A DNA stretch of 64,000 nt from Camelus dromedarius (taxonomy: Eukaryota), in the NCBI RefSeq assembly GCF_036321535.1, contig NC_087443.1, forward strand, positions 15,562,001-15,626,000, in the 5' to 3' direction. The position numbers and the translations under genes are program-made. Each line of letters opens with the position of its first letter. Within the stretch, counting starts at the first letter, position 1. Shown here one piece after another: positions 1 to 64,000 of the stretch. The notes beneath the pieces were generated by a model. It saw only the letters and a list, made by a program, of their open reading frames with translations. It was not told where the DNA came from and did no database searches.

Positions 1-480
1 GGCGGGGGTCGTTCTCGGCCTCGCCGGAAAGCCGGGGCTTGTGGGGCGGGGCGATCTCGGCTGTGGCGAGACAGCCTGGGAGGGGGGCGCCCTTGGCCGC
101 TCGGGGAGATCTGGTGCGGGGGTCGTTCTCGGCCGCGCCGGGAAAGCCGGGGCATGGGGCGGGGGGCGATCTCGGCTGTGGCTGGACAGTCTGGTCCGGA
201 GGCGGCCTCTGCCGTGCGGGAGAGCCGTGGCGCGGGGAGAGCCGGGGCGGGGTTCGGTCTCCGCTGCGCAGATCGTGGCGGCTGGGGCCTGCGGGCGGGC
301 TGCTGTGGACAGCGCTGAGCCGCCTGCCGAGACTGTTGAGAGGCGCGCGACTCCCGGAGGCTTGGCCTGAGGTGGCTGCTGGGGGCTCGGTGCCTGCCTG
401 GAGGCCGCAGGGAGAAGGCGGGCCTGGGGCTGGGGCTGGCGGCCCTCCAGCTCCGACAAGGGACCTGTGCCCGCGCACTA
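1..480. promoter_or_regulatory. CpG island with G-rich degenerate minisatellite (copy 1, truncated by the window edge)
   Basis: Very GC- and CpG-rich, with repeated ggggtcgttctcggcc, ggggcgatctcggctgtggc and ggggagagcc motifs. Confidence 0.85.
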
Positions 481-811
481 CCAGCTAGTCTTCACCTGCG
501 ATGTCTGTGGGACTGGGTACTCCAAGCATATCTCCAAGCTTGCCTATCACCAGGGTGTGGTCATTGTGACCTGTCCTGGCTGCCAGACCCACCACACCAC
601 CCCGGACAACCTGGGTTGGTTCTCGGACCTGGATGGGAAGAGGAATATTGAAGAAATCCTGGCAGTCAGAAGGGAGAAGGTATGCCAAGTGGCTGGCAAG
701 GGGGTCCAGGAGCTTGTTTTAGAGGCTGCGGGGTCCCCCAAATCCACCAGTGCTGTGGCAGGGGCTGAGGACCAGGATCCCACCCACCCTGGCAAGAAGG
801 AGACCAGCTGA
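300..811 (+). pseudogene. DNLZ: DNLZ (HEP1/Zim17, DNL-type zinc finger) processed retrocopy, copy 1
   Basis: Frame 371-811 reads ...[85 protein letters not shown]..., matching DNLZ (HYQLVYTCKVC...[28 protein letters not shown]) with no introns. The start codon is replaced by CTG at 300 (LLWTAL vs MLRTAL). There are apparent frameshifts at ~350-385 and an in-frame TGA at 368. Confidence 0.93.
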
Positions 812-868
812 CTCACCTTCTGCCTTCAAGAACTATACTCTGGCCCTGGGCTGCTCTGGACGTGCCAA

Positions 869-893
869 TTTTTTTTTTTTTTTTTTTTTTTTT
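869..893 (+). repeat. Poly(T) tract in the presumed DNLZ 3'UTR (T25; T27, T25, T25, T27 in copies 2-5)
   Basis: Counted directly; length varies between units. Confidence 0.95.
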
Positions 894-2959
894 AATCAGT
901 AGCTATCGTTTGCAGATGTGGGGCCTGGGGGTCTCCTGCTCTCCCTGGTTCTGGAGTCAGAAGGACTCCCGAGAACCCTCTGTGGGCTGCAGCTGGGGCC
1001 TTCTGCAGCTACAGGCCATGTCCCAGTGGGAAGGGGCTGGACTTGGAGTCTGCGCCCCTCCTGGCTGTGGCTGTGTGGCCTTGGGCAGGTCACTTTGCCC
1101 CTGTGGGCCTCTGTCTTCCTGTCTCCAGATGAAAATGCTCAGAGCGCCACCTTGTCAGGAGGACAGGCAGAAAGACAAGACTCAGAACAGACATGGGGTG
1201 GCTCAGTCCTGCCCCAAATGTCAAGGTCCCCGTCTTGCTGGTTCTCAGGGATTCCAGGAAAGGATGGCCAGTTAGCCAGTGTACTTCCCGGGTGCAGGAT
1301 CAGCACCCCCACACCCATCTGCAGATCTTGTCCCTCTGGCCAGACGCAAGGAGGCCCCACAGATCCTTCTGTGGCACCTGCTGTCCCCTGGACAGCACTG
1401 GTGAACAAGTGCCAACTTCAGCCCTGACTTTTGGCCACTGGCCAAGCGGTCAGGAAAGCAGGCCACTCGCTGTCACCACTGACAGGCCAGGCAGCCGTGG
1501 TGACAAGGGGCGTGTGTGCGAGGGGTGCTTTCTGATGGGCGGTGGGCCGCGTGCCCCGCATTTGTCTCCCAGCCTTGTCTGACTGTCTTCTCAGGATGTT
1601 CCTGTGTTTATGAGAGCGTGTTTATTTCCAGAAGCCTTCTGGGCAGTGTGAGCTTCAGCATTAATCACCCAGCCACCATCTCACAGGATCCCAGCAGGAT
1701 GCGCGCTCCCAGTTGCCGACCCCCTCGCCCCCGGTCCTCAGCATGGTTCTCGAGGCACTGGCAGTCTGTGCTCTGACTCGGTTACCCCCGTCCTTCCCCT
1801 TGGCGAACAAGCCTGGATTATTCCAGCCCAGAGCCCCCTGTTCCATTTGTGAAGTCCAACCTGGAGGCTGAGCCAGCAGCCCCACCACTGCCTGTTCTCC
1901 TGTGCCACAGAAGCCCCAGGTGACCCACTGGCCTTGAAATGCCTGATCTGCAGGGCTGGGTAGAGGCATGGCTGCTTTGCTGACCCCAGACAGTTAGGAC
2001 CTGAATTCGGGGAGGTCCTGGGGGCTGGCTGGACTCTGAGAGTGCAGGGCTGGACCTTGGAGGGCCACTGGGACCAATCCCGCCCTCCACGGATGCGGAA
2101 ACAGAGGCCTGTGGTTTGGACATGTATGCTAGCCGTTTTTTATTGTCTGTTTTCTGACACTTTGACATCTGGGTCCCACTGACCCTGGAGGGGCTGCCCC
2201 TCCCAGGGCTAGTCAGTTCCTAGAGACAGTAGAAGATGCCAGTGAGCACACCCAGGGCGGGGACAGACAAGTAGGGGCAGCCCCTCCACCCAGAGATGCT
2301 GATTCCTCCCACCTGCTAGTCCTGCCTCCCTGTTGCTCGCCATGGAAACCACAGGAGAGGCTCTTGCCCACTTTTTCCCCTCCCCTGCCTCCTGACCCGC
2401 GAGGGCCCTGCTGATGCTCCTCCAAGGGCAGTGCCCCATCTGCACGGATGCTTCTCAGCCCAGCCAGGGCCCAGTGGTCCAAGTGAGCCCACTTTGTGCG
2501 AGGCCAGGCTGCCACTGACTTCAAGACTTCAGAAAGACATCTCAGATGCGAAGGGACCCATCACAGGAATGTCCATATGTTTTTCCTTCTAAGCCATGAC
2601 TCAGGAGTAAAAGCAAAATAACATTGTGTTCAGATCCAAGAGACTCAGAGAGTTTGCCGCTGTCAGGCTGTCACTGAGAGTGAGGACGGTTGGATTGAAG
2701 GAAGAAATGAACGAATCCCAGAAGGAACGAGTGGAGAGTGAGACACGAGGTGGGGAAATGGGTGAGTGCAGGTCTGTCTGACAGTCATGACTATGTAAAT
2801 CAAGCATCGGGGGTTAGTAAGAACGATTATCATGAGTAATGAGAAGGCAAAAACCTCTGTGGTTCGGTGTTGTGTCCTGGCCATCACCGGCCACCCTACC
2901 AGGGCTCAGGAAGCCTGAGCTGAGGTAGAAAGGGCAGAAAAATACCTATATACTAGTCA

Positions 2960-3420
2960 CTCACATCCATCTGTGTAAGAAGAATTGTGCACCATGAACA
3001 AGTGGGAAAGATTCCTGGAATGCAGGGTGGCTTCACCCTAGAAAAATGCATGAGTATATACTCCATTCCATTAACAGTGTGAGGAGAAAAAACAGGATCA
3101 TCCCAATGAATGCCGAGAAGGAAATGGATGAATTCACCACCATCTTCTGAATTTCATGGAAACATGAGAAATTTAAAGGGTCATATACACACAATGTTTT
3201 TTTCTTCAATAACTCTAGCCCAACTGGATAATAACAATTTTTAGAAGTATCACAGCATTATATACTGCGTTATAGCACAATATCACTTCAAACTGTTCCT
3301 CATGCTGTGCGTCAGGTCTTTTAGAGCCTCATCAGAGAAATGGCTCCATTTAGTAGGGATGCTCATTGCAAGAAAAACATGCTTCCTTTATGCCATCGAA
3401 TTTAACATAGATTGTTCAGG
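2960..3420 (+). mobile_element. Degenerate LINE-1 ORF2 (RT region) fragment; repeated in each unit (+11829, +23651, +35481, +47317)
   Basis: caccatgaacaagtgggaaagattcctggaatgcagggtggcttc...aaaaaacaggatcatcccaatgaatgccgagaagg resembles L1 ORF2 HHDQVGFIPGMQGWF...KNHMIISIDAEKAFD. Confidence 0.7.
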
Positions 3421-4346
3421 AGAAACCCCCCCCCCCATTATGACAGTCATGCAGAGCGGTATTTCTCCATGTGGTGACTGATCCCTAAATTCAGTCCCAT
3501 AGTGGAACTACAGGTCTGTAGGATCTAATATTCTGACTTTGGATCCCTGAGGGAGTCAGAGGTGTCCCCTGAGTCCTAGAGTGGAGAGCCACACAGCAGG
3601 AGAGTCAAGGGGGCCAAAATGAGAACGGAAGTGAGAGCAGATGGTGAGATGTGATGTGGGAGAGCCCTGGGATCATGTGGGTCCTGGCTGAGGGGCTCTG
3701 TGGGAAGGTCTTCAGGAGTAAACGGCCTGGCAGGTGTGGCAGGTGAGGAAGGTGCCTATGTATGATGACCTCCTGTCAGGAAAGCTCCAGGAGTGGCCCC
3801 ATTTCAAATATATTCCCGAACCTGTCCTATCTTCCCTCCCAACTGTATTCACTCAGCAATACGTGTACATCTTCTTGGCCAAGTGCTGGGCTGGAGATCT
3901 GTAATATGCTCAAAACCAGGCATAGACTCTGCTCCCAGGTGGCTGAGCGTTCGTTATACTACAATCCAGGGAAAGCCGTTGTAGGTAGAGGAGCAGGTAA
4001 TTGAAATCAAAACCTGTCCCTCTCCCGCAGTTCTTATCATCACTGTTCTTTCTTCTGACACTTTAGGATACACAGGATTGTAGCAAAGCCCCCCAGGCGA
4101 AAGCAGACTCAGTGCTCTGGGGATAGAAGTCGATGCGGACCCACCTTGGCTGTGCTGAGCAGGAGAAATTCCCCGGTGAGTGACTCTCACCGAGACCTAC
4201 TGCCCTGCTTCAATTGTCTCCTAGGGATTCAGGGACAACCCCACTGTCCTGTGAGCAGACCTCTTTCTACCCAAATCTACATCACACACACACAAGGCAA
4301 CATGAATTAAAATATCTCTACTACATTGCACTGATTGTCAAAGTCT

Positions 4347-4352
4347 TTTATT
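4347..4352 (-). terminator. Poly(A) signal AATAAA of the RALGDS-like gene (also at 16172, 27994, 39824, 51660)
   Basis: Plus-strand TTTATT ~160 nt downstream of the TAA stop in the last exon, followed by a GU/U-rich stretch. Confidence 0.7.
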
Positions 4353-4512
4353 TAAATAGATATTTACAAACGCAGACGGTTGGAGGGAGAGAGGAAGGGA
4401 CAGAGGTGGACACAGATGGGTGCTGGACACAGACTAACACATGTCTGTGTATCCCAAGGGACAACTTCCACTCAGTGGCCAACTTCTTTTTGTGAATTAC
4501 AGTGTATTGAGA

Positions 4513-7500
4513 TTAGACCTGAAATGAGATTGAAGGAAAAAACCAAAGCTCTATAGCTTAAAGAAATCCTCACTTTCTAAAACATGTTCTGAGGGGGGCT
4601 AAATTGGGAAGGACCACGTTGGAATGGAACAGTGTTTCTCAGAAGCAGTGACACCCCTCCCTCTGGTGGCCATATGGGAATGGCAAGTGAGCTGCTGGCT
4701 CCATGGATGTCGGACAAACAGGCAACATTCACACAAACACAACATCAGTCTCACTCCAAAAAAAAAACAAACCCTCTAAGATCAAAATTCGGGGTTGCCT
4801 TCTATGTCCTTGTCTTGATCATGACATGACCGGCCACTTACCAAGGGCGGGGTCTCAGGGAGTGTTGATGGAGGCCCTGAGCTGGGCCCTGGGTCCACAG
4901 CAGACAAGGGAGAGGAGGCCGCTGCCTCACAGGACCTGCAGGGAGAGATTGGGAACATGCTGGGTTCACTTGTCCACATCCCCGCCCGGTGTGCCTGGTG
5001 CAGAGAAGTGAGTGTATCCAAACAAAGACATGTAGGGCACTTTGATGTTTCTATTAACAATAAAACACAAACACAACAGGCCGCAAGGAATATGTTATCA
5101 CCTCTAAGAGTAATCCGGAATTGTAAATCACAGACACCTCAAGAACAGTGGGCGTCCCGGGCCTGAAGGCGACGGGAGGCAGCAGAGCCTGACTGATACT
5201 TACAGCGCGTCCCTCTGCTCTGGCTCTGGTGCTGTTGCAGGCAGGAGAGCTGGAGCTGGCTCTCCATCCAGAGGGGCTTCCCCAGCGGGTTCTGGAGCTG
5301 GTGCTGTAGCTCCAAGAAGGGAAACTCTCATCAATAGGACTGCTTTCCCACGTGTCTCCCAAAGCCAGGGGAGCCCTCACTGCTACTCAATCAACTCTCA
5401 CTCCCTGACTCCACCCCCAGGGAGTCTTCCCAGACTCTGCTCTGTGGGGTCCAGTGCCTTCCCCTCCCCACCCACCAGATCCCCCACCCTGCATCCTGCT
5501 CACCATCACTGTCTGCCTCTGGGAGCTCCAGTTGCTCCAGCTGTGCCAGGAGGAGGTGGGCCTGCTGCTCCAGGTCGGAGCCAGGCATGCTGAGCTCTAC
5601 GTAAGCGACAATGGTCTTAAGGCATGGGAATTCTGGAGGCTGGTGGAAATCGTCTGGGTACTGGAACAGCCAGGTGCCCAGGATGGAGGACATGGCCCTG
5701 GGGGTAGTCAGGGGGACACCAGGGTCAGAGGCTTGGCCTTTCCTACCATGCTGGGCTCCCAGGGTAGCCCTGCGGGGACCTGGGCCTTTTTGCCTTTGGC
5801 TCCTGCCCATCCAGAGGCCGGCTCTGCTCCATGTCCCATCTCAGCTGGCAGTGTGGGCAGAGGCGGGCTTGGACACAGAGGAGGGGCTGCTACCAGCCTT
5901 CTGAAGGGACAGCCCTGGCTCAGTGGTGTGACCACCTGTCCACCACTTCAGGGACAACTGTCACACTGCTATGTCCCTCTCCCTGCCCCTCCCCACTGGA
6001 TGGCACATCTGTGAGGACAGGCAGGCTGTGCGTTCTGGGCACTGCCCTCTAAGGGACACGGGAGCTGCTCTATCAGTGCCTGAGCCAGGAGGGAACAGAC
6101 AGGCTGTGTCGGCCATCCAGGCTGCCCACGGGCCTCCTAACTCCACAGACTTTAGCTCCTGCACCTGCTGGCTGCAGAATCCTCCAGGGACCCTGCCTGG
6201 GTCTCCTTCTGCCCCTGCCACTCAGCATCATCAGGATGGGCTCAGCTGTCCCCTGAGGCTCACTGGGTCCCCTGAGCACCAGCTGAGTCCCCACCATTGA
6301 GGCTCCACTAGATGGTGGGCAGGATGCTCTCCACCCCTTGCGTTCTGTGTCTCCCATAGGGCGTGTGGGCAGGGATGGGATGTGTAGGGGATGGTTGTGG
6401 GTTTTCTTCAGGGTTGACTCTGTCTTCTGACCTCCCAGCTGCCCCTCACAGCACCACAGTCCCATCCACAGCTCTCTGGGTCTCGTCTCCTCTTTGCCAG
6501 GGGAAGCCCTAGGACTTTTGCTCTCAAACCAGACTCACTGGATATGTGGGATCCTGGATTCTGCCCACCTTGGACCAACCAGAGAGCCCAGAGCTTCACA
6601 CACTATTTGGGGAAGGAGTCCTTCCCGCTTCAATCCAAAAGACTCACTGTTTCAGCTGGTGCAGGGGTCCCCCGTCCTCTTCCATAACAGGGAGGATGCA
6701 TCCGTATCTAGAGGAGAGCAGGAAGGCGTCACATGGACTGTCCCGAGCACACTAGCTGGATGTGCTGTCTAGTGTGACAGTGTGACACCCCAGAGAATGG
6801 AAGCCCTGGAGGGCAGGGCTGATGTCTGCTCGATGCATTAAATGATGGTTGTTCCTAGAAAAGCCCCTCGCCCTGGGGGCCCTTCCTATACATTGGAGGA
6901 ATGAGTGAGTGAGCCCACCCGGCCCCACAGCGCACATCTGAGTGGGCCTGGGACCCCACTTGTCCCTCCCAGGGATCCCTGCTCTCACTCTCCCAGGACA
7001 GGGACAGCTAATGGCGTCACAGATCCCCTTTGAAATGGGAAAACAGTTCCACCCAAGGCCAAAGTCCCAGTGACACAGGAGGCAGACGCTAGCTCTTGGG
7101 CAGGAGGACAATGACAAATTCGCACAACCACAGCCCCGCCAGCTGCTCTTGCCCTGAGCCAGGTCCCCAGAGAGCACCTTCCGTGAAGGTCTCCCTCTGA
7201 TCCTACCCTCCTAGGGCCTGATCCTCTCTTGACCCCAGGGTGCAGGGGGGAAACTGAGGCTTAGGGAGGTAGAGGAACAATGCCTCATGGCACTGCTGGT
7301 AGGTGGCCAGGTCCCCAATGTCCCATGAAGACAGAGTGCTCACCTCCGGAACAGATGGTCCAGCACCTGCTGGGCGGTGGCAAAAGTTCGATAATTGCCC
7401 AGAAATGTGTTCACATAGGAGGGGTGGCCGCCCAGGACGGCAGGCACCAGCTTTGCCACCAGCTTCTCCAGCCTGTGTCGCTGGAGGCTCCAAGCCCTGT

Positions 7501-8820
7501 AGGCCTCATCCCTGCTCCCTGATGGTCCAGCTCCACCCTGGGGTGGAAAGAGGAGAGATGTGAATCAGAGGCAGCACCGGGGACCCCCAGGCACTTGGGG
7601 CTGGAGATTAGACCGAATCCTCAAGCCTCAAGCTCTTGTGACTGAGGTGGAACAGGGGAGCCCTGAGCAGATCCAAGGTTCTCGGCATCACCAGTACAAG
7701 GGGCGAAGGGCGATGATGAAATGCGTCAGTGCCTCAGATCCCTGTGTCAGCACCGCAGTGCCGGCCCCTCCCTGCATGCACCACTTCATCCCCGTGACTG
7801 CGGTCACACATCCCATTCTAGGGATGAGAACACAGCGGCTGAGCCTGGGGTGGGTGGGCTCAGGATATTCAGTTTAATGTGGACACGTGGGGATGTAGAA
7901 GAAACAGGACAACGTGTAGAAAAATGCAGAAACACCCTTGACTGTACATATACTGAAGTTCTGTCCAAGTCTCTTTCTCAGATTTGGACTCATATGTGGG
8001 CACTGACTTTGCGTCTGGCTAAGGCAGGGCCTGGGATGTGACGGCAGATGGGGGAGACGGGGCATCAGATCCCTTTGCCAGCAGCTCTCTTAAGAGGCAG
8101 CCCAGGGGAGAAGCGGGGCAGCAGTGGGGCCCGGGGCTTCCTGGGTGTGGATTCTCCTCGCTCACACTCACACTGAGCGCGTCCTTGGCTCTGCTGCTGT
8201 CGTGGGGCACCTGCGCCTCCTGCAGGGAGGTGGCGCGGGGTTCTCCATGGACCAGTTCCTGTCCCGTCCCTTGTGTTGAGTCCTGTAAATACAGTGCCCA
8301 GAGGCCAGGCAGCAGCCTCAGAACCCTGTCTGGTTGTCCGACCCATAAGAAATCTCCAGTCCTGACACACATCCACCACTGTCTGCACAGACCTCCTTCA
8401 GGGGCAGAAAAGCTGACAAAGTGGGAGCCTTGTATTCCCATTGACACAGAGAAGATGCCCCTCAGGGGTCCTCTTTCCCCCTTATCAGCCCTGTCCTTGG
8501 GTGCGGCCATGACAGGACCACCAGGTTACCAAGTGTTCAACAAGCCATTCCTGCCCAGAGGGGACACCTCCTCTCAAGTCCCCCTTCAGCGACATGGGGA
8601 TGAGGGAAAGCGGGCCTGCCCAGGGAGGGCCCCCAGTGGAGGCCGGTCCCACACTGGCCTTCTCCAGGCCACCCTGCGTTACCTTAGGTGACCTGCGCAA
8701 AATAGGCCACAGGCGTCTGGGTGGAGGGTTCCACAGACGCCTACAGCCACCGAAGAACCTCGCAGTCCAGGGTTTCCTGGCGGAGAAGCCCCGGGAGACC
8801 GGGAAACAAGAGGAGAACAT
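4513..8820 (-). CDS. RALGDS-like: RalGDS-like REM-domain-only protein, copy 1, 298 aa; join(8683-8820, 8172-8282, 7344-7537, 6648-6707, 5504-5697, 5204-5303, 4842-4935, 4513-4518)
   Basis: All introns are GT-AG, the phases are compatible, and the CDS is 894 nt plus TAA. The exons give DSTQGTGQELVHG..., RLEKLVAKLVPAVLGGHPSYVNTFLGNYRTFATAQQVLDHLFRR, YGCILPVMEEDGGPLHQLKQ and AMSSILGTWLFQYPDDFHQPPEFPCLKTIVAYVELSMPGSDLEQQAHLLLAQLEQ. These align with RALGDS (TLEKLVEHLVPAFQGSDLSYVTIFLCTYRAFTTTQQVLDLLFKR / YGCILPYSDEDGGPQDQLKN / AISSILGTWLDQYSEDFCQPPDFPCLKQLVAYVQLNMPGSDLERRAHLLLAQLE, recalled from memory). An alternative in-frame acceptor at 5309 is possible for exon 6. Confidence 0.85.
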
Positions 8821-8925
8821 CCTGTGTCTTCAACTGTCTCCAGCCAAGTGCGCTGGCTCTGGAGCCGTCACTAGAATGTGGGTGCCTGGTAACCAGGTTC
8901 CATTTCGGTTGGGGTCTGTGAAGGA

Positions 8926-8956
8926 TGTGATGTCACTTCCTGGGGTCCACTTCCTG
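8926..8956 (-). promoter_or_regulatory. Candidate ETS+CRE-like composite element ~110 bp upstream of the ATG
   Basis: The minus strand reads CCAGGAAGTGGACCCCAGGAAGTGACATCAC: two GGAAGT cores and a TGACATCA CRE variant. Confidence 0.35.
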
Positions 8957-9144
8957 GAAGCCCCTCCTAAGACAACACCTCCACACACTGCCCTCAGGGC
9001 TGCTTGCCTGCTCACGCCCTTCTCCACGTGAACCCGCATCTTGCACAGTTATAGCAGCCCCGCCGTCTCTAGAGCTGCCGGGGAGGGTCTGCATGCAGCT
9101 TTGAGGAGACGCCCTGGCTTCCAGACTCCACCCCTCATACTTAC

Positions 9145-9243
9145 CTGTTCTCCATCCTGGGGAAGTCCTGGTGTGTGTCCAGGCCCGTGTGTCTCCCCAG
9201 CTGCACAGTGGGAATGATTCTAGCAAGTACTTCCAGGGATGTC
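9145..9243 (-). other. Candidate upstream (5'UTR or short coding) exon of the RALGDS-like gene
   Basis: Acceptor ccttattccacttgcacctcag| and consensus donor CAG|GTAAGT; the exon ends ATG GAG AAC AG. Present in all five copies. Confidence 0.5.
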
Positions 9244-9426
9244 CTGAGGTGCAAGTGGAATAAGGCCTGAAAAATTGGAGAGTGATGTCACCTGGAGGTG
9301 TTGCCTGCGACCCAAGTTATCTTCCTCTGACTTCCTCCTCCATGGCTGTTCCTCTTAGGATGCGACGCGATAATTCTTATTCAATGTCATTGTACACGGG
9401 TGTCTATGTGTGTGTCTTTGTTGGTA

Positions 9427-9448
9427 TGTGTGTGTGTGTGTGTGTGTG
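9427..9448 (+). repeat. (TG)n microsatellite: n=11, 11, 15, 17 in copies 1-4 (21252, 33074, 44904); a diverged version lies at ~56733
   Basis: Counted directly. Confidence 0.95.
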
Positions 9449-10129
9449 TTTGCGTGCCTAAACCAGTGCTCACACTCTGTGTCGCCAGTAGGAAACTGTC
9501 CCCACACAGGAGAAATGGGCAAGAGCATCCTGAGGTCTGAGGGTTTCAGTTCTCTAAAGCAAATGGAATGAGAAATTCTGAGGCCCTTGCTGGAAGTTTA
9601 GAGCTCGTGAGTCAAGGCCATGCAGGTAGCAGGGCTGGAACTGGGATTATAGACAGCCTGTGTCCACTGTGCACACTCAGTAGCACAGTCCTGGGAGCAG
9701 GAAAACTGTCCACTTCTCTGATTACACAGTCTGGCACGCTGAACTTCTCCAGCTGGATATGCAGAGACCCAGGGACAGATGGGCAGATGGAGGCTGACAT
9801 CACTAGAGTGACGTGACCATCTCGTTGGCTGCTTCTTTGCCTTCATGGAGCTTCCGTCCACGTAGGAGGAAGGCCAGCGGGTAAACTGAATGACAAGGAA
9901 GGATGTAATCAGGAAGTAATAACTGCTCTGATGGAATACACTGGGGACGTGAGAGAGAGCAAGGCCACGGGCAGCATGGCACGGAGCAAATGACAGTAGG
10001 GACCTCATGACCTGGGGGCCCGAGATCCTCAACTCGGCATCAGAGATAGCAAGGTGAGGCCGAGAGAGGGTGCCCACCCACAGGGAGCTGGCCTCTACCT
10101 CTAGCTCCGTGTGGCGCTCTGGCCTAGCT

Positions 10130-10500
10130 GCTTACCATGGTCACTGCCTCCTGTTCGTGGGCACAGATGCGGCTGGACTCCATTTCCCGGCCTCCCTGGC
10201 AGTCGGGCGCGCTCAGCTGTTGAGGTCTAACGGTGGCATGTGAACTTCAGCACAGCCCATAAAAATCTCCCACACGTTCCCCTTCACGTCCTCCTTCACG
10301 TCCTTGAGACCTGAGAAGCCATATGTCGAAGATGATCGATTCAGCGGATAAAAAGAACCTGGATCCCCGAACTCTGGCTAGGAGAAGAGCTACCCACCAA
10401 GGAAGATAAACCCATCTTGGACGTTACGCAAGGGAAGAAAAGCCCGGGATTGTATTAAGCCACTGAGATATTGGGGGTTACACGTTCAGGCAGCTCACAC
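10130..10500 (+). mobile_element. MaLR MLT1-type LTR relic (also ~21955-22325, ~33785-34155, ~45619-45989)
   Basis: ctccatttcccggcctccctggcagt...cccataaa.atctcccacacg...ttaagccactgagatattgggggttacacg resembles the MLT1 consensus and its 3' end. Confidence 0.6.
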
Positions 10501-10984
10501 GCCACTGAATCGCTGAAGCCACTGTGTCATTGCCACGGCTGCTCATTTGGCCCTTTCTCAGCCTTATCGTATTACCACTTACCTTTTTCCTTTCAGGTCA
10601 CTTTTCCTTCCTATAGGTCCCACTCCCTCAACTGGGATGGCAACAGGGCAGTCAGAGGTTTGCCCTTGTAAGGTGAGTGCTTTCTCTGTTCTCTGCTCCT
10701 TAAAGCGGATTCTGCCTTCACTGCTGTAGCATGTCAATGGATGCTCTTAGGGCCCTTGAAGCCATTTGTACTTTTAGGTGGAGGAATGCTTATTGCTCTG
10801 TCTTTCAGTTTGCTTAGACGACATGCTTTCTACACTACCACGAATACGGTCCTTATCTCAGTCCTTCCCCAAATTGTGATCATGTCTGAACTAGCGGGGC
10901 CCGGGTGAGTATGACAGAACTGCTCATACGCTGCTGTAGCTGCTCATTTCCATGTCCGACTGTACGCTTTTTCAGGACAGGGAG

Positions 10985-11056
10985 TATTTCCTGGGCACCA
11001 GGCACAGTATCAGGCACATAGGAGGCGTTCAACGAATGCTCGCTGAAGGAACGAAT
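10985..11056 (+). mobile_element. L2/MIR 3'-end relic (repeated per unit)
   Basis: ggcacagtatcaggcacataggaggcgttcaacgaatgctcgctgaaggaacgaat matches the L2 tail gcacagtgcctggcacatagtaggcgctcaataaatgtttgttgaatgaatgaat, but with CpG gains. Confidence 0.65.
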
Positions 11057-11184
11057 AGGGTCACTCCACGTCGTCAAACACACCAGGATGCTATGGAAAT
11101 AACCCGCAGCTTTTTCTCCTCCCTGCACTTTTTGGTATTTTATTTAAAAAGGTTGATTTATATAGACAGGTATTTGGGCAATTA

Positions 11185-11500
11185 ATGAATCTTTCTTTAT
11201 AATTTTGTCAATTTCCCATGTAGAGCACAATTTTTCAGGGATACATGAACATACCCATATTCATTGGAACAATGTCTTTGGCTGTGAGCTACCACAAGAT
11301 CTTGTATGTATTTCCCTGTGCTATACAGTATAATCTTGTTCATCGATTCTGCATCTGCCTGTCAGTGTGTGCACATTTCGAACTCCCGGTCTGTCCCGTC
11401 CCACGCCCCTCCCGCTTGGCAACCACAAGTTTGTTTTCTATTTGTATGAGTCTGTTTCTGTTTTGTATTTATGTTCTTTTCTGTTCCTTTTTTCACCTTC
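11185..11500 (-). mobile_element. LINE-1 3'UTR fragment, camelid/cetartiodactyl type (also ~23010, ~34840, ~46674)
   Basis: gtagagcacaatttttcag..atacatgaacatac...gtgagctaccacaagatcttgtat.tatttccctgtgctatacagtataatcttg...ttggcaaccacaagtttgt.ttctat...tgagtctgtttctgttttgtatttatgttc is an antisense L1 3' end of the type I recognise from camelid genomes. Confidence 0.75.
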
Positions 11501-11539
11501 AAAATCATCTTTAAAGCAACAGCCTAGGGAAGCCTGCTT

Positions 11540-12310
11540 CCAAGATGTCGAAGGCGTGGCCCGGGCTTCCCGCACAGAGCTTGGGGCAGGGGGCAGGGGC
11601 GGTATGGGCTGTGCGGGGAGGGCCAGAACAGGAGGGGAGAAATCTGCGGAGCAGGGGCAGGGGAAGGGCTGGGCCAGGAGCGGAGAGCCCGGTTGGGGCG
11701 GTCTCGGCTGTGCGGGGTGAGCTGGGGCGGGGGGCGGCGTCTGCTGCGCGGGGAGAGCCTGGGCAGTGGGCAGCCTCAGCCGGGCGGGGAGATCTGGGGC
11801 GGGGAGGACCGAGGCGGGGAGAGCCTGGGCGGGGGTCGTTCTCGGCCTCGCCGGAAAGCCGGGGCTTGTGGGGCGGGGCGATCTCGGCTGTGGCGAGACA
11901 GCCTGGGAGGGGGGCGCCCTTGGCCGCTCGGGGAGATCTGGTGCGGGGGTCGTTCTCGGCCGCGCCGGGAAAGCCGGGGCATGGGGCGGGGGGCGATCTC
12001 GGCTGTGGCTGGACAGTCTGGTCCGGAGGCGGCCTCTGCCGTGCGGGAGAGCCGTGGCGCGGGGAGAGCCGGGGCGGGGTTCGGTCTCCGCTGCGCAGAT
12101 CGTGGCGGCTGGGGCCTGCGGGCGGGCTGCTGTGGACAGCGCTGAGCCGCCTGCCGAGACTGTTGAGAGGCGCGCGACTCCCGGAGGCTTGGCCTGAGGT
12201 GGCTGCTGGGGGCTCGGTGCCTGCCTGGAGGCCGCAGGGAGAAGGCGGGCCTGGGGCTGGGGCTGGCGGCCCTCCAGCTCCGACAAGGGACCTGTGCCCG
12301 CGCACTACCA
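11540..12310. promoter_or_regulatory. CpG island with ~11 degenerate ~36-bp G-rich repeats, copy 2
   Basis: High GC and CpG density with strong G skew on +; contains an internal ~115-bp duplication (11831-11945 vs 11946-12030). Confidence 0.85.
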
Positions 12311-12638
12311 GCTAGTCTTCACCTGCGATGTCTGTGGGACTGGGTACTCCAAGCATATCTCCAAGCTTGCCTATCACCAGGGTGTGGTCATTGTGACCTG
12401 TCCTGGCTGCCAGACCCACCACACCACCCCGGACAACCTGGGTTGGTTCTCGGACCTGGATGGGAAGAGGAATATTGAAGAAATCCTGGCAGTCAGAAGG
12501 GAGAAGGTATGCCAAGTGGCTGGCAAGGGGGTCCAGGAGCTTGTTTTAGAGGCTGCGGGGTCCCCCAAATCCACCAGTGCTGTGGCAGGGGCTGAGGACC
12601 AGGATCCCACCCACCCTGGCAAGAAGGAGACCAGCTGA
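12127..12638 (+). pseudogene. DNLZ: DNLZ processed retrocopy, copy 2
   Basis: Same sequence and lesions as copy 1 (offset +11827). Confidence 0.93.
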
Positions 12639-15600
12639 CTCACCTTCTGCCTTCAAGAACTATACTCTGGCCCTGGGCTGCTCTGGACGTGCCAATTTTT
12701 TTTTTTTTTTTTTTTTTTTTTTAATCAGTAGCTATCGTTTGCAGATGTGGGGCCTGGGGGTCTCCTGCTCTCCCTGGTTCTGGAGTCAGAAGGACTCCCG
12801 AGAACCCTCTGTGGGCTGCAGCTGGGGCCTTCTGCAGCTACAGGCCATGTCCCAGTGGGAAGGGGCTGGACTTGGAGTCTGCGCCCCTCCTGGCTGTGGC
12901 TGTGTGGCCTTGGGCAGGTCACTTTGCCCCTGTGGGCCTCTGTCTTCCTGTCTCCAGATGAAAATGCTCAGAGCGCCACCTTGTCAGGAGGACAGGCAGA
13001 AAGACAAGACTCAGAACAGACATGGGGTGGCTCAGTCCTGCCCCAAATGTCAAGGTCCCCGTCTTGCTGGTTCTCAGGGATTCCAGGAAAGGATGGCCAG
13101 TTAGCCAGTGTACTTCCCGGGTGCAGGATCAGCACCCCCACACCCATCTGCAGATCTTGTCCCTCTGGCCAGACGCAAGGAGGCCCCACAGATCCTTCTG
13201 TGGCACCTGCTGTCCCCTGGACAGCACTGGTGAACAAGTGCCAACTTCAGCCCTGACTTTTGGCCACTGGCCAAGCGGTCAGGAAAGCAGGCCACTCGCT
13301 GTCACCACTGACAGGCCAGGCAGCCGTGGTGACAAGGGGCGTGTGTGCGAGGGGTGCTTTCTGATGGGCGGTGGGCCGCGTGCCCCGCATTTGTCTCCCA
13401 GCCTTGTCTGACTGTCTTCTCAGGATGTTCCTGTGTTTATGAGAGCGTGTTTATTTCCAGAAGCCTTCTGGGCAGTGTGAGCTTCAGCATTAATCACCCA
13501 GCCACCATCTCACAGGATCCCAGCAGGATGCGCGCTCCCAGTTGCCGACCCCCTCGCCCCCGGTCCTCAGCATGGTTCTCGAGGCACTGGCAGTCTGTGC
13601 TCTGACTCGGTTACCCCCGTCCTTCCCCTTGGCGAACAAGCCTGGATTATTCCAGCCCAGAGCCCCCTGTTCCATTTGTGAAGTCCAACCTGGAGGCTGA
13701 GCCAGCAGCCCCACCACTGCCTGTTCTCCTGTGCCACAGAAGCCCCAGGTGACCCACTGGCCTTGAAATGCCTGATCTGCAGGGCTGGGTAGAGGCATGG
13801 CTGCTTTGCTGACCCCAGACAGTTAGGACCTGAATTCGGGGAGGTCCTGGGGGCTGGCTGGACTCTGAGAGTGCAGGGCTGGACCTTGGAGGGCCACTGG
13901 GACCAATCCCGCCCTCCACGGATGCGGAAACAGAGGCCTGTGGTTTGGACATGTATGCTAGCCGTTTTTTATTGTCTGTTTTCTGACACTTTGACATCTG
14001 GGTCCCACTGACCCTGGAGGGGCTGCCCCTCCCAGGGCTAGTCAGTTCCTAGAGACAGTAGAAGATGCCAGTGAGCACACCCAGGGCGGGGACAGACAAG
14101 TAGGGGCAGCCCCTCCACCCAGAGATGCTGATTCCTCCCACCTGCTAGTCCTGCCTCCCTGTTGCTCGCCATGGAAACCACAGGAGAGGCTCTTGCCCAC
14201 TTTTTCCCCTCCCCTGCCTCCTGACCCGCGAGGGCCCTGCTGATGCTCCTCCAAGGGCAGTGCCCCATCTGCACGGATGCTTCTCAGCCCAGCCAGGGCC
14301 CAGTGGTCCAAGTGAGCCCACTTTGTGCGAGGCCAGGCTGCCACTGACTTCAAGACTTCAGAAAGACATCTCAGATGCGAAGGGACCCATCACAGGAATG
14401 TCCATATGTTTTTCCTTCTAAGCCATGACTCAGGAGTAAAAGCAAAATAACATTGTGTTCAGATCCAAGAGACTAAGAGAGTTTGCCGCTGTCAGGCTGT
14501 CACTGAGAGTGAGGACGGTTGGATTGAAGGAAGAAATGAACGAATCCCAGAAGGAACGAGTGGAGAGTGAGACACGAGGTGGGGAAATGGGTGAGTGCAG
14601 GTCTGTCTGACAGTCATGACTATGTAAATCAAGCATCGGGGGTTAGTAAGAACGATTATCATGAGTAATGAGAAGGCAAAAACCTCTGTGGTTCGGTGTT
14701 GTGTCCTGGCCATCACCGGCCACCCTACCAGGGCTCAGGAAGCCTGAGCTGAGGTAGAAAGGGCAGAAAAATACCTATATACTAGTCACTCACATCCATC
14801 TGTGTAAGAAGAATTGTGCACCATGAACAAGTGGGAAAGATTCCTGGAATGCAGGGTGGCTTCACCCTAGAAAAATGCATGAGTATATACTCCATTCCAT
14901 TAACAGTGTGAGGAGAAAAAACAGGATCATCCCAATGAATGCCGAGAAGGAAATGGATGAATTCACCACCATCTTCTGAATTTCATGGAAACATGAGAAA
15001 TTTAAAGGGTCATATACACACAATGTTTTTTTCTTCAATAACTCTAGCCCAACTGGATAATAACAATTTTTAGAAGTATCACAGCATTATATACTGCGTT
15101 ATAGCACAATATCACTTCAAACTGTTCCTCATGCTGTGCGTCAGGTCTTTTAGAGCCTCATCAGAGAAATGGCTCCATTTAGTAGGGATGCTCATTGCAA
15201 GAAAAACATGCTTCCTTTATGCCATCGAATTTAACATAGATTGTTCAGGAGAAACCCCCCCATTATGACAGTCATGCAGAGCGGTATTTCTCCATGTGGT
15301 GACTGATCCCTAAATTCAGTCCCATAGTGGAACTACAGGTCTGTAGGATCTAATATTCTGACTTTGGATCCCTGAGGGAGTCAGAGGTGTCCCCTGAGTC
15401 CTAGAGTGGAGAGCCACACAGCAGGAGAGTCAAGGGGGCCAAAATGAGAACGGAAGTGAGAGCAGATGGTGAGATGTGATGTGGGAGAGCCCTGGGATCA
15501 TGTGGGTCCTGGCTGAGGGGCTCTGTGGGAAGGTCTTCAGGAGTAAACGGCCTGGCAGGTGTGGCAGGTGAGGAAGGTGCCTATGTATGATGACCTCCTG

Positions 15601-16337
15601 TCAGGAAAGCTCCAGGAGTGGCCCCATTTCAAATATATTCCCGAACCTGTCCTATCTTCCCTCCCAACTGTATTCACTCAGCAATACGTGTACATCTTCT
15701 TGGCCAAGTGCTGGGCTGGAGATCTGTAATATGCTCAAAACCAGGCATAGACTCTGCTCCCAGGTGGCTGAGCGTTCGTTATACTACAATCCAGGGAAAG
15801 CCGTTGTAGGTAGAGGAGCAGGTAATTGAAATCAAAACCTGTCCCTCTCCCGCAGTTCTTATCATCACTGTTCTTTCTTCTGACACTTTAGGATACACAG
15901 GATTGTAGCAAAGCCCCCCAGGCGAAAGCAGACTCAGTGCTCTGGGGATAGAAGTCGATGCGGACCCACCTTGGCTGTGCTGAGCAGGAGAAATTCCCCG
16001 GTGAGTGACTCTCACCGAGACCTACTGCCCTGCTTCAATTGTCTCCTAGGGATTCAGGGACAACCCCACTGTCCTGTGAGCAGACCTCTTTCTACCCAAA
16101 TCTACATCACACACACACAAGGCAACATGAATTAAAATATCTCTACTACATTGCACTGATTGTCAAAGTCTTTTATTTAAATAGATATTTACAAACGCAG
16201 ACGGTTGGAGGGAGAGAGGAAGGGACAGAGGTGGACACAGATGGGTGCTGGACACAGACTAACACATGTCTGTGTATCCCAAGGGACAACTTCCACTCAG
16301 TGGCCAACTTCTTTTTGTGAATTACAGTGTATTGAGA

Positions 16338-19300
16338 TTAGACCTGAAATGAGATTGAAGGAAAAAACCAAAGCTCTATAGCTTAAAGAAATCCTCACTT
16401 TCTAAAACATGTTCTGAGGGGGGCTAAATTGGGAAGGACCACGTTGGAATGGAACAGTGTTTCTCAGAAGCAGTGACACCCCTCCCTCTGGTGGCCATAT
16501 GGGAATGGCAAGTGAGCTGCTGGCTCCATGGATGTCGGACAAACAGGCAACATTCACACAAACACAACATCAGTCTCACTCCAAAAAAAAAACAAACCCT
16601 CTAAGATCAAAATTCGGGGTTGCCTTCTATGTCCTTGTCTTGATCATGACATGACCGGCCACTTACCAAGGGCGGGGTCTCAGGGAGTGTTGATGGAGGC
16701 CCTGAGCTGGGCCCTGGGTCCACAGCAGACAAGGGAGAGGAGGCCGCTGCCTCACAGGACCTGCAGGGAGAGATTGGGAACATGCTGGGTTCACTTGTCC
16801 ACATCCCCGCCCGGTGTGCCTGGTGCAGAGAAGTGAGTGTATCCAAACAAAGACATGTAGGGCACTTTGATGTTTCTATTAACAATAAAACACAAACACA
16901 ACAGGCCGCAAGGAATATGTTATCACCTCTAAGAGTAATCCGGAATTGTAAATCACAGACACCTCAAGAACAGTGGGCGTCCCGGGCCTGAAGGCGACGG
17001 GAGGCAGCAGAGCCTGACTGATACTTACAGCGCGTCCCTCTGCTCTGGCTCTGGTGCTGTTGCAGGCAGGAGAGCTGGAGCTGGCTCTCCATCCAGAGGG
17101 GCTTCCCCAGCGGGTTCTGGAGCTGGTGCTGTAGCTCCAAGAAGGGAAACTCTCATCAATAGGACTGCTTTCCCACGTGTCTCCCAAAGCCAGGGGAGCC
17201 CTCACTGCTACTCAATCAACTCTCACTCCCTGACTCCACCCCCAGGGAGTCTTCCCAGACTCTGCTCTGTGGGGTCCAGTGCCTTCCCCTCCCCACCCAC
17301 CAGATCCCCCACCCTGCATCCTGCTCACCATCACTGTCTGCCTCTGGGAGCTCCAGTTGCTCCAGCTGTGCCAGGAGGAGGTGGGCCTGCTGCTCCAGGT
17401 CGGAGCCAGGCATGCTGAGCTCTACGTAAGCGACAATGGTCTTAAGGCATGGGAATTCTGGAGGCTGGTGGAAATCGTCTGGGTACTGGAACAGCCAGGT
17501 GCCCAGGATGGAGGACATGGCCCTGGGGGTAGTCAGGGGGACACCAGGGTCAGAGGCTTGGCCTTTCCTACCATGCTGGGCTCCCAGGGTAGCCCTGCGG
17601 GGACCTGGGCCTTTTTGCCTTTGGCTCCTGCCCATCCAGAGGCCGGCTCTGCTCCATGTCCCATCTCAGCTGGCAGTGTGGGCAGAGGCGGGCTTGGACA
17701 CAGAGGAGGGGCTGCTACCAGCCTTCTGAAGGGACAGCCCTGGCTCAGTGGTGTGACCACCTGTCCACCACTTCAGGGACAACTGTCACACTGCTATGTC
17801 CCTCTCCCTGCCCCTCCCCACTGGATGGCACATCTGTGAGGACAGGCAGGCTGTGCGTTCTGGGCACTGCCCTCTAAGGGACACGGGAGCTGCTCTATCA
17901 GTGCCTGAGCCAGGAGGGAACAGACAGGCTGTGTCGGCCATCCAGGCTGCCCACGGGCCTCCTAACTCCACAGACTTTAGCTCCTGCACCTGCTGGCTGC
18001 AGAATCCTCCAGGGACCCTGCCTGGGTCTCCTTCTGCCCCTGCCACTCAGCATCATCAGGATGGGCTCAGCTGTCCCCTGAGGCTCACTGGGTCCCCTGA
18101 GCACCAGCTGAGTCCCCACCATTGAGGCTCCACTAGATGGTGGGCAGGATGCTCTCCACCCCTTGCGTTCTGTGTCTCCCATAGGGCGTGTGGGCAGGGA
18201 TGGGATGTGTAGGGGATGGTTGTGGGTTTTCTTCAGGGTTGACTCTGTCTTCTGACCTCCCAGCTGCCCCTCACAGCACCACAGTCCCATCCACAGCTCT
18301 CTGGGTCTCGTCTCCTCTTTGCCAGGGGAAGCCCTAGGACTTTTGCTCTCAAACCAGACTCACTGGATATGTGGGATCCTGGATTCTGCCCACCTTGGAC
18401 CAACCAGAGAGCCCAGAGCTTCACACACTATTTGGGGAAGGAGTCCTTCCCGCTTCAATCCAAAAGACTCACTGTTTCAGCTGGTGCAGGGGTCCCCCGT
18501 CCTCTTCCATAACAGGGAGGATGCATCCGTATCTAGAGGAGAGCAGGAAGGCGTCACATGGACTGTCCCGAGCACACTAGCTGGATGTGCTGTCTAGTGT
18601 GACAGTGTGACACCCCAGAGAATGGAAGCCCTGGAGGGCAGGGCTGATGTCTGCTCGATGCATTAAATGATGGTTGTTCCTAGAAAAGCCCCTCGCCCTG
18701 GGGGCCCTTCCTATACATTGGAGGAATGAGTGAGTGAGCCCACCCGGCCCCACAGCGCACATCTGAGTGGGCCTGGGACCCCACTTGTCCCTCCCAGGGA
18801 TCCCTGCTCTCACTCTCCCAGGACAGGGACAGCTAATGGCGTCACAGATCCCCTTTGAAATGGGAAAACAGTTCCACCCAAGGCCAAAGTCCCAGTGACA
18901 CAGGAGGCAGACGCTAGCTCTTGGGCAGGAGGACAATGACAAATTCGCACAACCACAGCCCCGCCAGCTGCTCTTGCCCTGAGCCAGGTCCCCAGAGAGC
19001 ACCTTCCGTGAAGGTCTCCCTCTGATCCTACCCTCCTAGGGCCTGATCCTCTCTTGACCCCAGGGTGCAGGGGGGAAACTGAGGCTTAGGGAGGTAGAGG
19101 AACAATGCCTCATGGCACTGCTGGTAGGTGGCCAGGTCCCCAATGTCCCATGAAGACAGAGTGCTCACCTCCGGAACAGATGGTCCAGCACCTGCTGGGC
19201 AGTGGCAAAAGTTCGATAATTGCCCAGAAATGTGTTCACATAGGAGGGGTGGCCGCCCAGGACGGCAGGCACCAGCTTTGCCACCAGCTTCTCCAGCCTG

Positions 19301-20645
19301 TGTCGCTGGAGGCTCCAAGCCCTGTAGGCCTCATCCCTGCTCCCTGATGGTCCAGCTCCACCCTGGGGTGGAAAGAGGAGAGATGTGAATCAGAGGCAGC
19401 ACCGGGGACCCCCAGGCACTTGGGGCTGGAGATTAGACCGAATCCTCAAGCCTCAAGCTCTTGTGACTGAGGTGGAACAGGGGAGCCCTGAGCAGATCCA
19501 AGGTTCTCGGCATCACCAGTACAAGGGGCGAAGGGCGATGATGAAATGCATCAGTGCCTCAGATCCCTGTGTCAGCACCGCAGTGCCGGCCCCTCCCTGC
19601 ATGCACCACTTCATCCCCGTGACTGCGGTCACACATCCCATTCTAGGGATGAGAACACAGCGGCTGAGCCTGGGGTGGGTGGGCTCAGGATATTCAGTTT
19701 AATGTGGACACGTGGGGATGTAGAAGAAACAGGACAACGTGTAGAAAAATGCAGAAACACCCTTGACTGTACATATACTGAAGTTCTGTCCAAGTCTCTT
19801 TCTCAGATTTGGACTCATATGTGGGCACTGACTTTGCGTCTGGCTAAGGCAGGGCCTGGGATGTGACGGCAGATGGGGGAGACGGGGCATCAGATCCCTT
19901 TGCCAGCAGCTCTCTTAAGAGGCAGCCCAGGGGAGAAGCGGGGCAGCAGTGGGGCCCGGGGCTTCCTGGGTGTGGATTCTCCTCGCTCACACTCACACTG
20001 AGCGCGTCCTTGGCTCTGCTGCTGTCGTGGGGCACCTGCGCCTCCTGCAGGGAGGTGGCGCGGGGTTCTCCATGGACCAGTTCCTGTCCCGTCCCTTGTG
20101 TTGAGTCCTGTAAATACAGTGCCCAGAGGCCAGGCAGCAGCCTCAGAACCCTGTCTGGTTGTCCGACCCATAAGAAATCTCCAGTCCTGACACACATCCA
20201 CCACTGTCTGCACAGACCTCCTTCAGGGGCAGAAAAGCTGACAAAGTGGGAGCCTTGTATTCCCATTGACACAGAGAAGATGCCCCTCAGGGGTCCTCTT
20301 TCCCCCTTATCAGCCCTGTCCTTGGGTGCGGCCATGACAGGACCACCAGGTTACCAAGTGTTCAACAAGCCATTCCTGCCCAGAGGGGACACCTCCTCTC
20401 AAGTCCCCCTTCAGCGACATGGGGATGAGGGAAAGCGGGCCTGCCCAGGGAGGGCCCCCAGTGGAGGCCGGTCCCACACTGGCCTTCTCCAGGCCACCCT
20501 GCGTTACCTTAGGTGACCTGCGCAAAATAGGCCACAGGCGTCTGGGTGGAGGGTTCCACAGACGCCTACAGCCACCGAAGAACCTCGCAGTCCAGGGTTT
20601 CCTGGCGGAGAAGCCCCGGGAGACCGGGAAACAAGAGGAGAACAT
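16338..20645 (-). CDS. RALGDS-like: RalGDS-like REM-only protein, copy 2, intact; join(20508-20645, 19997-20107, 19169-19362, 18473-18532, 17329-17522, 17029-17128, 16667-16760, 16338-16343)
   Basis: Offset +11825. ATG, splice sites and stop are retained; the only coding difference I saw is a synonymous change at 19201. Confidence 0.85.
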
Positions 20646-23364
20646 CCTGTGTCTTCAACTGTCTCCAGCCAAGTGCGCTGGCTCTGGAGCCGTCACTAGA
20701 ATGTGGGTGCCTGGTAACCAGGTTCCATTTCGGTTGGGGTCTGTGAAGGATGTGATGTCACTTCCTGGGGTCCACTTCCTGGAAGCCCCTCCTAAGACAA
20801 CACCTCCACACACTGCCCTCAGGGCTGCTTGCCTGCTCACGCCCTTCTCCACGTGAACCCGCATCTTGCACAGTTATAGCAGCCCCGCCGTCTCTAGAGC
20901 TGCCGGGGAGGGTCTGCATGCAGCTTTGAGGAGACGCCCTGGCTTCCAGACTCCACCCCTCATACTTACCTGTTCTCCATCCTGGGGAAGTCCTGGTGTG
21001 TGTCCAGGCCCGTGTGTCTCCCCAGCTGCACAGTGGGAATGATTCTAGCAAGTACTTCCAGGGATGTCCTGAGGTGCAAGTGGAATAAGGCCTGAAAAAT
21101 TGGAGAGTGATGTCACCTGGAGGTGTTGCCTGCGACCCAAGTTATCTTCCTCTGACTTCCTCCTCCATGGCTGTTCCTCTTAGGATGCGACGCGATAATT
21201 CTTATTCAATGTCATTGTACACGGGTGTCTATGTGTGTGTCTTTGTTGGTATGTGTGTGTGTGTGTGTGTGTGTTTGCGTGCCTAAACCAGTGCTCACAC
21301 TCTGTGTCGCCAGTAGGAAACTGTCCCCACACAGGAGAAATGGGCAAGAGCATCCTGAGGTCTGAGGGTTTCAGTTCTCTAAAGCAAATGGAATGAGAAA
21401 TTCTGAGGCCCTTGCTGGAAGTTTAGAGCTCGTGAGTCAAGGCCATGCAGGTAGCAGGGCTGGAACTGGGATTATAGACAGCCTGTGTCCACTGTGCACA
21501 CTCAGTAGCACAGTCCTGGGAGCAGGAAAACTATCCACTTCTCTGATTACACAGTCTGGCACGCTGAACTTCTCCAGCTGGATATGCAGAGACCCAGGGA
21601 CAGATGGGCAGATGGAGGCTGACATCACTAGAGTGACGTGACCATCTCGTTGGCTGCTTCCTTGCCTTCATGGAGCTTCCGTCCACGTAGGAGGAAGGCC
21701 AGCGGGTAAACTGAATGACAAGGAAGGATGTAATCAGGAAGTAATAACTGCTCTGATGGAATACACTGGGGACGTGAGAGAGAGCAAGGCCACGGGCAGC
21801 ATGGCACGGAGCAAATGACAGTAGGGACCTCATGACCTGGGGGCCCGAGATCCTCAACTCGGCATCAGAGATAGCAAGGTGAGGCCGAGAGAGGGTGCCC
21901 ACCCACAGGGAGCTGGCCTCTACCTCTAGCTCCGTGTGGCGCTCTGGCCTAGCTGCTTACCATGGTCACTGCCTCCTGTTCGTGGGCACAGATGCGGCTG
22001 GACTCCATTTCCCGGCCTCCCTGGCAGTCGGGCGCGCTCAGCTGTTGAGGTCTAACGGTGGCATGTGAACTTCAGCACAGCCCATAAAGATCTCCCACAC
22101 GTTCCCCTTCACGTCCTCCTTCACGTCCTTGAGACCTGAGAAGCCATATGTCGAAGATGATCGATTCAGCGGATAAAAAGAACCTGGATCCCCGAACTCT
22201 GGCTAGGAGAAGAGCTACCCACCAAGGAAGATAAACCCATCTTGGACGTTACGCAAGGGAAGAAAAGCCCGGGATTGTATTAAGCCACTGAGATATTGGG
22301 GGTTACACGTTCAGGCAGCTCACACGCCACTGAATCGCTGAAGCCACTGTGTCATTGCCACGGCTGCTCATTTGGCCCTTTCTCAGCCTTATCGTATTAC
22401 CACTTACCTTTTTCCTTTCAGGTCACTTTTCCTTCCTATAGGTCCCACTCCCTCAACTGGGATGGCAACAGGGCAGTCAGAGGTTTGCCCTTGTAAGGTG
22501 AGTGCTTTCTCTGTTCTCTGCTCCTTAAAGCGGATTCTGCCTTCACTGCTGTAGCATGTCAATGGATGCTCTTAGGGCCCTTGAAGCCATTTGTACTTTT
22601 AGGTGGAGGAATGCTTATTGCTCTGTCTTTCAGTTTGCTTAGACGACATGCTTTCTACACTACCACGAATACGGTCCTTATCTCAGTCCTTCCCCAAATT
22701 GTGATCATGTCTGAACTAGCGGGGCCCGGGTGAGTATGACAGAACTGCTCATACGCTGCTGTAGCTGCTCATTTCCATGTCCGACTGTACGCTTTTTCAG
22801 GACAGGGAGTATTTCCTGGGCACCAGGCACAGTATCAGGCACATAGGAGGCGTTCAACGAATGCTCGCTGAAGGAACGAATAGGGTCACTCCACGTCGTC
22901 AAACACACCAGGATGCTATGGAAATAACCCGCAGCTTTTTCTCCCCCCTGCACTTTTTGGTATTTTATTTAAAAAGGTTGATTTATATAGACAGGTATTT
23001 GGGCAATTAATGAATCTTTCTTTATAATTTTGTCAATTTCCCATGTAGAGCACAATTTTTCAGGGATACATGAACATACCCATATTCATTGGAACAATGT
23101 CTTTGGCTGTGAGCTACCACAAGATCTTGTATGTATTTCCCTGTGCTATACAGTATAATCTTGTTCATCGATTCTGCATCTGCCTGTCAGTGTGTGCACA
23201 TTTCGAACTCCCGGTCTGTCCCGTCCCACGCCCCTCCCGCTTGGCAACCACAAGTTTGTTTTCTATTTGTATGAGTCTGTTTCTGTTTTGTATTTATGTT
23301 CTTTTCTGTTCCTTTTTTTCCCTTCAAAATCATCTTTAAAGCAACAGCCTAGGGAAGCCTGCTT

Positions 23365-24135
23365 CCAAGATGTCGAAGGCGTGGCCCGGGCTTCCCGCAC
23401 AGAGCTTGGGGCAGGGGGCAGGGGCGGTATGGGCTGTGCGGGGAGGGCCAGAACAGGAGGGGAGAAATCTGCGGAGCAGGGGCAGGGGAAGGGCTGGGCC
23501 AGGAGCGGAGAGCCCGGTTGGGGCGGTCTCGGCTGTGCGGGGTGAGCTGGGGCGGGGGGCGGCGTCTGCTGCGCGGGGAGAGCCTGGGCAGTGGGCAGCC
23601 TCAGCCGGGCGGGGAGATCTGGGGCGGGGAGGACCGAGGCGGGGAGAGCCTGGGCGGGGGTCGTTCTCGGCCTCGCCGGAAAGCCGGGGCTTGTGGGGCG
23701 GGGCGATCTCGGCTGTGGCGAGACAGCCTGGGAGGGGGGCGCCCTTGGCCGCTCGGGGAGATCTGGTGCGGGGGTCGTTCTCGGCCGCGCCGGGAAAGCC
23801 GGGGCATGGGGCGGGGGGCGATCTCGGCTGTGGCTGGACAGTCTGGTCCGGAGGCGGCCTCTGCCGTGCGGGAGAGCCGTGGCGCGGGGAGAGCCGGGGC
23901 GGGGTTCGGTCTCCGCTGCGCAGATCGTGGCGGCTGGGGCCTGCGGGCGGGCTGCTGTGGACAGCGCTGAGCCGCCTGCCGAGACTGTTGAGAGGCGCGC
24001 GACTCCCGGAGGCTTGGCCTGAGGTGGCTGCTGGGGGCTCGGTGCCTGCCTGGAGGCCGCAGGGAGAAGGCGGGCCTGGGGCTGGGGCTGGCGGCCCTCC
24101 AGCTCCGACAAGGGACCTGTGCCCGCGCACTACCA
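23365..24135. promoter_or_regulatory. CpG island / G-rich minisatellite, copy 3
   Basis: As copy 2. Confidence 0.85.
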
Positions 24136-24463
24136 GCTAGTCTTCACCTGCGATGTCTGTGGGACTGGGTACTCCAAGCATATCTCCAAGCTTGCCTATC
24201 ACCAGGGTGTGGTCATTGTGACCTGTCCTGGCTGCCAGACCCACCACACCACCCCGGACAACCTGGGTTGGTTCTCGGACCTGGATGGGAAGAGGAATAT
24301 TGAAGAAATCCTGGCAGTCAGAAGGGAGAAGGTATGCCAAGTGGCTGGCAAGGGGGTCCAGGAGCTTGTTTTAGAGGCTGCGGGGTCCCCCAAATCCACC
24401 AGTGCTGTGGCAGGGGCTGAGGACCAGGATCCCACCCACCCTGGCAAGAAGGAGACCAGCTGA
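23952..24463 (+). pseudogene. DNLZ: DNLZ processed retrocopy, copy 3
   Basis: Same translation and lesions as copy 1. Confidence 0.93.
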
Positions 24464-27400
24464 CTCACCTTCTGCCTTCAAGAACTATACTCTGGCCCTG
24501 GGCTGCTCTGGACGTGCCAATTTTTTTTTTTTTTTTTTTTTTTTTATCAGTAGCTATCGTTTGCAGATGTGGGGCCTGGGGGTCTCCTGCTCTCCCTGGT
24601 TCTGGAGTCAGAAGGACTCCCGAGAACCCTCTGTGGGCTGCAGCTGGGGCCTTCTGCAGCTACAGGCCATGTCCCAGTGGGAAGGGGCTGGACTTGGAGT
24701 CTGCGCCCCTCCTGGCTGTGGCTGTGTGGCCTTGGGCAGGTCACTTTGCCCCTGTGGGCCTCTGTCTTCCTGTCTCCAGATGAAAATGCTCAGAGCGCCA
24801 CCTTGTCAGGAGGACAGGCAGAAAGACAAGACTCAGAACAGACATGGGGTGGCTCAGTCCTGCCCCAAATGTCAAGGTCCCCGTCTTGCTGGTTCTCAGG
24901 GATTCCAGGAAAGGATGGCCAGTTAGCCAGTGTACTTCCCGGGTGCAGGATCAGCACCCCCACACCCATCTGCAGATCTTGTCCCTCTGGCCAGACGCAA
25001 GGAGGCCCCACAGATCCTTCTGTGGCACCTGCTGTCCCCTGGACAGCACTGGTGAACAAGTGCCAACTTCAGCCCTGACTTTTGGCCACTGGCCAAGCGG
25101 TCAGGAAAGCAGGCCACTCGCTGTCACCACTGACAGGCCAGGCAGCCGTGGTGACAAGGGGCGTGTGTGCGAGGGGTGCTTTCTGATGGGCGGTGGGCCG
25201 CGTGCCCCGCATTTGTCTCCCAGCCTTGTCTGACTGTCTTCTCAGGATGTTCCTGTGTTTATGAGAGCGTGTTTATTTCCAGAAGCCTTCTGGGCAGTGT
25301 GAGCTTCAGCATTAATCACCCAGCCACCATCTCACAGGATCCCAGCAGGATGCGCGCTCCCAGTTGCCGACCCCCTCGCCCCCGGTCCTCAGCATGGTTC
25401 TCGAGGCACTGGCAGTCTGTGCTCTGACTCGGTTACCCCCGTCCTTCCCCTTGGCGAACAAGCCTGGATTATTCCAGCCCAGAGCCCCCTGTTCCATTTG
25501 TGAAGTCCAACCTGGAGGCTGAGCCAGCAGCCCCACCACTGCCTGTTCTCCTGTGCCACAGAAGCCCCAGGTGACCCACTGGCCTTGAAATGCCTGATCT
25601 GCAGGGCTGGGTAGAGGCATGGCTGCTTTGCTGACCCCAGACAGTTAGGACCTGAATTCGGGGAGGTCCTGGGGGCTGGCTGGACTCTGAGAGTGCAGGG
25701 CTGGACCTTGGAGGGCCACTGGGACCAATCCCGCCCTCCACGGATGCGGAAACAGAGGCCTGTGGTTTGGACATGTATGCTAGCCGTTTTTTATTGTCTG
25801 TTTTCTGACACTTTGACATCTGGGTCCCACTGACCCTGGAGGGGCTGCCCGTCCCAGGGCTAGTCAGTTCCTAGAGACAGTAGAAGATGCCAGTGAGCAC
25901 ACCCAGGGCGGGGACAGACAAGTAGGGGCAGCCCCTCCACCCAGAGATGCTGATTCCTCCCACCTGCTAGTCCTGCCTCCCTGTTGCTCGCCATGGAAAC
26001 CACAAGAGAGGCTCTTGCCCACTTTTTCCCCTCCCCTGCCTCCTGACCCGCGAGGGCCCTGCTGATGCTCCTCCAAGGGCAGTGCCCCATCTGCACGGAT
26101 GCTTCTCAGCCCAGCCAGGGCCCAGTGGTCCAAGTGAGCCCACTTTGTGCGAGGCCAGGCTGCCACTGACTTCAAGACTTCAGAAAGACATCTCAGATGC
26201 GAAGGGACCCATCACAGGAATGTCCATATGTTTTTCCTTCTAAGCCATGACTCAGGAGTAAAAGCAAAATAACATTGTGTTCAGATCCAAGAGACTCAGA
26301 GAGTTTGCCGCTGTCAGGCTGTCACTGAGAGTGAGGACGGTTGGATTGAAGGAAGAAATGAACGAATCCCAGAAGGAACGAGTGGAGCGTGAGACACGAG
26401 GTGGGGAAATGGGTGAGGGCAGGTCTGTCTGACAGTCATGACTGTGTAAATCAAGCATCGGGGGTTAGTAAGAACGATTATCATGAGTAATGAGAAGGCA
26501 AAAACCTCTGTGGTTCGGTGTTGTGTCCTGGCCATCACCGGCCACCCTACCAGGGCTCAGGAAGCCTGAGCTGAGGTAGAAAGGGCAGAAAAATACCTAT
26601 ATACTAGTCACTCACATCCATCTGTGTAAGAAGAATTGTGCACCATGAACAAGTGGGAAAGATTCCTGGAATGCAGGGTGGCTTCACCCTAGAAAAATGC
26701 ATGAGTATATACTCCATTCCATTAACAGTGTGAGGAGAAAAAACAGGATCATCCCAATGAATGCCGAGAAGGAAATGGATGAATTCACCACCATCTTCTG
26801 AATTTCATGGAAACATGAGAAATTTAAAGGGTCATATACACACAATGTTTTTTTCTTCAATAACTCTAGCCCAACTGGATAATAACAATTTTTAGAAGTA
26901 TCACAGCATTATATACTGCGTTATAGCACAATATCACTTCAAACTGTTCCTCATGCTGTGCGTCAGGTCTTTTAGAGCCTCATCAGAGAAATGGCTCCAT
27001 TTAGTAGGGATGCTCATTGCAAGAAAAACATGCTTCCTTTATGCCATCGAATTTAACATAGATTGTTCAGGAGAAACCCCCCCATTATGACAGTCATGCA
27101 GAGCGGTATTTCTCCATGTGGTGACTGATTCCTAAATTCAGTCCCATAGAGGAACTACAGGTCTGTAGGATCTAATATTCTGACTTTGGATCCCTGAGGG
27201 AGTCAGAGGTGTCCCCTGAGTCCTAGAGTGGAGAGCCACACAGCAGGAGAGTCAAGGGGGCCAAAATGAGAACGGAAGTGAGAGCAGATGGTGAGATGTG
27301 ATGTGGGAGAGCCCTGGGATCATGTGGGTCCTGGCTGAGGGGCTCTGTGGGAAGGTCTTCAGGAGTAAACGGCCTGGCAGGTGTGGCAGGTGAGGAAGGT

Positions 27401-28159
27401 GCCTATGTATGATCACCTCCTGTCAGGAAAGCTCCAGGAGTGGCCCCATTTCAAATATATTCCCGAACCTGTCCTATCTTCCCTCCCAACTGTATTCACT
27501 CAGCAATACGTGTACATCTTCTTGGCCAAGTGCTGGGCTGGAGATCTGTAATATGCTCAAAACCAGGCATAGACTCTGCTCCCAGGTGGCTGAGCGTTCG
27601 TTATACTACAATCCAGGGAAAGCCGTTGTAGGTAGAGGAGCAGGTAATTGAAATCAAAACCTGTCCCTCTCCCGCAGTTCTTATCATCACTGTTCTTTCT
27701 TCTGACACTTTAGGATACACAGGATTGTAGCAAAGCGCCCCAGGCGAAAGCAGACTCAGTGCTCTGGGGATAGAAGTCGATGCGGACCCACCTTGGCTGT
27801 GCTGAGCAGGAGAAATTCCCCGGTGAGTGACTCTCACCGAGACCTACTGCCCTGCTTCAATTGTCTCCTAGGGATTCAGGGACAACCCCACTGTCCTGTG
27901 AGCAGACCTCTTTCTACCCAAATCTACATCACACACACACAAGGCAACATGAATTAAAATATCTCTACTACATTGCACTGATTGTCAAAGTCTTTTATTT
28001 AAATAGATATTTACAAACGCAGACGGTTGGAGGGAGAGAGGAAGGGACAGAGGTGGACACAGATGGGTGCTGGACACAGACTAACACATGTCTGTGTATC
28101 CCAAGGGACAACTTCCACTCAGTGGCCAACTTCTTTTTGTGAATTACAGTGTATTGAGA

Positions 28160-31100
28160 TTAGACCTGAAATGAGATTGAAGGAAAAAACCAAAGCTCTA
28201 TAGCTTAAAGAAATCCTCACTTTCTAAAACATGTTCTGAGGGGGGCTAAATTGGGAAGGACCACGTTGGAATGGAACAGTGTTTCTCAGAAGCAGTGACA
28301 CCCCTCCCTCTGGTGGCCATATGGGAATGGCAAGTGAGCTGCTGGCTCCATGGATGTCGGACAAACAGGCAACATTCACACAAACACAACATCAGTCTCA
28401 CTGCTGGAAAAAAACAAACCCTCTAAGATCAAAATTCGGGGTTGCCTTCTATGTCCTTGTCTTGATCATGACATGACCGGCCACTTACCAAGGGCGGGGT
28501 CTCAGGGAGTGTTGATGGAGGCCCTGAGCTGGGCACCGGGTCCACAGCAGACAAGGGAGAGGAGGCCGCTGCCTCACAGGACCTGCAGGGAGAGATTGGG
28601 AACATGCTGGGTTCACTTGTCCACATCCCCGCCCGGTGTGCCTGGTGCAGAGAAGTGAGTGTATCCAAACAAAGACATGTAGGGCACTTTGATGTTTCTA
28701 TTAACAATAAAACACAAACACAACAGGCCGCAAGGAATATGTTATCACCTCTAAGAGTAATCCGGAATTGTAAATCACAGACACCTCAAGAACAGTGGGC
28801 GTCCCGGGCCTGAAGGCGACGGGAGGCAGCAGAGCCTGACTGATACTTACAGCGCGTCCCTCTGCTCTGGCTCTGGTGCTGTTGCAGGCAGGAGAGCTGG
28901 AGCTGGCTCTCCATCCAGAGGGGCTTCCCCAGCGGGTTCTGGAGCTGGTGCTGTAGCTCCAAGAAGGGAAACTCTCATCAATAGGACTGCTTTCCCACGT
29001 GTCTCCCAAAGCCAGGGGAGCCCTCACTGCTACTCAATCAACTCTCACTCCCTGACTCCACCCCCAGGGAGTCTTCCCAGACTCTGCTCTGTGGGGTCCA
29101 GTGCCTTCCCCTCCCCACCCACCAGATCCCCCACCCTGCATCCTGCTCACCATCACTGTCTGCCTCTGGGAGCTCCAGTTGCTCCAGCTGTGCCAGGAGG
29201 AGGTGGGCCTGCTGCTCCAGGTCGGAGCCAGGCATGCTGAGCTCTACGTAAGCGACAATGGTCTTAAGGCATGGGAATTCTGGAGGCTGGTGGAAATCGT
29301 CTGGGTACTGGAACAGCCAGGTGCCCAGGATGGAGGACATGGCCCTGGGGGTAGTCAGGGGGACACCAGGGTCAGAGGCTTGGCCTTTCCTACCATGCTG
29401 GGCTCCCAGGGTAGCCCTGCGGGGACCTGGGCCTTTTTGCCTTTGGCTCCTGCCCATCCAGAGGCCGGCTCTGCTCCATGTCCCATCTCAGCTGGCAGTG
29501 TGGGCAGAGGCGGGCTTGGACACAGAGGAGGGGCTGCTACCAGCCTTCTGAAGGGACAGCCCTGGCTCAGTGGTGTGACCACCTGTCCACCACTTCAGGG
29601 ACAACTGTCACACTGCTATGTCCCTCTCCCTGCCCCTCCCCACTGGATGGCACATCTGTGAGGACAGGCAGGCTGTGCGTTCTGGGCACTGCCCTCTAAG
29701 GGACACGGGAGCTGCTCTATCAGTGCCTGAGCCAGGAGGGAACAGACAGGCTGTGTCGGCCATCCAGGCTGCCCACGGGCCTCCTAACTCCACAGACTTT
29801 AGCTCCTGCACCTGCTGGCTGCAGAATCCTCCAGGGACCCTGCCTGGGTCTCCTTCTGCCCCTGCCACTCAGCATCATCAGGATGGGCTCAGCTGTCCCC
29901 TGAGGCTCACTGGGTCCCCTGAGCACCAGCTGAGTCCCCACCATTGAGGCTCCACTAGATGGTGGGCAGGATGCTCTCCACCCCTTGCGTTCTGTGTCTC
30001 CCATAGGGCGTGTGGGCAGGGATGGGATGTGTAGGGGATGGTTGTGGGTTTTCTTCAGGGTTGACTCTGTCTTCTGACCTCCCAGCTGCCCCTCACAGCA
30101 CCACAGTCCCATCCACAGCTCTCTGGGTCTCGTCTCCTCTTTGCCAGGGGAAGCCCTAGGACTTTTGCTCTCAAACCAGACTCACTGGATATGTGGGATC
30201 CTGGATTCTGCCCACCTTGGACCAACCAGAGAGCCCAGAGCTTCACACACTATTTGGGGAAGGAGTCCTTCCCGCTTCAATCCAAAAGACTCACTGTTTC
30301 AGCTGGTGCAGGGGTCCCCCGTCCTCTTCCATAACAGGGAGGATGCATCCGTATCTAGAGGAGAGCAGGAAGGCGTCACATGGACTGTCCCGAGCACACT
30401 AGCTGGATGTGCTGTCTAGTGTGACAGTGTGACACCCCAGAGAATGGAAGCCCTGGAGGGCAGGGCTGATGTCTGCTCGATGCATTAAATGATGGTTGTT
30501 CCTAGAAAAGCCCCTCGCCCTGGGGGCCCTTCCTATACATTGGAGGAATGAGTGAGTGAGCCCACCCGGCCCCACAGCGCACATCTGAGTGGGCCTGGGA
30601 CCCCACTTGTCCCTCCCAGGGATCCCTGCTCTCACTCTCCCAGGACAGGGACAGCTAATGGCGTCACAGATCCCCTTTGAAATGGGAAAACAGTTCCACC
30701 CAAGGCCAAAGTCCCAGTGACACAGGAGGCAGACGCTAGCTCTTGGGCAGGAGGACAATGACAAATTCGCACAACCACAGCCCCGCCAGCTGCTCTTGCC
30801 CTGAGCCAGGTCCCCAGAGAGCACCTTCCGTGAAGGTCTCCCTCTGATCCTACCCTCCTAGGGCCTGATCCTCTCTTGACCCCAGGGTGCAGGGGGGAAA
30901 CTGAGGCTTAGGGAGGTAGAGGAACAATGCCTCATGGCACTGCTGGTAGGTGGCCAGGTCCCCAATGTCCCATGAAGACAGAGTGCTCACCTCCGGAACA
31001 GATGGTCCAGCACCTGCTGGGCGGTGGCAAAAGTTCGATAATTGCCCAGAAATGTGTTCACATAGGAGGGGTGGCCGCCCAGGACGGCAGGCACCAGCTT

Positions 31101-32467
31101 TGCCACCAGCTTCTCCAGCCTGTGTCGCTGGAGGCTCCAAGCCCTGTAGGCCTCATCCCTGCTCCCTGATGGTCCAGCTCCACCCTGGGGTGGAAAGAGG
31201 AGAGATGTGAATCAGAGGCAGCACCGGGGACCCCCAGGCACTTGGGGCTGGAGATTAGACCGAATCCTCAAGCCTCAAGCTCTTGTGACTGAGGTGGAAG
31301 AGGGGAGCCCTGAGCAGATCCAAGGTTCTCGGCATCACCAGTACGAGGGGCGAAGGGCGATGATGAAATGCATCAGTGCCTCAGATCCCTGTGTCAGCAC
31401 CGCAGTGCCGGCCCCTCCCTGCATGCACCACTTCATCCCCGTGACTGCGGTCACACATCCCATTCTAGGGATGAGAACACAGCGGCTGAGCCTGGGGTGG
31501 GTGGGCTCAGGATATTCAGTTTAATGTGGACACGTGGGGATGTAGAAGAAACAGGACAACGTGTAGAAAAATGCAGAAACACCCTTGACTGTACATATAC
31601 TGAAGTTCTGTCCAAGTCTCTTTCTCAGATTTGGACTCATATGTGGGCACTGACTTTGCGTCTGGCTAAGGCAGGGCCTGGGATGTGACGGCAGATGGGG
31701 GAGACGGGGCATCAGATCCCTTTGCCAGCAGCTCTCTTAAGAGGCAGCCCAGGGGAGAAGCGGGGCAGCAGTGGGGCCCGGGGCTTCCTGGGTGTGGATT
31801 CTCCTCGCTCACACTCACACTGAGCGCGTCCTTGGCTCTGCTGCTGTCGTGGGGCACCTGCGCCTCCTGCAGGGAGGTGGCGCGGGGTTCTCCATGGACC
31901 AGTTCCTGTCCCGTCCCTTGTGTTGAGTCCTGTAAATACAGTGCCCAGAGGCCAGGCAGCAGCCTCAGAACCCTGTCTGGTTGTCCGACCCATAAGAAAT
32001 CTCCAGTCCTGACACACATCCACCACTGTCTGCACAGACCTCCTTCAGGGGCAGAAAAGCTGACAAAGTGGGAGCCTTGTATTCCCATTGACACAGAGAA
32101 GATGCCCCTCAGGGGTCCTCTTTCCCCCTTATCAGCCCTGTCCTTGGGTGCGGCCATGACAGGACCACCAGGTTACCAAGTGTTCAACAAGCCATTCCTG
32201 CCCAGAGGGGACACCTCCTCTCAAGTCCCCCTTCAGCGACATGGAGATGAGGGAAAGCGGGCCTGCCCAGGGAGGGCCCCCAGTGGAGGCCGGTCCCACA
32301 CTGGCCTTCTCCAGGCCACCCTGCGTTACCTTAGGTGACCTGCGCAAAATAGGCCACAGGCGTCTGGGTGGAGGGTTCCACAGACGCCTACAGCCACCGA
32401 AGAACCTCGCAGTCCAGGGTTTCCTGGCGGAGAAGCCCCGGGAGACCGGGAAACAAGAGGAGAACAT
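28160..32467 (-). CDS. RALGDS-like: RalGDS-like REM-only protein, copy 3, intact; join(32330-32467, 31819-31929, 30991-31184, 30295-30354, 29151-29344, 28851-28950, 28489-28582, 28160-28165)
   Basis: Offset +23647. ATG and splice sites are retained; G->V change in exon 7 (DPVPSSG). Confidence 0.85.
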
Positions 32468-33070
32468 CCTGTGTCTTCAACTGTCTCCAGCCAAGTGCGC
32501 TGGCTCTGGAGCCGTCACTAGAATGTGGGTGCCTGGTAACCAGGTTCCATTTCGGTTGGGGTCTGTGAAGGATGTGATGTCACTTCCTGGGGTCCACTTC
32601 CTGGAAGCCCCTCCTCAGACAACACCTCCACACACTGCCCTCAGGGCTGCTTGCCTGCTCACGCCCTTCTCCACGTGAACCCGCATCTTGCACAGTTATA
32701 GCAGCCCCGCCGTCTCTAGAGCTGCCGGGGAGGGTCTGCATGCAGCTTTGAGGAGACGCCCTGGCTTCCAGACTCCACCCCTCATACTTACCTGTTCTCC
32801 ATCCTGGGGAAGTCCTGGTGTGTGTCCAGGCCCGTGTGTCTCCCCAGCTGCACAGTGGGAATGATTCTAGCAAGTACTTCCAGGGACGTCCTGAGGTGCA
32901 AGTGGAATAAGGCCTAAAAAATTGGAGAGTGATGTCACCTGGAGGTGTTGCCTGCGACCCAAGTTATCTTCCTCTGACTTCCTCCTCCATGGCTGTTCCT
33001 CTTAGGATGTGACGCGATAATTCTTATTCAACGTCATTGTACACGGGTGTCTATGTGTGTGTCTTTGTTG

Positions 33071-33107
<37 letters not shown>

Positions 33108-35194
33108 TGTGCCTAAACCAGTGCTCACACTCTGTGTCGCCAGTAGGAAATTGTCCCCACACAGGAGAAATGGGCAAGAGCATCCTGAGGTCTGAGGGTT
33201 TCAGTTCTCTAAAGCAAATGGAATGAGAAATTCTGAGGCCCTTGCTGGAAGTTTAGAGCTCGTGAGTCAAGGCCATGCAGGTAGCAGGGCTGGAACTGGG
33301 ATTATAGACAGCCTGTGTCCACTGTGCACACTCAGTAGCACAGTCCTGGGAGCAGGAAAACTGTCCACTTCTCTGATTACACAGTCTGGCACGCTGAACT
33401 TCTCCAGCTGGATATGCAGAGACCCAGGGACAGATGGGCAGATGGAGGCTGACATCACTAGAGTGACGTGACCATCTCGTTGGCTGCTTCCTTGCCTTCA
33501 TGGAGCTTCCGTCCACGTAGGAGGAAGGCCAGCGGGTAAACTGAATGACAAGGAAGGATGTAATCAGGAAGTAATAACTGCTCTGATGGAATACACTGGG
33601 GACGTGAGAGAGAGCAAGGCCACGGGCAGCATGGCACGGAGCAAATGACAGTAGGGACCTCATGACCTGGGGGCCCGAGATCCTCAACTCGGCATCAGAG
33701 ATAGCAAGGTGAGGCCGAGAGAGGGTGCCCACCCACAGGGAGCTGGCCTCTACCTCTAGCTCCGTGTGGCGCTCTGGCCTAGCTGCTTACCATGGTCACT
33801 GCCTCCTGTTCGTGGGCACAGATGCGGCTGGACTCCATTTCCCGGCCTCCCTGGCAGTCGGGCGCGCTCAGCTGTTGAGGTCTAACGGTGGCATGTGAAC
33901 TTCAGCACAGCCCATAAAGATCTCCCACACGTTCCCCTTCATGTCCTCCTTCACGTCCTTGAGACCTGAGAAGCCATATGTCGAAGATGATCGATTCAGC
34001 GGATAAAAAGAACCTGGATCCCCGAACTCTGGCTAGGAGAAGAGCTACCCACCAAGGAAGATAAACCCATCTTGGACGTTACGCAAGGGAAGAAAAGCCC
34101 GGGATTGTATTAAGCCACTGAGATATTGGGGGTTACACGTTCAGGCAGCTCACACGCCACTGAATCGCTGAAGCCACTGTGTCATTGCCACGGCTGCTCA
34201 TTTGGCCCTTTCTCAGCCTTATCGTATTACCACTTACCTTTTTCCTTTCAGGTCACTTTTCCTTCCTATAGGTCCCACTCCCTCAACTGGGATGGCAACA
34301 GGGCAGTCAGAGGTTTGCCCTTGTAAGGTGAGTGCTTTCTCTGTTCTCTGCTCCTTAAAGCGGATTCTGCCTTCACTGCTGTAGCATGTCAATGGATGCT
34401 CTTAGGGCCCTTGAAGCCATTTGTACTTTTAGGTGGAGGAATGCTTATTGCTCTGTCTTTCAGTTTGCTTAGACGACATGCTTTCTACACTACCACGAAT
34501 ACGGTCCTTATCTCAGTCCTTCCCCAAATTGTGATCATGTCTGAACTAGCGGGGCCCGGGTGAGTATGACAGAACTGCTCATACGCTGCTGTAGCTGCTC
34601 ATTTCCATGTCCGACTGTACGCTTTTTCAGGACAGGGAGTATTTCCTGGGCACCAGGCACAGTATCAGGCACATAGGAGGCGTTCAACGAATGCTCGCTG
34701 AAGGAACGAATAGGGTCACTCCACGTCGTCAAACACACCAGGATGCTATGGAAATAACCCGCAGCTTTTTCTCCCCCCTGCACTTTTTGGTATTTTATTT
34801 AAAAAGGTTGATTTATATAGACAGGTATTTGGGCAATTAATGAATCTTTCTTTATAATTTTGTCAATTTCCCATGTAGAGCACAATTTTTCAGGGATACA
34901 TGAACATACCCATATTCATTGGAACAATGTCTTTGGCTGTGAGCTACCACAAGATCTTGTATGTATTTCCCTGTGCTATACAGTATAATCTTGTTCATCG
35001 ATTCTGCATCTGCCTGTCAGTGTGTGCACATTTCGAACTCCCGGTCTGTCCCGTCCCACGCCCCTCCCGCTTGGCAACCACAAGTTTGTTTTCTATTTGT
35101 ATGAGTCTGTTTCTGTTTTGTATTTATGTTCTTTTCTGTTCCTTTTTTTCCCTTCAAAATCATCTTTAAAGCAACAGCCTAGGGAAGCCTGCTT

Positions 35195-35965
35195 CCAAGA
35201 TGTCGAAGGCGTGGCCCGGGCTTCCCGCACAGAGCTTGGGGCAGGGGGCAGGGGCGGTATGGGCTGTGCGGGGAGGGCCAGAACAGGAGGGGAGAAATCT
35301 GCGGAGCAGGGGCAGGGGAAGGGCTGGGCCAGGAGCGGAGAGCCCGGTTGGGGCGGTCTCGGCTGTGCGGGGTGAGCTGGGGCGGGGGGCGGCGTCTGCT
35401 GCGCGGGGAGAGCCTGGGCAGTGGGCAGCCTCAGCCGGGCGGGGAGATCTGGGGCGGGGAGGACCGAGGCGGGGAGAGCCTGGGCGGGGGTCGTTCTCGG
35501 CCTCGCCGGAAAGCCGGGGCTTGTGGGGCGGGGCGATCTCGGCTGTGGCGAGACAGCCTGGGAGGGGGGCGCCCTTGGCCGCTCGGGGAGATCTGGTGCG
35601 GGGGTCGTTCTCGGCCGCGCCGGGAAAGCCGGGGCATGGGGCGGGGGGCGATCTCGGCTGTGGCTGGACAGTCTGGTCCGGAGGCGGCCTCTGCCGTGCG
35701 GGAGAGCCGTGGCGCGGGGAGAGCCGGGGCGGGGTTCGGTCTCCGCTGCGCAGATCGTGGCGGCTGGGGCCTGCGGGCGGGCTGCTGTGGACAGCGCTGA
35801 GCCGCCTGCCGAGACTGTTGAGAGGCGCGCGACTCCCGGAGGCTTGGCCTGAGGTGGCTGCTGGGGGCTCGGTGCCTGCCTGGAGGCCGCAGGGAGAAGG
35901 CGGGCCTGGGGCTGGGGCTGGCGGCCCTCCAGCTCCGACAAGGGACCTGTGCCCGCGCACTACCA
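35195..35965. promoter_or_regulatory. CpG island / G-rich minisatellite, copy 4
   Basis: As copy 2. Confidence 0.85.
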
Positions 35966-36293
35966 GCTAGTCTTCACCTGCGATGTCTGTGGGACTGGGT
36001 ACTCCAAGCATATCTCCAAGCTTGCCTATCACCAGGGTGTGGTCATTGTGACCTGTCCTGGCTGCCAGACCCACCACACCACCCCGGACAACCTGGGTTG
36101 GTTCTCGGACCTGGATGGGAAGAGGAATATTGAAGAAATCCTGGCAGTCAGAAGGGAGAAGGTATGCCAAGTGGCTGGCAAGGGGGTCCAGGAGCTTGTT
36201 TTAGAGGCTGCGGGGTCCCCCAAATCCACCAGTGCTGTGGCAGGGGCTGAGGACCAGGATCCCACCCACCCTGGCAAGAAGGAGACCAGCTGA
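35782..36293 (+). pseudogene. DNLZ: DNLZ processed retrocopy, copy 4
   Basis: Same translation and lesions as copy 1. Confidence 0.93.
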
Positions 36294-39200
36294 CTCACCT
36301 TCTGCCTTCAAGAACTATACTCTGGCCCTGGGCTGCTCTGGACGTGCCAATTTTTTTTTTTTTTTTTTTTTTTTTATCAGTAGCTATCGTTTGCAGATGT
36401 GGGGCCTGGGGGTCTCCTGCTCTCCCTGGTTCTGGAGTCAGAAGGACTCCCGAGAACCCTCTGTGGGCTGCAGCTGGGGCCTTCTGCAGCTACAGGCCAT
36501 GTCCCAGTGGGAAGGGGCTGGACTTGGAGTCTGCGCCCCTCCTGGCTGTGGCTGTGTGGCCTTGGGCAGGTCACTTTGCCCCTGTGGGCCTCTGTCTTCC
36601 TGTCTCCAGATGAAAATGCTCAGAGCGCCACCTTGTCAGGAGGACAGGCAGAAAGACAAGACTCAGAACAGACATGGGGTGGCTCAGTCCTGCCCCAAAT
36701 GTCAAGGTCCCCGTCTTGCTGGTTCTCAGGGATTCCAGGAAAGGATGGCCAGTTAGCCAGTGTACTTCCCGGGTGCAGGATCAGCACCCCCACACCCATC
36801 TGCAGATCTTGTCCCTCTGGCCAGACGCAAGGAGGCCCCACAGATCCTTCTGTGGCACCTGCTGTCCCCTGGACAGCACTGGTGAACAAGTGCCAACTTC
36901 AGCCCTGACTTTTGGCCACTGGCCAAGCGGTCAGGAAAGCAGGCCACTCGCTGTCACCACTGACAGGCCAGGCAGCCGTGGTGACAAGGGGCGTGTGTGC
37001 GAGGGGTGCTTTCTGATGGGCGGTGGGCCGCGTGCCCCGCATTTGTCTCCCAGCCTTGTCTGACTGTCTTCTCAGGATGTTCCTGTGTTTATGAGAGCGT
37101 GTTTATTTCCAGAAGCCTTCTGGGCAGTGTGAGCTTCAGCATTAATCACCCAGCCACCATCTCACAGGATCCCAGCAGGATGCGCGCTCCCAGTTGCCGA
37201 CCCCCTCGCCCCCGGTCCTCAGCATGGTTCTCGAGGCACTGGCAGTCTGTGCTCTGACTCGGTTACCCCCGTCCTTCCCCTTGGCGAACAAGCCTGGATT
37301 ATTCCAGCCCAGAGCCCCCTGTTCCATTTGTGAAGTCCAACCTGGAGGCTGAGCCAGCAGCCCCACCACTGCCTGTTCTCCTGTGCCACAGAAGCCCCAG
37401 GTGACCCACTGGCCTTGAAATGCCTGATCTGCAGGGCTGGGTAGAGGCATGGCTGCTTTGCTGACCCCAGACAGTTAGGACCTGAATTCGGGGAGGTCCT
37501 GGGGGCTGGCTGGACTCTGAGAGTGCAGGGCTGGACCTTGGAGGGCCACTGGGACCAATCCCGCCCTCCACGGATGCGGAAACAGAGGCCTGTGGTTTGG
37601 ACATGTATGCCAGCCGTTTTTTATTGTCTGTTTTCTGACACTTTGACATCTGGGTCCCACTGACCCTGGAGGGGCTGCCCGTCCCAGGGCTAGTCAGTTC
37701 CTAGAGACAGTAGAAGATGCCAGTGAGCACACCCAGGGCGGGGACAGACAAGTAGGGGCAGCCCCTCCACCCAGAGATGCTGATTCCTCCCACCTGCTAG
37801 TCCTGCCTCTCTGTTGCTCGCCATGGAAACCACAAGAGAGGCTCTTGCCCACTTTTTCCCCTCCCCTGCCTCCTGACCCGCGAGGGCCCTGCTGATGCTC
37901 CTCCAAGGGCAGTGCCCCATCTGCACGGATGCTTCTCAGCCCAGCCAGGGCCCAGTGGTCCAAGTGAGCCCACTTTGTGCGAGGCCAGGCTGCCACTGAC
38001 TTCAAGACTTCAGAAAGACATCTCAGATGCGAAGGGACCCATCACAGGAATGTCCATATGTTTTTCCTTCTAAGCCATGACTCAGGAGTAAAAGCAAAAT
38101 AACATTGTGTTCAGATCCAAGAGACTCAGAGAGTTTGCCGCTGTCAGGCTGTCACTGAGAGTGAGGACGGTTGGATTGAAGGAAGAAATGAACGAATCCC
38201 AGAAGGAACGAGTGGAGCGTGAGACACGAGGTGGGGAAATGGGTGAGGGCAGGTCTGTCTGACAGTCATGACTGTGTAAATCAAGCATCGGGGGTTAGTA
38301 AGAACGATTATCATGAGTAATGAGAAGGCAAAAACCTCTGTGGTTCGGTGTTGTGTCCTGGCCATCACCGGCCACCCTACCAGGGCTCAGGAAGCCTGAG
38401 CTGAGGTAGAAAGGGCAGAAAAATACCTATATACTAGTCACTCACATCCATCTGTGTAAGAAGAATTGTGCACCATGAACAAGTGGGAAAGATTCCTGGA
38501 ATGCAGGGTGGCTTCACCCTAGAAAAATGCATGAGTATATACTCCATTCCATTAACAGTGTGAGGAGAAAAAACAGGATCATCCCAATGAATGCCGAGAA
38601 GGAAATGGATGAATTCACCACCATCTTCTGAATTTCATGGAAACATGAGAAATTTAAAGGGTCATATACACACAATGTTTTTTTCTTCAATAACTCTAGC
38701 CCAACTGGATAATAACAATTTTTAGAAGTATCACAGCATTATATACTGCGTTATAGCACAATATCACTTCAAACTGTTCCTCATGCTGTGCGTCAGGTCT
38801 TTTAGAGCCTCATCAGAGAAATGGCTCCATTTAGTAGGGATGCTCATTGCAAGAAAAACATGCTTCCTTTATGCCATCGAATTTAACATAGATTGTTCAG
38901 GAGAAACCCCCCCATTATGACAGTCATGCAGAGCGGTATTTCTCCATGTGGTGACTGATTCCTAAATTCAGTCCCATAGTGGAACTACAGGTCTGTAGGA
39001 TCTAATATTCTGACTTTGGATCCCTGAGGGAGTCAGAGGTGTCCCCTGAGTCCTACAGTGGAGAGCCACACAGCAGGAGAGTCAAGGGGGCCAAAATGAG
39101 AACGGAAGTGAGAGCAGATGGTGAGGTGTGATGTGGGAGAGCCCTGGGATCATGTGGGTCCTGGCTGAGGGGCTCTGTGGGAAGGTCTTCAGGAGTAAAC

Positions 39201-39989
39201 GGCCTGGCAGGTGTGGCAGGTGAGGAAGGTGCCTATGTATGATCACCTCCTGTCAGGAAAGCTCCAGGAGTGGCCCCATTTCAAATATATTCCCGAACCT
39301 GTCCTATCTTCCCTCCCAACTGTATTCACTCAGCAATACGTGTACATCTTCTTGGCCAAGTGCTGGGCTGGAGATCTGTAATATGCTCAAAACCAGGCAT
39401 AGACTCTGCTCCCAGGTGGCTGAGCGTTCGTTATACTACAATCCAGGGAAAGCCGTTGTAGGTAGAGGAGCAGGTAATTGAAATCAAAACCTGTCCCTCT
39501 CCCGCAGTTCTTATCATCACTGTTCTTTCTTCTGACACTTTAGGATACACAGGATTGTAGCAAAGCCCCCCAGGCGAAAGCAGACTCAGTGCTCTGGGGA
39601 TAGAAGTCGATGCGGACCCACCTTGGCTGTGCTGAGCAGGAGAAATTCCCCGGTGAGTGACTCTCACTGAGACCTACTGCCCTGCTTCAATTGTCTCCTA
39701 GGGATTCAGGGACAACCCCACTGTCCTGTGAGCAGACCTCTTTCTACCCAAATCTACATCACGCACACACAAGGCAACATGAATTAAAATATCTCTACTA
39801 CATTGCACTGATTGTCAAAGTCTTTTATTTAAATAGATATTTACAAACGCAGACGGTTGGAGGGAGAGAGGAAGGGACAGAGGTGGACACAGATGGGTGC
39901 TGGACACAGACTAACACATGTCTGTGTATCCCAAGGGACAACTTCCACTCAGTGGCCAACTTCTTTTTGTGAATTACAGTGTATTGAGA

Positions 39990-42900
39990 TTAGACCTGAA
40001 ATGAGATTGAAGGAAAAAACCAAAGCTCTATAGCTTAAAGAAATCCTCACTTTCTAAAACATGTTCTGAGGGGGGCTAAATTGGGAAGGACCACGTTGGA
40101 ATGGAACAGTGTTTCTCAGAAGCAGTGACACCCCTCCCTCTGGTGGCCATATGGGAATGGCAAGTGAGCTGCTGGCTCCATGGATGTCGGACAAACAGGC
40201 AACATTCACACAAACACAACATCAGTCTCACTGCTGGAAAAAAACAAACCCTCTAAGATCAAAATTCGGGGTTGCCTTCTATGTCCTTGTCTTGATCATG
40301 ACATGACCGGCCACTTACCAAGGGCGGGGTCTCAGGGAGTGTTGATGGAGGCCCTGAGCTGGGCCCTGGGTCCACAGCAGACAAGGGAGAGGAGGCCGCT
40401 GCCTCACAGGACCTGCAGGGAGAGATTGGGAACATGCTGGGTTCACTTGTCCACATCCCCGCCCGGTGTGCCTGGTGCAGAGAAGTGAGTGTATCCAAAC
40501 AAAGACATGTAGGGCACTTTGATGTTTCTATTAACAATAAAACACAAACACAACAGGCCGCAAGGAATATGTTATCACCTCTAAGAGTAATCCGGAATTG
40601 TAAATCACAGACACCTCAAGAACAGTGGGCGTCCCGGGCCTGAAGGCGACGGGAGGCAGCAGAGCCTGACTGATACTTACAGCGCGTCCCTCTGCTCTGG
40701 CTCTGGTGCTGTTGCAGGCAGGAGAGCTGGAGCTGGCTCTCCATCCAGAGGGGCTTCCCCAGCGGGTTCTGGAGCTGGTGCTGTAGCTCCAAGAAGGGAA
40801 ACTCTCATCAATAGGACTGCTTTCCCACGTGTCTCCCAAAGCCAGGGGAGCCCTCACTGCTACTCAATCAACTCTCACTCCCTGACTCCACCCCCAGGGA
40901 GTCTTCCCAGACTCTGCTCTGTGGGGTCCAGTGCCTTCCCCTCCCCACCCACCAGATCCCCCACCCTGCATCCTGCTCACCATCACTGTCTGCCTCTGGG
41001 AGCTCCAGTTGCTCCAGCTGTGCCAGGAGGAGGTGGGCCTGCTGCTCCAGGTCGGAGCCAGGCATGCTGAGCTCTACGTAAGCGACAATGGTCTTAAGGC
41101 ATGGGAATTCTGGAGGCTGGTGGAAATCGTCTGGGTACTGGAACAGCCAGGTGCCCAGGATGGAGGACATGGCCCTGGGGGTAGTCAGGGGGACACCAGG
41201 GTCAGAGGCTTGGCCTTTCCTACCATGCTGGGCTCCCAGGGTAGCCCTGCGGGGACCTGGGCCTTTTTGCCTTTGGCTCCTGCCCATCCAGAGGCCGGCT
41301 CTGCTCCATGTCCCATCTCAGCTGGCAGTGTGGGCAGAGGCGGGCTTGGACACAGAGGAGGGGTTGCTACCAGCCTTCTGAAGGGACAGCCCTGGCTCAG
41401 TGGTGTGACCACCTGTCCACCACTTCAGGGACACCTGTCACACTGCTATGTCCCTCTCCCTGCCCCTCCCCACTGGATGGCACATCTGTGAGGACAGGCA
41501 GGCTGTGCGTTCTGGGCACTGCCCTCTAAGGGACACGGGAGCTGCTCTATCAGTGCCTGAGCCAGGAGGGAACAGACAGGCTGTGTCGGCCATCCAGGCT
41601 GCCCACGGGCCTCCTAACTCCACAGACTTTAGCTCCTGCACCTGCTGGCTGCAGAATCCTCCAGGGACCCTGCCTGGGTCTCCTTCTGCCCCTGCCACTC
41701 AGCATCATCAGGATGGGCTCAGCTGTCCCCTGAGGCTCACTGGGTCCCCTGAGCACCAGCTGAGTCCCCACCATTGAGGCTCCACTAGATGGTGGGCAGG
41801 ATGCTCTCCACCCCTTGCGTTCTGTGTCTCCCATAGGGCGTGTGGGCAGGGATGGGATGTGTAGGGGATGGTTGTGGGTTTTCTTCAGGGTTGACTCTGT
41901 CTTCTGACCTCCCAGCTGCCCCTCACAGCACCACAGTCCCATCCACAGCTCTCTGGGTCTCGTCTCCTCTTTGCCAGGGGAAGCCCTAGGACTTTTGCTC
42001 TCAAACCAGACTCACTGGATATGTGGGATCCTGGATTCTGCCCACCTTGGACCAACCAGAGAGCCCAGAGCTTCACACACTATTTGGGGAAGGAGTCCTT
42101 CACGCTTCAATCCAAAAGACTCACTGTTTCAGCTGGTGCAGGGGTCCCCCGTCCTCTTCCATAACAGGGAGGATGCATCCGTATCTAGAGGAGAGCAGGA
42201 AGGCGTCACATGGACTGTCCCGAGCACACTAGCTGGATGTGCTGTCTAGTGTGACAGTGTGACACCCCAGAGAATGGAAGCCCTGGAGGGCAGGGCTGAT
42301 GTCTGCTCGATGCATTAAATGATGGTTGTTCCTAGAAAAGCCCCTCACCCTGGGGGCCCTTCCTATACATTGGAGGAATGAGTGAGTGAGCCCACCCGGC
42401 CCCACAGCGCACATCTGAGTGGGCCTGGGACCCCACTTGTCCCTCCCAGGGATCCCTGCTCTCACTCTCCCAGGACAGGGACAGCTAATGGCGTCACAGA
42501 TCCCCTTTGAAATGGGAAAACAGTTCCACCCAAGGCCAAAGTCCCAGTGACACAGGAGGCAGACGCTAGCTCTTGGGCAGGAGGACAATGACAAATTCGC
42601 ACAACCACAGCCCCGCCAGCTGCTCTTGCCCTGAGCCAGGTCCCCAGAGAGCACCTTCCGTGAAGGTCTCCCTCTGATCCTACCCTCCTAGGGCCTGATC
42701 CTCTCTTGACCCCAGGGTGCAGGGGGGAAACTGAGGCTTAGGGAGGTAGAGGAACAATGCCTCATGGCACTGCTGGTAGGTGGCCAGGTCCCCAATGTCC
42801 CATGAAGACAGAGTGCTCACCTCCGGAACAGATGGTCCAGCACCTGCTGGGCGGTGGCAAAAGTTCGATAATTGCCCAGAAATGTGTTCACATAGGAGGG

Positions 42901-44297
42901 GTGGCCGCCCAGGACGGCAGGCACCAGCTTTGCCACCAGCTTCTCCAGCCTGTGTCGCTGGAGGCTCCAAGCCCTGTAGGCCTCATCCCTGCTCCCTGAT
43001 GGTCCAGCTCCACCCTGGGGTGGAAAGAGGAGAGATGTGAATCAGAGGCAGCACCGGGGACCCCCAGGCACTTGGGGCTGGAGATTAGACCGAATCCTCA
43101 AGCCTCAAGCTCTTGTGACTGAGGTGGAAGAGGGGAGCCCTGAGCAGATCCAAGGTTCTCGGCATCACCAGTACGAGGGGCGAAGGGCGATGATGAAATG
43201 CATCAGTGCCTCAGATCCCTGTGTCAGCACCGCAGTGCCGGCCCCTCCCTGCATGCACCACTTCATCCCCGTGACTGCGGTCACACATCCCATTCTAGGG
43301 ATGAGAACACAGCGGCTGAGCCTGGGGTGGGTGGGCTCAGGATATTCAGTTTAATGTGGACACGTGGGGATGTAGAAGAAACAGGACAACGTGTAGAAAA
43401 ATGCAGAAACACCCTTGACTGTACATATACTGAAGTTCTGTCCAAGTCTCTTTCTCAGATTTGGACTCATATGTGGGCACTGACTTTGCGTCTGGCTAAG
43501 GCAGGGCCTGGGATGTGACGGCAGATGGGGGAGACGGGGCATCAGATCCCTTTGCCAGCAGCTCTCTTAAGAGGCAGCCCAGGGGAGAAGCGGGGCAGCA
43601 GTGGGGCCCGGGGCTTCCTGGGTGTGGATTCTCCTCGCTCACACTCACACTGAGCGCGTCCTTGGCTCTGCTGCTGTCGTGGGGCACCTGCGCCTCCTGC
43701 AGGGAGGTGGCACGGGGTTCTCCATGGACCAGTTCCTGTCCCGTCCCTTGTGTTGAGTCCTGTAAATACAGTGCCCAGAGGCCAGGCAGCAGCCTCAGAA
43801 CCCTGTCTGGTTGTCCGACCCATAAGCAATCTCCAGTCCTGACACACATCCACCACTGTCTGCACAGACCTCCTTCAGGGGCAGAAAAGCTGACAAAGTG
43901 GGAGCCTTGTATTCCCATTGACACAGAGAAGATGCCCCTCAGGGGTCCTCTTTCCCCCTTATCAGCCCTGTCCTTGGGTGCGGCCATGACAGGACCACCA
44001 GGTTACCAAGTGTTCAACAAGCCATTCCTGCCCAGAGGGGACACCTCCTCTCAAGTCCCCCTTCAGCGACATGGAGATGAGGGAAAGCGGGCCTGCCCAG
44101 GGAGGGCCCCCAATGGAGGCCGGTCCCACACTGGCCTTCTCCAGGCCACCCTGCGTTACCTTAGGTGACCTGCGCAAAATAGGCCACAGGCGTCTGGGTG
44201 GAGGGTTCCACAGACGCCTACAGCCACCGAAGAACCTCGCAGTCCAGGGTTTCCTGGCGGAGAAGCCCCGGGAGACCGGGAAACAAGAGGAGAATAT
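39990..44297 (-). pseudogene. RALGDS-like: RalGDS-like REM-only gene, copy 4, start codon lost (ATG->ATA); join(44160-44297, 43649-43759, 42821-43014, 42125-42184, 40981-41174, 40681-40780, 40319-40412, 39990-39995)
   Basis: The plus strand reads gagaatatcc at 44290-44299, where the other copies read gagaacatcc. The rest of the frame and the splice sites are intact. Confidence 0.7.
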
Positions 44298-44900
44298 CCT
44301 GTGTCTTCAACTGTCTCCAGCCAAGTGCGCTGGCTCTGGAGCCGTCACTAGAATGTGGGTGCCTGGTAACCAGGTTCCATTTCGGTTGGGGTCTGTGAAG
44401 GATGTGATGTCACTTCCTGGGGTCCACTTCCTGGAAGCCCCTCCTCAGACAACACCTCCACACACTGCCCTCAGGGCTGCTTGCCTGCTCACGCCCTTCT
44501 CCACGTGAACCCGCATCTTGCACAGTTATAGCAGCCCCGCCGTCTCTAGAGCTGCCGGGGAGGGTCTGCATGCAGCTTTGAGGAGACGCCCTGGCTTCCA
44601 GACTCCACCCCTCATACTTACCTGTTCTCCATCCTGGGGAAGTCCTGGTGTGTGTCCAGGCCCGTGTGTCTCCCCAGCTGCACAGTGGGAATGATTCTAG
44701 CAAGTACTTCCAGGGACGTCCTGAGGTGCAAGTGGAATAAGGCCTAAAAAATTGGAGAGTGATGTCACCTGGAGGTGTTGCCTGCGACCCAAGTTATCTT
44801 CCTCTGACTTCCTCCTCCATGGCTGTTCCTCTTAGGATGTGACGCGATAATTCTTATTCAATGTCATTGTACACGGGTGTCTATGTGTGTGTCTTTGTTG

Positions 44901-44941
<41 letters not shown>

Positions 44942-47028
44942 TGTGCCTAAACCAGTGCTCACACTCTGTGTCGCCAGTAGGAAACTGTCCCCACACAGGA
45001 GAAATGGGCAAGAGCATCCTGAGGTCTGAGGGTTTCAGTTCTCTAAAGCAAATGGAATGAGAAATTCTGAGGCCCTTGCTGGAAGTTTAGAGCTCGTGAG
45101 TCAAGGCCATGCAGGTAGCAGGGCTGGAACTGGGATTATAGACAGCCTGTGTCCACTGTGCACACTCAGTAGCACAGTCCTGGGAGCAGGAAAACTATCC
45201 ACTTCTCTGATTACACAGTCTGGCACGCTGAACTTCTCCAGCTGGATATGCAGAGACCCAGGGACAGATGGGCAGATGGAGGCTGACATCACTAGAGTGA
45301 CGTGACCATCTCGTTGGCTGCTTCCTTGCCTTCATGGAGCTTCCGTCCACGTAGGAGGAAGGCCAGCGGGTAAACTGAATGACAAGGAAGGATGTAATCA
45401 GGAAGTAATAACTGCTCTGATGGAATACACTGGGGACGTGAGAGAGAGCAAGGCCACGGGCAGCATGGCACGGAGCAAATGACAGTAGGGACCTCATGAC
45501 CTGGGGGCCCGAGATCCTCAACTCGGCATCAGAGATAGCAAGGTGAGGCCGAGAGAGGGTGCCCACCCACAGGGAGCTGGCCTCTACCTCTAGCTCCGTG
45601 TGGCGCTCTGGCCTAGCTGCTTACCATGGTCACTGCCTCCTGTTCGTGGGCACAGATGCGGCTGGACTCCATTTCCCGGCCTCCCTGGCAGTCGGGCGCG
45701 CTCAGCTGTTGAGGTCTAACGGTGGCATGTGAACTTCAGCACAGCCCATAAAGATCTCCCACACGTTCCCCTTCACGTCCTCCTTCACGTCCTTGAGACC
45801 TGAGAAGCCATATGTCGAAGATGATCGATTCAGCGGATAAAAAGAACCTGGATCCCCGAACTCTGGCTAGGAGAAGAGCTACCCACCAAGGAAGATAAAC
45901 CCATCTTGGACGTTACGCAAGGGAAGAAAAGCCCGGGATTGTATTAAGCCACTGAGATATTGGGGGTTACACGTTCAGGCAGCTCACACGCCACTGAATC
46001 GCTGAAGCCACTGTGTCATTGCCACGGCTGCTCATTTGGCCCTTTCTCAGCCTTATCGTATTACCACTTACCTTTTTCCTTTCAGGTCACTTTTCCTTCC
46101 TATAGGTCCCACTCCCTCAACTGGGATGGCAACAGGGCAGTCAGAGGTTTGCCCTTGTAAGGTGAGTGCTTTCTCTGTTCTCTGCTCCTTAAAGCGGATT
46201 CTGCCTTCACTGCTGTAGCATGTCAATGGATGCTCTTAGGGCCCTTGAAGCCATTTGTACTTTTAGGTGGAGGAATGCTTATTGCTCTGTCTTTCAGTTT
46301 GCTTAGACGACATGCTTTCTACACTACCACGAATACGGTCCTTATCTCAGTCCTTCCCCAAATTGTGATCATGTCTGAACTAGCGGGGCCCGGGTGAGTA
46401 TGACAGAACTGCTCATACGCTGCTGTAGCTGCTCATTTCCATGTCCGACTGTACGCTTTTTCAGGACAGGGAGTATTTCCTGGGCACCAGGCACAGTATC
46501 AGGCACATAGGAGGCGTTCAACGAATGCTCGCTGAAGGAACGAATAGGGTCACTCCACGTCGTCAAACACACCAGGATGCTATGGAAATAACCCGAAGCT
46601 TTTTCTCCCCCCTGCACTTTTTGGTATTTTATTTAAAAAGGTTGATTTATATAGACAGGTATTTGGGCAATTAATGAATCTTTCTTTATAATTTTGTCAA
46701 TTTCCCATGTAGAGCACAATTTTTCAGGGATACATGAACATACCCATATTCATTGGAACAATGTCTTTGGCTGTGAGCTACCACAAGATCCTGTATGTAT
46801 TTCCCTGTGCTATACAGTATAATCTTGTTCATCTATTCTGCATCTGCCTGTCAGTGTGTGCACATTTCGAACTCCCGGTCTGTCCCGTCCCACGCCCCTC
46901 CCGCTTGGCAACCACAAGTTTGTTTTCTATTTGTATGAGTCTGTTTCTGTTTTGTATTTATGTTCTTTTCTGTTCCTTTTTTTCCCTTCAAAATCATCTT
47001 TAAAGCAACAGCCTAGGGAAGCCTGCTT

Positions 47029-47799
47029 CCAAGATGTCGAAGGCGTGGCCCGGGCTTCCCGCACAGAGCTTGGGGCAGGGGGCAGGGGCGGTATGGGCTG
47101 TGCGGGGAGGGCCAGAACAGGAGGGGAGAAATCTGCGGAGCAGGGGCAGGGGAAGGGCTGGGCCAGGAGCGGAGAGCCCGGTTGGGGCGGTCTCGGCTGT
47201 GCGGGGTGAGCTGGGGCGGGGGGCGGCGTCTGCTGCGCGGGGAGAGCCTGGGCAGTGGGCAGCCTCAGCCGGGCGGGGAGATCTGGGGCGGGGAGGACCG
47301 AGGCGGGGAGAGCCTGGGCGGGGGTCGTTCTCGGCCTCGCCGGAAAGCCGGGGCTTGTGGGGCGGGGCGATCTCGGCTGTGGCGAGACAGCCTGGGAGGG
47401 GGGCGCCCTTGGCCGCTCGGGGAGATCTGGTGCGGGGGTCGTTCTCGGCCGCGCCGGGAAAGCCGGGGCATGGGGCGGGGGGCGATCTCGGCTGTGGCTG
47501 GACAGTCTGGTCCGGAGGCGGCCTCTGCCGTGCGGGAGAGCCGTGGCGCGGGGAGAGCCGGGGCGGGGTTCGGTCTCCGCTGCGCAGATCGTGGCGGCTG
47601 GGGCCTGCGGGCGGGCTGCTGTGGACAGCGCTGAGCCGCCTGCCGAGACTGTTGAGAGGCGCGCGACTCCCGGAGGCTTGGCCTGAGGTGGCTGCTGGGG
47701 GCTCGGTGCCTGCCTGGAGGCCGCAGGGAGAAGGCGGGCCTGGGGCTGGGGCTGGCGGCCCTCCAGCTCCGACAAGGGACCTGTGCCCGCGCACTACCA
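47029..47799. promoter_or_regulatory. CpG island / G-rich minisatellite, copy 5
   Basis: As copy 2. Confidence 0.85.
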
Positions 47800-48127
47800 G
47801 CTAGTCTTCACCTGCGATGTCTGTGGGACTGGGTACTCCAAGCATATCTCCAAGCTTGCCTATCACCAGGGTGTGGTCATTGTGACCTGTCCTGGCTGCC
47901 AGACCCACCACACCACCCCGGACAACCTGGGTTGGTTCTCGGACCTGGATGGGAAGAGGAATATTGAAGAAATCCTGGCAGTCAGAAGGGAGAAGGTATG
48001 CCAAGTGGCTGGCAAGGGGGTCCAGGAGCTTGTTTTAGAGGCTGCGGGGTCCCCCAAATCCACCAGTGCTGTGGCAGGGGCTGAGGACCAGGATCCCACC
48101 CACCCTGGCAAGAAGGAGACCAGCTGA
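47616..48127 (+). pseudogene. DNLZ: DNLZ processed retrocopy, copy 5
   Basis: Same translation and lesions as copy 1. Confidence 0.93.
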
Positions 48128-51100
48128 CTCACCTTCTGCCTTCAAGAACTATACTCTGGCCCTGGGCTGCTCTGGACGTGCCAATTTTTTTTTTTTTTTT
48201 TTTTTTTTTTTATCAGTAGCTATCGTTTGCAGATGTGGGGCCTGGGGGTCTCCTGCTCTCCCTGGTTCTGGAGTCAGAAGGACTCCCGAGAACCCTCTGT
48301 GGGCTGCAGCTGGGGCCTTCTGCAGCTACAGGCCATGTCCCAGTGGGAAGGGGCTGGACTTGGAGTCTGCGCCCCTCCTGGCTGTGGCTGTGTGGCCTTG
48401 GGCAGGTCACTTTGCCCCTGTGGGCCTCTGTCTTCCTGTCTCCAGATGAAAATGCTCAGAGCGCCACCTTGTCAGGAGGACAGGCAGAAAGACAAGACTC
48501 AGAACAGACATGGGGTGGCTCAGTCCTGCCCCAAATGTCAAGGTCCCCGTCTTGCTGGTTCTCAGGGATTCCAGGAAAGGATGGCCAGTTAGCCAGTGTA
48601 CTTCCCGGGTGCAGGATCAGCACCCCCACACCCATCTGCAGATCTTGTCCCTCTGGCCAGACGCAAGGAGGCCCCACAGATCCTTCTGTGGCACCTGCTG
48701 TCCCCTGGACAGCACTGGTGAACAAGTGCCAACTTCAGCCCTGACTTTTGGCCACTGGCCAAGCGGTCAGGAAAGCAGGCCACTCGCTGTCACCACTGAC
48801 AGGCCAGGCAGCCGTGGTGACAAGGGGCGTGTGTGCGAGGGGTGCTTTCTGATGGGCGGTGGGCCGCGTGCCCCGCATTTGTCTCCCAGCCTTGTCTGAC
48901 TGTCTTCTCAGGATGTTCCTGTGTTTATGAGAGCGTGTTTATTTCCAGAAGCCTTCTGGGCAGTGTGAGCTTCAGCATTAATCACCCAGCCACCATCTCA
49001 CAGGATCCCAGCAGGATGCGCGCTCCCAGTTGCCAACCCCCTCGCCCCCGGTCCTCAGCATGGTTCTCGAGGCACTGGCAGTCTGTGCTCTGACTCGGTT
49101 ACCCCCGTCCTTCCCCTTGGCGAACAAGCCTGGATTATTCCAGCCCAGAGCCCCCTGTTCCATTTGTGAAGTCCAACCTGGAGGCTGAGCCAGCAGCCCC
49201 ACCACTGCCTGTTCTCCTGTGCCACAGAAGCCCCAGGTGACCCACTGGCCTTGAAATGCCTGATCTGCAGGGCTGGGTAGAGGCATGGCTGCTTTGCTGA
49301 CCCCAGACAGTTAGGACCTGAATTCGGGGAGGTCCTGGGGGCTGGCTGGACTCTGAGAGTGCAGGGCTGGACCTTGGAGGGCCACTGGGACCAATCCCGC
49401 CCTCCACGGATGCGGAAACAGAGGCCTGTGGTTTGGACATGTATGCTAGCCGTTTTTTATTGTCTGTTTTCTGACACTTTGACATCTGGGTCCCACTGAC
49501 CCTGGAGGGGCTGCCCCTCCCAGGGCTAGTCAGTTCCTAGAGACAGTAGAAGATGCCAGTGAGCACACCCAGGGCGGGGACAGACAAGTAGGGGCAGCCC
49601 CTCCACCCAGAGATGCTGATTCCTCCCACCTGCTAGTCCTGCCTCCCTGTTGCTCGCCATGGAAACCACAGGAGAGGCTCTTGCCCACTTTTTCCCCTCC
49701 CCTGCCTCCTGACCCGCGAGGGCCCTGCTGATGCTCCTCCAAGGGCAGTGCCCCATCTGCACGGATGCTTCTCAGCCCAGCCAGGGCCCAGTGGTCCAAG
49801 TGAGCCCACTTTGTGCGAGGCCAGGCTGCCACTGACTTCAAGACTTCAGAAAGACATCTCAGATGCGAAGGGACCCATCACAGGAATGTCCATATGTTTT
49901 TCCTTCTAAGCCATGACTCAGGAGTAAAAGCAAAATAACATTGTGTTCAGATCCAAGAGACTCAGAGAGTTTGCCGCTGTCAGGCTGTCACTGAGAGTGA
50001 GGACGGTTGGATTGAAGGAAGAAATGAACGAATCCCAGAAGGAACGAGTGGAGCGTGAGACACGAGGTGGGGAAATGGGTGAGGGCAGGTCTGTCTGACA
50101 GTCATGACTGTGTAAATCAAGCATCGGGGGTTAGTAAGAACGATTATCATGAGTAATGAGAAGGCAAAAACCTCTGTGGTTCGGTGTTGTGTCCTGGCCA
50201 TCACCGGCCACCCTACCAGGGCTCAGGAAGCCTGAGCTGAGGTAGAAAGGGCAGAAAAATACCTATATACTAGTCACTCACATCCATCTGTGTAAGAAGA
50301 ATTGTGCACCATGAACAAGTGGGAAAGATTCCTGGAATGCAGGGTGGCTTCACCCTAGAAAAATGCATGAGTATATACTCCATTCCATTAACAGTGTGAG
50401 GAGAAAAAACAGGATCATCCCAATGAATGCCGAGAAGGAAATGGATGAATTCACCACCATCTTCTGAATTTCATGGAAACATGAGAAATTTAAAGGGTCA
50501 TATACACACAATGTTTTTTTCTTCAATAACTCTAGCCCAACTGGATAATAACAATTTTTAGAAGTATCACAGCATTATATACTGCGTTATAGCACAATAT
50601 CACTTCAAACTGTTCCTCATGCTGTGCGTCAGGTCTTTTAGAGCCTCATCAGAGAAATGGCTCCATTTAGTAGGGATGCTCATTGCAAGAAAAACATGCT
50701 TCCTTTATGCCATCGAATTTAACATAGATTGTTCAGGAGAAACCCCCCCATTATGACAGTCATGCAGAGCGGTATTTCTCCATGTGGTGACTGATTCCTA
50801 AATTCAGTCCCATAGTGGAACTACAGGTCTGTAGGATCTAATATTCTGACTTTGGATCCCTGAGGGAGTCAGAGGTGTCCCCTGAGTCCTAGAGTGGAGA
50901 GCCACACAGCAGGAGAGTCAAGGGGGCCAAAATGAGAACGGAAGTGAGAGCAGATGGTGAGATGTGATGTGGGAGAGCCCTGGGATCATGTGGGTCCTGG
51001 CTGAGGGGCTCTGTGGGAAGGTCTTCAGGAGTAAACGGCCTGGCAGGTGTGGCAGGTGAGGAAGGTGCCTATGTATGATCACCTCCTGTCAGGAAAGCTC

Positions 51101-51825
51101 CAGGAGTGGCCCCATTTCAAATATATTCCCGAACCTGTCCTATCTTCCCTCCCAACTGTATTCACTCAGCAATACGTGTACATCTTCTTGGCCAAGTGCT
51201 GGGCTGGAGATCTGTAATATGCTCAAAACCAGGCATAGACTCTGCTCCCAGGTGGCTGAGCGTTCGTTATACTACAATCCAGGGAAAGCCGTTGTAGGTA
51301 GAGGAGCAGGTAATTGAAATCAAAACCTGTCCCTCTCCCGCAGTTCTTATCATCACTGTTCTTTCTTCTGACACTTTAGGATACACAGGATTGTAGCAAA
51401 GCGCCCCAGGCGAAAGCAGACTCAGTGCTCTGGGGATAGAAGTCGATGCGGACCCACCTTGGCTGTGCTGAGCAGGAGAAATTCCCCGGTGAGTGACTCT
51501 CACCGAGACCTACTGCCCTGCTTCAATTGTCTCCTAGGGATTCAGGGACAACCCCACTGTCCTGTGAGCAGACCTCTTTCTACCCAAATCTACATCACAC
51601 ACACACAAGGCAACATGAATTAAAATATCTCTACTACATTGCACTGATTGTCAAAGTCTTTTATTTAAATAGATATTTACAAACGCAGACGGTTGGAGGG
51701 AGAGAGGAAGGGACAGAGGTGGACACAGATGGGTGCTGGACACAGACTAACACATGTCTGTGTATCCCAAGGGACAACTTCCACTCAGTGGCCAACTTCT
51801 TTTTGTGAATTACAGTGTATTGAGA

Positions 51826-54800
51826 TTAGACCTGAAATGAGATTGAAGGAAAAAACCAAAGCTCTATAGCTTAAAGAAATCCTCACTTTCTAAAACATGT
51901 TCTGAGGGGGGCTAAATTGGGAAGGACCACGTTGGAATGGAACAGTGTTTCTCAGAAGCAGTGACACCCCTCCCTCTGGTGGCCATATGGGAATGGCAAG
52001 TGAGCTGCTGGCTCCATGGATGTCGGACAAACAGGCAACATTCACACAAACACAACATCAGTCTCACTGCTGGAAAAAAACAAACCCTCTAAGATCAAAA
52101 TTCGGGGTTGCCTTCTATGTCCTTGTCTTGATCATGACATGACCGGCCACTTACCAAGGGCGGGGTCTCAGGGAGTGTTGATGGAGGCCCTGAGCTGGGC
52201 ACCGGGTCCACAGCAGACAAGGGAGAGGAGGCCGCTGCCTCACAGGACCTGCAGGGAGAGATTGGGAACATGCTGGGTTCACTTGTCCACATCCCCGCCC
52301 GGTGTGCCTGGTGCAGAGAAGTGAGTGTATCCAAACAAAGACATGTAGGGCACTTTGATGTTTCTATTAACAATAAAACACAAACACAACAGGCCGCAAG
52401 GAATATGTTATCACCTCTAAGAGTAATCCGGAATTGTAAATCACAGACACCTCAAGAACAGTGGGCGTCCCGGGCCTGAAGGCGACGGGAGGCAGCAGAG
52501 CCTGACTGATACTTACAGCGCGTCCCTCTGCTCTGGCTCTGGTGCTGTTGCAGGCAGGAGAGCTGGAGCTGGCTCTCCATCCAGAGGGGCTTCCCCAGCG
52601 GGTTCTGGAGCTGGTGCTGTAGCTCCAAGAAGGGAAACTCTCATCAATAGGACTGCTTTCCCACGTGTCTCCCAAAGCCAGGGGAGCCCTCACTGCTACT
52701 CAATCAACTCTCACTCCCTGACTCCACCCCCAGGGAGTCTTCCCAGACTCTGCTCTGTGGGGTCCAGTGCCTTCCCCTCCCCACCCACCAGATCCCCCAC
52801 CCTGCATCCTGCTCACCATCACTGTCTGCCTCTGGGAGCTCCAGTTGCTCCAGCTGTGCCAGGAGGAGGTGGGCCTGCTGCTCCAGGTCGGAGCCAGGCA
52901 TGCTGAGCTCTACGTAAGCGACAATGGTCTTAAGGCATGGGAATTCTGGAGGCTGGTGGAAATCGTCTGGGTACTGGAACAGCCAGGTGCCCAGGATGGA
53001 GGACATGGCCCTGGGGGTAGTCAGGGGGACACCAGGGTCAGAGGCTTGGCCTTTCCTACCATGCTGGGCTCCCAGGGTAGCCCTGCGGGGACCTGGGCCT
53101 TTTTGCCTTTGGCTCCTGCCCATCCAGAGGCCGGCTCTGCTCCATGTCCCATCTCAGCTGGCAGTGTGGGCAGAGGCGGGCTTGGACACAGAGGAGGGGC
53201 TGCTACCAGCCTTCTGAAGGGACAGCCCTGGCTCAGTGGTGTGACCACCTGTCCACCACTTCAGGGACAACTGTCACACTGCTATGTCCCTCTCCCTGCC
53301 CCTCCCCACTGGATGGCACATCTGTGAGGACAGGCAGGCTGTGCGTTCTGGGCACTGCCCTCTAAGGGACACGGGAGCTGCTCTATCAGTGCCTGAGCCA
53401 GGAGGGAACAGACAGGCTGTGTCGGCCATCCAGGCTGCCCACGGGCCTCCTAACTCCACAGACTTTAGCTCCTGCACCTGCTGGCTGCAGAATCCTCCAG
53501 GGACCCTGCCTGGGTCTCCTTCTGCCCCTGCCACTCAGCATCATCAGGATGGGCTCAGCTGTCCCCTGAGGCTCACTGGGTCCCCTGAGCACCAGCTGAG
53601 TCCCCACCATTGAGGCTCCACAAGATGGTGGGCAGGATGCTCTCCACCCCTTGCATTCTGTGTCTCCCAAAGGGCGTGTGGGCAGGGATGGGATGTGTAG
53701 GGGATGGTTGTGGGTTTTCTTCAGGGTTGACTCTTTCCTCTGACCTCCCAGCTGCCCCTCACAGCACCACAGTCCCATCCACAGCTCTCTGGGTCTCGTC
53801 TCCTCTTTGCCAGGGGAAGCCCTAGGACTTTTGCTCTCAAACCAGACTCACTGGATATGTGGGATCCTGGATTCTGCCCACCTTGGACCAACCAGAGAGC
53901 CCAGAGCTTCACACACTATTTGGGGAAGGAGTCCTTCCCGCTTCAATCCAAAAGACTCACTGTTTCAGCTGGTGCAGGGGTCCCCCGTCCTCTTCCATAA
54001 CAGGGAGGATGCATCCGTATCTAGAGGAGAGCAGGAAGGCGTCACATGGACTGTCCCGAGCACACTAGCTGGATGTGCTGTCTAGTGTGACAGTGTGACA
54101 CCCCAGAGAATGGAAGCCCTGGAGGGCAGGGCTGATGTCTGCTCGATGCATTAAATGATGGTTGTTCCTAGAAAAGCCCCTCGCCCTGGGGGCCCTTCCT
54201 ATACATTGGAGGAATGAGTGAGTGAGCCCACCCGGCCCCACAGCGCACATCTGAGTGGGCCTGGGACCCCACTTGTCCCTCCCAGGGATCCCTGCTCTCA
54301 CTCTCCCAGGACAGGGACAGCTAATGGCGTCACAGATCCCCTTTGAAATGGGAAAACAGTTCCACCCAAGGCCAAAGTCCCAGTGACACAGGAGGCAGAC
54401 GCTAGCTCTTGGGCAGGAGGACAATGACAAATTCGCACAACCACAGCCCCGCCAGCTGCTCTTGCCCTGAGCCAGGTCCCCAGAGAGCACCTTCCGTGAA
54501 GGTCTCCCTCTGATCCTACCCTCCTAGGGCCTGATCCTCTCTTGACCCCAGGGTGCAGGGGGGGAATCTGAGGCTTAGGGATGTAGAGGAACAATGCCTC
54601 ATGGCACTGCTGGTAGGTGGCCAGGTCCCCAATGTCCCATGAAGACAAAGTGCTCAACTTCGGAACAGATGGTCCAGCACCTGCTGGGCGGTGGCAAAAG
54701 TTCGACAATTGCCCAGAAATGTGTTCACATAGGAGGGGTGGCCACCCAGGACGGCAGGCACCAGCTTTGCCACCAGCTTCTCCAGCCTGTGTCGCTGGAG

Positions 54801-56134
54801 GCTTCAAGCCTTGCAGGCTTCATCCCTGCTCCCTGATTGTCCAGCTACACCCTGGGGTGGAAAGTGGAGAGATGTGAATCAGAGGCAGCACCGGGGACCC
54901 CCTGGCACTTGGGGCTGGAGATTAGACCGAATCCTCAAGCCGCAAGCTCTTGTGACTGAGGTGGAACAGGGGAGCCCTGAGCAGATCCAAGGTTCTCGGC
55001 ATCACCAGTACAAGGGGCGAAGGGCGATGATGAAATGCATCAGTGCCTCAGATCCCTGTGTCAGCACCGCAGTGCCGGCCCCTCCCTGCATGCACCACTT
55101 CATCCCCGTGACTGCGGTCACACATCCCATTCTAGGGATGAGAACACAGCGGCTGAGCCTGGGGTGGGTGGGCTCAGGATATTCAGTTTAATGTGGACAC
55201 GTGGGGATGTAGAAGAAACAGGACAACGTGTAGAAAAATGCAGAAACACCCTTGACTGTACATATACTGAAGTTCTGTCCAAGTCTCTTTCTCAGATTTG
55301 GACTCATATGTGGGCACTGACTTTGCGTCTGGCCAAGGAAGGGCCTGGGTTGTGACGGCAGATGGGGGAGACGGGGCATCAGATCCCTTTGCCAGCAGCT
55401 CTCTTAAGAGGCAGCCCAGGGGAGAAGCGGGGCAGCAGTGGGGCCCGGGGCTTCCTGGGTGTGGATTCTCCTCGCTCACACTCACACTGAGCGCGTCCTT
55501 GGCTCTGCTGCTGTCGTGGGGCACCTGCGCCTCCTGCAGGGAGGTGGCGCGGGGTTCTCCATGGACCAGGTCCTGTCCCGTCCCTTGTGTTGAGTCCTGT
55601 AAATACAGTGCCCAGAGGCCAGGCAGCAGCCTCAGAACCCTGTCTGGTTGTCCGACCCATAAGCAATCTCCAGTCCTGACACACATCCACCACTGTCTGC
55701 ACAGACCTCCTTCAGGGGCAGAAAAGCTGACAAAGTGGGAGCCTTGTATTCCCATTGACACAGAGAAGATGCCCCTCAGGGGTCCTCTTTCCCCCTTATC
55801 AGCCCTGTCCTTGGGTGCAGCCATGACAGGACCACCAGGTTACCAAGTGTTCAACAAGCCATTCCTGCCCAGAGGGGACACCTCCTCTCAAGTCCCCCTC
55901 CAGCGACATGGAGATGAGGGAAAGCGGGCCTGCCCAGGGAGGGCCCCCAGTGGAGGCCGGTCCTACACTGGCCTTCTCCAGGCCACCCTGCGTTACCTTA
56001 GGTGACCTGCGCAAAATAGGCCACAGGCGTCTGGGTGGAGGGTTCCACAGACGCCTACAGCCACCGAAGAACCTCGCAGTCCAGGGTTTCCTGGCGGAGA
56101 AGCCCCGGGAGACCGGGAAACAAGAGGAGAACAT
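51826..56134 (-). pseudogene. RALGDS-like: RalGDS-like gene, terminal copy 5, disabled; exons 55997-56134, 55486-55596, 54658-54851, 53961-54020, 52817-53010, 52517-52616, 52155-52248, 51826-51831
   Basis: Exon 3 has TGG->TGA (plus tca at 54804-54806), and its donor is changed GT->TT (plus c->a at 54657). Several missense changes are also present. Confidence 0.8.
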
Positions 56135-56659
56135 CCTGTGTCTTCAACTGTCTCCAGCCAAGTGCGCTGGCTCTGGAGCCGTCACTAGAATGTGGGTGCC
56201 TGGTAACCAGGTTCCATTTCGGTTGGGGTCTGTGAAGGATGTGATGTCACTTCCTGGGGTCCACTTCCTGGAAGCCCCTCCTCAGACAACACCTCCACAC
56301 ACTGCCCTCTGGGCTGCTTGCCTGCTCACGCCCTTCTCCACGTGAACCCGCATCTTGCACAGTTATAGCAGCCCCGCCGTCTCTAGAGCTGCCGGGGAGG
56401 GTCTGCATGCAGCTTTGAGGAGACGCCCTGGCTTCCAGACTCCACCCCTCATACTTACCTGTTCTCCATCCTGGGGAAGTCCTGGTGTGTGTCCAGGCCG
56501 GTGTGTCTCCCCAGCTGCACAGTGGGAATGATTTTAGCAAGTACTTCTAGGGACGTCCTGAGGTGCAAGTGGAATAAGGCCTAAAAAATTGGAGAGTGAT
56601 GTCACCTGGAGGTGTTGCCTGCGACCCAAGTTATCTTCCTCTGACTTCCTCCTCCATTT

Positions 56660-57130
56660 CTGTTCCTCTTCTGATCCTACCTTATAATCCTTATGTAATG
56701 TACAGTGGTGCATTTCTGTCTGTGTTTGTCTTTGTGTGTGTGTGTGTGTGTGTTTCTAAGCCAGTACTCATACTTTGTGTGACCAGCAGAACACTGCTCC
56801 AGAATGGGAGGGATTTGCAAGAGCACCCTGAAGTCTCAGGGTTTCTAATTTCCAAAGCAAACTAAATGAGTGGTCTTAGGCCCTGGCTTGGATTTCAGAG
56901 CTCACAACTGAAGGCCATGCAGGTAGCAGGGCTGAACCTGCGTGCAAAGGCAGTCTGGTTCCACTATGCACACTTATTGCCATGGTGCTGTGGGCAGGGA
57001 AACTGTCCACTTCTCTAGTCAAACTGTCTGCCATCTTAACTTCGGTTGGACATGCAGTGACCTGGGGACACACGGGCTTATGGTGGCTGTCATCACCAGA
57101 CAGACTTGAAAATCTCATTTGCTAGTTGCA
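56660..57130. other. Old diverged paralog of the unit's 9345-9830 segment (5' flank of the RALGDS-like gene)
   Basis: Alignable blocks include aaggccatgcaggtagcagggctg, aaactgtccacttctct, the (TG)n tract and gcaagagca.cctga. Identity is roughly 70% by eye. Confidence 0.8.
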
Positions 57131-57344
57131 TTATGTTCCTGTCTTTAAATACCTCTCCCCAAGACTGAGGCTGGCTGTCAGGTTTTATCCAGGCCCAGTC
57201 CTGGTAGAACCAGAGGTGAGGTCACCAGGAACAAGAGGCTCTTTACTCAGCTGGAGTAGCTCAGCTTTCTTGTAACCCCCTGAGGAGCAGTTTCTCCCAG
57301 TGTCTTCATTATAAAGTGGTCTCAGATTTGCAGTTTGTTTAGAT

Positions 57345-57420
57345 GCCTTGTATCATTTATATCATGTAGTATGTATTCTTGTCTGTCTGACTGACTTCCG
57401 TTAGTATGACTGTCTCTAGG
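57345..57420 (-). mobile_element. Short antisense LINE-1 3' fragment
   Basis: tatcatgtagtatgtattcttgtctgtctgactgacttccgttagtatgactgtctctagg is the reverse complement of the L1 cctagag...atcatactaagtgaagtaagtcagacagag segment. Confidence 0.6.
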
Positions 57421-57429
57421 TTTCCTAGA

Positions 57430-57990
57430 CATACACCCAAATGTTCACAGCAGCACTATGTATGACAGCCAAGACAGAGAAGGAACCTAAATGTTCACTG
57501 ACAGATGAGTGAATAAGGAAGACATCATATATGCACACAATGAAATACTACTCAGCCATAAAAAAGAATGAAGTAATGTCATTTCCAGGAACATGGTTGG
57601 ACATGGTGTTTATCATACTCAGTGAAGTAAGTCAGGCAGAGAAAGACAAATACTTCACTGGTATGTGGAATCTAAAAAAATGATACACATTGACTTATTT
57701 ATAAAACAGAAACAGTCTCACACACATAGAAAACAAACTATGGTTACCAGGATGAAAGTGTTGGTGAGGAGGGTTAAAGTAGGAGTGTGGGATTAGCAGG
57801 TTCACATGACTATACAGAAAACAGATAAACAACAAGGACCACTTTATAGTACAGGAAACTATATCCAGTAACTATTAATAACCTATAATGACAAGAATAT
57901 GAAGAACAATATATATACATGTATAACTGAATCACTGTGCTATACAGCAGGAACTAACACAACACTGTAAACCTGATACACTTCAATAAG
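57430..57990 (+). mobile_element. 5'-truncated cetartiodactyl LINE-1 (ORF2 end + 3'UTR)
   Basis: aatgttcacagcagcacta...tactactcagccataaaaaagaatgaagtaatgtcattt...gtataactgaatcactgtgctatacagcaggaactaacacaacactgtaaa...cttcaataa. Confidence 0.85.
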
Positions 57991-58329
57991 CCATGGGGAT
58001 GGAGAGGGTGCAGGGATCCCAGAGGACACACAGCTGCCCAGCCCTGATGGTGGTGGGGGCTGAAGAATGATGATGGGAGGCCTCCAGGCAGAAGTTCTTC
58101 TGAAGGGAATGAATGGGGAATCATATGATGGGATTGATGGCTTAGCTCATCAGGACCACGGTACCAAGTGACACGGAGAATGGACCAGAACAGGTGAGGA
58201 GGGAAGCTGGTGCCTCCTTGGGAGGCTGTCACAGGAACAGACAGGAGGGAGGGAGTGTGAATGAGGCTGGGCCCAGGCCCTGAGGTGGGGGAGAAGGGGA
58301 AGAATCAGAGGGGGAAGATTGAGGAGAGG

Positions 58330-58520
58330 TGACACTAAGGATCTGGTGATCAGTTAGCCCAGAAGTGGAGGGAGACAAAAGGGAGACAATCCCCAGATTT
58401 CTGGCAGAGGAAACTGGGTGGATGGTGCTGCCATTCCCCACACACAACACACAGAAAGAGCAGGTTGAGGGAAAGATGATGGCTTTCCTTTTGGACGTGA
58501 TGCTAACTTGTCTGTAGGGC
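58330..58520. mobile_element. L2 relic
   Basis: ccccagatttctggcagaggaaactgggtggatggtgctgccattc...ttttggacgtg matches L2 consensus motifs. Confidence 0.6.
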
Positions 58521-58559
58521 TCTGACTCTGAGTCCAGCTGCCTCGTGTCACTGTTAACT

Positions 58560-58660
58560 TTTAGAAATGCAATTTCTCAGGCCCTACCCCAGACCTCTTA
58601 GATCAGGAACTCTCTGGGTGTGTAGGGCGAGCAATCTGGGTGTTAACAAACCCTCCAGCC
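58560..58660. mobile_element. MER5A-like (hAT-Charlie) DNA transposon relic
   Basis: ttagaaatgcaatttctcaggccctaccccagacct...atcaggaactct...agcaatctgggtgttaacaaaccctccag. Confidence 0.7.
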
Positions 58661-59149
58661 CTCCCAGGAAGGGTGTGCTGGTCAGTGTTTAACAACTCAT
58701 TCCTGGGGAGAGGGTAGGAGCCCTGATTTTAGTGTCTGCCAACTCAGTGGTGGGAACCATCCCACCACAGTTGACTTCTAGCCACTCATCTGACTTCAGA
58801 CCGAGTTGAGAAGAGACACAGCAATTGTCACCCTCAGGCAGCATGGTAGCTCCAAGTGGTTGTGCTGTGAACCTGGGGCCCCAGGACCACTGCTGGAGGC
58901 CAACTGCATGAACGTATCTACTAGGAAGGCAGATGTGTGGGCGTAAAGCTCGAGAGGGAGGACCTGGGGTGCAGAAGGTGTTTGGGAGACATCAGCGGAG
59001 ATATTAACTCTGACCAGGTCAACACAGGGACACAAACATGAGTAATGAGCCTTGCTTACTGCCTTGAAAGAGTGTGCAGTCACTCAGACAGAAAGACAAA
59101 GAACCAACCATTGCAGAGAGAATGGCAGAAGTGCCGAGGGGGTGAGCCC

Positions 59150-59300
59150 CTCAACCTGGGAGGTTTCCTGGAGGAGGTGGCAGGACCTGGGTTTTCAAAC
59201 ACAGGAAGGGAATTAGGCAGGTAGAGAAGACGGAGGCCAGTGTCCCAGGCAGAAGGGAAGGCAGAGGGGAGAAAAGAACCATCAATGTCCAGGGGCTGCA
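59150..59300. mobile_element. L2 relic
   Basis: ggaggtttcctggaggaggtggc...cccaggcagaaggga resembles the L2 3' region. Confidence 0.5.
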
Positions 59301-59524
59301 TGGGGGTGAGCACGGCTGATGGGAAGGGTGTGCACTGTCATGACAGAGGGGGAGGCCAGGGAAGTCAGGACCAGGATGGAACTTGTCTCAAGAGTGCAGA
59401 AATTAAACTTTATTTTCAAACCTATGAGCAATGGGTAAAGAATTGAAAGGAGTGGGGGCCTATGATCAAAACTGAAAGGTCATGCAACCTCCTTAATCAT
59501 CATGCTCTATTTACTATGAAATAG

Positions 59525-59680
59525 CTTCTGCTCTTCAAACACATCAAGCTATTTTTCACCTCCAGGCCTCTTTGTGCACACTTCTATCTGCCTGGGAACC
59601 TCTTACACTAGCTCACCTCTGGGTTGACTTCGACAAAGTTCCACCCAAGTGTCACCTCCTCCGAAGGGCCCTCTGGGGCC
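59525..59680. mobile_element. L2 relic
   Basis: ctcttcaaacacatcaagct...ccaggcctctttg...tctgcctgggaacctctt...aagtgtcacctcctccgaagggccct. Confidence 0.55.
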
Positions 59681-60224
59681 ATGACAGGAGTTAGAACAGG
59701 CCCCCTCAGTTCTCTCCATCACAGGGCCTCCTCCAGTTCCTTGTGAGAACTGGCATGAATCACAAGCTACAAGGATCTTAGTGGTTTCTGTGACTGAGTT
59801 TAAAATGTGTGCATTTCGACTACAATGTCAAAAGGAAAAACCCACTTGATTTCCCACAAATGAAAAAAAAAATTAATTGTGTTTAATGGCATTGAACTTT
59901 GCTCTCAAGGCCCTATTATAATGTTCTCCTAGCTCAGGATACTTGGTCCAATTTAGTAGGTATTTTTCAGAACTGCTTAAATGTTCTCTGCCCAGTTTAG
60001 AGTTTGACATCAATTTTAACAAAAACCCTCAGTTACTCAAGGTGTCTTCATATTCCTCTTCCCTTGTCTTCCCTTCCAATGGGCCCCTTAGGCACAGGGG
60101 AAGCTCACACACCACAATCCTTGGAAGGGGGACTGGAGAGGGAAAGGCCTGATGTGCTACTTCTGGATGCCAGCCTGTAACCTCTGACAGCCTCAGCTGC
60201 AGTGAGGAGGGGCAGGGCTTCCAA

Positions 60225-60800
60225 AATTAAACACAGAATTACCAACTGATCCAGCAATTCCACTTGTACAGCTAAATTTCCAAAAGAATTGTAACCAGGG
60301 TCCATGTTCACAGTAGCATTATTCTCAACAGCCTAAAGGGGGCAAACAGCATGTGTCCATCTGCCAATGAATGGTGGAATCATGTGTGGTGAACTCATAT
60401 AGTGGAATATTATTCTACCTTGAAAAGGAATTCAGTTCTAAACTTAGGTTTAGCAGCGGGTAATGTGGGTGGGAAGGTATAAGCTGGGTATTTAAATTTG
60501 CTCCTCTTGGGGAGTGATGGAAATGTTAGCTTTCTTGATTGTGGTGATGGTGTCATTGGTGTATACAACTATCAAAATTCATCAAATTGTACATCTGAAG
60601 TAAGCGTCATTTACTGTTCAGGAATCTACCACAATAAAGGTGTTAAAAAAAAAAAAAAGAAAAAAATTAACATAATGGGAATGCAAAAAGGAAACATAGG
60701 AATTAAGTTCTGATACCTCCTACAACATGGGTGAATCTTGAAGAAGTGCACTAAGCAAAGTATGCCAGACTTTGGAAAGGAAAAATATTGCAAGATTCTG
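60225..60800 (+). mobile_element. Old L1M 3' fragments
   Basis: aattaaacacagaattaccaactgatccagcaattccactt...atgttcacagtagcattatt...tggggagtgatggaaatgtt...cttgattgtggtgatggt...gtatacaactatcaaaattcatcaaattgtaca. Confidence 0.75.
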
Positions 60801-60811
60801 TTGCTGATGGA

Positions 60812-61441
60812 TGTAACTGGTGTTCCAGTTTCTTGTCCTGTCCCAGAAAGAATTCAGAGGCAAGACACTGTGGTTAAAAAAGTCAAGTGAGAATTTTTTA
60901 AAGGATGGATAGTACACTCCCAGGGGAAGAGCAGGCAGCCTCAGGTGAGGGGCTGCCCTGAGTTTCTTTGGCAAGTTGGTTCCATAGGGTGTAAAAATAA
61001 ATGGTTTGTGTATTATTTAGGGAGGGAAGGATCTGGGGTTATATTCCTTGATTTTTCAATCCCAACTCCACCTCCCCAAATGGAGGAGGGATTTTTGTCC
61101 TTATTTAGTCTGGATGGGAAGTGTCATGGTGTTGGCCAGTGGTGAGTTCTTCTAATCTGCAAGTCTAGTTTTATTGAAATGAGGGCATAATGTGCAAAAG
61201 GTTACATTCGGACACTGGAAATTCCTGCCTTTTCCCACCTTTCTTTGTTGCTTATCACCCCCAAAGTTGTGACCACTTATCAGCCCAGAGGTTCCTGCTT
61301 TTCTTTCTCTGCCCAGGGACCCCTGGTGCTTATATGATGTATGGTTTCCTGCATCTGGCCTGTGGCCCTCCTTTCTGTCCAAATCTGCCATTATTTCTGT
61401 GTCTTTCTCTGCTCTTATCCAGCTATCTGCCTGCTTTAACA
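60812..61441 (-). mobile_element. Probable ERV1-class solo LTR
   Basis: Bounded by TGTAAC... and ...TTAACA; ctctgaattctttctgggacaggacaagaaactggaacaccagttaca on the minus strand resembles an LTR U5 end. I could not confirm a TSD. Confidence 0.5.
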
Positions 61442-62399
61442 TCACTGCAGGACTTCTCACCAGCCTGAGCATTGGCAGGGAAGGAGCAGGTGGCTAGATC
61501 CCCCAGGACTCCCAGCCAGGCCTGTGATCACTGTGCTACAGAAGGTGGCACAGTCCTTGCCATGTGCCCAGGGTGGGGATTGGGAGGGGCTTCTGGTACT
61601 TTTAATACCCAAGTATTCTCCAGAGCAGTGTTTTTTCCCCACAGCCCTGTCCAGGCCATGAGTTTGGGGCCACACACAGGTTGGGATGGGAGGTGAGGGG
61701 CTGACCACAGGTAGTGTTGCTCAAGATGGGCCAGTAGCCCCGCCATCCACATTCCACAGTGGGGCCAGAGCAGGCTTTGTGTGCATCTTAATAAACTGTA
61801 ACAGGCAGCAGCTCCTAACCTGTGTCCATCGTTGCCCTGACCCACAGGCGAGCCACACCCAGGCAGGCCCTGTGTAGCTAGGGATCCCCCACCCCACTGA
61901 TATGAGCCTGGTGCCCAGAGCAGAGTTCCTGGATGTAGGCGGGCCTGGGTGATCTGCCCTTGTCCGGCCAGATGGGGAATCTTGTGCCTGCAGATTTTAG
62001 CTGGAAAACCTCAATGAGATGAGCTCCAAGCAGTGGCAAAGAAGAGTCTTGAGCCTCCCTGACCCACCCCCACTTCTGTGGCCTCCTCACCCAGCCTCAA
62101 GGCCTCCCTCTCCCTCAGGGATGTCCTCACCAATAGGAGTTCAGCTCCATCTTTCCTGTTACCTTTTTGTTCCTGGGAACTTTGCCTATTAAGTGTGACT
62201 CTCATAGATTTTGCGAATAAAGTAGGCTGTCAGGAACGGAGCTGTTGTCACAGGGCCCAGAATTAGAGAAATGGTTAAACTGCACCAAACCACCTCAAAG
62301 AAAGGGGTGGGACTTCCTGAGGACAAGACTGATGGGGAGTGTGAGGGCTGTGGGTCTAGGGGTTCAGGTTGGGGATGGGGTCTGGGAGAAAACAGCATG

Positions 62400-62760
62400 C
62401 TTCCTTCATGTGTCTGTGTCACACTCTGGTAATTCTCACAATATTTCATACTATTTCTTACTTTTTCACTTGTTATGATAATTTGTGATCAGTGATCCCT
62501 GATGTTACCATTACAAAAAGATTGCAAGTTGCTGAATGCTCATATGATGGTTAGCATTTTTTAGAAATAGAGTATCTTTTTAATTAAGGCAAGTACTTTT
62601 TTTAGACATAAAACTATGGCACACTTTATAAATTATGGTGTAATTATAACTTCTTATATGACTGGAAAACCAAAAAAATTATGACCCATTTTACTGTGAT
62701 ATTTACTTTATTGCAGTGGTCCAAAACGAAGCCCACAGTGACTCTGAGGTGTGCCTGTAA
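62400..62760 (+). mobile_element. Tigger1 (TcMar) 3' end
   Basis: gatggttagcattttttag.aata.agtat.ttttaattaagg...ttagacataa..ctat.gcacacttt...ggaaaaccaaaaaaatt...gatatttactttattgcagtggtc...gaggtgtgcctgta. Confidence 0.8.
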
Positions 62761-63079
62761 CAGTCTTGTTGTTTAGCCCTCTAAGTCCTGTAGACTGACT
62801 TTGCCATTTTCAGATTGACTTAGCTGTTGGTGGTCACTGAATCTGCATATACTATTTACATTCAGACTTGCTAATTTCCAACAACAAAACCAGCTGTTGG
62901 ATGGTGATTAGGGGAGCACTGAATCAACCAATCTGGGAAGAAACCAGACTTCAAAGTCATCAAAAGTCCTTTTTGTCTTTTAACTTCTCAATTTTGTGAT
63001 GCAGTTTTTAGATTTCTTTCTTTTTCTTTTCTTTTCTTTTTTTTTTAAGTTTTTAGATTTCTGGTACTGTTTTAGGCCT

Positions 63080-64000
63080 GTTATAAATTTAACAGCAATG
63101 TAACACAGTATTTAAAATGCACATATTTGAATTGTACAACTTGATACAATTTAACAAATATACCTGTGTAACCATCACAATGCAGTGACTTGAAAATAAT
63201 TATTTTTGTTTTCTTTTACCCAATTTTGTCAGGTGGGAGGGTAAGTCTGGCCCCATGCTACCCAATCCAGAAAGGGTACAATTGTCCTGGTATCACTTAA
63301 TTTTTCTATTTGTTGATTATACACAAAAATATGATTTTTATATAGTCAGGTTGCTAAATTAACTTATTTCTAATATCTCTTCCATAGAATTTTTTGACTG
63401 TTTGATGAATACAATGATATCACTTGAAAATGAGTTTTATTTCAATCTTAAATGTTTTTACACCTTTTCTAAAAATCTTTTTGGCCTTACTGATCTGACC
63501 AAGCTAGAGCTTTCAGTCCAATGTTGAATAGAAGTGGCAGTAACAAGCCTTCTTCTCTCATTATTAATATCAGGAAGAAACAGTCCAGTATTTATCTTAG
63601 TATGATTTTTATTTTGTTTGTTTTGTTTTTAATGAAGTTTCCTTTCATTCCTAGTTTAGTTTTTTTTTTTTTCTGATCATGAAGGTGTGTGAAGTTTTTT
63701 CAAATGTTTTCTGCATCTACTGAGATACTAACAAGGCTTCACTTGTCTTTTTCTACTAATGTGTTAGGCTACATCAATTAACTTAAATGTTTACATATTT
63801 ATTTTGAAATGACTTCAGAATTTAAGTCACAGGCAGTGTACAGAAAACTCACTTTTCCCCAACTGTGCACTGCATTTCCTCCATGTCCCTCACACACTTG
63901 CTTGCACTCCTACCTCTACACTCACTCACACACTTTCCTCTTTCTCTAAAGCATTTGAAAACAACCTGCAGACATGAGACTCTATTTCTGCTAAATATTG
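63080..64000 (-). mobile_element. Old antisense L1M fragments
   Basis: agctttcagtccaatgttgaatagaagtggcagtaacaagccttctt...aagtttcctttcattcctagttt and ttgaattgtacaacttgat...cctgtgtaaccatcac are typical of antisense L1ME/MC. Confidence 0.65.

Follow-up and report, generated by a model that had tools for sequence, protein, structure and literature searches.

Within a 64,000-nucleotide stretch of camel DNA (the window, by which we mean the whole stretch that was analysed) lies a series of head-to-tail units, each carrying a spliced gene related to RALGDS, a retrocopy of DNLZ, and a CpG island, which raises the question of how such a unit was put together, how old the array is, and whether the gene in it still encodes a protein. 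We consider it likely that the locus is an old, probably autosomal macrosatellite, a mosaic of a RALGDS-derived core and a DNLZ/CpG spacer that undergoes concerted evolution and whose gene is most likely coding. As a gene-bearing macrosatellite, or tandem amplicon, the camelid array is a known kind of structure and a good example of it.

Self-BLAST, TRF, and unit alignments delimit positions 1-57123 as a tandem array of 4.83 head-to-tail units of 11,825-11,834 bp each (Table 1), in agreement with an earlier note on this DNA, which had described a macrosatellite of at least 4.8 units with about 99% identity. The self-comparison gave one diagonal family, in which 1-45319 matches 11828-57123 at 99.38% and additional lags correspond to two, three, and four units, and in TRF a 115-bp repeat recurs at spacings of 11,825, 11,830, and 11,834 bp. 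There are zero N runs in the window. The internal units share 99.63-99.92% pairwise identity, and the partial edge unit U5 is 98.2-98.3% identical to the others. U5 is 99.5% identical as far as the equivalent of U2 position 21000, past which the identity is 92.5%, 75%, and 73.6% in three successive blocks reaching 57123; over its final ~650 bp, it thus falls from 99.5% to about 74%, and unrelated flank lies beyond. The earlier note was right to place an edge of the array inside the window, and its end point, 56660, is where near-identity stops, but detectable homology reaches 57123. Because spacer X is missing after U5, the array ends with the core, and the left array edge in a dromedary assembly likewise finishes in diverged core sequence. 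The right flank was also considered as a diverged continuation of the unit, which we rejected, as 57124-64000 is unrelated to the unit. No CpG island or recognisable coding sequence was found in this flank; its segment 57134-57987 has the look of an interspersed repeat, with matches at 65-75% identity to several unrelated sites within camelid loci. Rfam and ARAGORN gave no matches in the whole window.

Table 1. Features of the array and its flank in the window
Feature	Position	Strand	Remarks
Array unit U1	1-11827		window opens inside array
Array unit U2	11828-23652
Array unit U3	23653-35482
Array unit U4	35483-47316
Array unit U5, partial	47317-57123		right edge of array at 57123
U5 edge zone, not homogenised	56470..57123	.	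identity to internal units falls from 92.5% to 74-75%
Core duplicon with RALGDS-like gene, U2 copy	14359..21657	-	unit mapping
Core duplicon, remaining copies	2530-9832, 26181-33487, 38011-45321, 49847-57123
Spacer X, U2 copy	21658..23340	.	core to CpG island; no recognisable coding sequence
Spacer X, all copies	9833-11515, 21658-23340, 33488-35170, 45322-47004
Gene, U2 copy	16607..20645	-	intact, 316 aa; spliced model, RasGEF_N Pfam matches
Gene, U2 copy, coding exons	20645-20508, 20107-19997, 19362-19169, 18532-18473, 17522-17329, 17128-17029, 16760-16607	-	introns GT-AG throughout
Gene, U1 copy	4782..8820	-	intact; protein identical to U2 protein
Gene, U3 copy	28429..32467	-	intact; 1 aa change, G to V, in tail
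Gene, U4 copy	40259..44297	-	ATG to ATA; remaining ORF open
Gene, U5 (edge) copy	52095..56134	-	pseudogene; premature stop at codon 99 (W to stop)
CpG island, U1/U2 boundary	11651..12250	.	CpG scan
CpG islands, others	1-450, 23451-24100, 35201-35900, 47051-47750	.
115-bp minisatellite	11815-12064, 23640-23889, 35470-35719, 47304-47553		TRF rows
Processed DNLZ pseudogene, U2 copy	12057..14352	+	homology to alpaca DNLZ locus L006
Processed DNLZ pseudogene, other copies	230-2523, 23882-26174, 35712-38004, 47546-49840	+
Flank outside array	57124..64000	.	AT-richer; no match to unit

The three elements that had been described as co-amplified, namely, the spliced RALGDS-derived gene, the DNLZ retrocopy, and the CpG island, were all found in every unit. 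In the reading that we propose, two blocks make up this mosaic unit. One is a core duplicon of 7.3 kb, in which the 5' part of RALGDS is present as a truncated duplicate made at the DNA level; the other is a 4.5-kb spacer comprising ordinary DNA along with the processed DNLZ pseudogene and the CpG island. The DNLZ copy contains the 5'UTR, three fused exons, and about 1.1 kb of the parent 3'UTR, the last split by a 594-bp insert (13654-14247). In its CDS-like part (12126-12638), the exons of the alpaca DNLZ locus L006 (3001-3192, 3736-3875, and 4646-4814) are contiguous and the introns of 543 and 770 bp are gone. The description of a plus-strand retrocopy therefore stands as far as the absence of both introns is concerned, but the copy is a pseudogene, in which the ATG has become CTG in camel and ATC in alpaca and two +1 frameshifts, common to both, part the N-terminus from the zinc-finger frame. 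The zf-DNL profile matches the unit with E=2e-24, the 146-codon frame of the copy has no ATG, and dN/dS against the parent is 0.56-0.74, which is not different from 1. The parental DNLZ-CARD9 pair lies on CM108723.1 in alpaca, as against CM108730.1 for the array. At the 3' end of the DNLZ homology (14352), we found no A-run, poly(A) signal, or target-site duplication hallmark; the distal AATAAA of the parent is 1.26 kb past the homology end, and the copy appears to have been cut off at the core duplicon junction, with its hallmarks lost rather than contradicted. Judged from its sequence, it is a dead processed pseudogene and a passenger in the unit. Insertion of the core into the DNLZ retrocopy was considered as well, and the remaining 3'UTR was sought past the array edges; neither flank matched, and this candidate was rejected.

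The CpG islands are 450-700 bp long, with a GC content of 0.75-0.76 and an o/e ratio of 0.78-0.83 (0.32 window-wide), values above the thresholds of Gardiner-Garden and Frommer (>200 bp, GC >50%, o/e >0.6). They are made up of the GC-rich 115-bp minisatellite together with DNLZ-derived 5'UTR and exon-1 sequence, and the minisatellite copies align with the DNLZ 5'UTR. We read the island as retrocopied DNLZ 5'UTR that has grown into the 115-bp minisatellite; it is present in all units, as the earlier note had stated, but is not a third independent element, since it derives from the 5' end of the retrocopy. On the minus strand, the island sits about 2.8 kb upstream of the ATG of the gene in the left-hand unit (the ATG at 20645, for instance, has the island at 23451-24100 upstream of it), and this DNLZ-derived island in the neighbouring unit may be the promoter of the gene.

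The spliced gene model, built on the Camelus ferus protein P0154, places a minus-strand gene with seven coding exons and a product of 316 aa in five of five units, three of the copies being intact and two disabled. The gene had been called complete in each unit, which holds for it as a transcription unit but not as a RALGDS gene, of which it is a truncated derivative. The start loss in U4 is a plus-strand C to T change at the equivalent of 20643, and in the U5 copy the exon-3 donor has changed from GT to TT and exon 3 holds a substitution cluster. Exons 2-6 are colinear with RALGDS residues 71-297 at 48% identity (E=5e-62), and the gene has intron positions in common with mouse-lineage RALGDS, including the same 60-nt exon, the same 194/195-nt exon, and their boundaries. 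With intron positions shared, we regard exons 2-6 as a DNA-level copy of RALGDS residues about 70-297. The whole gene would be composed of a non-RALGDS first coding exon, these RALGDS exons, and a novel last exon, with a new donor site arising within the exon that in RALGDS continues into the CDC25 domain. In tblastn, the RALGDS protein P0041 matches the unit over residues 117-255, and its residues 247-370 gave weak low-complexity matches placed in the GC-rich minisatellite.

RasGEF_N (PF00618) is the only Pfam domain in the gene product (E=6e-09 with exon 3 alone and 2e-13 with the alpaca protein), and a Pfam search of the long stop-to-stop frames of one unit found nothing besides RasGEF_N and zf-DNL. 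The CDC25/RasGEF catalytic domain (PF00617) was absent by Pfam and by tblastn with full RALGDS on the unit, and the same two approaches found no RA domain in the unit or the protein; the RA domain in P0286, an old Camelus ferus model, belongs to the neighbouring RASSF4, which was fused into it. The gene thus resembles the RALGDS/RGL family in exons 2-6, which cover the REM (RasGEF_N) domain and the beginning of the proline-rich linker, and in its intron positions, and differs from it in its first and last coding exons. Because the product has no CDC25 domain, it cannot be a nucleotide-exchange factor, and because it also has no Ras-association domain and measures 316 aa as against about 900 aa in RALGDS, it cannot be a RalGEF.

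For the alpaca protein, AlphaFold2 predicts a helical domain at residues 92-225 (pLDDT about 90) and disorder at both ends. The high-probability Foldseek matches were exclusively SOS1/SOS2 REM-CDC25 modules, at E-values of 0.37 or more, which lack significance, and the same protein had no sequence match in the PDB. The gene is most likely still protein-coding, its helical REM domain being predicted to fold between a disordered N-terminus and a proline-rich tail, and its product could be a REM-only modulator or decoy of Ras-family GEF signalling. There is some chance, though a minor one, that the array is instead the outcome of neutral amplification by unequal crossing-over, with the RALGDS-like copies being relics whose frames are kept by homogenisation from a recently intact template. 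The two disabled copies, the lack of any catalytic domain, and the many relatives annotated as short or fused fragments in other species would fit such relics, as would the camel-alpaca divergence, which is about equal in exons (48/951 sites, 5.0%) and introns (5.3%). However, the alpaca gene also has an intact ORF and intact splice sites, and all 12 splice sites are kept in both genera despite 8% divergence. In addition, non-synonymous change is less than half of synonymous change between camel and alpaca (dN/dS = 0.48, Fisher p=0.01), a value that rests on 48 substitutions and that gene conversion or CpG-driven synonymous change can distort. The DNLZ passenger of the same unit, by contrast, has lost its ATG and acquired frameshifts, and bovids and rabbit keep REM-only relatives with the same first exon.

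The age of the array can be approached through alpaca, whose array repeats every 12.58 kb and aligns colinearly with the entire camel unit (one 11.9-kb HSP, 92.1%), while its units are 99.4-99.9% identical among themselves. This combination of a shared architecture with near-identity inside each genus supports the concerted evolution that had been proposed for the locus, and it fits an array of this unit architecture that would be older than the Camelus-Vicugna split and homogenised per lineage. In the tree, the camel and alpaca array units form separate genus-specific clades; such clades are equally expected from separate amplification of an ancestral two-copy structure. A dispersed alpaca copy of 14359-21522 (L001, 93% identity) branches with the units of the alpaca array, which indicates that exchange or a recent dispersal has also occurred within alpaca. 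Both tree results are compatible with independent amplification, in which the camel-alpaca ancestor had one or two units, each lineage expanded them later, and the high identity reflects youth, but we consider this unlikely. The alpaca and camel units are colinear full circle, including the core-X junction (21657/21658) and the DNLZ-core junction (14352/14359), and therefore the head-to-tail junction predates the Camelus-Vicugna split. Moreover, the non-homogenised edge has diverged by 25%, far more than camel has from alpaca, and this suggests that the first duplication is old. If the array is old and evolves in concert, as we prefer, amplification may have proceeded by unequal crossing-over from core to core, and the core-(spacer-core)n layout that this would produce fits the observation that the array begins and ends with the core. 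Later homogenisation through unequal exchange and gene conversion would have stopped short of the outermost few hundred bases.

Annotated members of a REM-only RALGDS-like family are found in bovids, pig, cetaceans, cat, rabbit, hedgehog, rhinoceros, rodents, and elephant; the term lineage-specific, used in the earlier note, is thus apt for the unit composition (Camelus, Vicugna) but not for the gene family, which extends across many mammals. The window gene is 100% identical to Camelus bactrianus XP_010968236.2 over two exons and 89-92% identical to the Camelus ferus and alpaca models, and a first exon beginning MFS(S/C)C followed by the REM domain also occurs in the cattle and rabbit relatives. 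The annotated RALGDS-like records were predicted automatically, and many are fragmentary or fuse neighbouring units by read-through. A link to human CDRT15/CDRT15L2 may be suggested by the NCBI name of a rabbit protein and by the human N-terminus; searching proteins with this rabbit 'CDRT15-like' entry brought up no primate CDRT15. CDRT15L2 is thus a possible human relative of the camelid gene and serves as a lead only. We would give only a slim chance to the broad proposal that the gene belongs to a widespread, undescribed boreoeutherian MFS(S/C)C family, perhaps including CDRT15/CDRT15L2, which has been arrayed repeatedly and whose members act in the germ line as stand-alone REM modulators of Ras/Ral exchange factors, with the camelid CpG island as a new promoter that also drives convergent transcription.

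On record CM070317.1 of a dromedary assembly, the array is placed at 15.51-15.53 Mb, and RASSF4, with DEPP1 nested in it, is found 2.8 Mb away at 18.31 Mb; we take this gene pair to mark the region orthologous to autosomal human 10q11.21. A Camelus ferus short-read scaffold (L007), which is a mosaic of 83-96% identities with internal duplications, also links to RASSF4/DEPP1 and was used solely for that linkage. Going by this synteny and by the human and cattle maps, the array is probably autosomal. This runs against the earlier suggestion of a testis-expressed ampliconic family on a sex chromosome, which we now regard as very unlikely, as the cattle and pig family members are on records whose lengths match the autosomes BTA28 and SSC14, and the alpaca array record is the eleventh accession in its assembly series and not the last, which also suggests an autosome. 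In favour of the suggestion, X and Y ampliconic regions typically hold gene-bearing homogeneous arrays. The o/e ratio of about 0.8 in the CpG island would suggest an unmethylated germ-line state. Furthermore, CDRT15L2, with the proviso on homology given above, is named alongside germ-cell genes in a list of transcripts differentially expressed in Sertoli-cell-only testes (PMC10406544). That an assembler expanded a single genomic copy, as the very high between-unit identity might suggest, is scarcely credible, because the units differ by 9-44 substitutions plus indels at phylogenetically structured variant sites (for example, a U1/U2 pattern versus U3/U4), the edge unit decays in identity, and arrays of the same unit are present in two other independent chromosome-level assemblies (dromedary and alpaca).

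Among known systems, the TSPY array of the human Y, with units of about 20.4 kb that contain the spliced TSPY gene and a co-amplified second transcription unit, shares with the camelid array kilobase-scale head-to-tail units that carry a complete multi-exon gene and a passenger and are kept near-identical by unequal exchange and conversion. However, TSPY is Y-linked and testis-expressed, whereas the camelid array shows linkage to RASSF4/DEPP1, and the gene in it is no full-length paralogue but a truncated fragment with a regulatory domain. D4Z4/DUX4, with 3.3-kb CpG-rich, retrogene-derived units, is likewise an autosomal macrosatellite whose array is conserved across species by concerted evolution and whose CpG-rich part descends from a retrotransposed mRNA. 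The coding payload of D4Z4, an array known for epigenetic silencing and contraction phenotypes, is the retrogene itself. In the camelid unit, by contrast, a spliced gene from DNA-level duplication is the payload, and the DNLZ retrocopy is dead, with expansion confined to its CpG-rich 5' end.

A literature search found no paper on the gene family in camelids, on the array or its unit, on the DNLZ passenger, or on how the CpG island arose, and searches for RALGDS with 'ampliconic', or for macrosatellites in alpaca, found nothing relevant. The locus offers a clean worked example of a macrosatellite unit built from a partial duplicate of a signalling gene, a retrocopy, and a retrocopy-derived CpG island, and of an array that has been kept uniform through the divergence of two genera even as its edges decay. 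Should the REM-only protein be produced, it would amount to a natural experiment on a RasGEF regulatory domain acting alone. For camelid genomics, the array accounts for a set of fragmented, chimeric automatic gene models and flags the locus as probably copy-number variable. As a lead for the wider family only, a pig study names 'RALGDS' as copy-number variable (PMC3716681).

The window contains no N runs, and self-BLAST returned one diagonal family only, which pairs 1-45319 with 11828-57123 at 99.38% identity and is accompanied by additional matches offset by two, three and four units. A 115-bp repeat detected by TRF recurs at spacings of 11,825, 11,830 and 11,834 bp. These searches confirm the macrosatellite, with its edge inside the window, that an earlier note had read from the sequence: there are five head-to-tail units (U1-U5), the last partial, and a RALGDS-like gene, a DNLZ retrocopy and a CpG island are co-amplified in every one, as had been proposed. 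The array is a newly resolved example of an already known type of structure. The internal units are 99.63-99.92% identical pairwise, and U5 is 98.2-98.3% identical to each other unit. Identity in U5 is uneven, at 99.5% as far as U2-equivalent 21000 and at 92.5%, 75% and 73.6% in the final three blocks before 57123; near-identity stops at 56660, where the array had been thought to end, but homology runs on to 57123. Because the variants between units are structured (e.g., U1/U2 variants versus U3/U4 variants) and two further assemblies contain the same array, assembly expansion was ruled out. Upstream of the gene, a (TG)n microsatellite (about 21251 in U2, and equivalents) shows length differences of 4-12 bp between U1/U2, U3 and U4 and could mark individual units.

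Array units in the window, state of their gene copies, and coding exons of the U2 gene
Feature	Position	Strand	Gene copy
Unit U1	1-11827		intact; protein same as that of U2
Unit U2	11828-23652		intact
Unit U3	23653-35482		intact; single-residue difference
Unit U4	35483-47316		start codon changed to ATA
Unit U5, partial	47317-57123		codon 99 is a premature stop; donor of exon 3 is TT instead of GT
U2 coding exon 1	20645-20508	minus	
U2 coding exon 2	20107-19997	minus	
U2 coding exon 3	19362-19169	minus	
U2 coding exon 4	18532-18473	minus	
U2 coding exon 5	17522-17329	minus	
U2 coding exon 6	17128-17029	minus	
U2 coding exon 7	16760-16607	minus	

RALGDS-like pieces lie in minus-strand stop-to-stop frames, with RasGEF_N (REM) confirmed by Pfam. 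With one exon frame as the query, an exhaustive HMMER search found 400 relatives. C. bactrianus XP_010968236.2 is 100% identical to the window gene across two exons, which places the window in Camelus. Guided by the C. ferus protein P0154, we modelled the U2 gene as seven coding exons with introns that are all GT-AG and a 316-aa product, which is colinear with authentic RALGDS over residues 71-297 of the latter (48% identity, E=5e-62); its first 47 residues do not align to RALGDS. The counterpart exons of Apodemus RALGDS match the camelid gene in boundaries and sizes (a 60-nt exon in common; an exon of 195 nt in Apodemus and 194 nt in the camelid gene; common boundaries before 'SSTQ' and where the proline-rich exon begins). 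These coincident boundaries indicate that exons 2-6 are a DNA-level partial duplicate of RALGDS, and a retrocopy origin was rejected on the same ground. The homology stops within the long RALGDS exon leading into the catalytic CDC25 domain; the CDC25 and Ras-association (RA) regions have no match anywhere in the unit, and beyond residue 255 only weak low-complexity matches, to the minisatellite, were seen. RasGEF_N is the sole Pfam domain found. For the alpaca orthologue, AlphaFold2 with a 22-sequence alignment predicted disordered ends and, between them at residues 92-225, a helical domain of high confidence (pLDDT about 90); the only high-probability Foldseek matches were the REM-CDC25 modules of SOS1 and SOS2, with E-values that were not significant, and no PDB chain matched by sequence. 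The spliced RALGDS-derived gene of the earlier note is thus present with seven exons in every unit, but it is a REM-only fragment, and its U4 and U5 copies are disabled. In U5 exon 3 (54658-54851), where substitutions are clustered, five amino-acid changes and the stop fall inside 17 codons and the donor is lost, a pattern more suggestive of a short tract converted from a diverged paralogue than of scattered decay.

The plus-strand frame at 12198-12635 encodes a DNL zinc finger (Pfam, E=2e-24) that is 80% identical to alpaca DNLZ. The alpaca parent (locus L006; exons 3001-3192, 3736-3875 and 4646-4814) adjoins CARD9, and its three exons are contiguous in the window, so the copy lacks both introns (543 and 770 bp). 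Homology begins 69 nt upstream of the parent ATG, extends about 1.1 kb beyond the stop, where 13654-14247 is a 594-bp insert, and ends at 14352. This end has neither an A-run nor a poly(A) signal, and the parent's distal AATAAA lies 1.26 kb beyond it. The copy is a retrocopy on the plus strand, as first described, but it is dead: camel has CTG and alpaca has ATC in place of the ATG, the zinc finger is out of frame with the N-terminus owing to two single-base insertions present in both genera, and the zinc-finger frame has no ATG. Judged from these lesions, it is a pseudogene. Its dN/dS against the parent (0.56-0.74) is not different from 1. Since dS is 0.12-0.15 between copy and parent and 0.087 between the camel and alpaca copies, retroposition would predate the Camelus-Vicugna split, though by no large factor. 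The DNLZ-like stop is followed by a stretch of about 30 T (12696-12723 and equivalents), which differs in length among units and occupies the place of the parent's proximal AATAAA (L006 4879). By eye, a MIR-like core is present in the part derived from the DNLZ 3'UTR (12890-12975), and the parent locus has one too.

Each unit has one CpG island (450-700 bp, GC 0.75-0.76, o/e 0.78-0.83; window-wide o/e 0.32), which spans the 115-bp minisatellite together with the 5'UTR and exon 1 that derive from DNLZ. Because a motif of about 60 nt is common to the minisatellite copies, the retrocopy 5' end and the alpaca parent 5'UTR, the island is the retrocopied DNLZ 5' end, expanded in tandem; it is co-amplified as claimed, but as a DNLZ derivative and not an independent third element. 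With respect to the minus-strand gene of the unit on its left, each island is upstream, about 2.8 kb from the ATG. The edge copy in U5 has no island upstream, and the same copy has the stop codon, which is compatible with the island as a putative promoter and fits equally well with escape from homogenisation at the edge. The automatic C. ferus models P0007 and P0286 run into the GC-rich minisatellite (window 11651-12250) and yield chimeric proteins, one named 'forkhead box protein C1-like' and another with RASSF4 exons fused on and a translated minisatellite frame at its end; these are annotation artefacts due to the array.

In alpaca, the array occupies 7.98-8.08 Mb of CM108730.1 (GCA_048564905.1), with a period of 12.58 kb and unit-to-unit identity of 99.4-99.9%. 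A whole camel unit matches an alpaca unit in one 11.9-kb HSP (92.1%) that spans both the junction of DNLZ with core (14352/14359) and that of core with spacer (21657/21658), and the added length of the alpaca unit consists of extra minisatellite copies. In the core-region tree, Camelus and alpaca units form separate clades (support 1.0 and 0.97). The common junctions and genus-specific clades, together with the high identity within each genus, indicate concerted evolution, as the earlier note had suggested, of an array that predates the Camelus-Vicugna split; independent expansion in each lineage from a two-copy ancestor is an unlikely alternative reading of this pattern. The alpaca gene copy has an intact ORF and splice sites; between camel and alpaca, dN is 0.041, dS 0.087 and dN/dS 0.48 (Fisher p=0.01), with an intron divergence of 5.3%. 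A stretch that is L1-like by eye (14785-15086, minus-strand frames) supplies alternative 3' exons of the alpaca isoform X1 (P0163).

Elsewhere in alpaca, at 36.75 Mb, a dispersed copy has only 14359-21522 in common with the unit and therefore defines the core duplicon. The right edge of the array terminates in such a core, after which the equivalent of the spacer (21658-23340) is absent, and the flank (57124-64000) has no relation to the unit, no CpG island and no recognisable coding sequence. Its first 850 bp or so (57134-57987) are 65-75% identical to several unrelated camelid loci in both orientations, so the array looks to abut an interspersed repeat. The left edge in dromedary (L011; CM070317.1, 15.51-15.53 Mb) is 99.3-99.6% identical to the window units as far as U2-equivalent 16896, followed by a 1.75-kb insertion, core at 78-89% down to 15527, and unrelated DNA. 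Thus, both array ends are cores whose outer parts escaped homogenisation. We infer a core-(spacer-core)n array in which unequal exchange between cores would have driven both amplification and homogenisation. The L011 insertion (11617-13363) sits precisely where high array identity stops and may be a block to homogenisation at the left end.

In an old C. ferus gene model, RALGDS-like exons are fused to RA-domain exons that resemble RASSF4, and DEPP is adjacent. On the array-bearing dromedary record, DEPP1 (exact protein) is nested at 18.31 Mb in a 321-aa RA + SARAH gene; alpaca DNLZ-CARD9 and the alpaca array lie on different records. RASSF4 with nested DEPP1 marks human 10q11.21, and the records of the cattle and pig relatives presumably correspond to BTA28 and SSC14. 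An autosomal location is therefore likely, and the sex linkage once considered is unsupported. In C. ferus KB016338.1 (L007, 40560-55086), a RALGDS-like copy with 83-96% mosaic identity to the window adjoins RASSF4/DEPP1; it has an internal duplication and hardly any DNLZ sequence, and is explained either by a paralogous cluster or by collapse of the short-read assembly.

We found no paper on this array or the camelid RALGDS-like family. In pig, one study counts 'RALGDS' as a copy-number variable gene (PMC3716681), and that name may refer to these paralogues. REM-only relatives are found in cattle, yak, banteng, sheep, pig, dolphins, whales, cat, rabbit, hedgehog, rhinoceros, pocket mouse, kangaroo rat, beaver and elephant, frequently predicted as fragments or read-through fusions of multiple units. 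The MFS(S/C)C start motif of the camel gene also opens cattle and rabbit proteins, and one rabbit member is named 'CMT1A duplicated region transcript 15 protein-like' by NCBI. The N-terminus of human CDRT15 is similar to this motif. A protein search with the rabbit 'CDRT15-like' protein gave no primate CDRT15, and kinship of the camel gene with CDRT15 is offered as a lead only.

Follow-up and report, generated by a model that had tools for sequence, protein, structure and literature searches.

A tandem array of RALGDS-derived genes in the dromedary genome that probably encode a REM domain without a catalytic domain

The 64-kb stretch of dromedary DNA analyzed here (the window) contains a tandem array, and comparison with related sequences indicates that the gene it repeats is probably coding and specifies a non-catalytic REM protein under weak constraint. 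We consider it reasonably probable that each 11.8-kb unit holds one RALGDS-derived, REM-only gene whose product is made and acts non-catalytically. Such a gene would consist of a family-specific first exon, RALGDS exons 2–5 and a remnant of exon 6 closed by a novel stop codon and poly(A) site; its protein would act by binding, through the REM domain. To our knowledge REM domains are known solely as partners of the CDC25 domain within one polypeptide. A conserved, selected, stand-alone REM family would give the domain a function of its own.

The first copy of the gene runs along the minus strand from position 8820 to position 4513. A sequence-only reading had proposed that eight GT-AG exons join here to encode 298 amino acids, and this proved correct: the peptide pieces it quoted were all found on the minus strand where it had placed them, every intron is bounded by GT and AG, and the spliced reading frame of 897 nt comprises 298 codons followed by TAA. 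The introns have good polypyrimidine tracts and donors of the GTGAGT/GTAAGT type. The features of the gene are as follows.

8683..8820, minus strand: exon 1, 138 nt; ATG with A at -3; encodes the MFSSCF... N-terminus, the hallmark of the family
8172..8282, minus strand: exon 2, 111 nt, phase 0; homologous to RALGDS exon 2; evolving neutrally
7344..7537, minus strand: exon 3, 194 nt; first half of the REM (RasGEF_N) domain, by Pfam and by tblastn to RALGDS
6648..6707, minus strand: exon 4, 60 nt; REM loop, equal to RALGDS exon 4 in its short form
5504..5697, minus strand: exon 5, 194 nt; second half of REM, with the ILGTW..YPDDF motif and the helices that follow
5204..5303, minus strand: exon 6, 100 nt; Pro/Ala/Glu-rich linker, derived from 5' sequence of RALGDS exon 6
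4842..4935, minus strand: exon 7, 94 nt; disordered tail, likewise from RALGDS exon 6 sequence
4513..4518, minus strand: coding part of exon 8, 6 nt, Val and TAA
4347..4352, minus strand: AATAAA poly(A) signal, the sole one within ~740 nt downstream of exon 7

From exon 8 the 3' UTR presumably continues to the poly(A) signal. The 3' end of the model nevertheless carries some uncertainty, as related loci and models differ. The 6-nt coding end of exon 8 is also present in an alpaca RefSeq model (P0112), which ends ...PPLV; a Camelus ferus model ignores the donor of exon 7, and doing so here would replace the single terminal V with 19 added residues; and exon 8 is missing entirely from one alpaca array (locus L001). 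Reading through the exon 6 donor leads to a stop at once.

The parentage of the gene is clear from a comparison with the donkey RALGDS locus (L006) and with RALGDS proteins of rodents, human and other mammals. Exons 2–5 match RALGDS residues 35–238 (tblastn, E down to 5e-18), and their lengths of 111, 194, 60 and 194 nt correspond to 111, 194, 96 (60+36 alternative) and 194 nt in RALGDS, with equal phases. Between the start of exon 2 and the end of REM the two proteins are ~50–55% identical, exon 5 reaching 73% (tblastn), and hydrophobic core residues are retained; retention of the REM core and of the parental splice phases had been claimed from the letters alone and is borne out. The two genes differ at both ends: the RALGDS first exon is 183 nt long and starts MVQRMW, whereas that of the array is 138 nt long and starts MFSSCF, and everything in RALGDS from mid exon 6 onward, including the CDC25 and RA domains, is missing here. 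Furthermore, RALGDS is a single-copy gene lying between a GBGT1-like gene and CEL, whereas the gene described here stands in a tandem array. None of more than 110 RALGDS proteins has the MFS[CS]C exon, and a search of donkey RALGDS that covered all introns and 10 kb of upstream sequence gave no credible match to it.

It is extremely improbable that there is no gene and that the exon chain is an artefact assembled from chance ORF pieces in GC-rich DNA. The region does lack a single long ORF, and several antisense ORFs of 130–217 aa without a Pfam match lie nearby; none of the other ORFs on either strand, within and beside the gene, matched Pfam, an Rfam scan of positions 1–16000 found no family, and an Alu probe gave no match. 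The chain is not, however, a product of chance, because exons 2–5 match RALGDS in tblastn at exactly the RALGDS exon lengths. This exon-by-exon homology, with equal phases and canonical junctions throughout, refutes the artefact together with a Pfam match above threshold, independent RefSeq models of the same structure and an omega below one (all described below).

Exon 3 alone matches Pfam RasGEF_N (PF00618) with 35.1 bits, above the gathering cut-off of 28.3, over positions 6–47 of the 106 in the profile. Exon 5 alone gave neither a Pfam RasGEF_N match nor a sequence match in the PDB, and the PDB matches of exon 3 were weak ones to SOS only (E about 1). For tests on a complete domain, two public camelid proteins that are 91–92% identical (P0107 and P0104) served as stand-ins for the spliced protein: RasGEF_N was matched with 47–52 bits over profile positions 6–103 of 106, which in the 92%-identical alpaca protein corresponds to residues 105–195. 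In the AF2 model residues 90–228 have pLDDT values of 86–97 and the exon 1 product is disordered. The top Foldseek matches are the REM domains of SOS1 and SOS2 (probability 0.93–1.0, 115–138 aligned columns), with weak E-values of 0.09–1. The product is thus modeled as ~300 residues comprising a disordered N-terminus, a folded REM domain at ~90–228 and a disordered, proline-rich tail.

No similarity to CDC25 (RasGEF, PF00617) or RA (PF00788) was detected anywhere in the 64 kb by tblastn with full-length RALGDS proteins (best E 1.5 or worse): RALGDS matches end at residue 238, and the rest of the repeat unit and the flank yielded no CDC25 or RA exons. Pfam likewise found no RasGEF domain, and no RA domain, in the short members of the family. 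The product was originally described as a RALGDS derivative that has a REM domain, lacks an exchange-factor domain and cannot be a GEF, with a Pfam RasGEF_N match and an absence of RasGEF and RA as the expected outcome; the searches agree with that description on each point. Without a CDC25 or RA domain, nucleotide exchange and RA-mediated binding of Ras are impossible. The REM domains of SOS1 and SOS2 share the predicted helical fold at a sequence identity of only 15–18%; in those proteins REM packs onto the CDC25 domain of the same chain and contributes to the allosteric Ras site, whereas no CDC25 domain is encoded here. A second point of reference is RGL4/Rgr, also a shortened paralogue of the RalGDS family, which keeps the CDC25 catalytic domain without a typical REM and RA and whose N-terminally truncated forms are activating. 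RGL4/Rgr is truncated in the opposite way, the present gene retaining REM alone.

The gene was first described as hidden. This holds for the plain ORF track, but not for the databases, to which the gene is already known: RefSeq has near-identical models from alpaca and camels, and annotates members of the family, under the name 'RALGDS-like', in numerous mammals. The camelid RefSeq genes have the same first exon, exon sizes and REM-only architecture, and their proteins are 87–92% identical to that of the window; the alpaca RefSeq set holds the identical eight-exon structure, and the whole unit of the alpaca arrays is ~92% identical to the window in nucleotides, which points to camelid DNA. Differences comprise amino-acid divergence (8–13%), a variable length of the (Pro-Glu/Ala) repeat in exon 6, and unlike 3' ends, where a gene may read through, lack exon 8 or run on into sequence resembling a repeat. 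Camelid genes are represented by several Gnomon isoforms.

Beyond camelids, REM-only genes with an MFS[CS]C start are present in horse, cat, rabbit, elephant, rhino, bat and hedgehog. The family is found across placental mammals and is often tandemly amplified. Its members are recognized by a 138-nt MFS[CS]C exon (common to the alpaca, horse and cat genes), a protein of ~200–400 aa with RasGEF_N alone, and head-to-tail tandem amplification; all three were found here. The horse gene encodes 286 aa in tandem units of 6.3 kb (11.8–12.5 kb in camelid arrays), with exons 2–5 of 111, 194, 60 and 194 nt; in the non-camelid genes, as here, RasGEF_N is the sole Pfam domain. Outside camelids, however, the genes named above are only 35–50% identical to that of the window and differ from it at the C-terminal end, those of cat and rabbit having longer, hydrophobic tails. 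Cat and rabbit have read-through models with several REM domains, which imply tandem arrays in these species as well. In a tree of REM sequences the short genes cluster together next to RALGDS, and this grouping, with the common MFS[CS]C exon, suggests a single origin.

The array in the window extends past its left end, and its right boundary lies at ~56.5–57.1 kb. It comprises the following elements.

1..57123, no strand assigned: tandem array with an 11.82-kb unit and five gene copies, 99.2–99.96% identical
4513..8820, minus strand: copy 1, intact
16338..20645, minus strand: copy 2, intact; one synonymous difference from copy 1
28160..32467, minus strand: copy 3, intact; G282V and one synonymous change
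39990..44297, minus strand: copy 4, start lost by ATG to ATA; remainder intact
51826..56134, minus strand: copy 5, at the array edge; W99*, exon 3 donor GT to TT, and 7 more missense changes

It is possible, if unlikely, that these copies form a decaying and perhaps transcribed array of unprocessed pseudogenes, in which the signal of selection stems from functional members elsewhere or in the past and copies 1–3 are open because they are young and homogenized. Disabling mutations are indeed present in copies 4 and 5, the former lacking its ATG and the latter having a premature stop and a disrupted splice donor, and none in copies 1–3; changes unique to single copies comprise 9 that are non-synonymous or disabling and 6 that are synonymous. 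With copies 99.2–99.96% identical, intact frames carry little information. Moreover, exon and intron identity between the window and alpaca are the same, at ~95%. The other mark of a pseudogene, neutral evolution with an omega of about 1 and a frame that is not kept, was not found, and the worst damage is restricted to the edge copy, where homogenization is expected to be weakest.

Weighing against decay most directly are the estimates of omega. A value near 1 across the REM exons, named beforehand as counting against selection on the protein, was not seen. For the REM exons of camelids, horse and cat the maximum likelihood estimate is 0.25–0.28 (2dlnL 42–59; p of roughly 1e-10 to 1e-14 for a departure from omega = 1), and even within camelids, among three arrays differing by ~8%, it is 0.33 (p = 0.003). 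Exon lengths and frame are constant across the window, two alpaca arrays and horse: between camelid and horse there are 0 indels in 697 coding nt, where ~11 are expected from introns (P about 1e-5). The strength of the constraint must be read with care. Since dS (0.08–0.11) exceeds intron divergence (0.05), omega may overstate constraint; dN is ~0.5–0.7 of the intron rate, and evolution is neutral in exon 2 and in the tail. The earlier claim of selection on the protein accordingly stands as far as omega of 0.25–0.33 is concerned, but the constraint is weak, is not apparent in exon 2 and leaves exons no more similar than introns.

Notwithstanding this constraint, the family evolves 10–40 times faster than RALGDS, with branch lengths of 0.46–1.0 substitutions per site in the short genes and 0.01–0.05 in RALGDS orthologues. 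Rates of this order, tandem units that differ between camelids and horse, the arrays implied in cat and rabbit, and an MFS[CS]C exon conserved in many orders would all suit a gene that is functional outside Ral/Ras signaling: a fast-evolving, amplified gene of a reproductive or genetic-conflict type, in which the REM fold is a helical binding module of a general kind and the Cys-rich, MFSCC-type N-terminus may tether the protein to membranes. We regard this as rather improbable. The omega estimates lie under 1, the tests that were run gave no hint of positive selection, and palmitoylation is a guess at the level of a motif that in camelids contains a single Cys.

Returning to a REM protein that acts on Ral signaling, the mode of action that we would tentatively rank as most likely is that it stands in, in trans, for the N-terminal part of RalGDS, which is autoinhibitory and binds PDK1. 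The REM protein would then damp or titrate the activation of RalGEFs, and total output would depend on the count of intact copies. A decoy, dominant-negative or trans-inhibitor role is plausible and has indirect support in the literature, where a review describes this autoinhibition and the binding of PDK1 to the RalGDS N-terminus (PMC3215182, citing Tian et al. 2002). Two disabled copies out of five weaken the further proposal that the number of copies in the array sets dosage. More speculative, and in our judgment unlikely, is a broader scheme in which an ancient free-standing REM family split off from RALGDS, with a Cys-rich and possibly lipid-anchored N-terminus, was independently amplified in several orders, its proteins being trans-regulators of RalGEFs tuned by copy number that might, for instance, mimic the RalGDS N-terminus. 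Were it true, such trans-regulators would represent a hitherto undescribed way of controlling small GTPases.

Such a family would also add an unstudied layer to Ras–Ral signaling in many domestic and wild mammals. A literature search found no study of the REM-only family, its traces there being gene names in the rat assembly paper. The rat 'Ralgdsl' genes, known by name and gene span alone, may belong to it; a rat gene bearing that name has Iso-Seq support, which, like the several Gnomon isoforms of camelids, bears indirectly on transcription of the family. The searches yielded no human or mouse member, and function is therefore not transferable from model organisms. It is likely that the family was overlooked for this reason, and on account of arrays that are hard to assemble and a name implying a full exchange factor. 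For annotation the lesson is that a '-like' name masks domain content incompatible with the activity in the name. Annotation pipelines also yield fused multi-REM models that span copies of an array.

The REM-only gene lies on the minus strand and comprises eight exons separated by GT-AG introns with strong donors and pyrimidine-rich acceptors. Every peptide fragment quoted in the sequence-only reading, which had proposed this arrangement, was found in its place on that strand; the spliced exons give 897 nt, encoding 298 residues and a TAA stop, and the exon chain of that reading is confirmed in full.

Exons and AATAAA of the REM-only gene (copy 1)
8820-8683, minus strand, exon 1 (138 nt)
8282-8172, minus strand, exon 2 (111 nt)
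7537-7344, minus strand, exon 3 (194 nt)
6707-6648, minus strand, exon 4 (60 nt)
5697-5504, minus strand, exon 5 (194 nt)
5303-5204, minus strand, exon 6 (100 nt)
4935-4842, minus strand, exon 7 (94 nt)
4518-4513, minus strand, exon 8 (6 nt)
4352-4347, minus strand (same as the gene), AATAAA

A (GT)n microsatellite is present at 9420-9450, ~600 bp 5' of exon 1.

Exon 3 by itself matches Pfam RasGEF_N at 35.1 bits (cut-off 28.3 bits), as had been anticipated. The closest public proteins, P0107 (alpaca, 92% identical) and P0104 (wild Bactrian camel, 91%), served as proxies for the spliced window protein; in both, RasGEF_N is the sole Pfam domain, scoring 47-52 bits over profile positions 6-103/106. 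An AlphaFold2 model of P0107, based on an input alignment of 39 family sequences, is entirely helical over residues ~90-228 (pLDDT 86-97); the 89 N-terminal and 70 C-terminal residues have pLDDT <50. Among PDB folds it best matches the REM region of SOS1/SOS2 REM-CDC25 structures (probability up to 1.0 over 115-138 columns, weak E-values of 0.09-1). Full-length RALGDS proteins carry REM (123-221), RasGEF (379-585) and RA (787-873) domains. When full-length RALGDS was compared to the window by tblastn, similarity was confined to RALGDS residues 35-238, and no CDC25- or RA-like sequence was detected in the whole 64 kb, the flank outside the array included. With neither present, the predicted product cannot be an exchange factor; the earlier description of the gene as REM-only, lacking RasGEF and RA domains and not a GEF, is upheld.

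In donkey, RALGDS is flanked by a glycosyltransferase-6 gene and a carboxyl-ester-lipase-type gene, and its exons measure 183, 111, 194, 96 (60 plus a 36-nt alternative extension), 194, 395, 216 ... nt. In length and phase, exons 2-5 of the REM-only gene (111/194/60/194 nt) agree with these and so correspond to RALGDS exons 2-5. Exons 6 and 7, for their part, align with the proline-rich linker encoded by the 5' portion of RALGDS exon 6, which in the REM-only gene is split by a new intron. The first exon, in contrast, is different (138 nt rather than 183 nt) and is not detectable within the donkey RALGDS locus.

With exon 3 as query, phmmer returned 103 matches among 1.84 billion representatives. 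The more distant short members are those of horse and Przewalski horse (286 aa, a cluster of 63 members), of cat, cheetah and Geoffroy's cat, and of rabbit, Asian elephant, African elephant, black rhinoceros, a Myotis bat and hedgehog; reindeer has a fragment. RasGEF_N is the only domain in each short member scanned. All members with a complete N-terminus begin with MFS[CS]C, a start that >110 RALGDS proteins all lack. The horse genes form a tandem array with a 6.27-kb unit. In alpaca a single chromosome carries at least two arrays (8.0 and 36.2 Mb), both ~92% identical to the window across the entire unit, which points to a camelid source for the window. The alpaca model P0112 (exons 138/111/194/60/194/124/94/6 nt, C-terminus ...PPLV) reproduces exactly the structure of the sequence-only reading. 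The description of the gene as hidden does not extend to current annotation, which already covers the REM-only family with models such as P0112. A literature search found no paper on a REM-only RALGDS-like family; the gene is a new member of a family already annotated but functionally unexplored.

Relative to the window, the alpaca array locus L001 carries 1.75 kb of inserted sequence within intron 6 (13753-15502) and lacks ~400 bp, including exon 8, at 15725-15749, so that the annotated L001 protein ends directly after exon 7. P0001, P0006, P0010, P0024 and P0089, from cat, rabbit and other assemblies, are gene models with 3-13 REM repeats and lengths of up to 2975 aa; they are probably read-through predictions spanning tandem copies. 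The C-terminal tails of P0071 (cat), P0061 (rabbit) and P0113 (an alpaca isoform) are strongly hydrophobic or repeat-like, which points to terminal exons having been acquired in different lineages from unrelated sequence, possibly of transposon origin.

That the short genes have their first exon and the site of truncation in common favours one ancient duplication, no later than the placental radiation, with amplification in individual lineages afterwards. In a tree of the REM region a single branch separates the short genes (support 91/87 without elephant, 77/28 with elephant); terminal branches are 0.01-0.05 in RALGDS orthologues as against 0.46-1.0 in the short genes, and long-branch attraction may be the source of the grouping.

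Within the window the array is head-to-tail with a period of ~11.82 kb, also visible in sequence composition: a probe of 5.2 kb from around the gene recurs at +11825, +23647, +35477 and +47313 with 99.96-99.19% identity. In copy 4 the ATG has become ATA. Copy 5, at the array edge, carries W99*, a change of the exon 3 donor from GT to TT and seven other missense changes, grouped within a 500-bp patch. This patch (54560-55060, around exon 3), which includes the nonsense codon and the lost donor, has 18 mismatches to copy 1 in ~500 bp, as against 0-6 per 250 bp elsewhere in the gene body; it may stem from conversion by a diverged paralogue, or from local decay in this outermost copy. The array in the window may itself be decaying. 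The proposal that array copy number sets dosage is weakened by these disabled copies. At the array end (56300-57123) the final 830 bp retain only 83% identity with the unit, and the flank beyond (57124-64000) is AT-rich (GC 0.37-0.51) and shows no RALGDS similarity.

Selection is concentrated on the REM exons.

Omega estimates and tests against omega = 1
Camelids, horse and cat (maximum likelihood, GY+F3X4), REM exons 3-5: 0.28 (2dlnL 59, p ~1e-14)
Camelids and horse (cat left out), REM exons 3-5: 0.25 (2dlnL 42)
Three camelid arrays, REM exons 3-5: 0.33 (p = 0.003)
Three camelid arrays, exons 1-5: 0.30 (p = 0.0002)
Camelids and horse, exons 1-2: 0.57 (p = 0.06)

Pairwise omega for exon 2 is ~1. 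Between camelid and horse, the five introns contain 40 gap events in 2477 aligned nt, whereas exons 1-5 (697 nt) contain none against ~11 expected (P ~1e-5); cat exons differ in length only in frame. Omega significantly below 1 in the REM exons (0.25-0.33), together with the missing exon gaps, bears out the suggestion of selection on the protein, and the core of the earlier interpretation, a REM-only, non-GEF, selected protein, holds. Between window and alpaca, identity is ~95% in exons and ~95% in introns; dS (0.08-0.11) is higher than intron divergence (0.05), CpG decay being the probable cause, and with intron divergence as the yardstick constraint is only about two-fold. Given these figures and the disabled copies 4 and 5, constraint is weak: the family as a whole encodes protein under weak constraint, and single copies are dispensable.

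The product has a predicted folded REM domain with predicted disordered flanks and lacks catalytic and RA domains, and its gene is present in multiple near-identical copies; the protein would act by binding via its REM domain. A review (PMC3215182, citing Tian et al. 2002) reports that the N-terminal region of RalGDS inhibits its own catalytic domain and that PDK1 binding there relieves this autoinhibition; on its own, a copy of this region might thus act in trans as an inhibitor of RalGEFs, or titrate PDK1. Of the modes considered this is the likeliest, at a fairly low probability, and the decoy role proposed in the sequence-only reading is a hypothesis. The REM-only protein may instead have a role outside Ral, like other fast-evolving amplified gene families. 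As a guess, the MFSCC-type N-terminus is a putative lipid-anchoring motif.

Opposite in strand to the REM gene, each unit also contains a DNLZ-like ORF without introns (114 codons); it starts without ATG, is the same in all five copies and matches Pfam zf-DNL at 86.6 bits.

DNLZ-like ORF in the five units
467-808, plus strand
12294-12635, plus strand
24119-24460, plus strand
35949-36290, plus strand
47783-48124, plus strand

The ORF recurs in both alpaca arrays (in one frame-shifted) and not in the horse or cat loci, and is apparently a retrocopy specific to camelids that was amplified together with the REM gene. Directly upstream of it, at 11560-12290 and the equivalent site in each unit, lie very GC-rich, degenerate tandem repeats, which give BLAST self-matches and spurious ORFs of 256-282 aa on both strands, without Pfam match.
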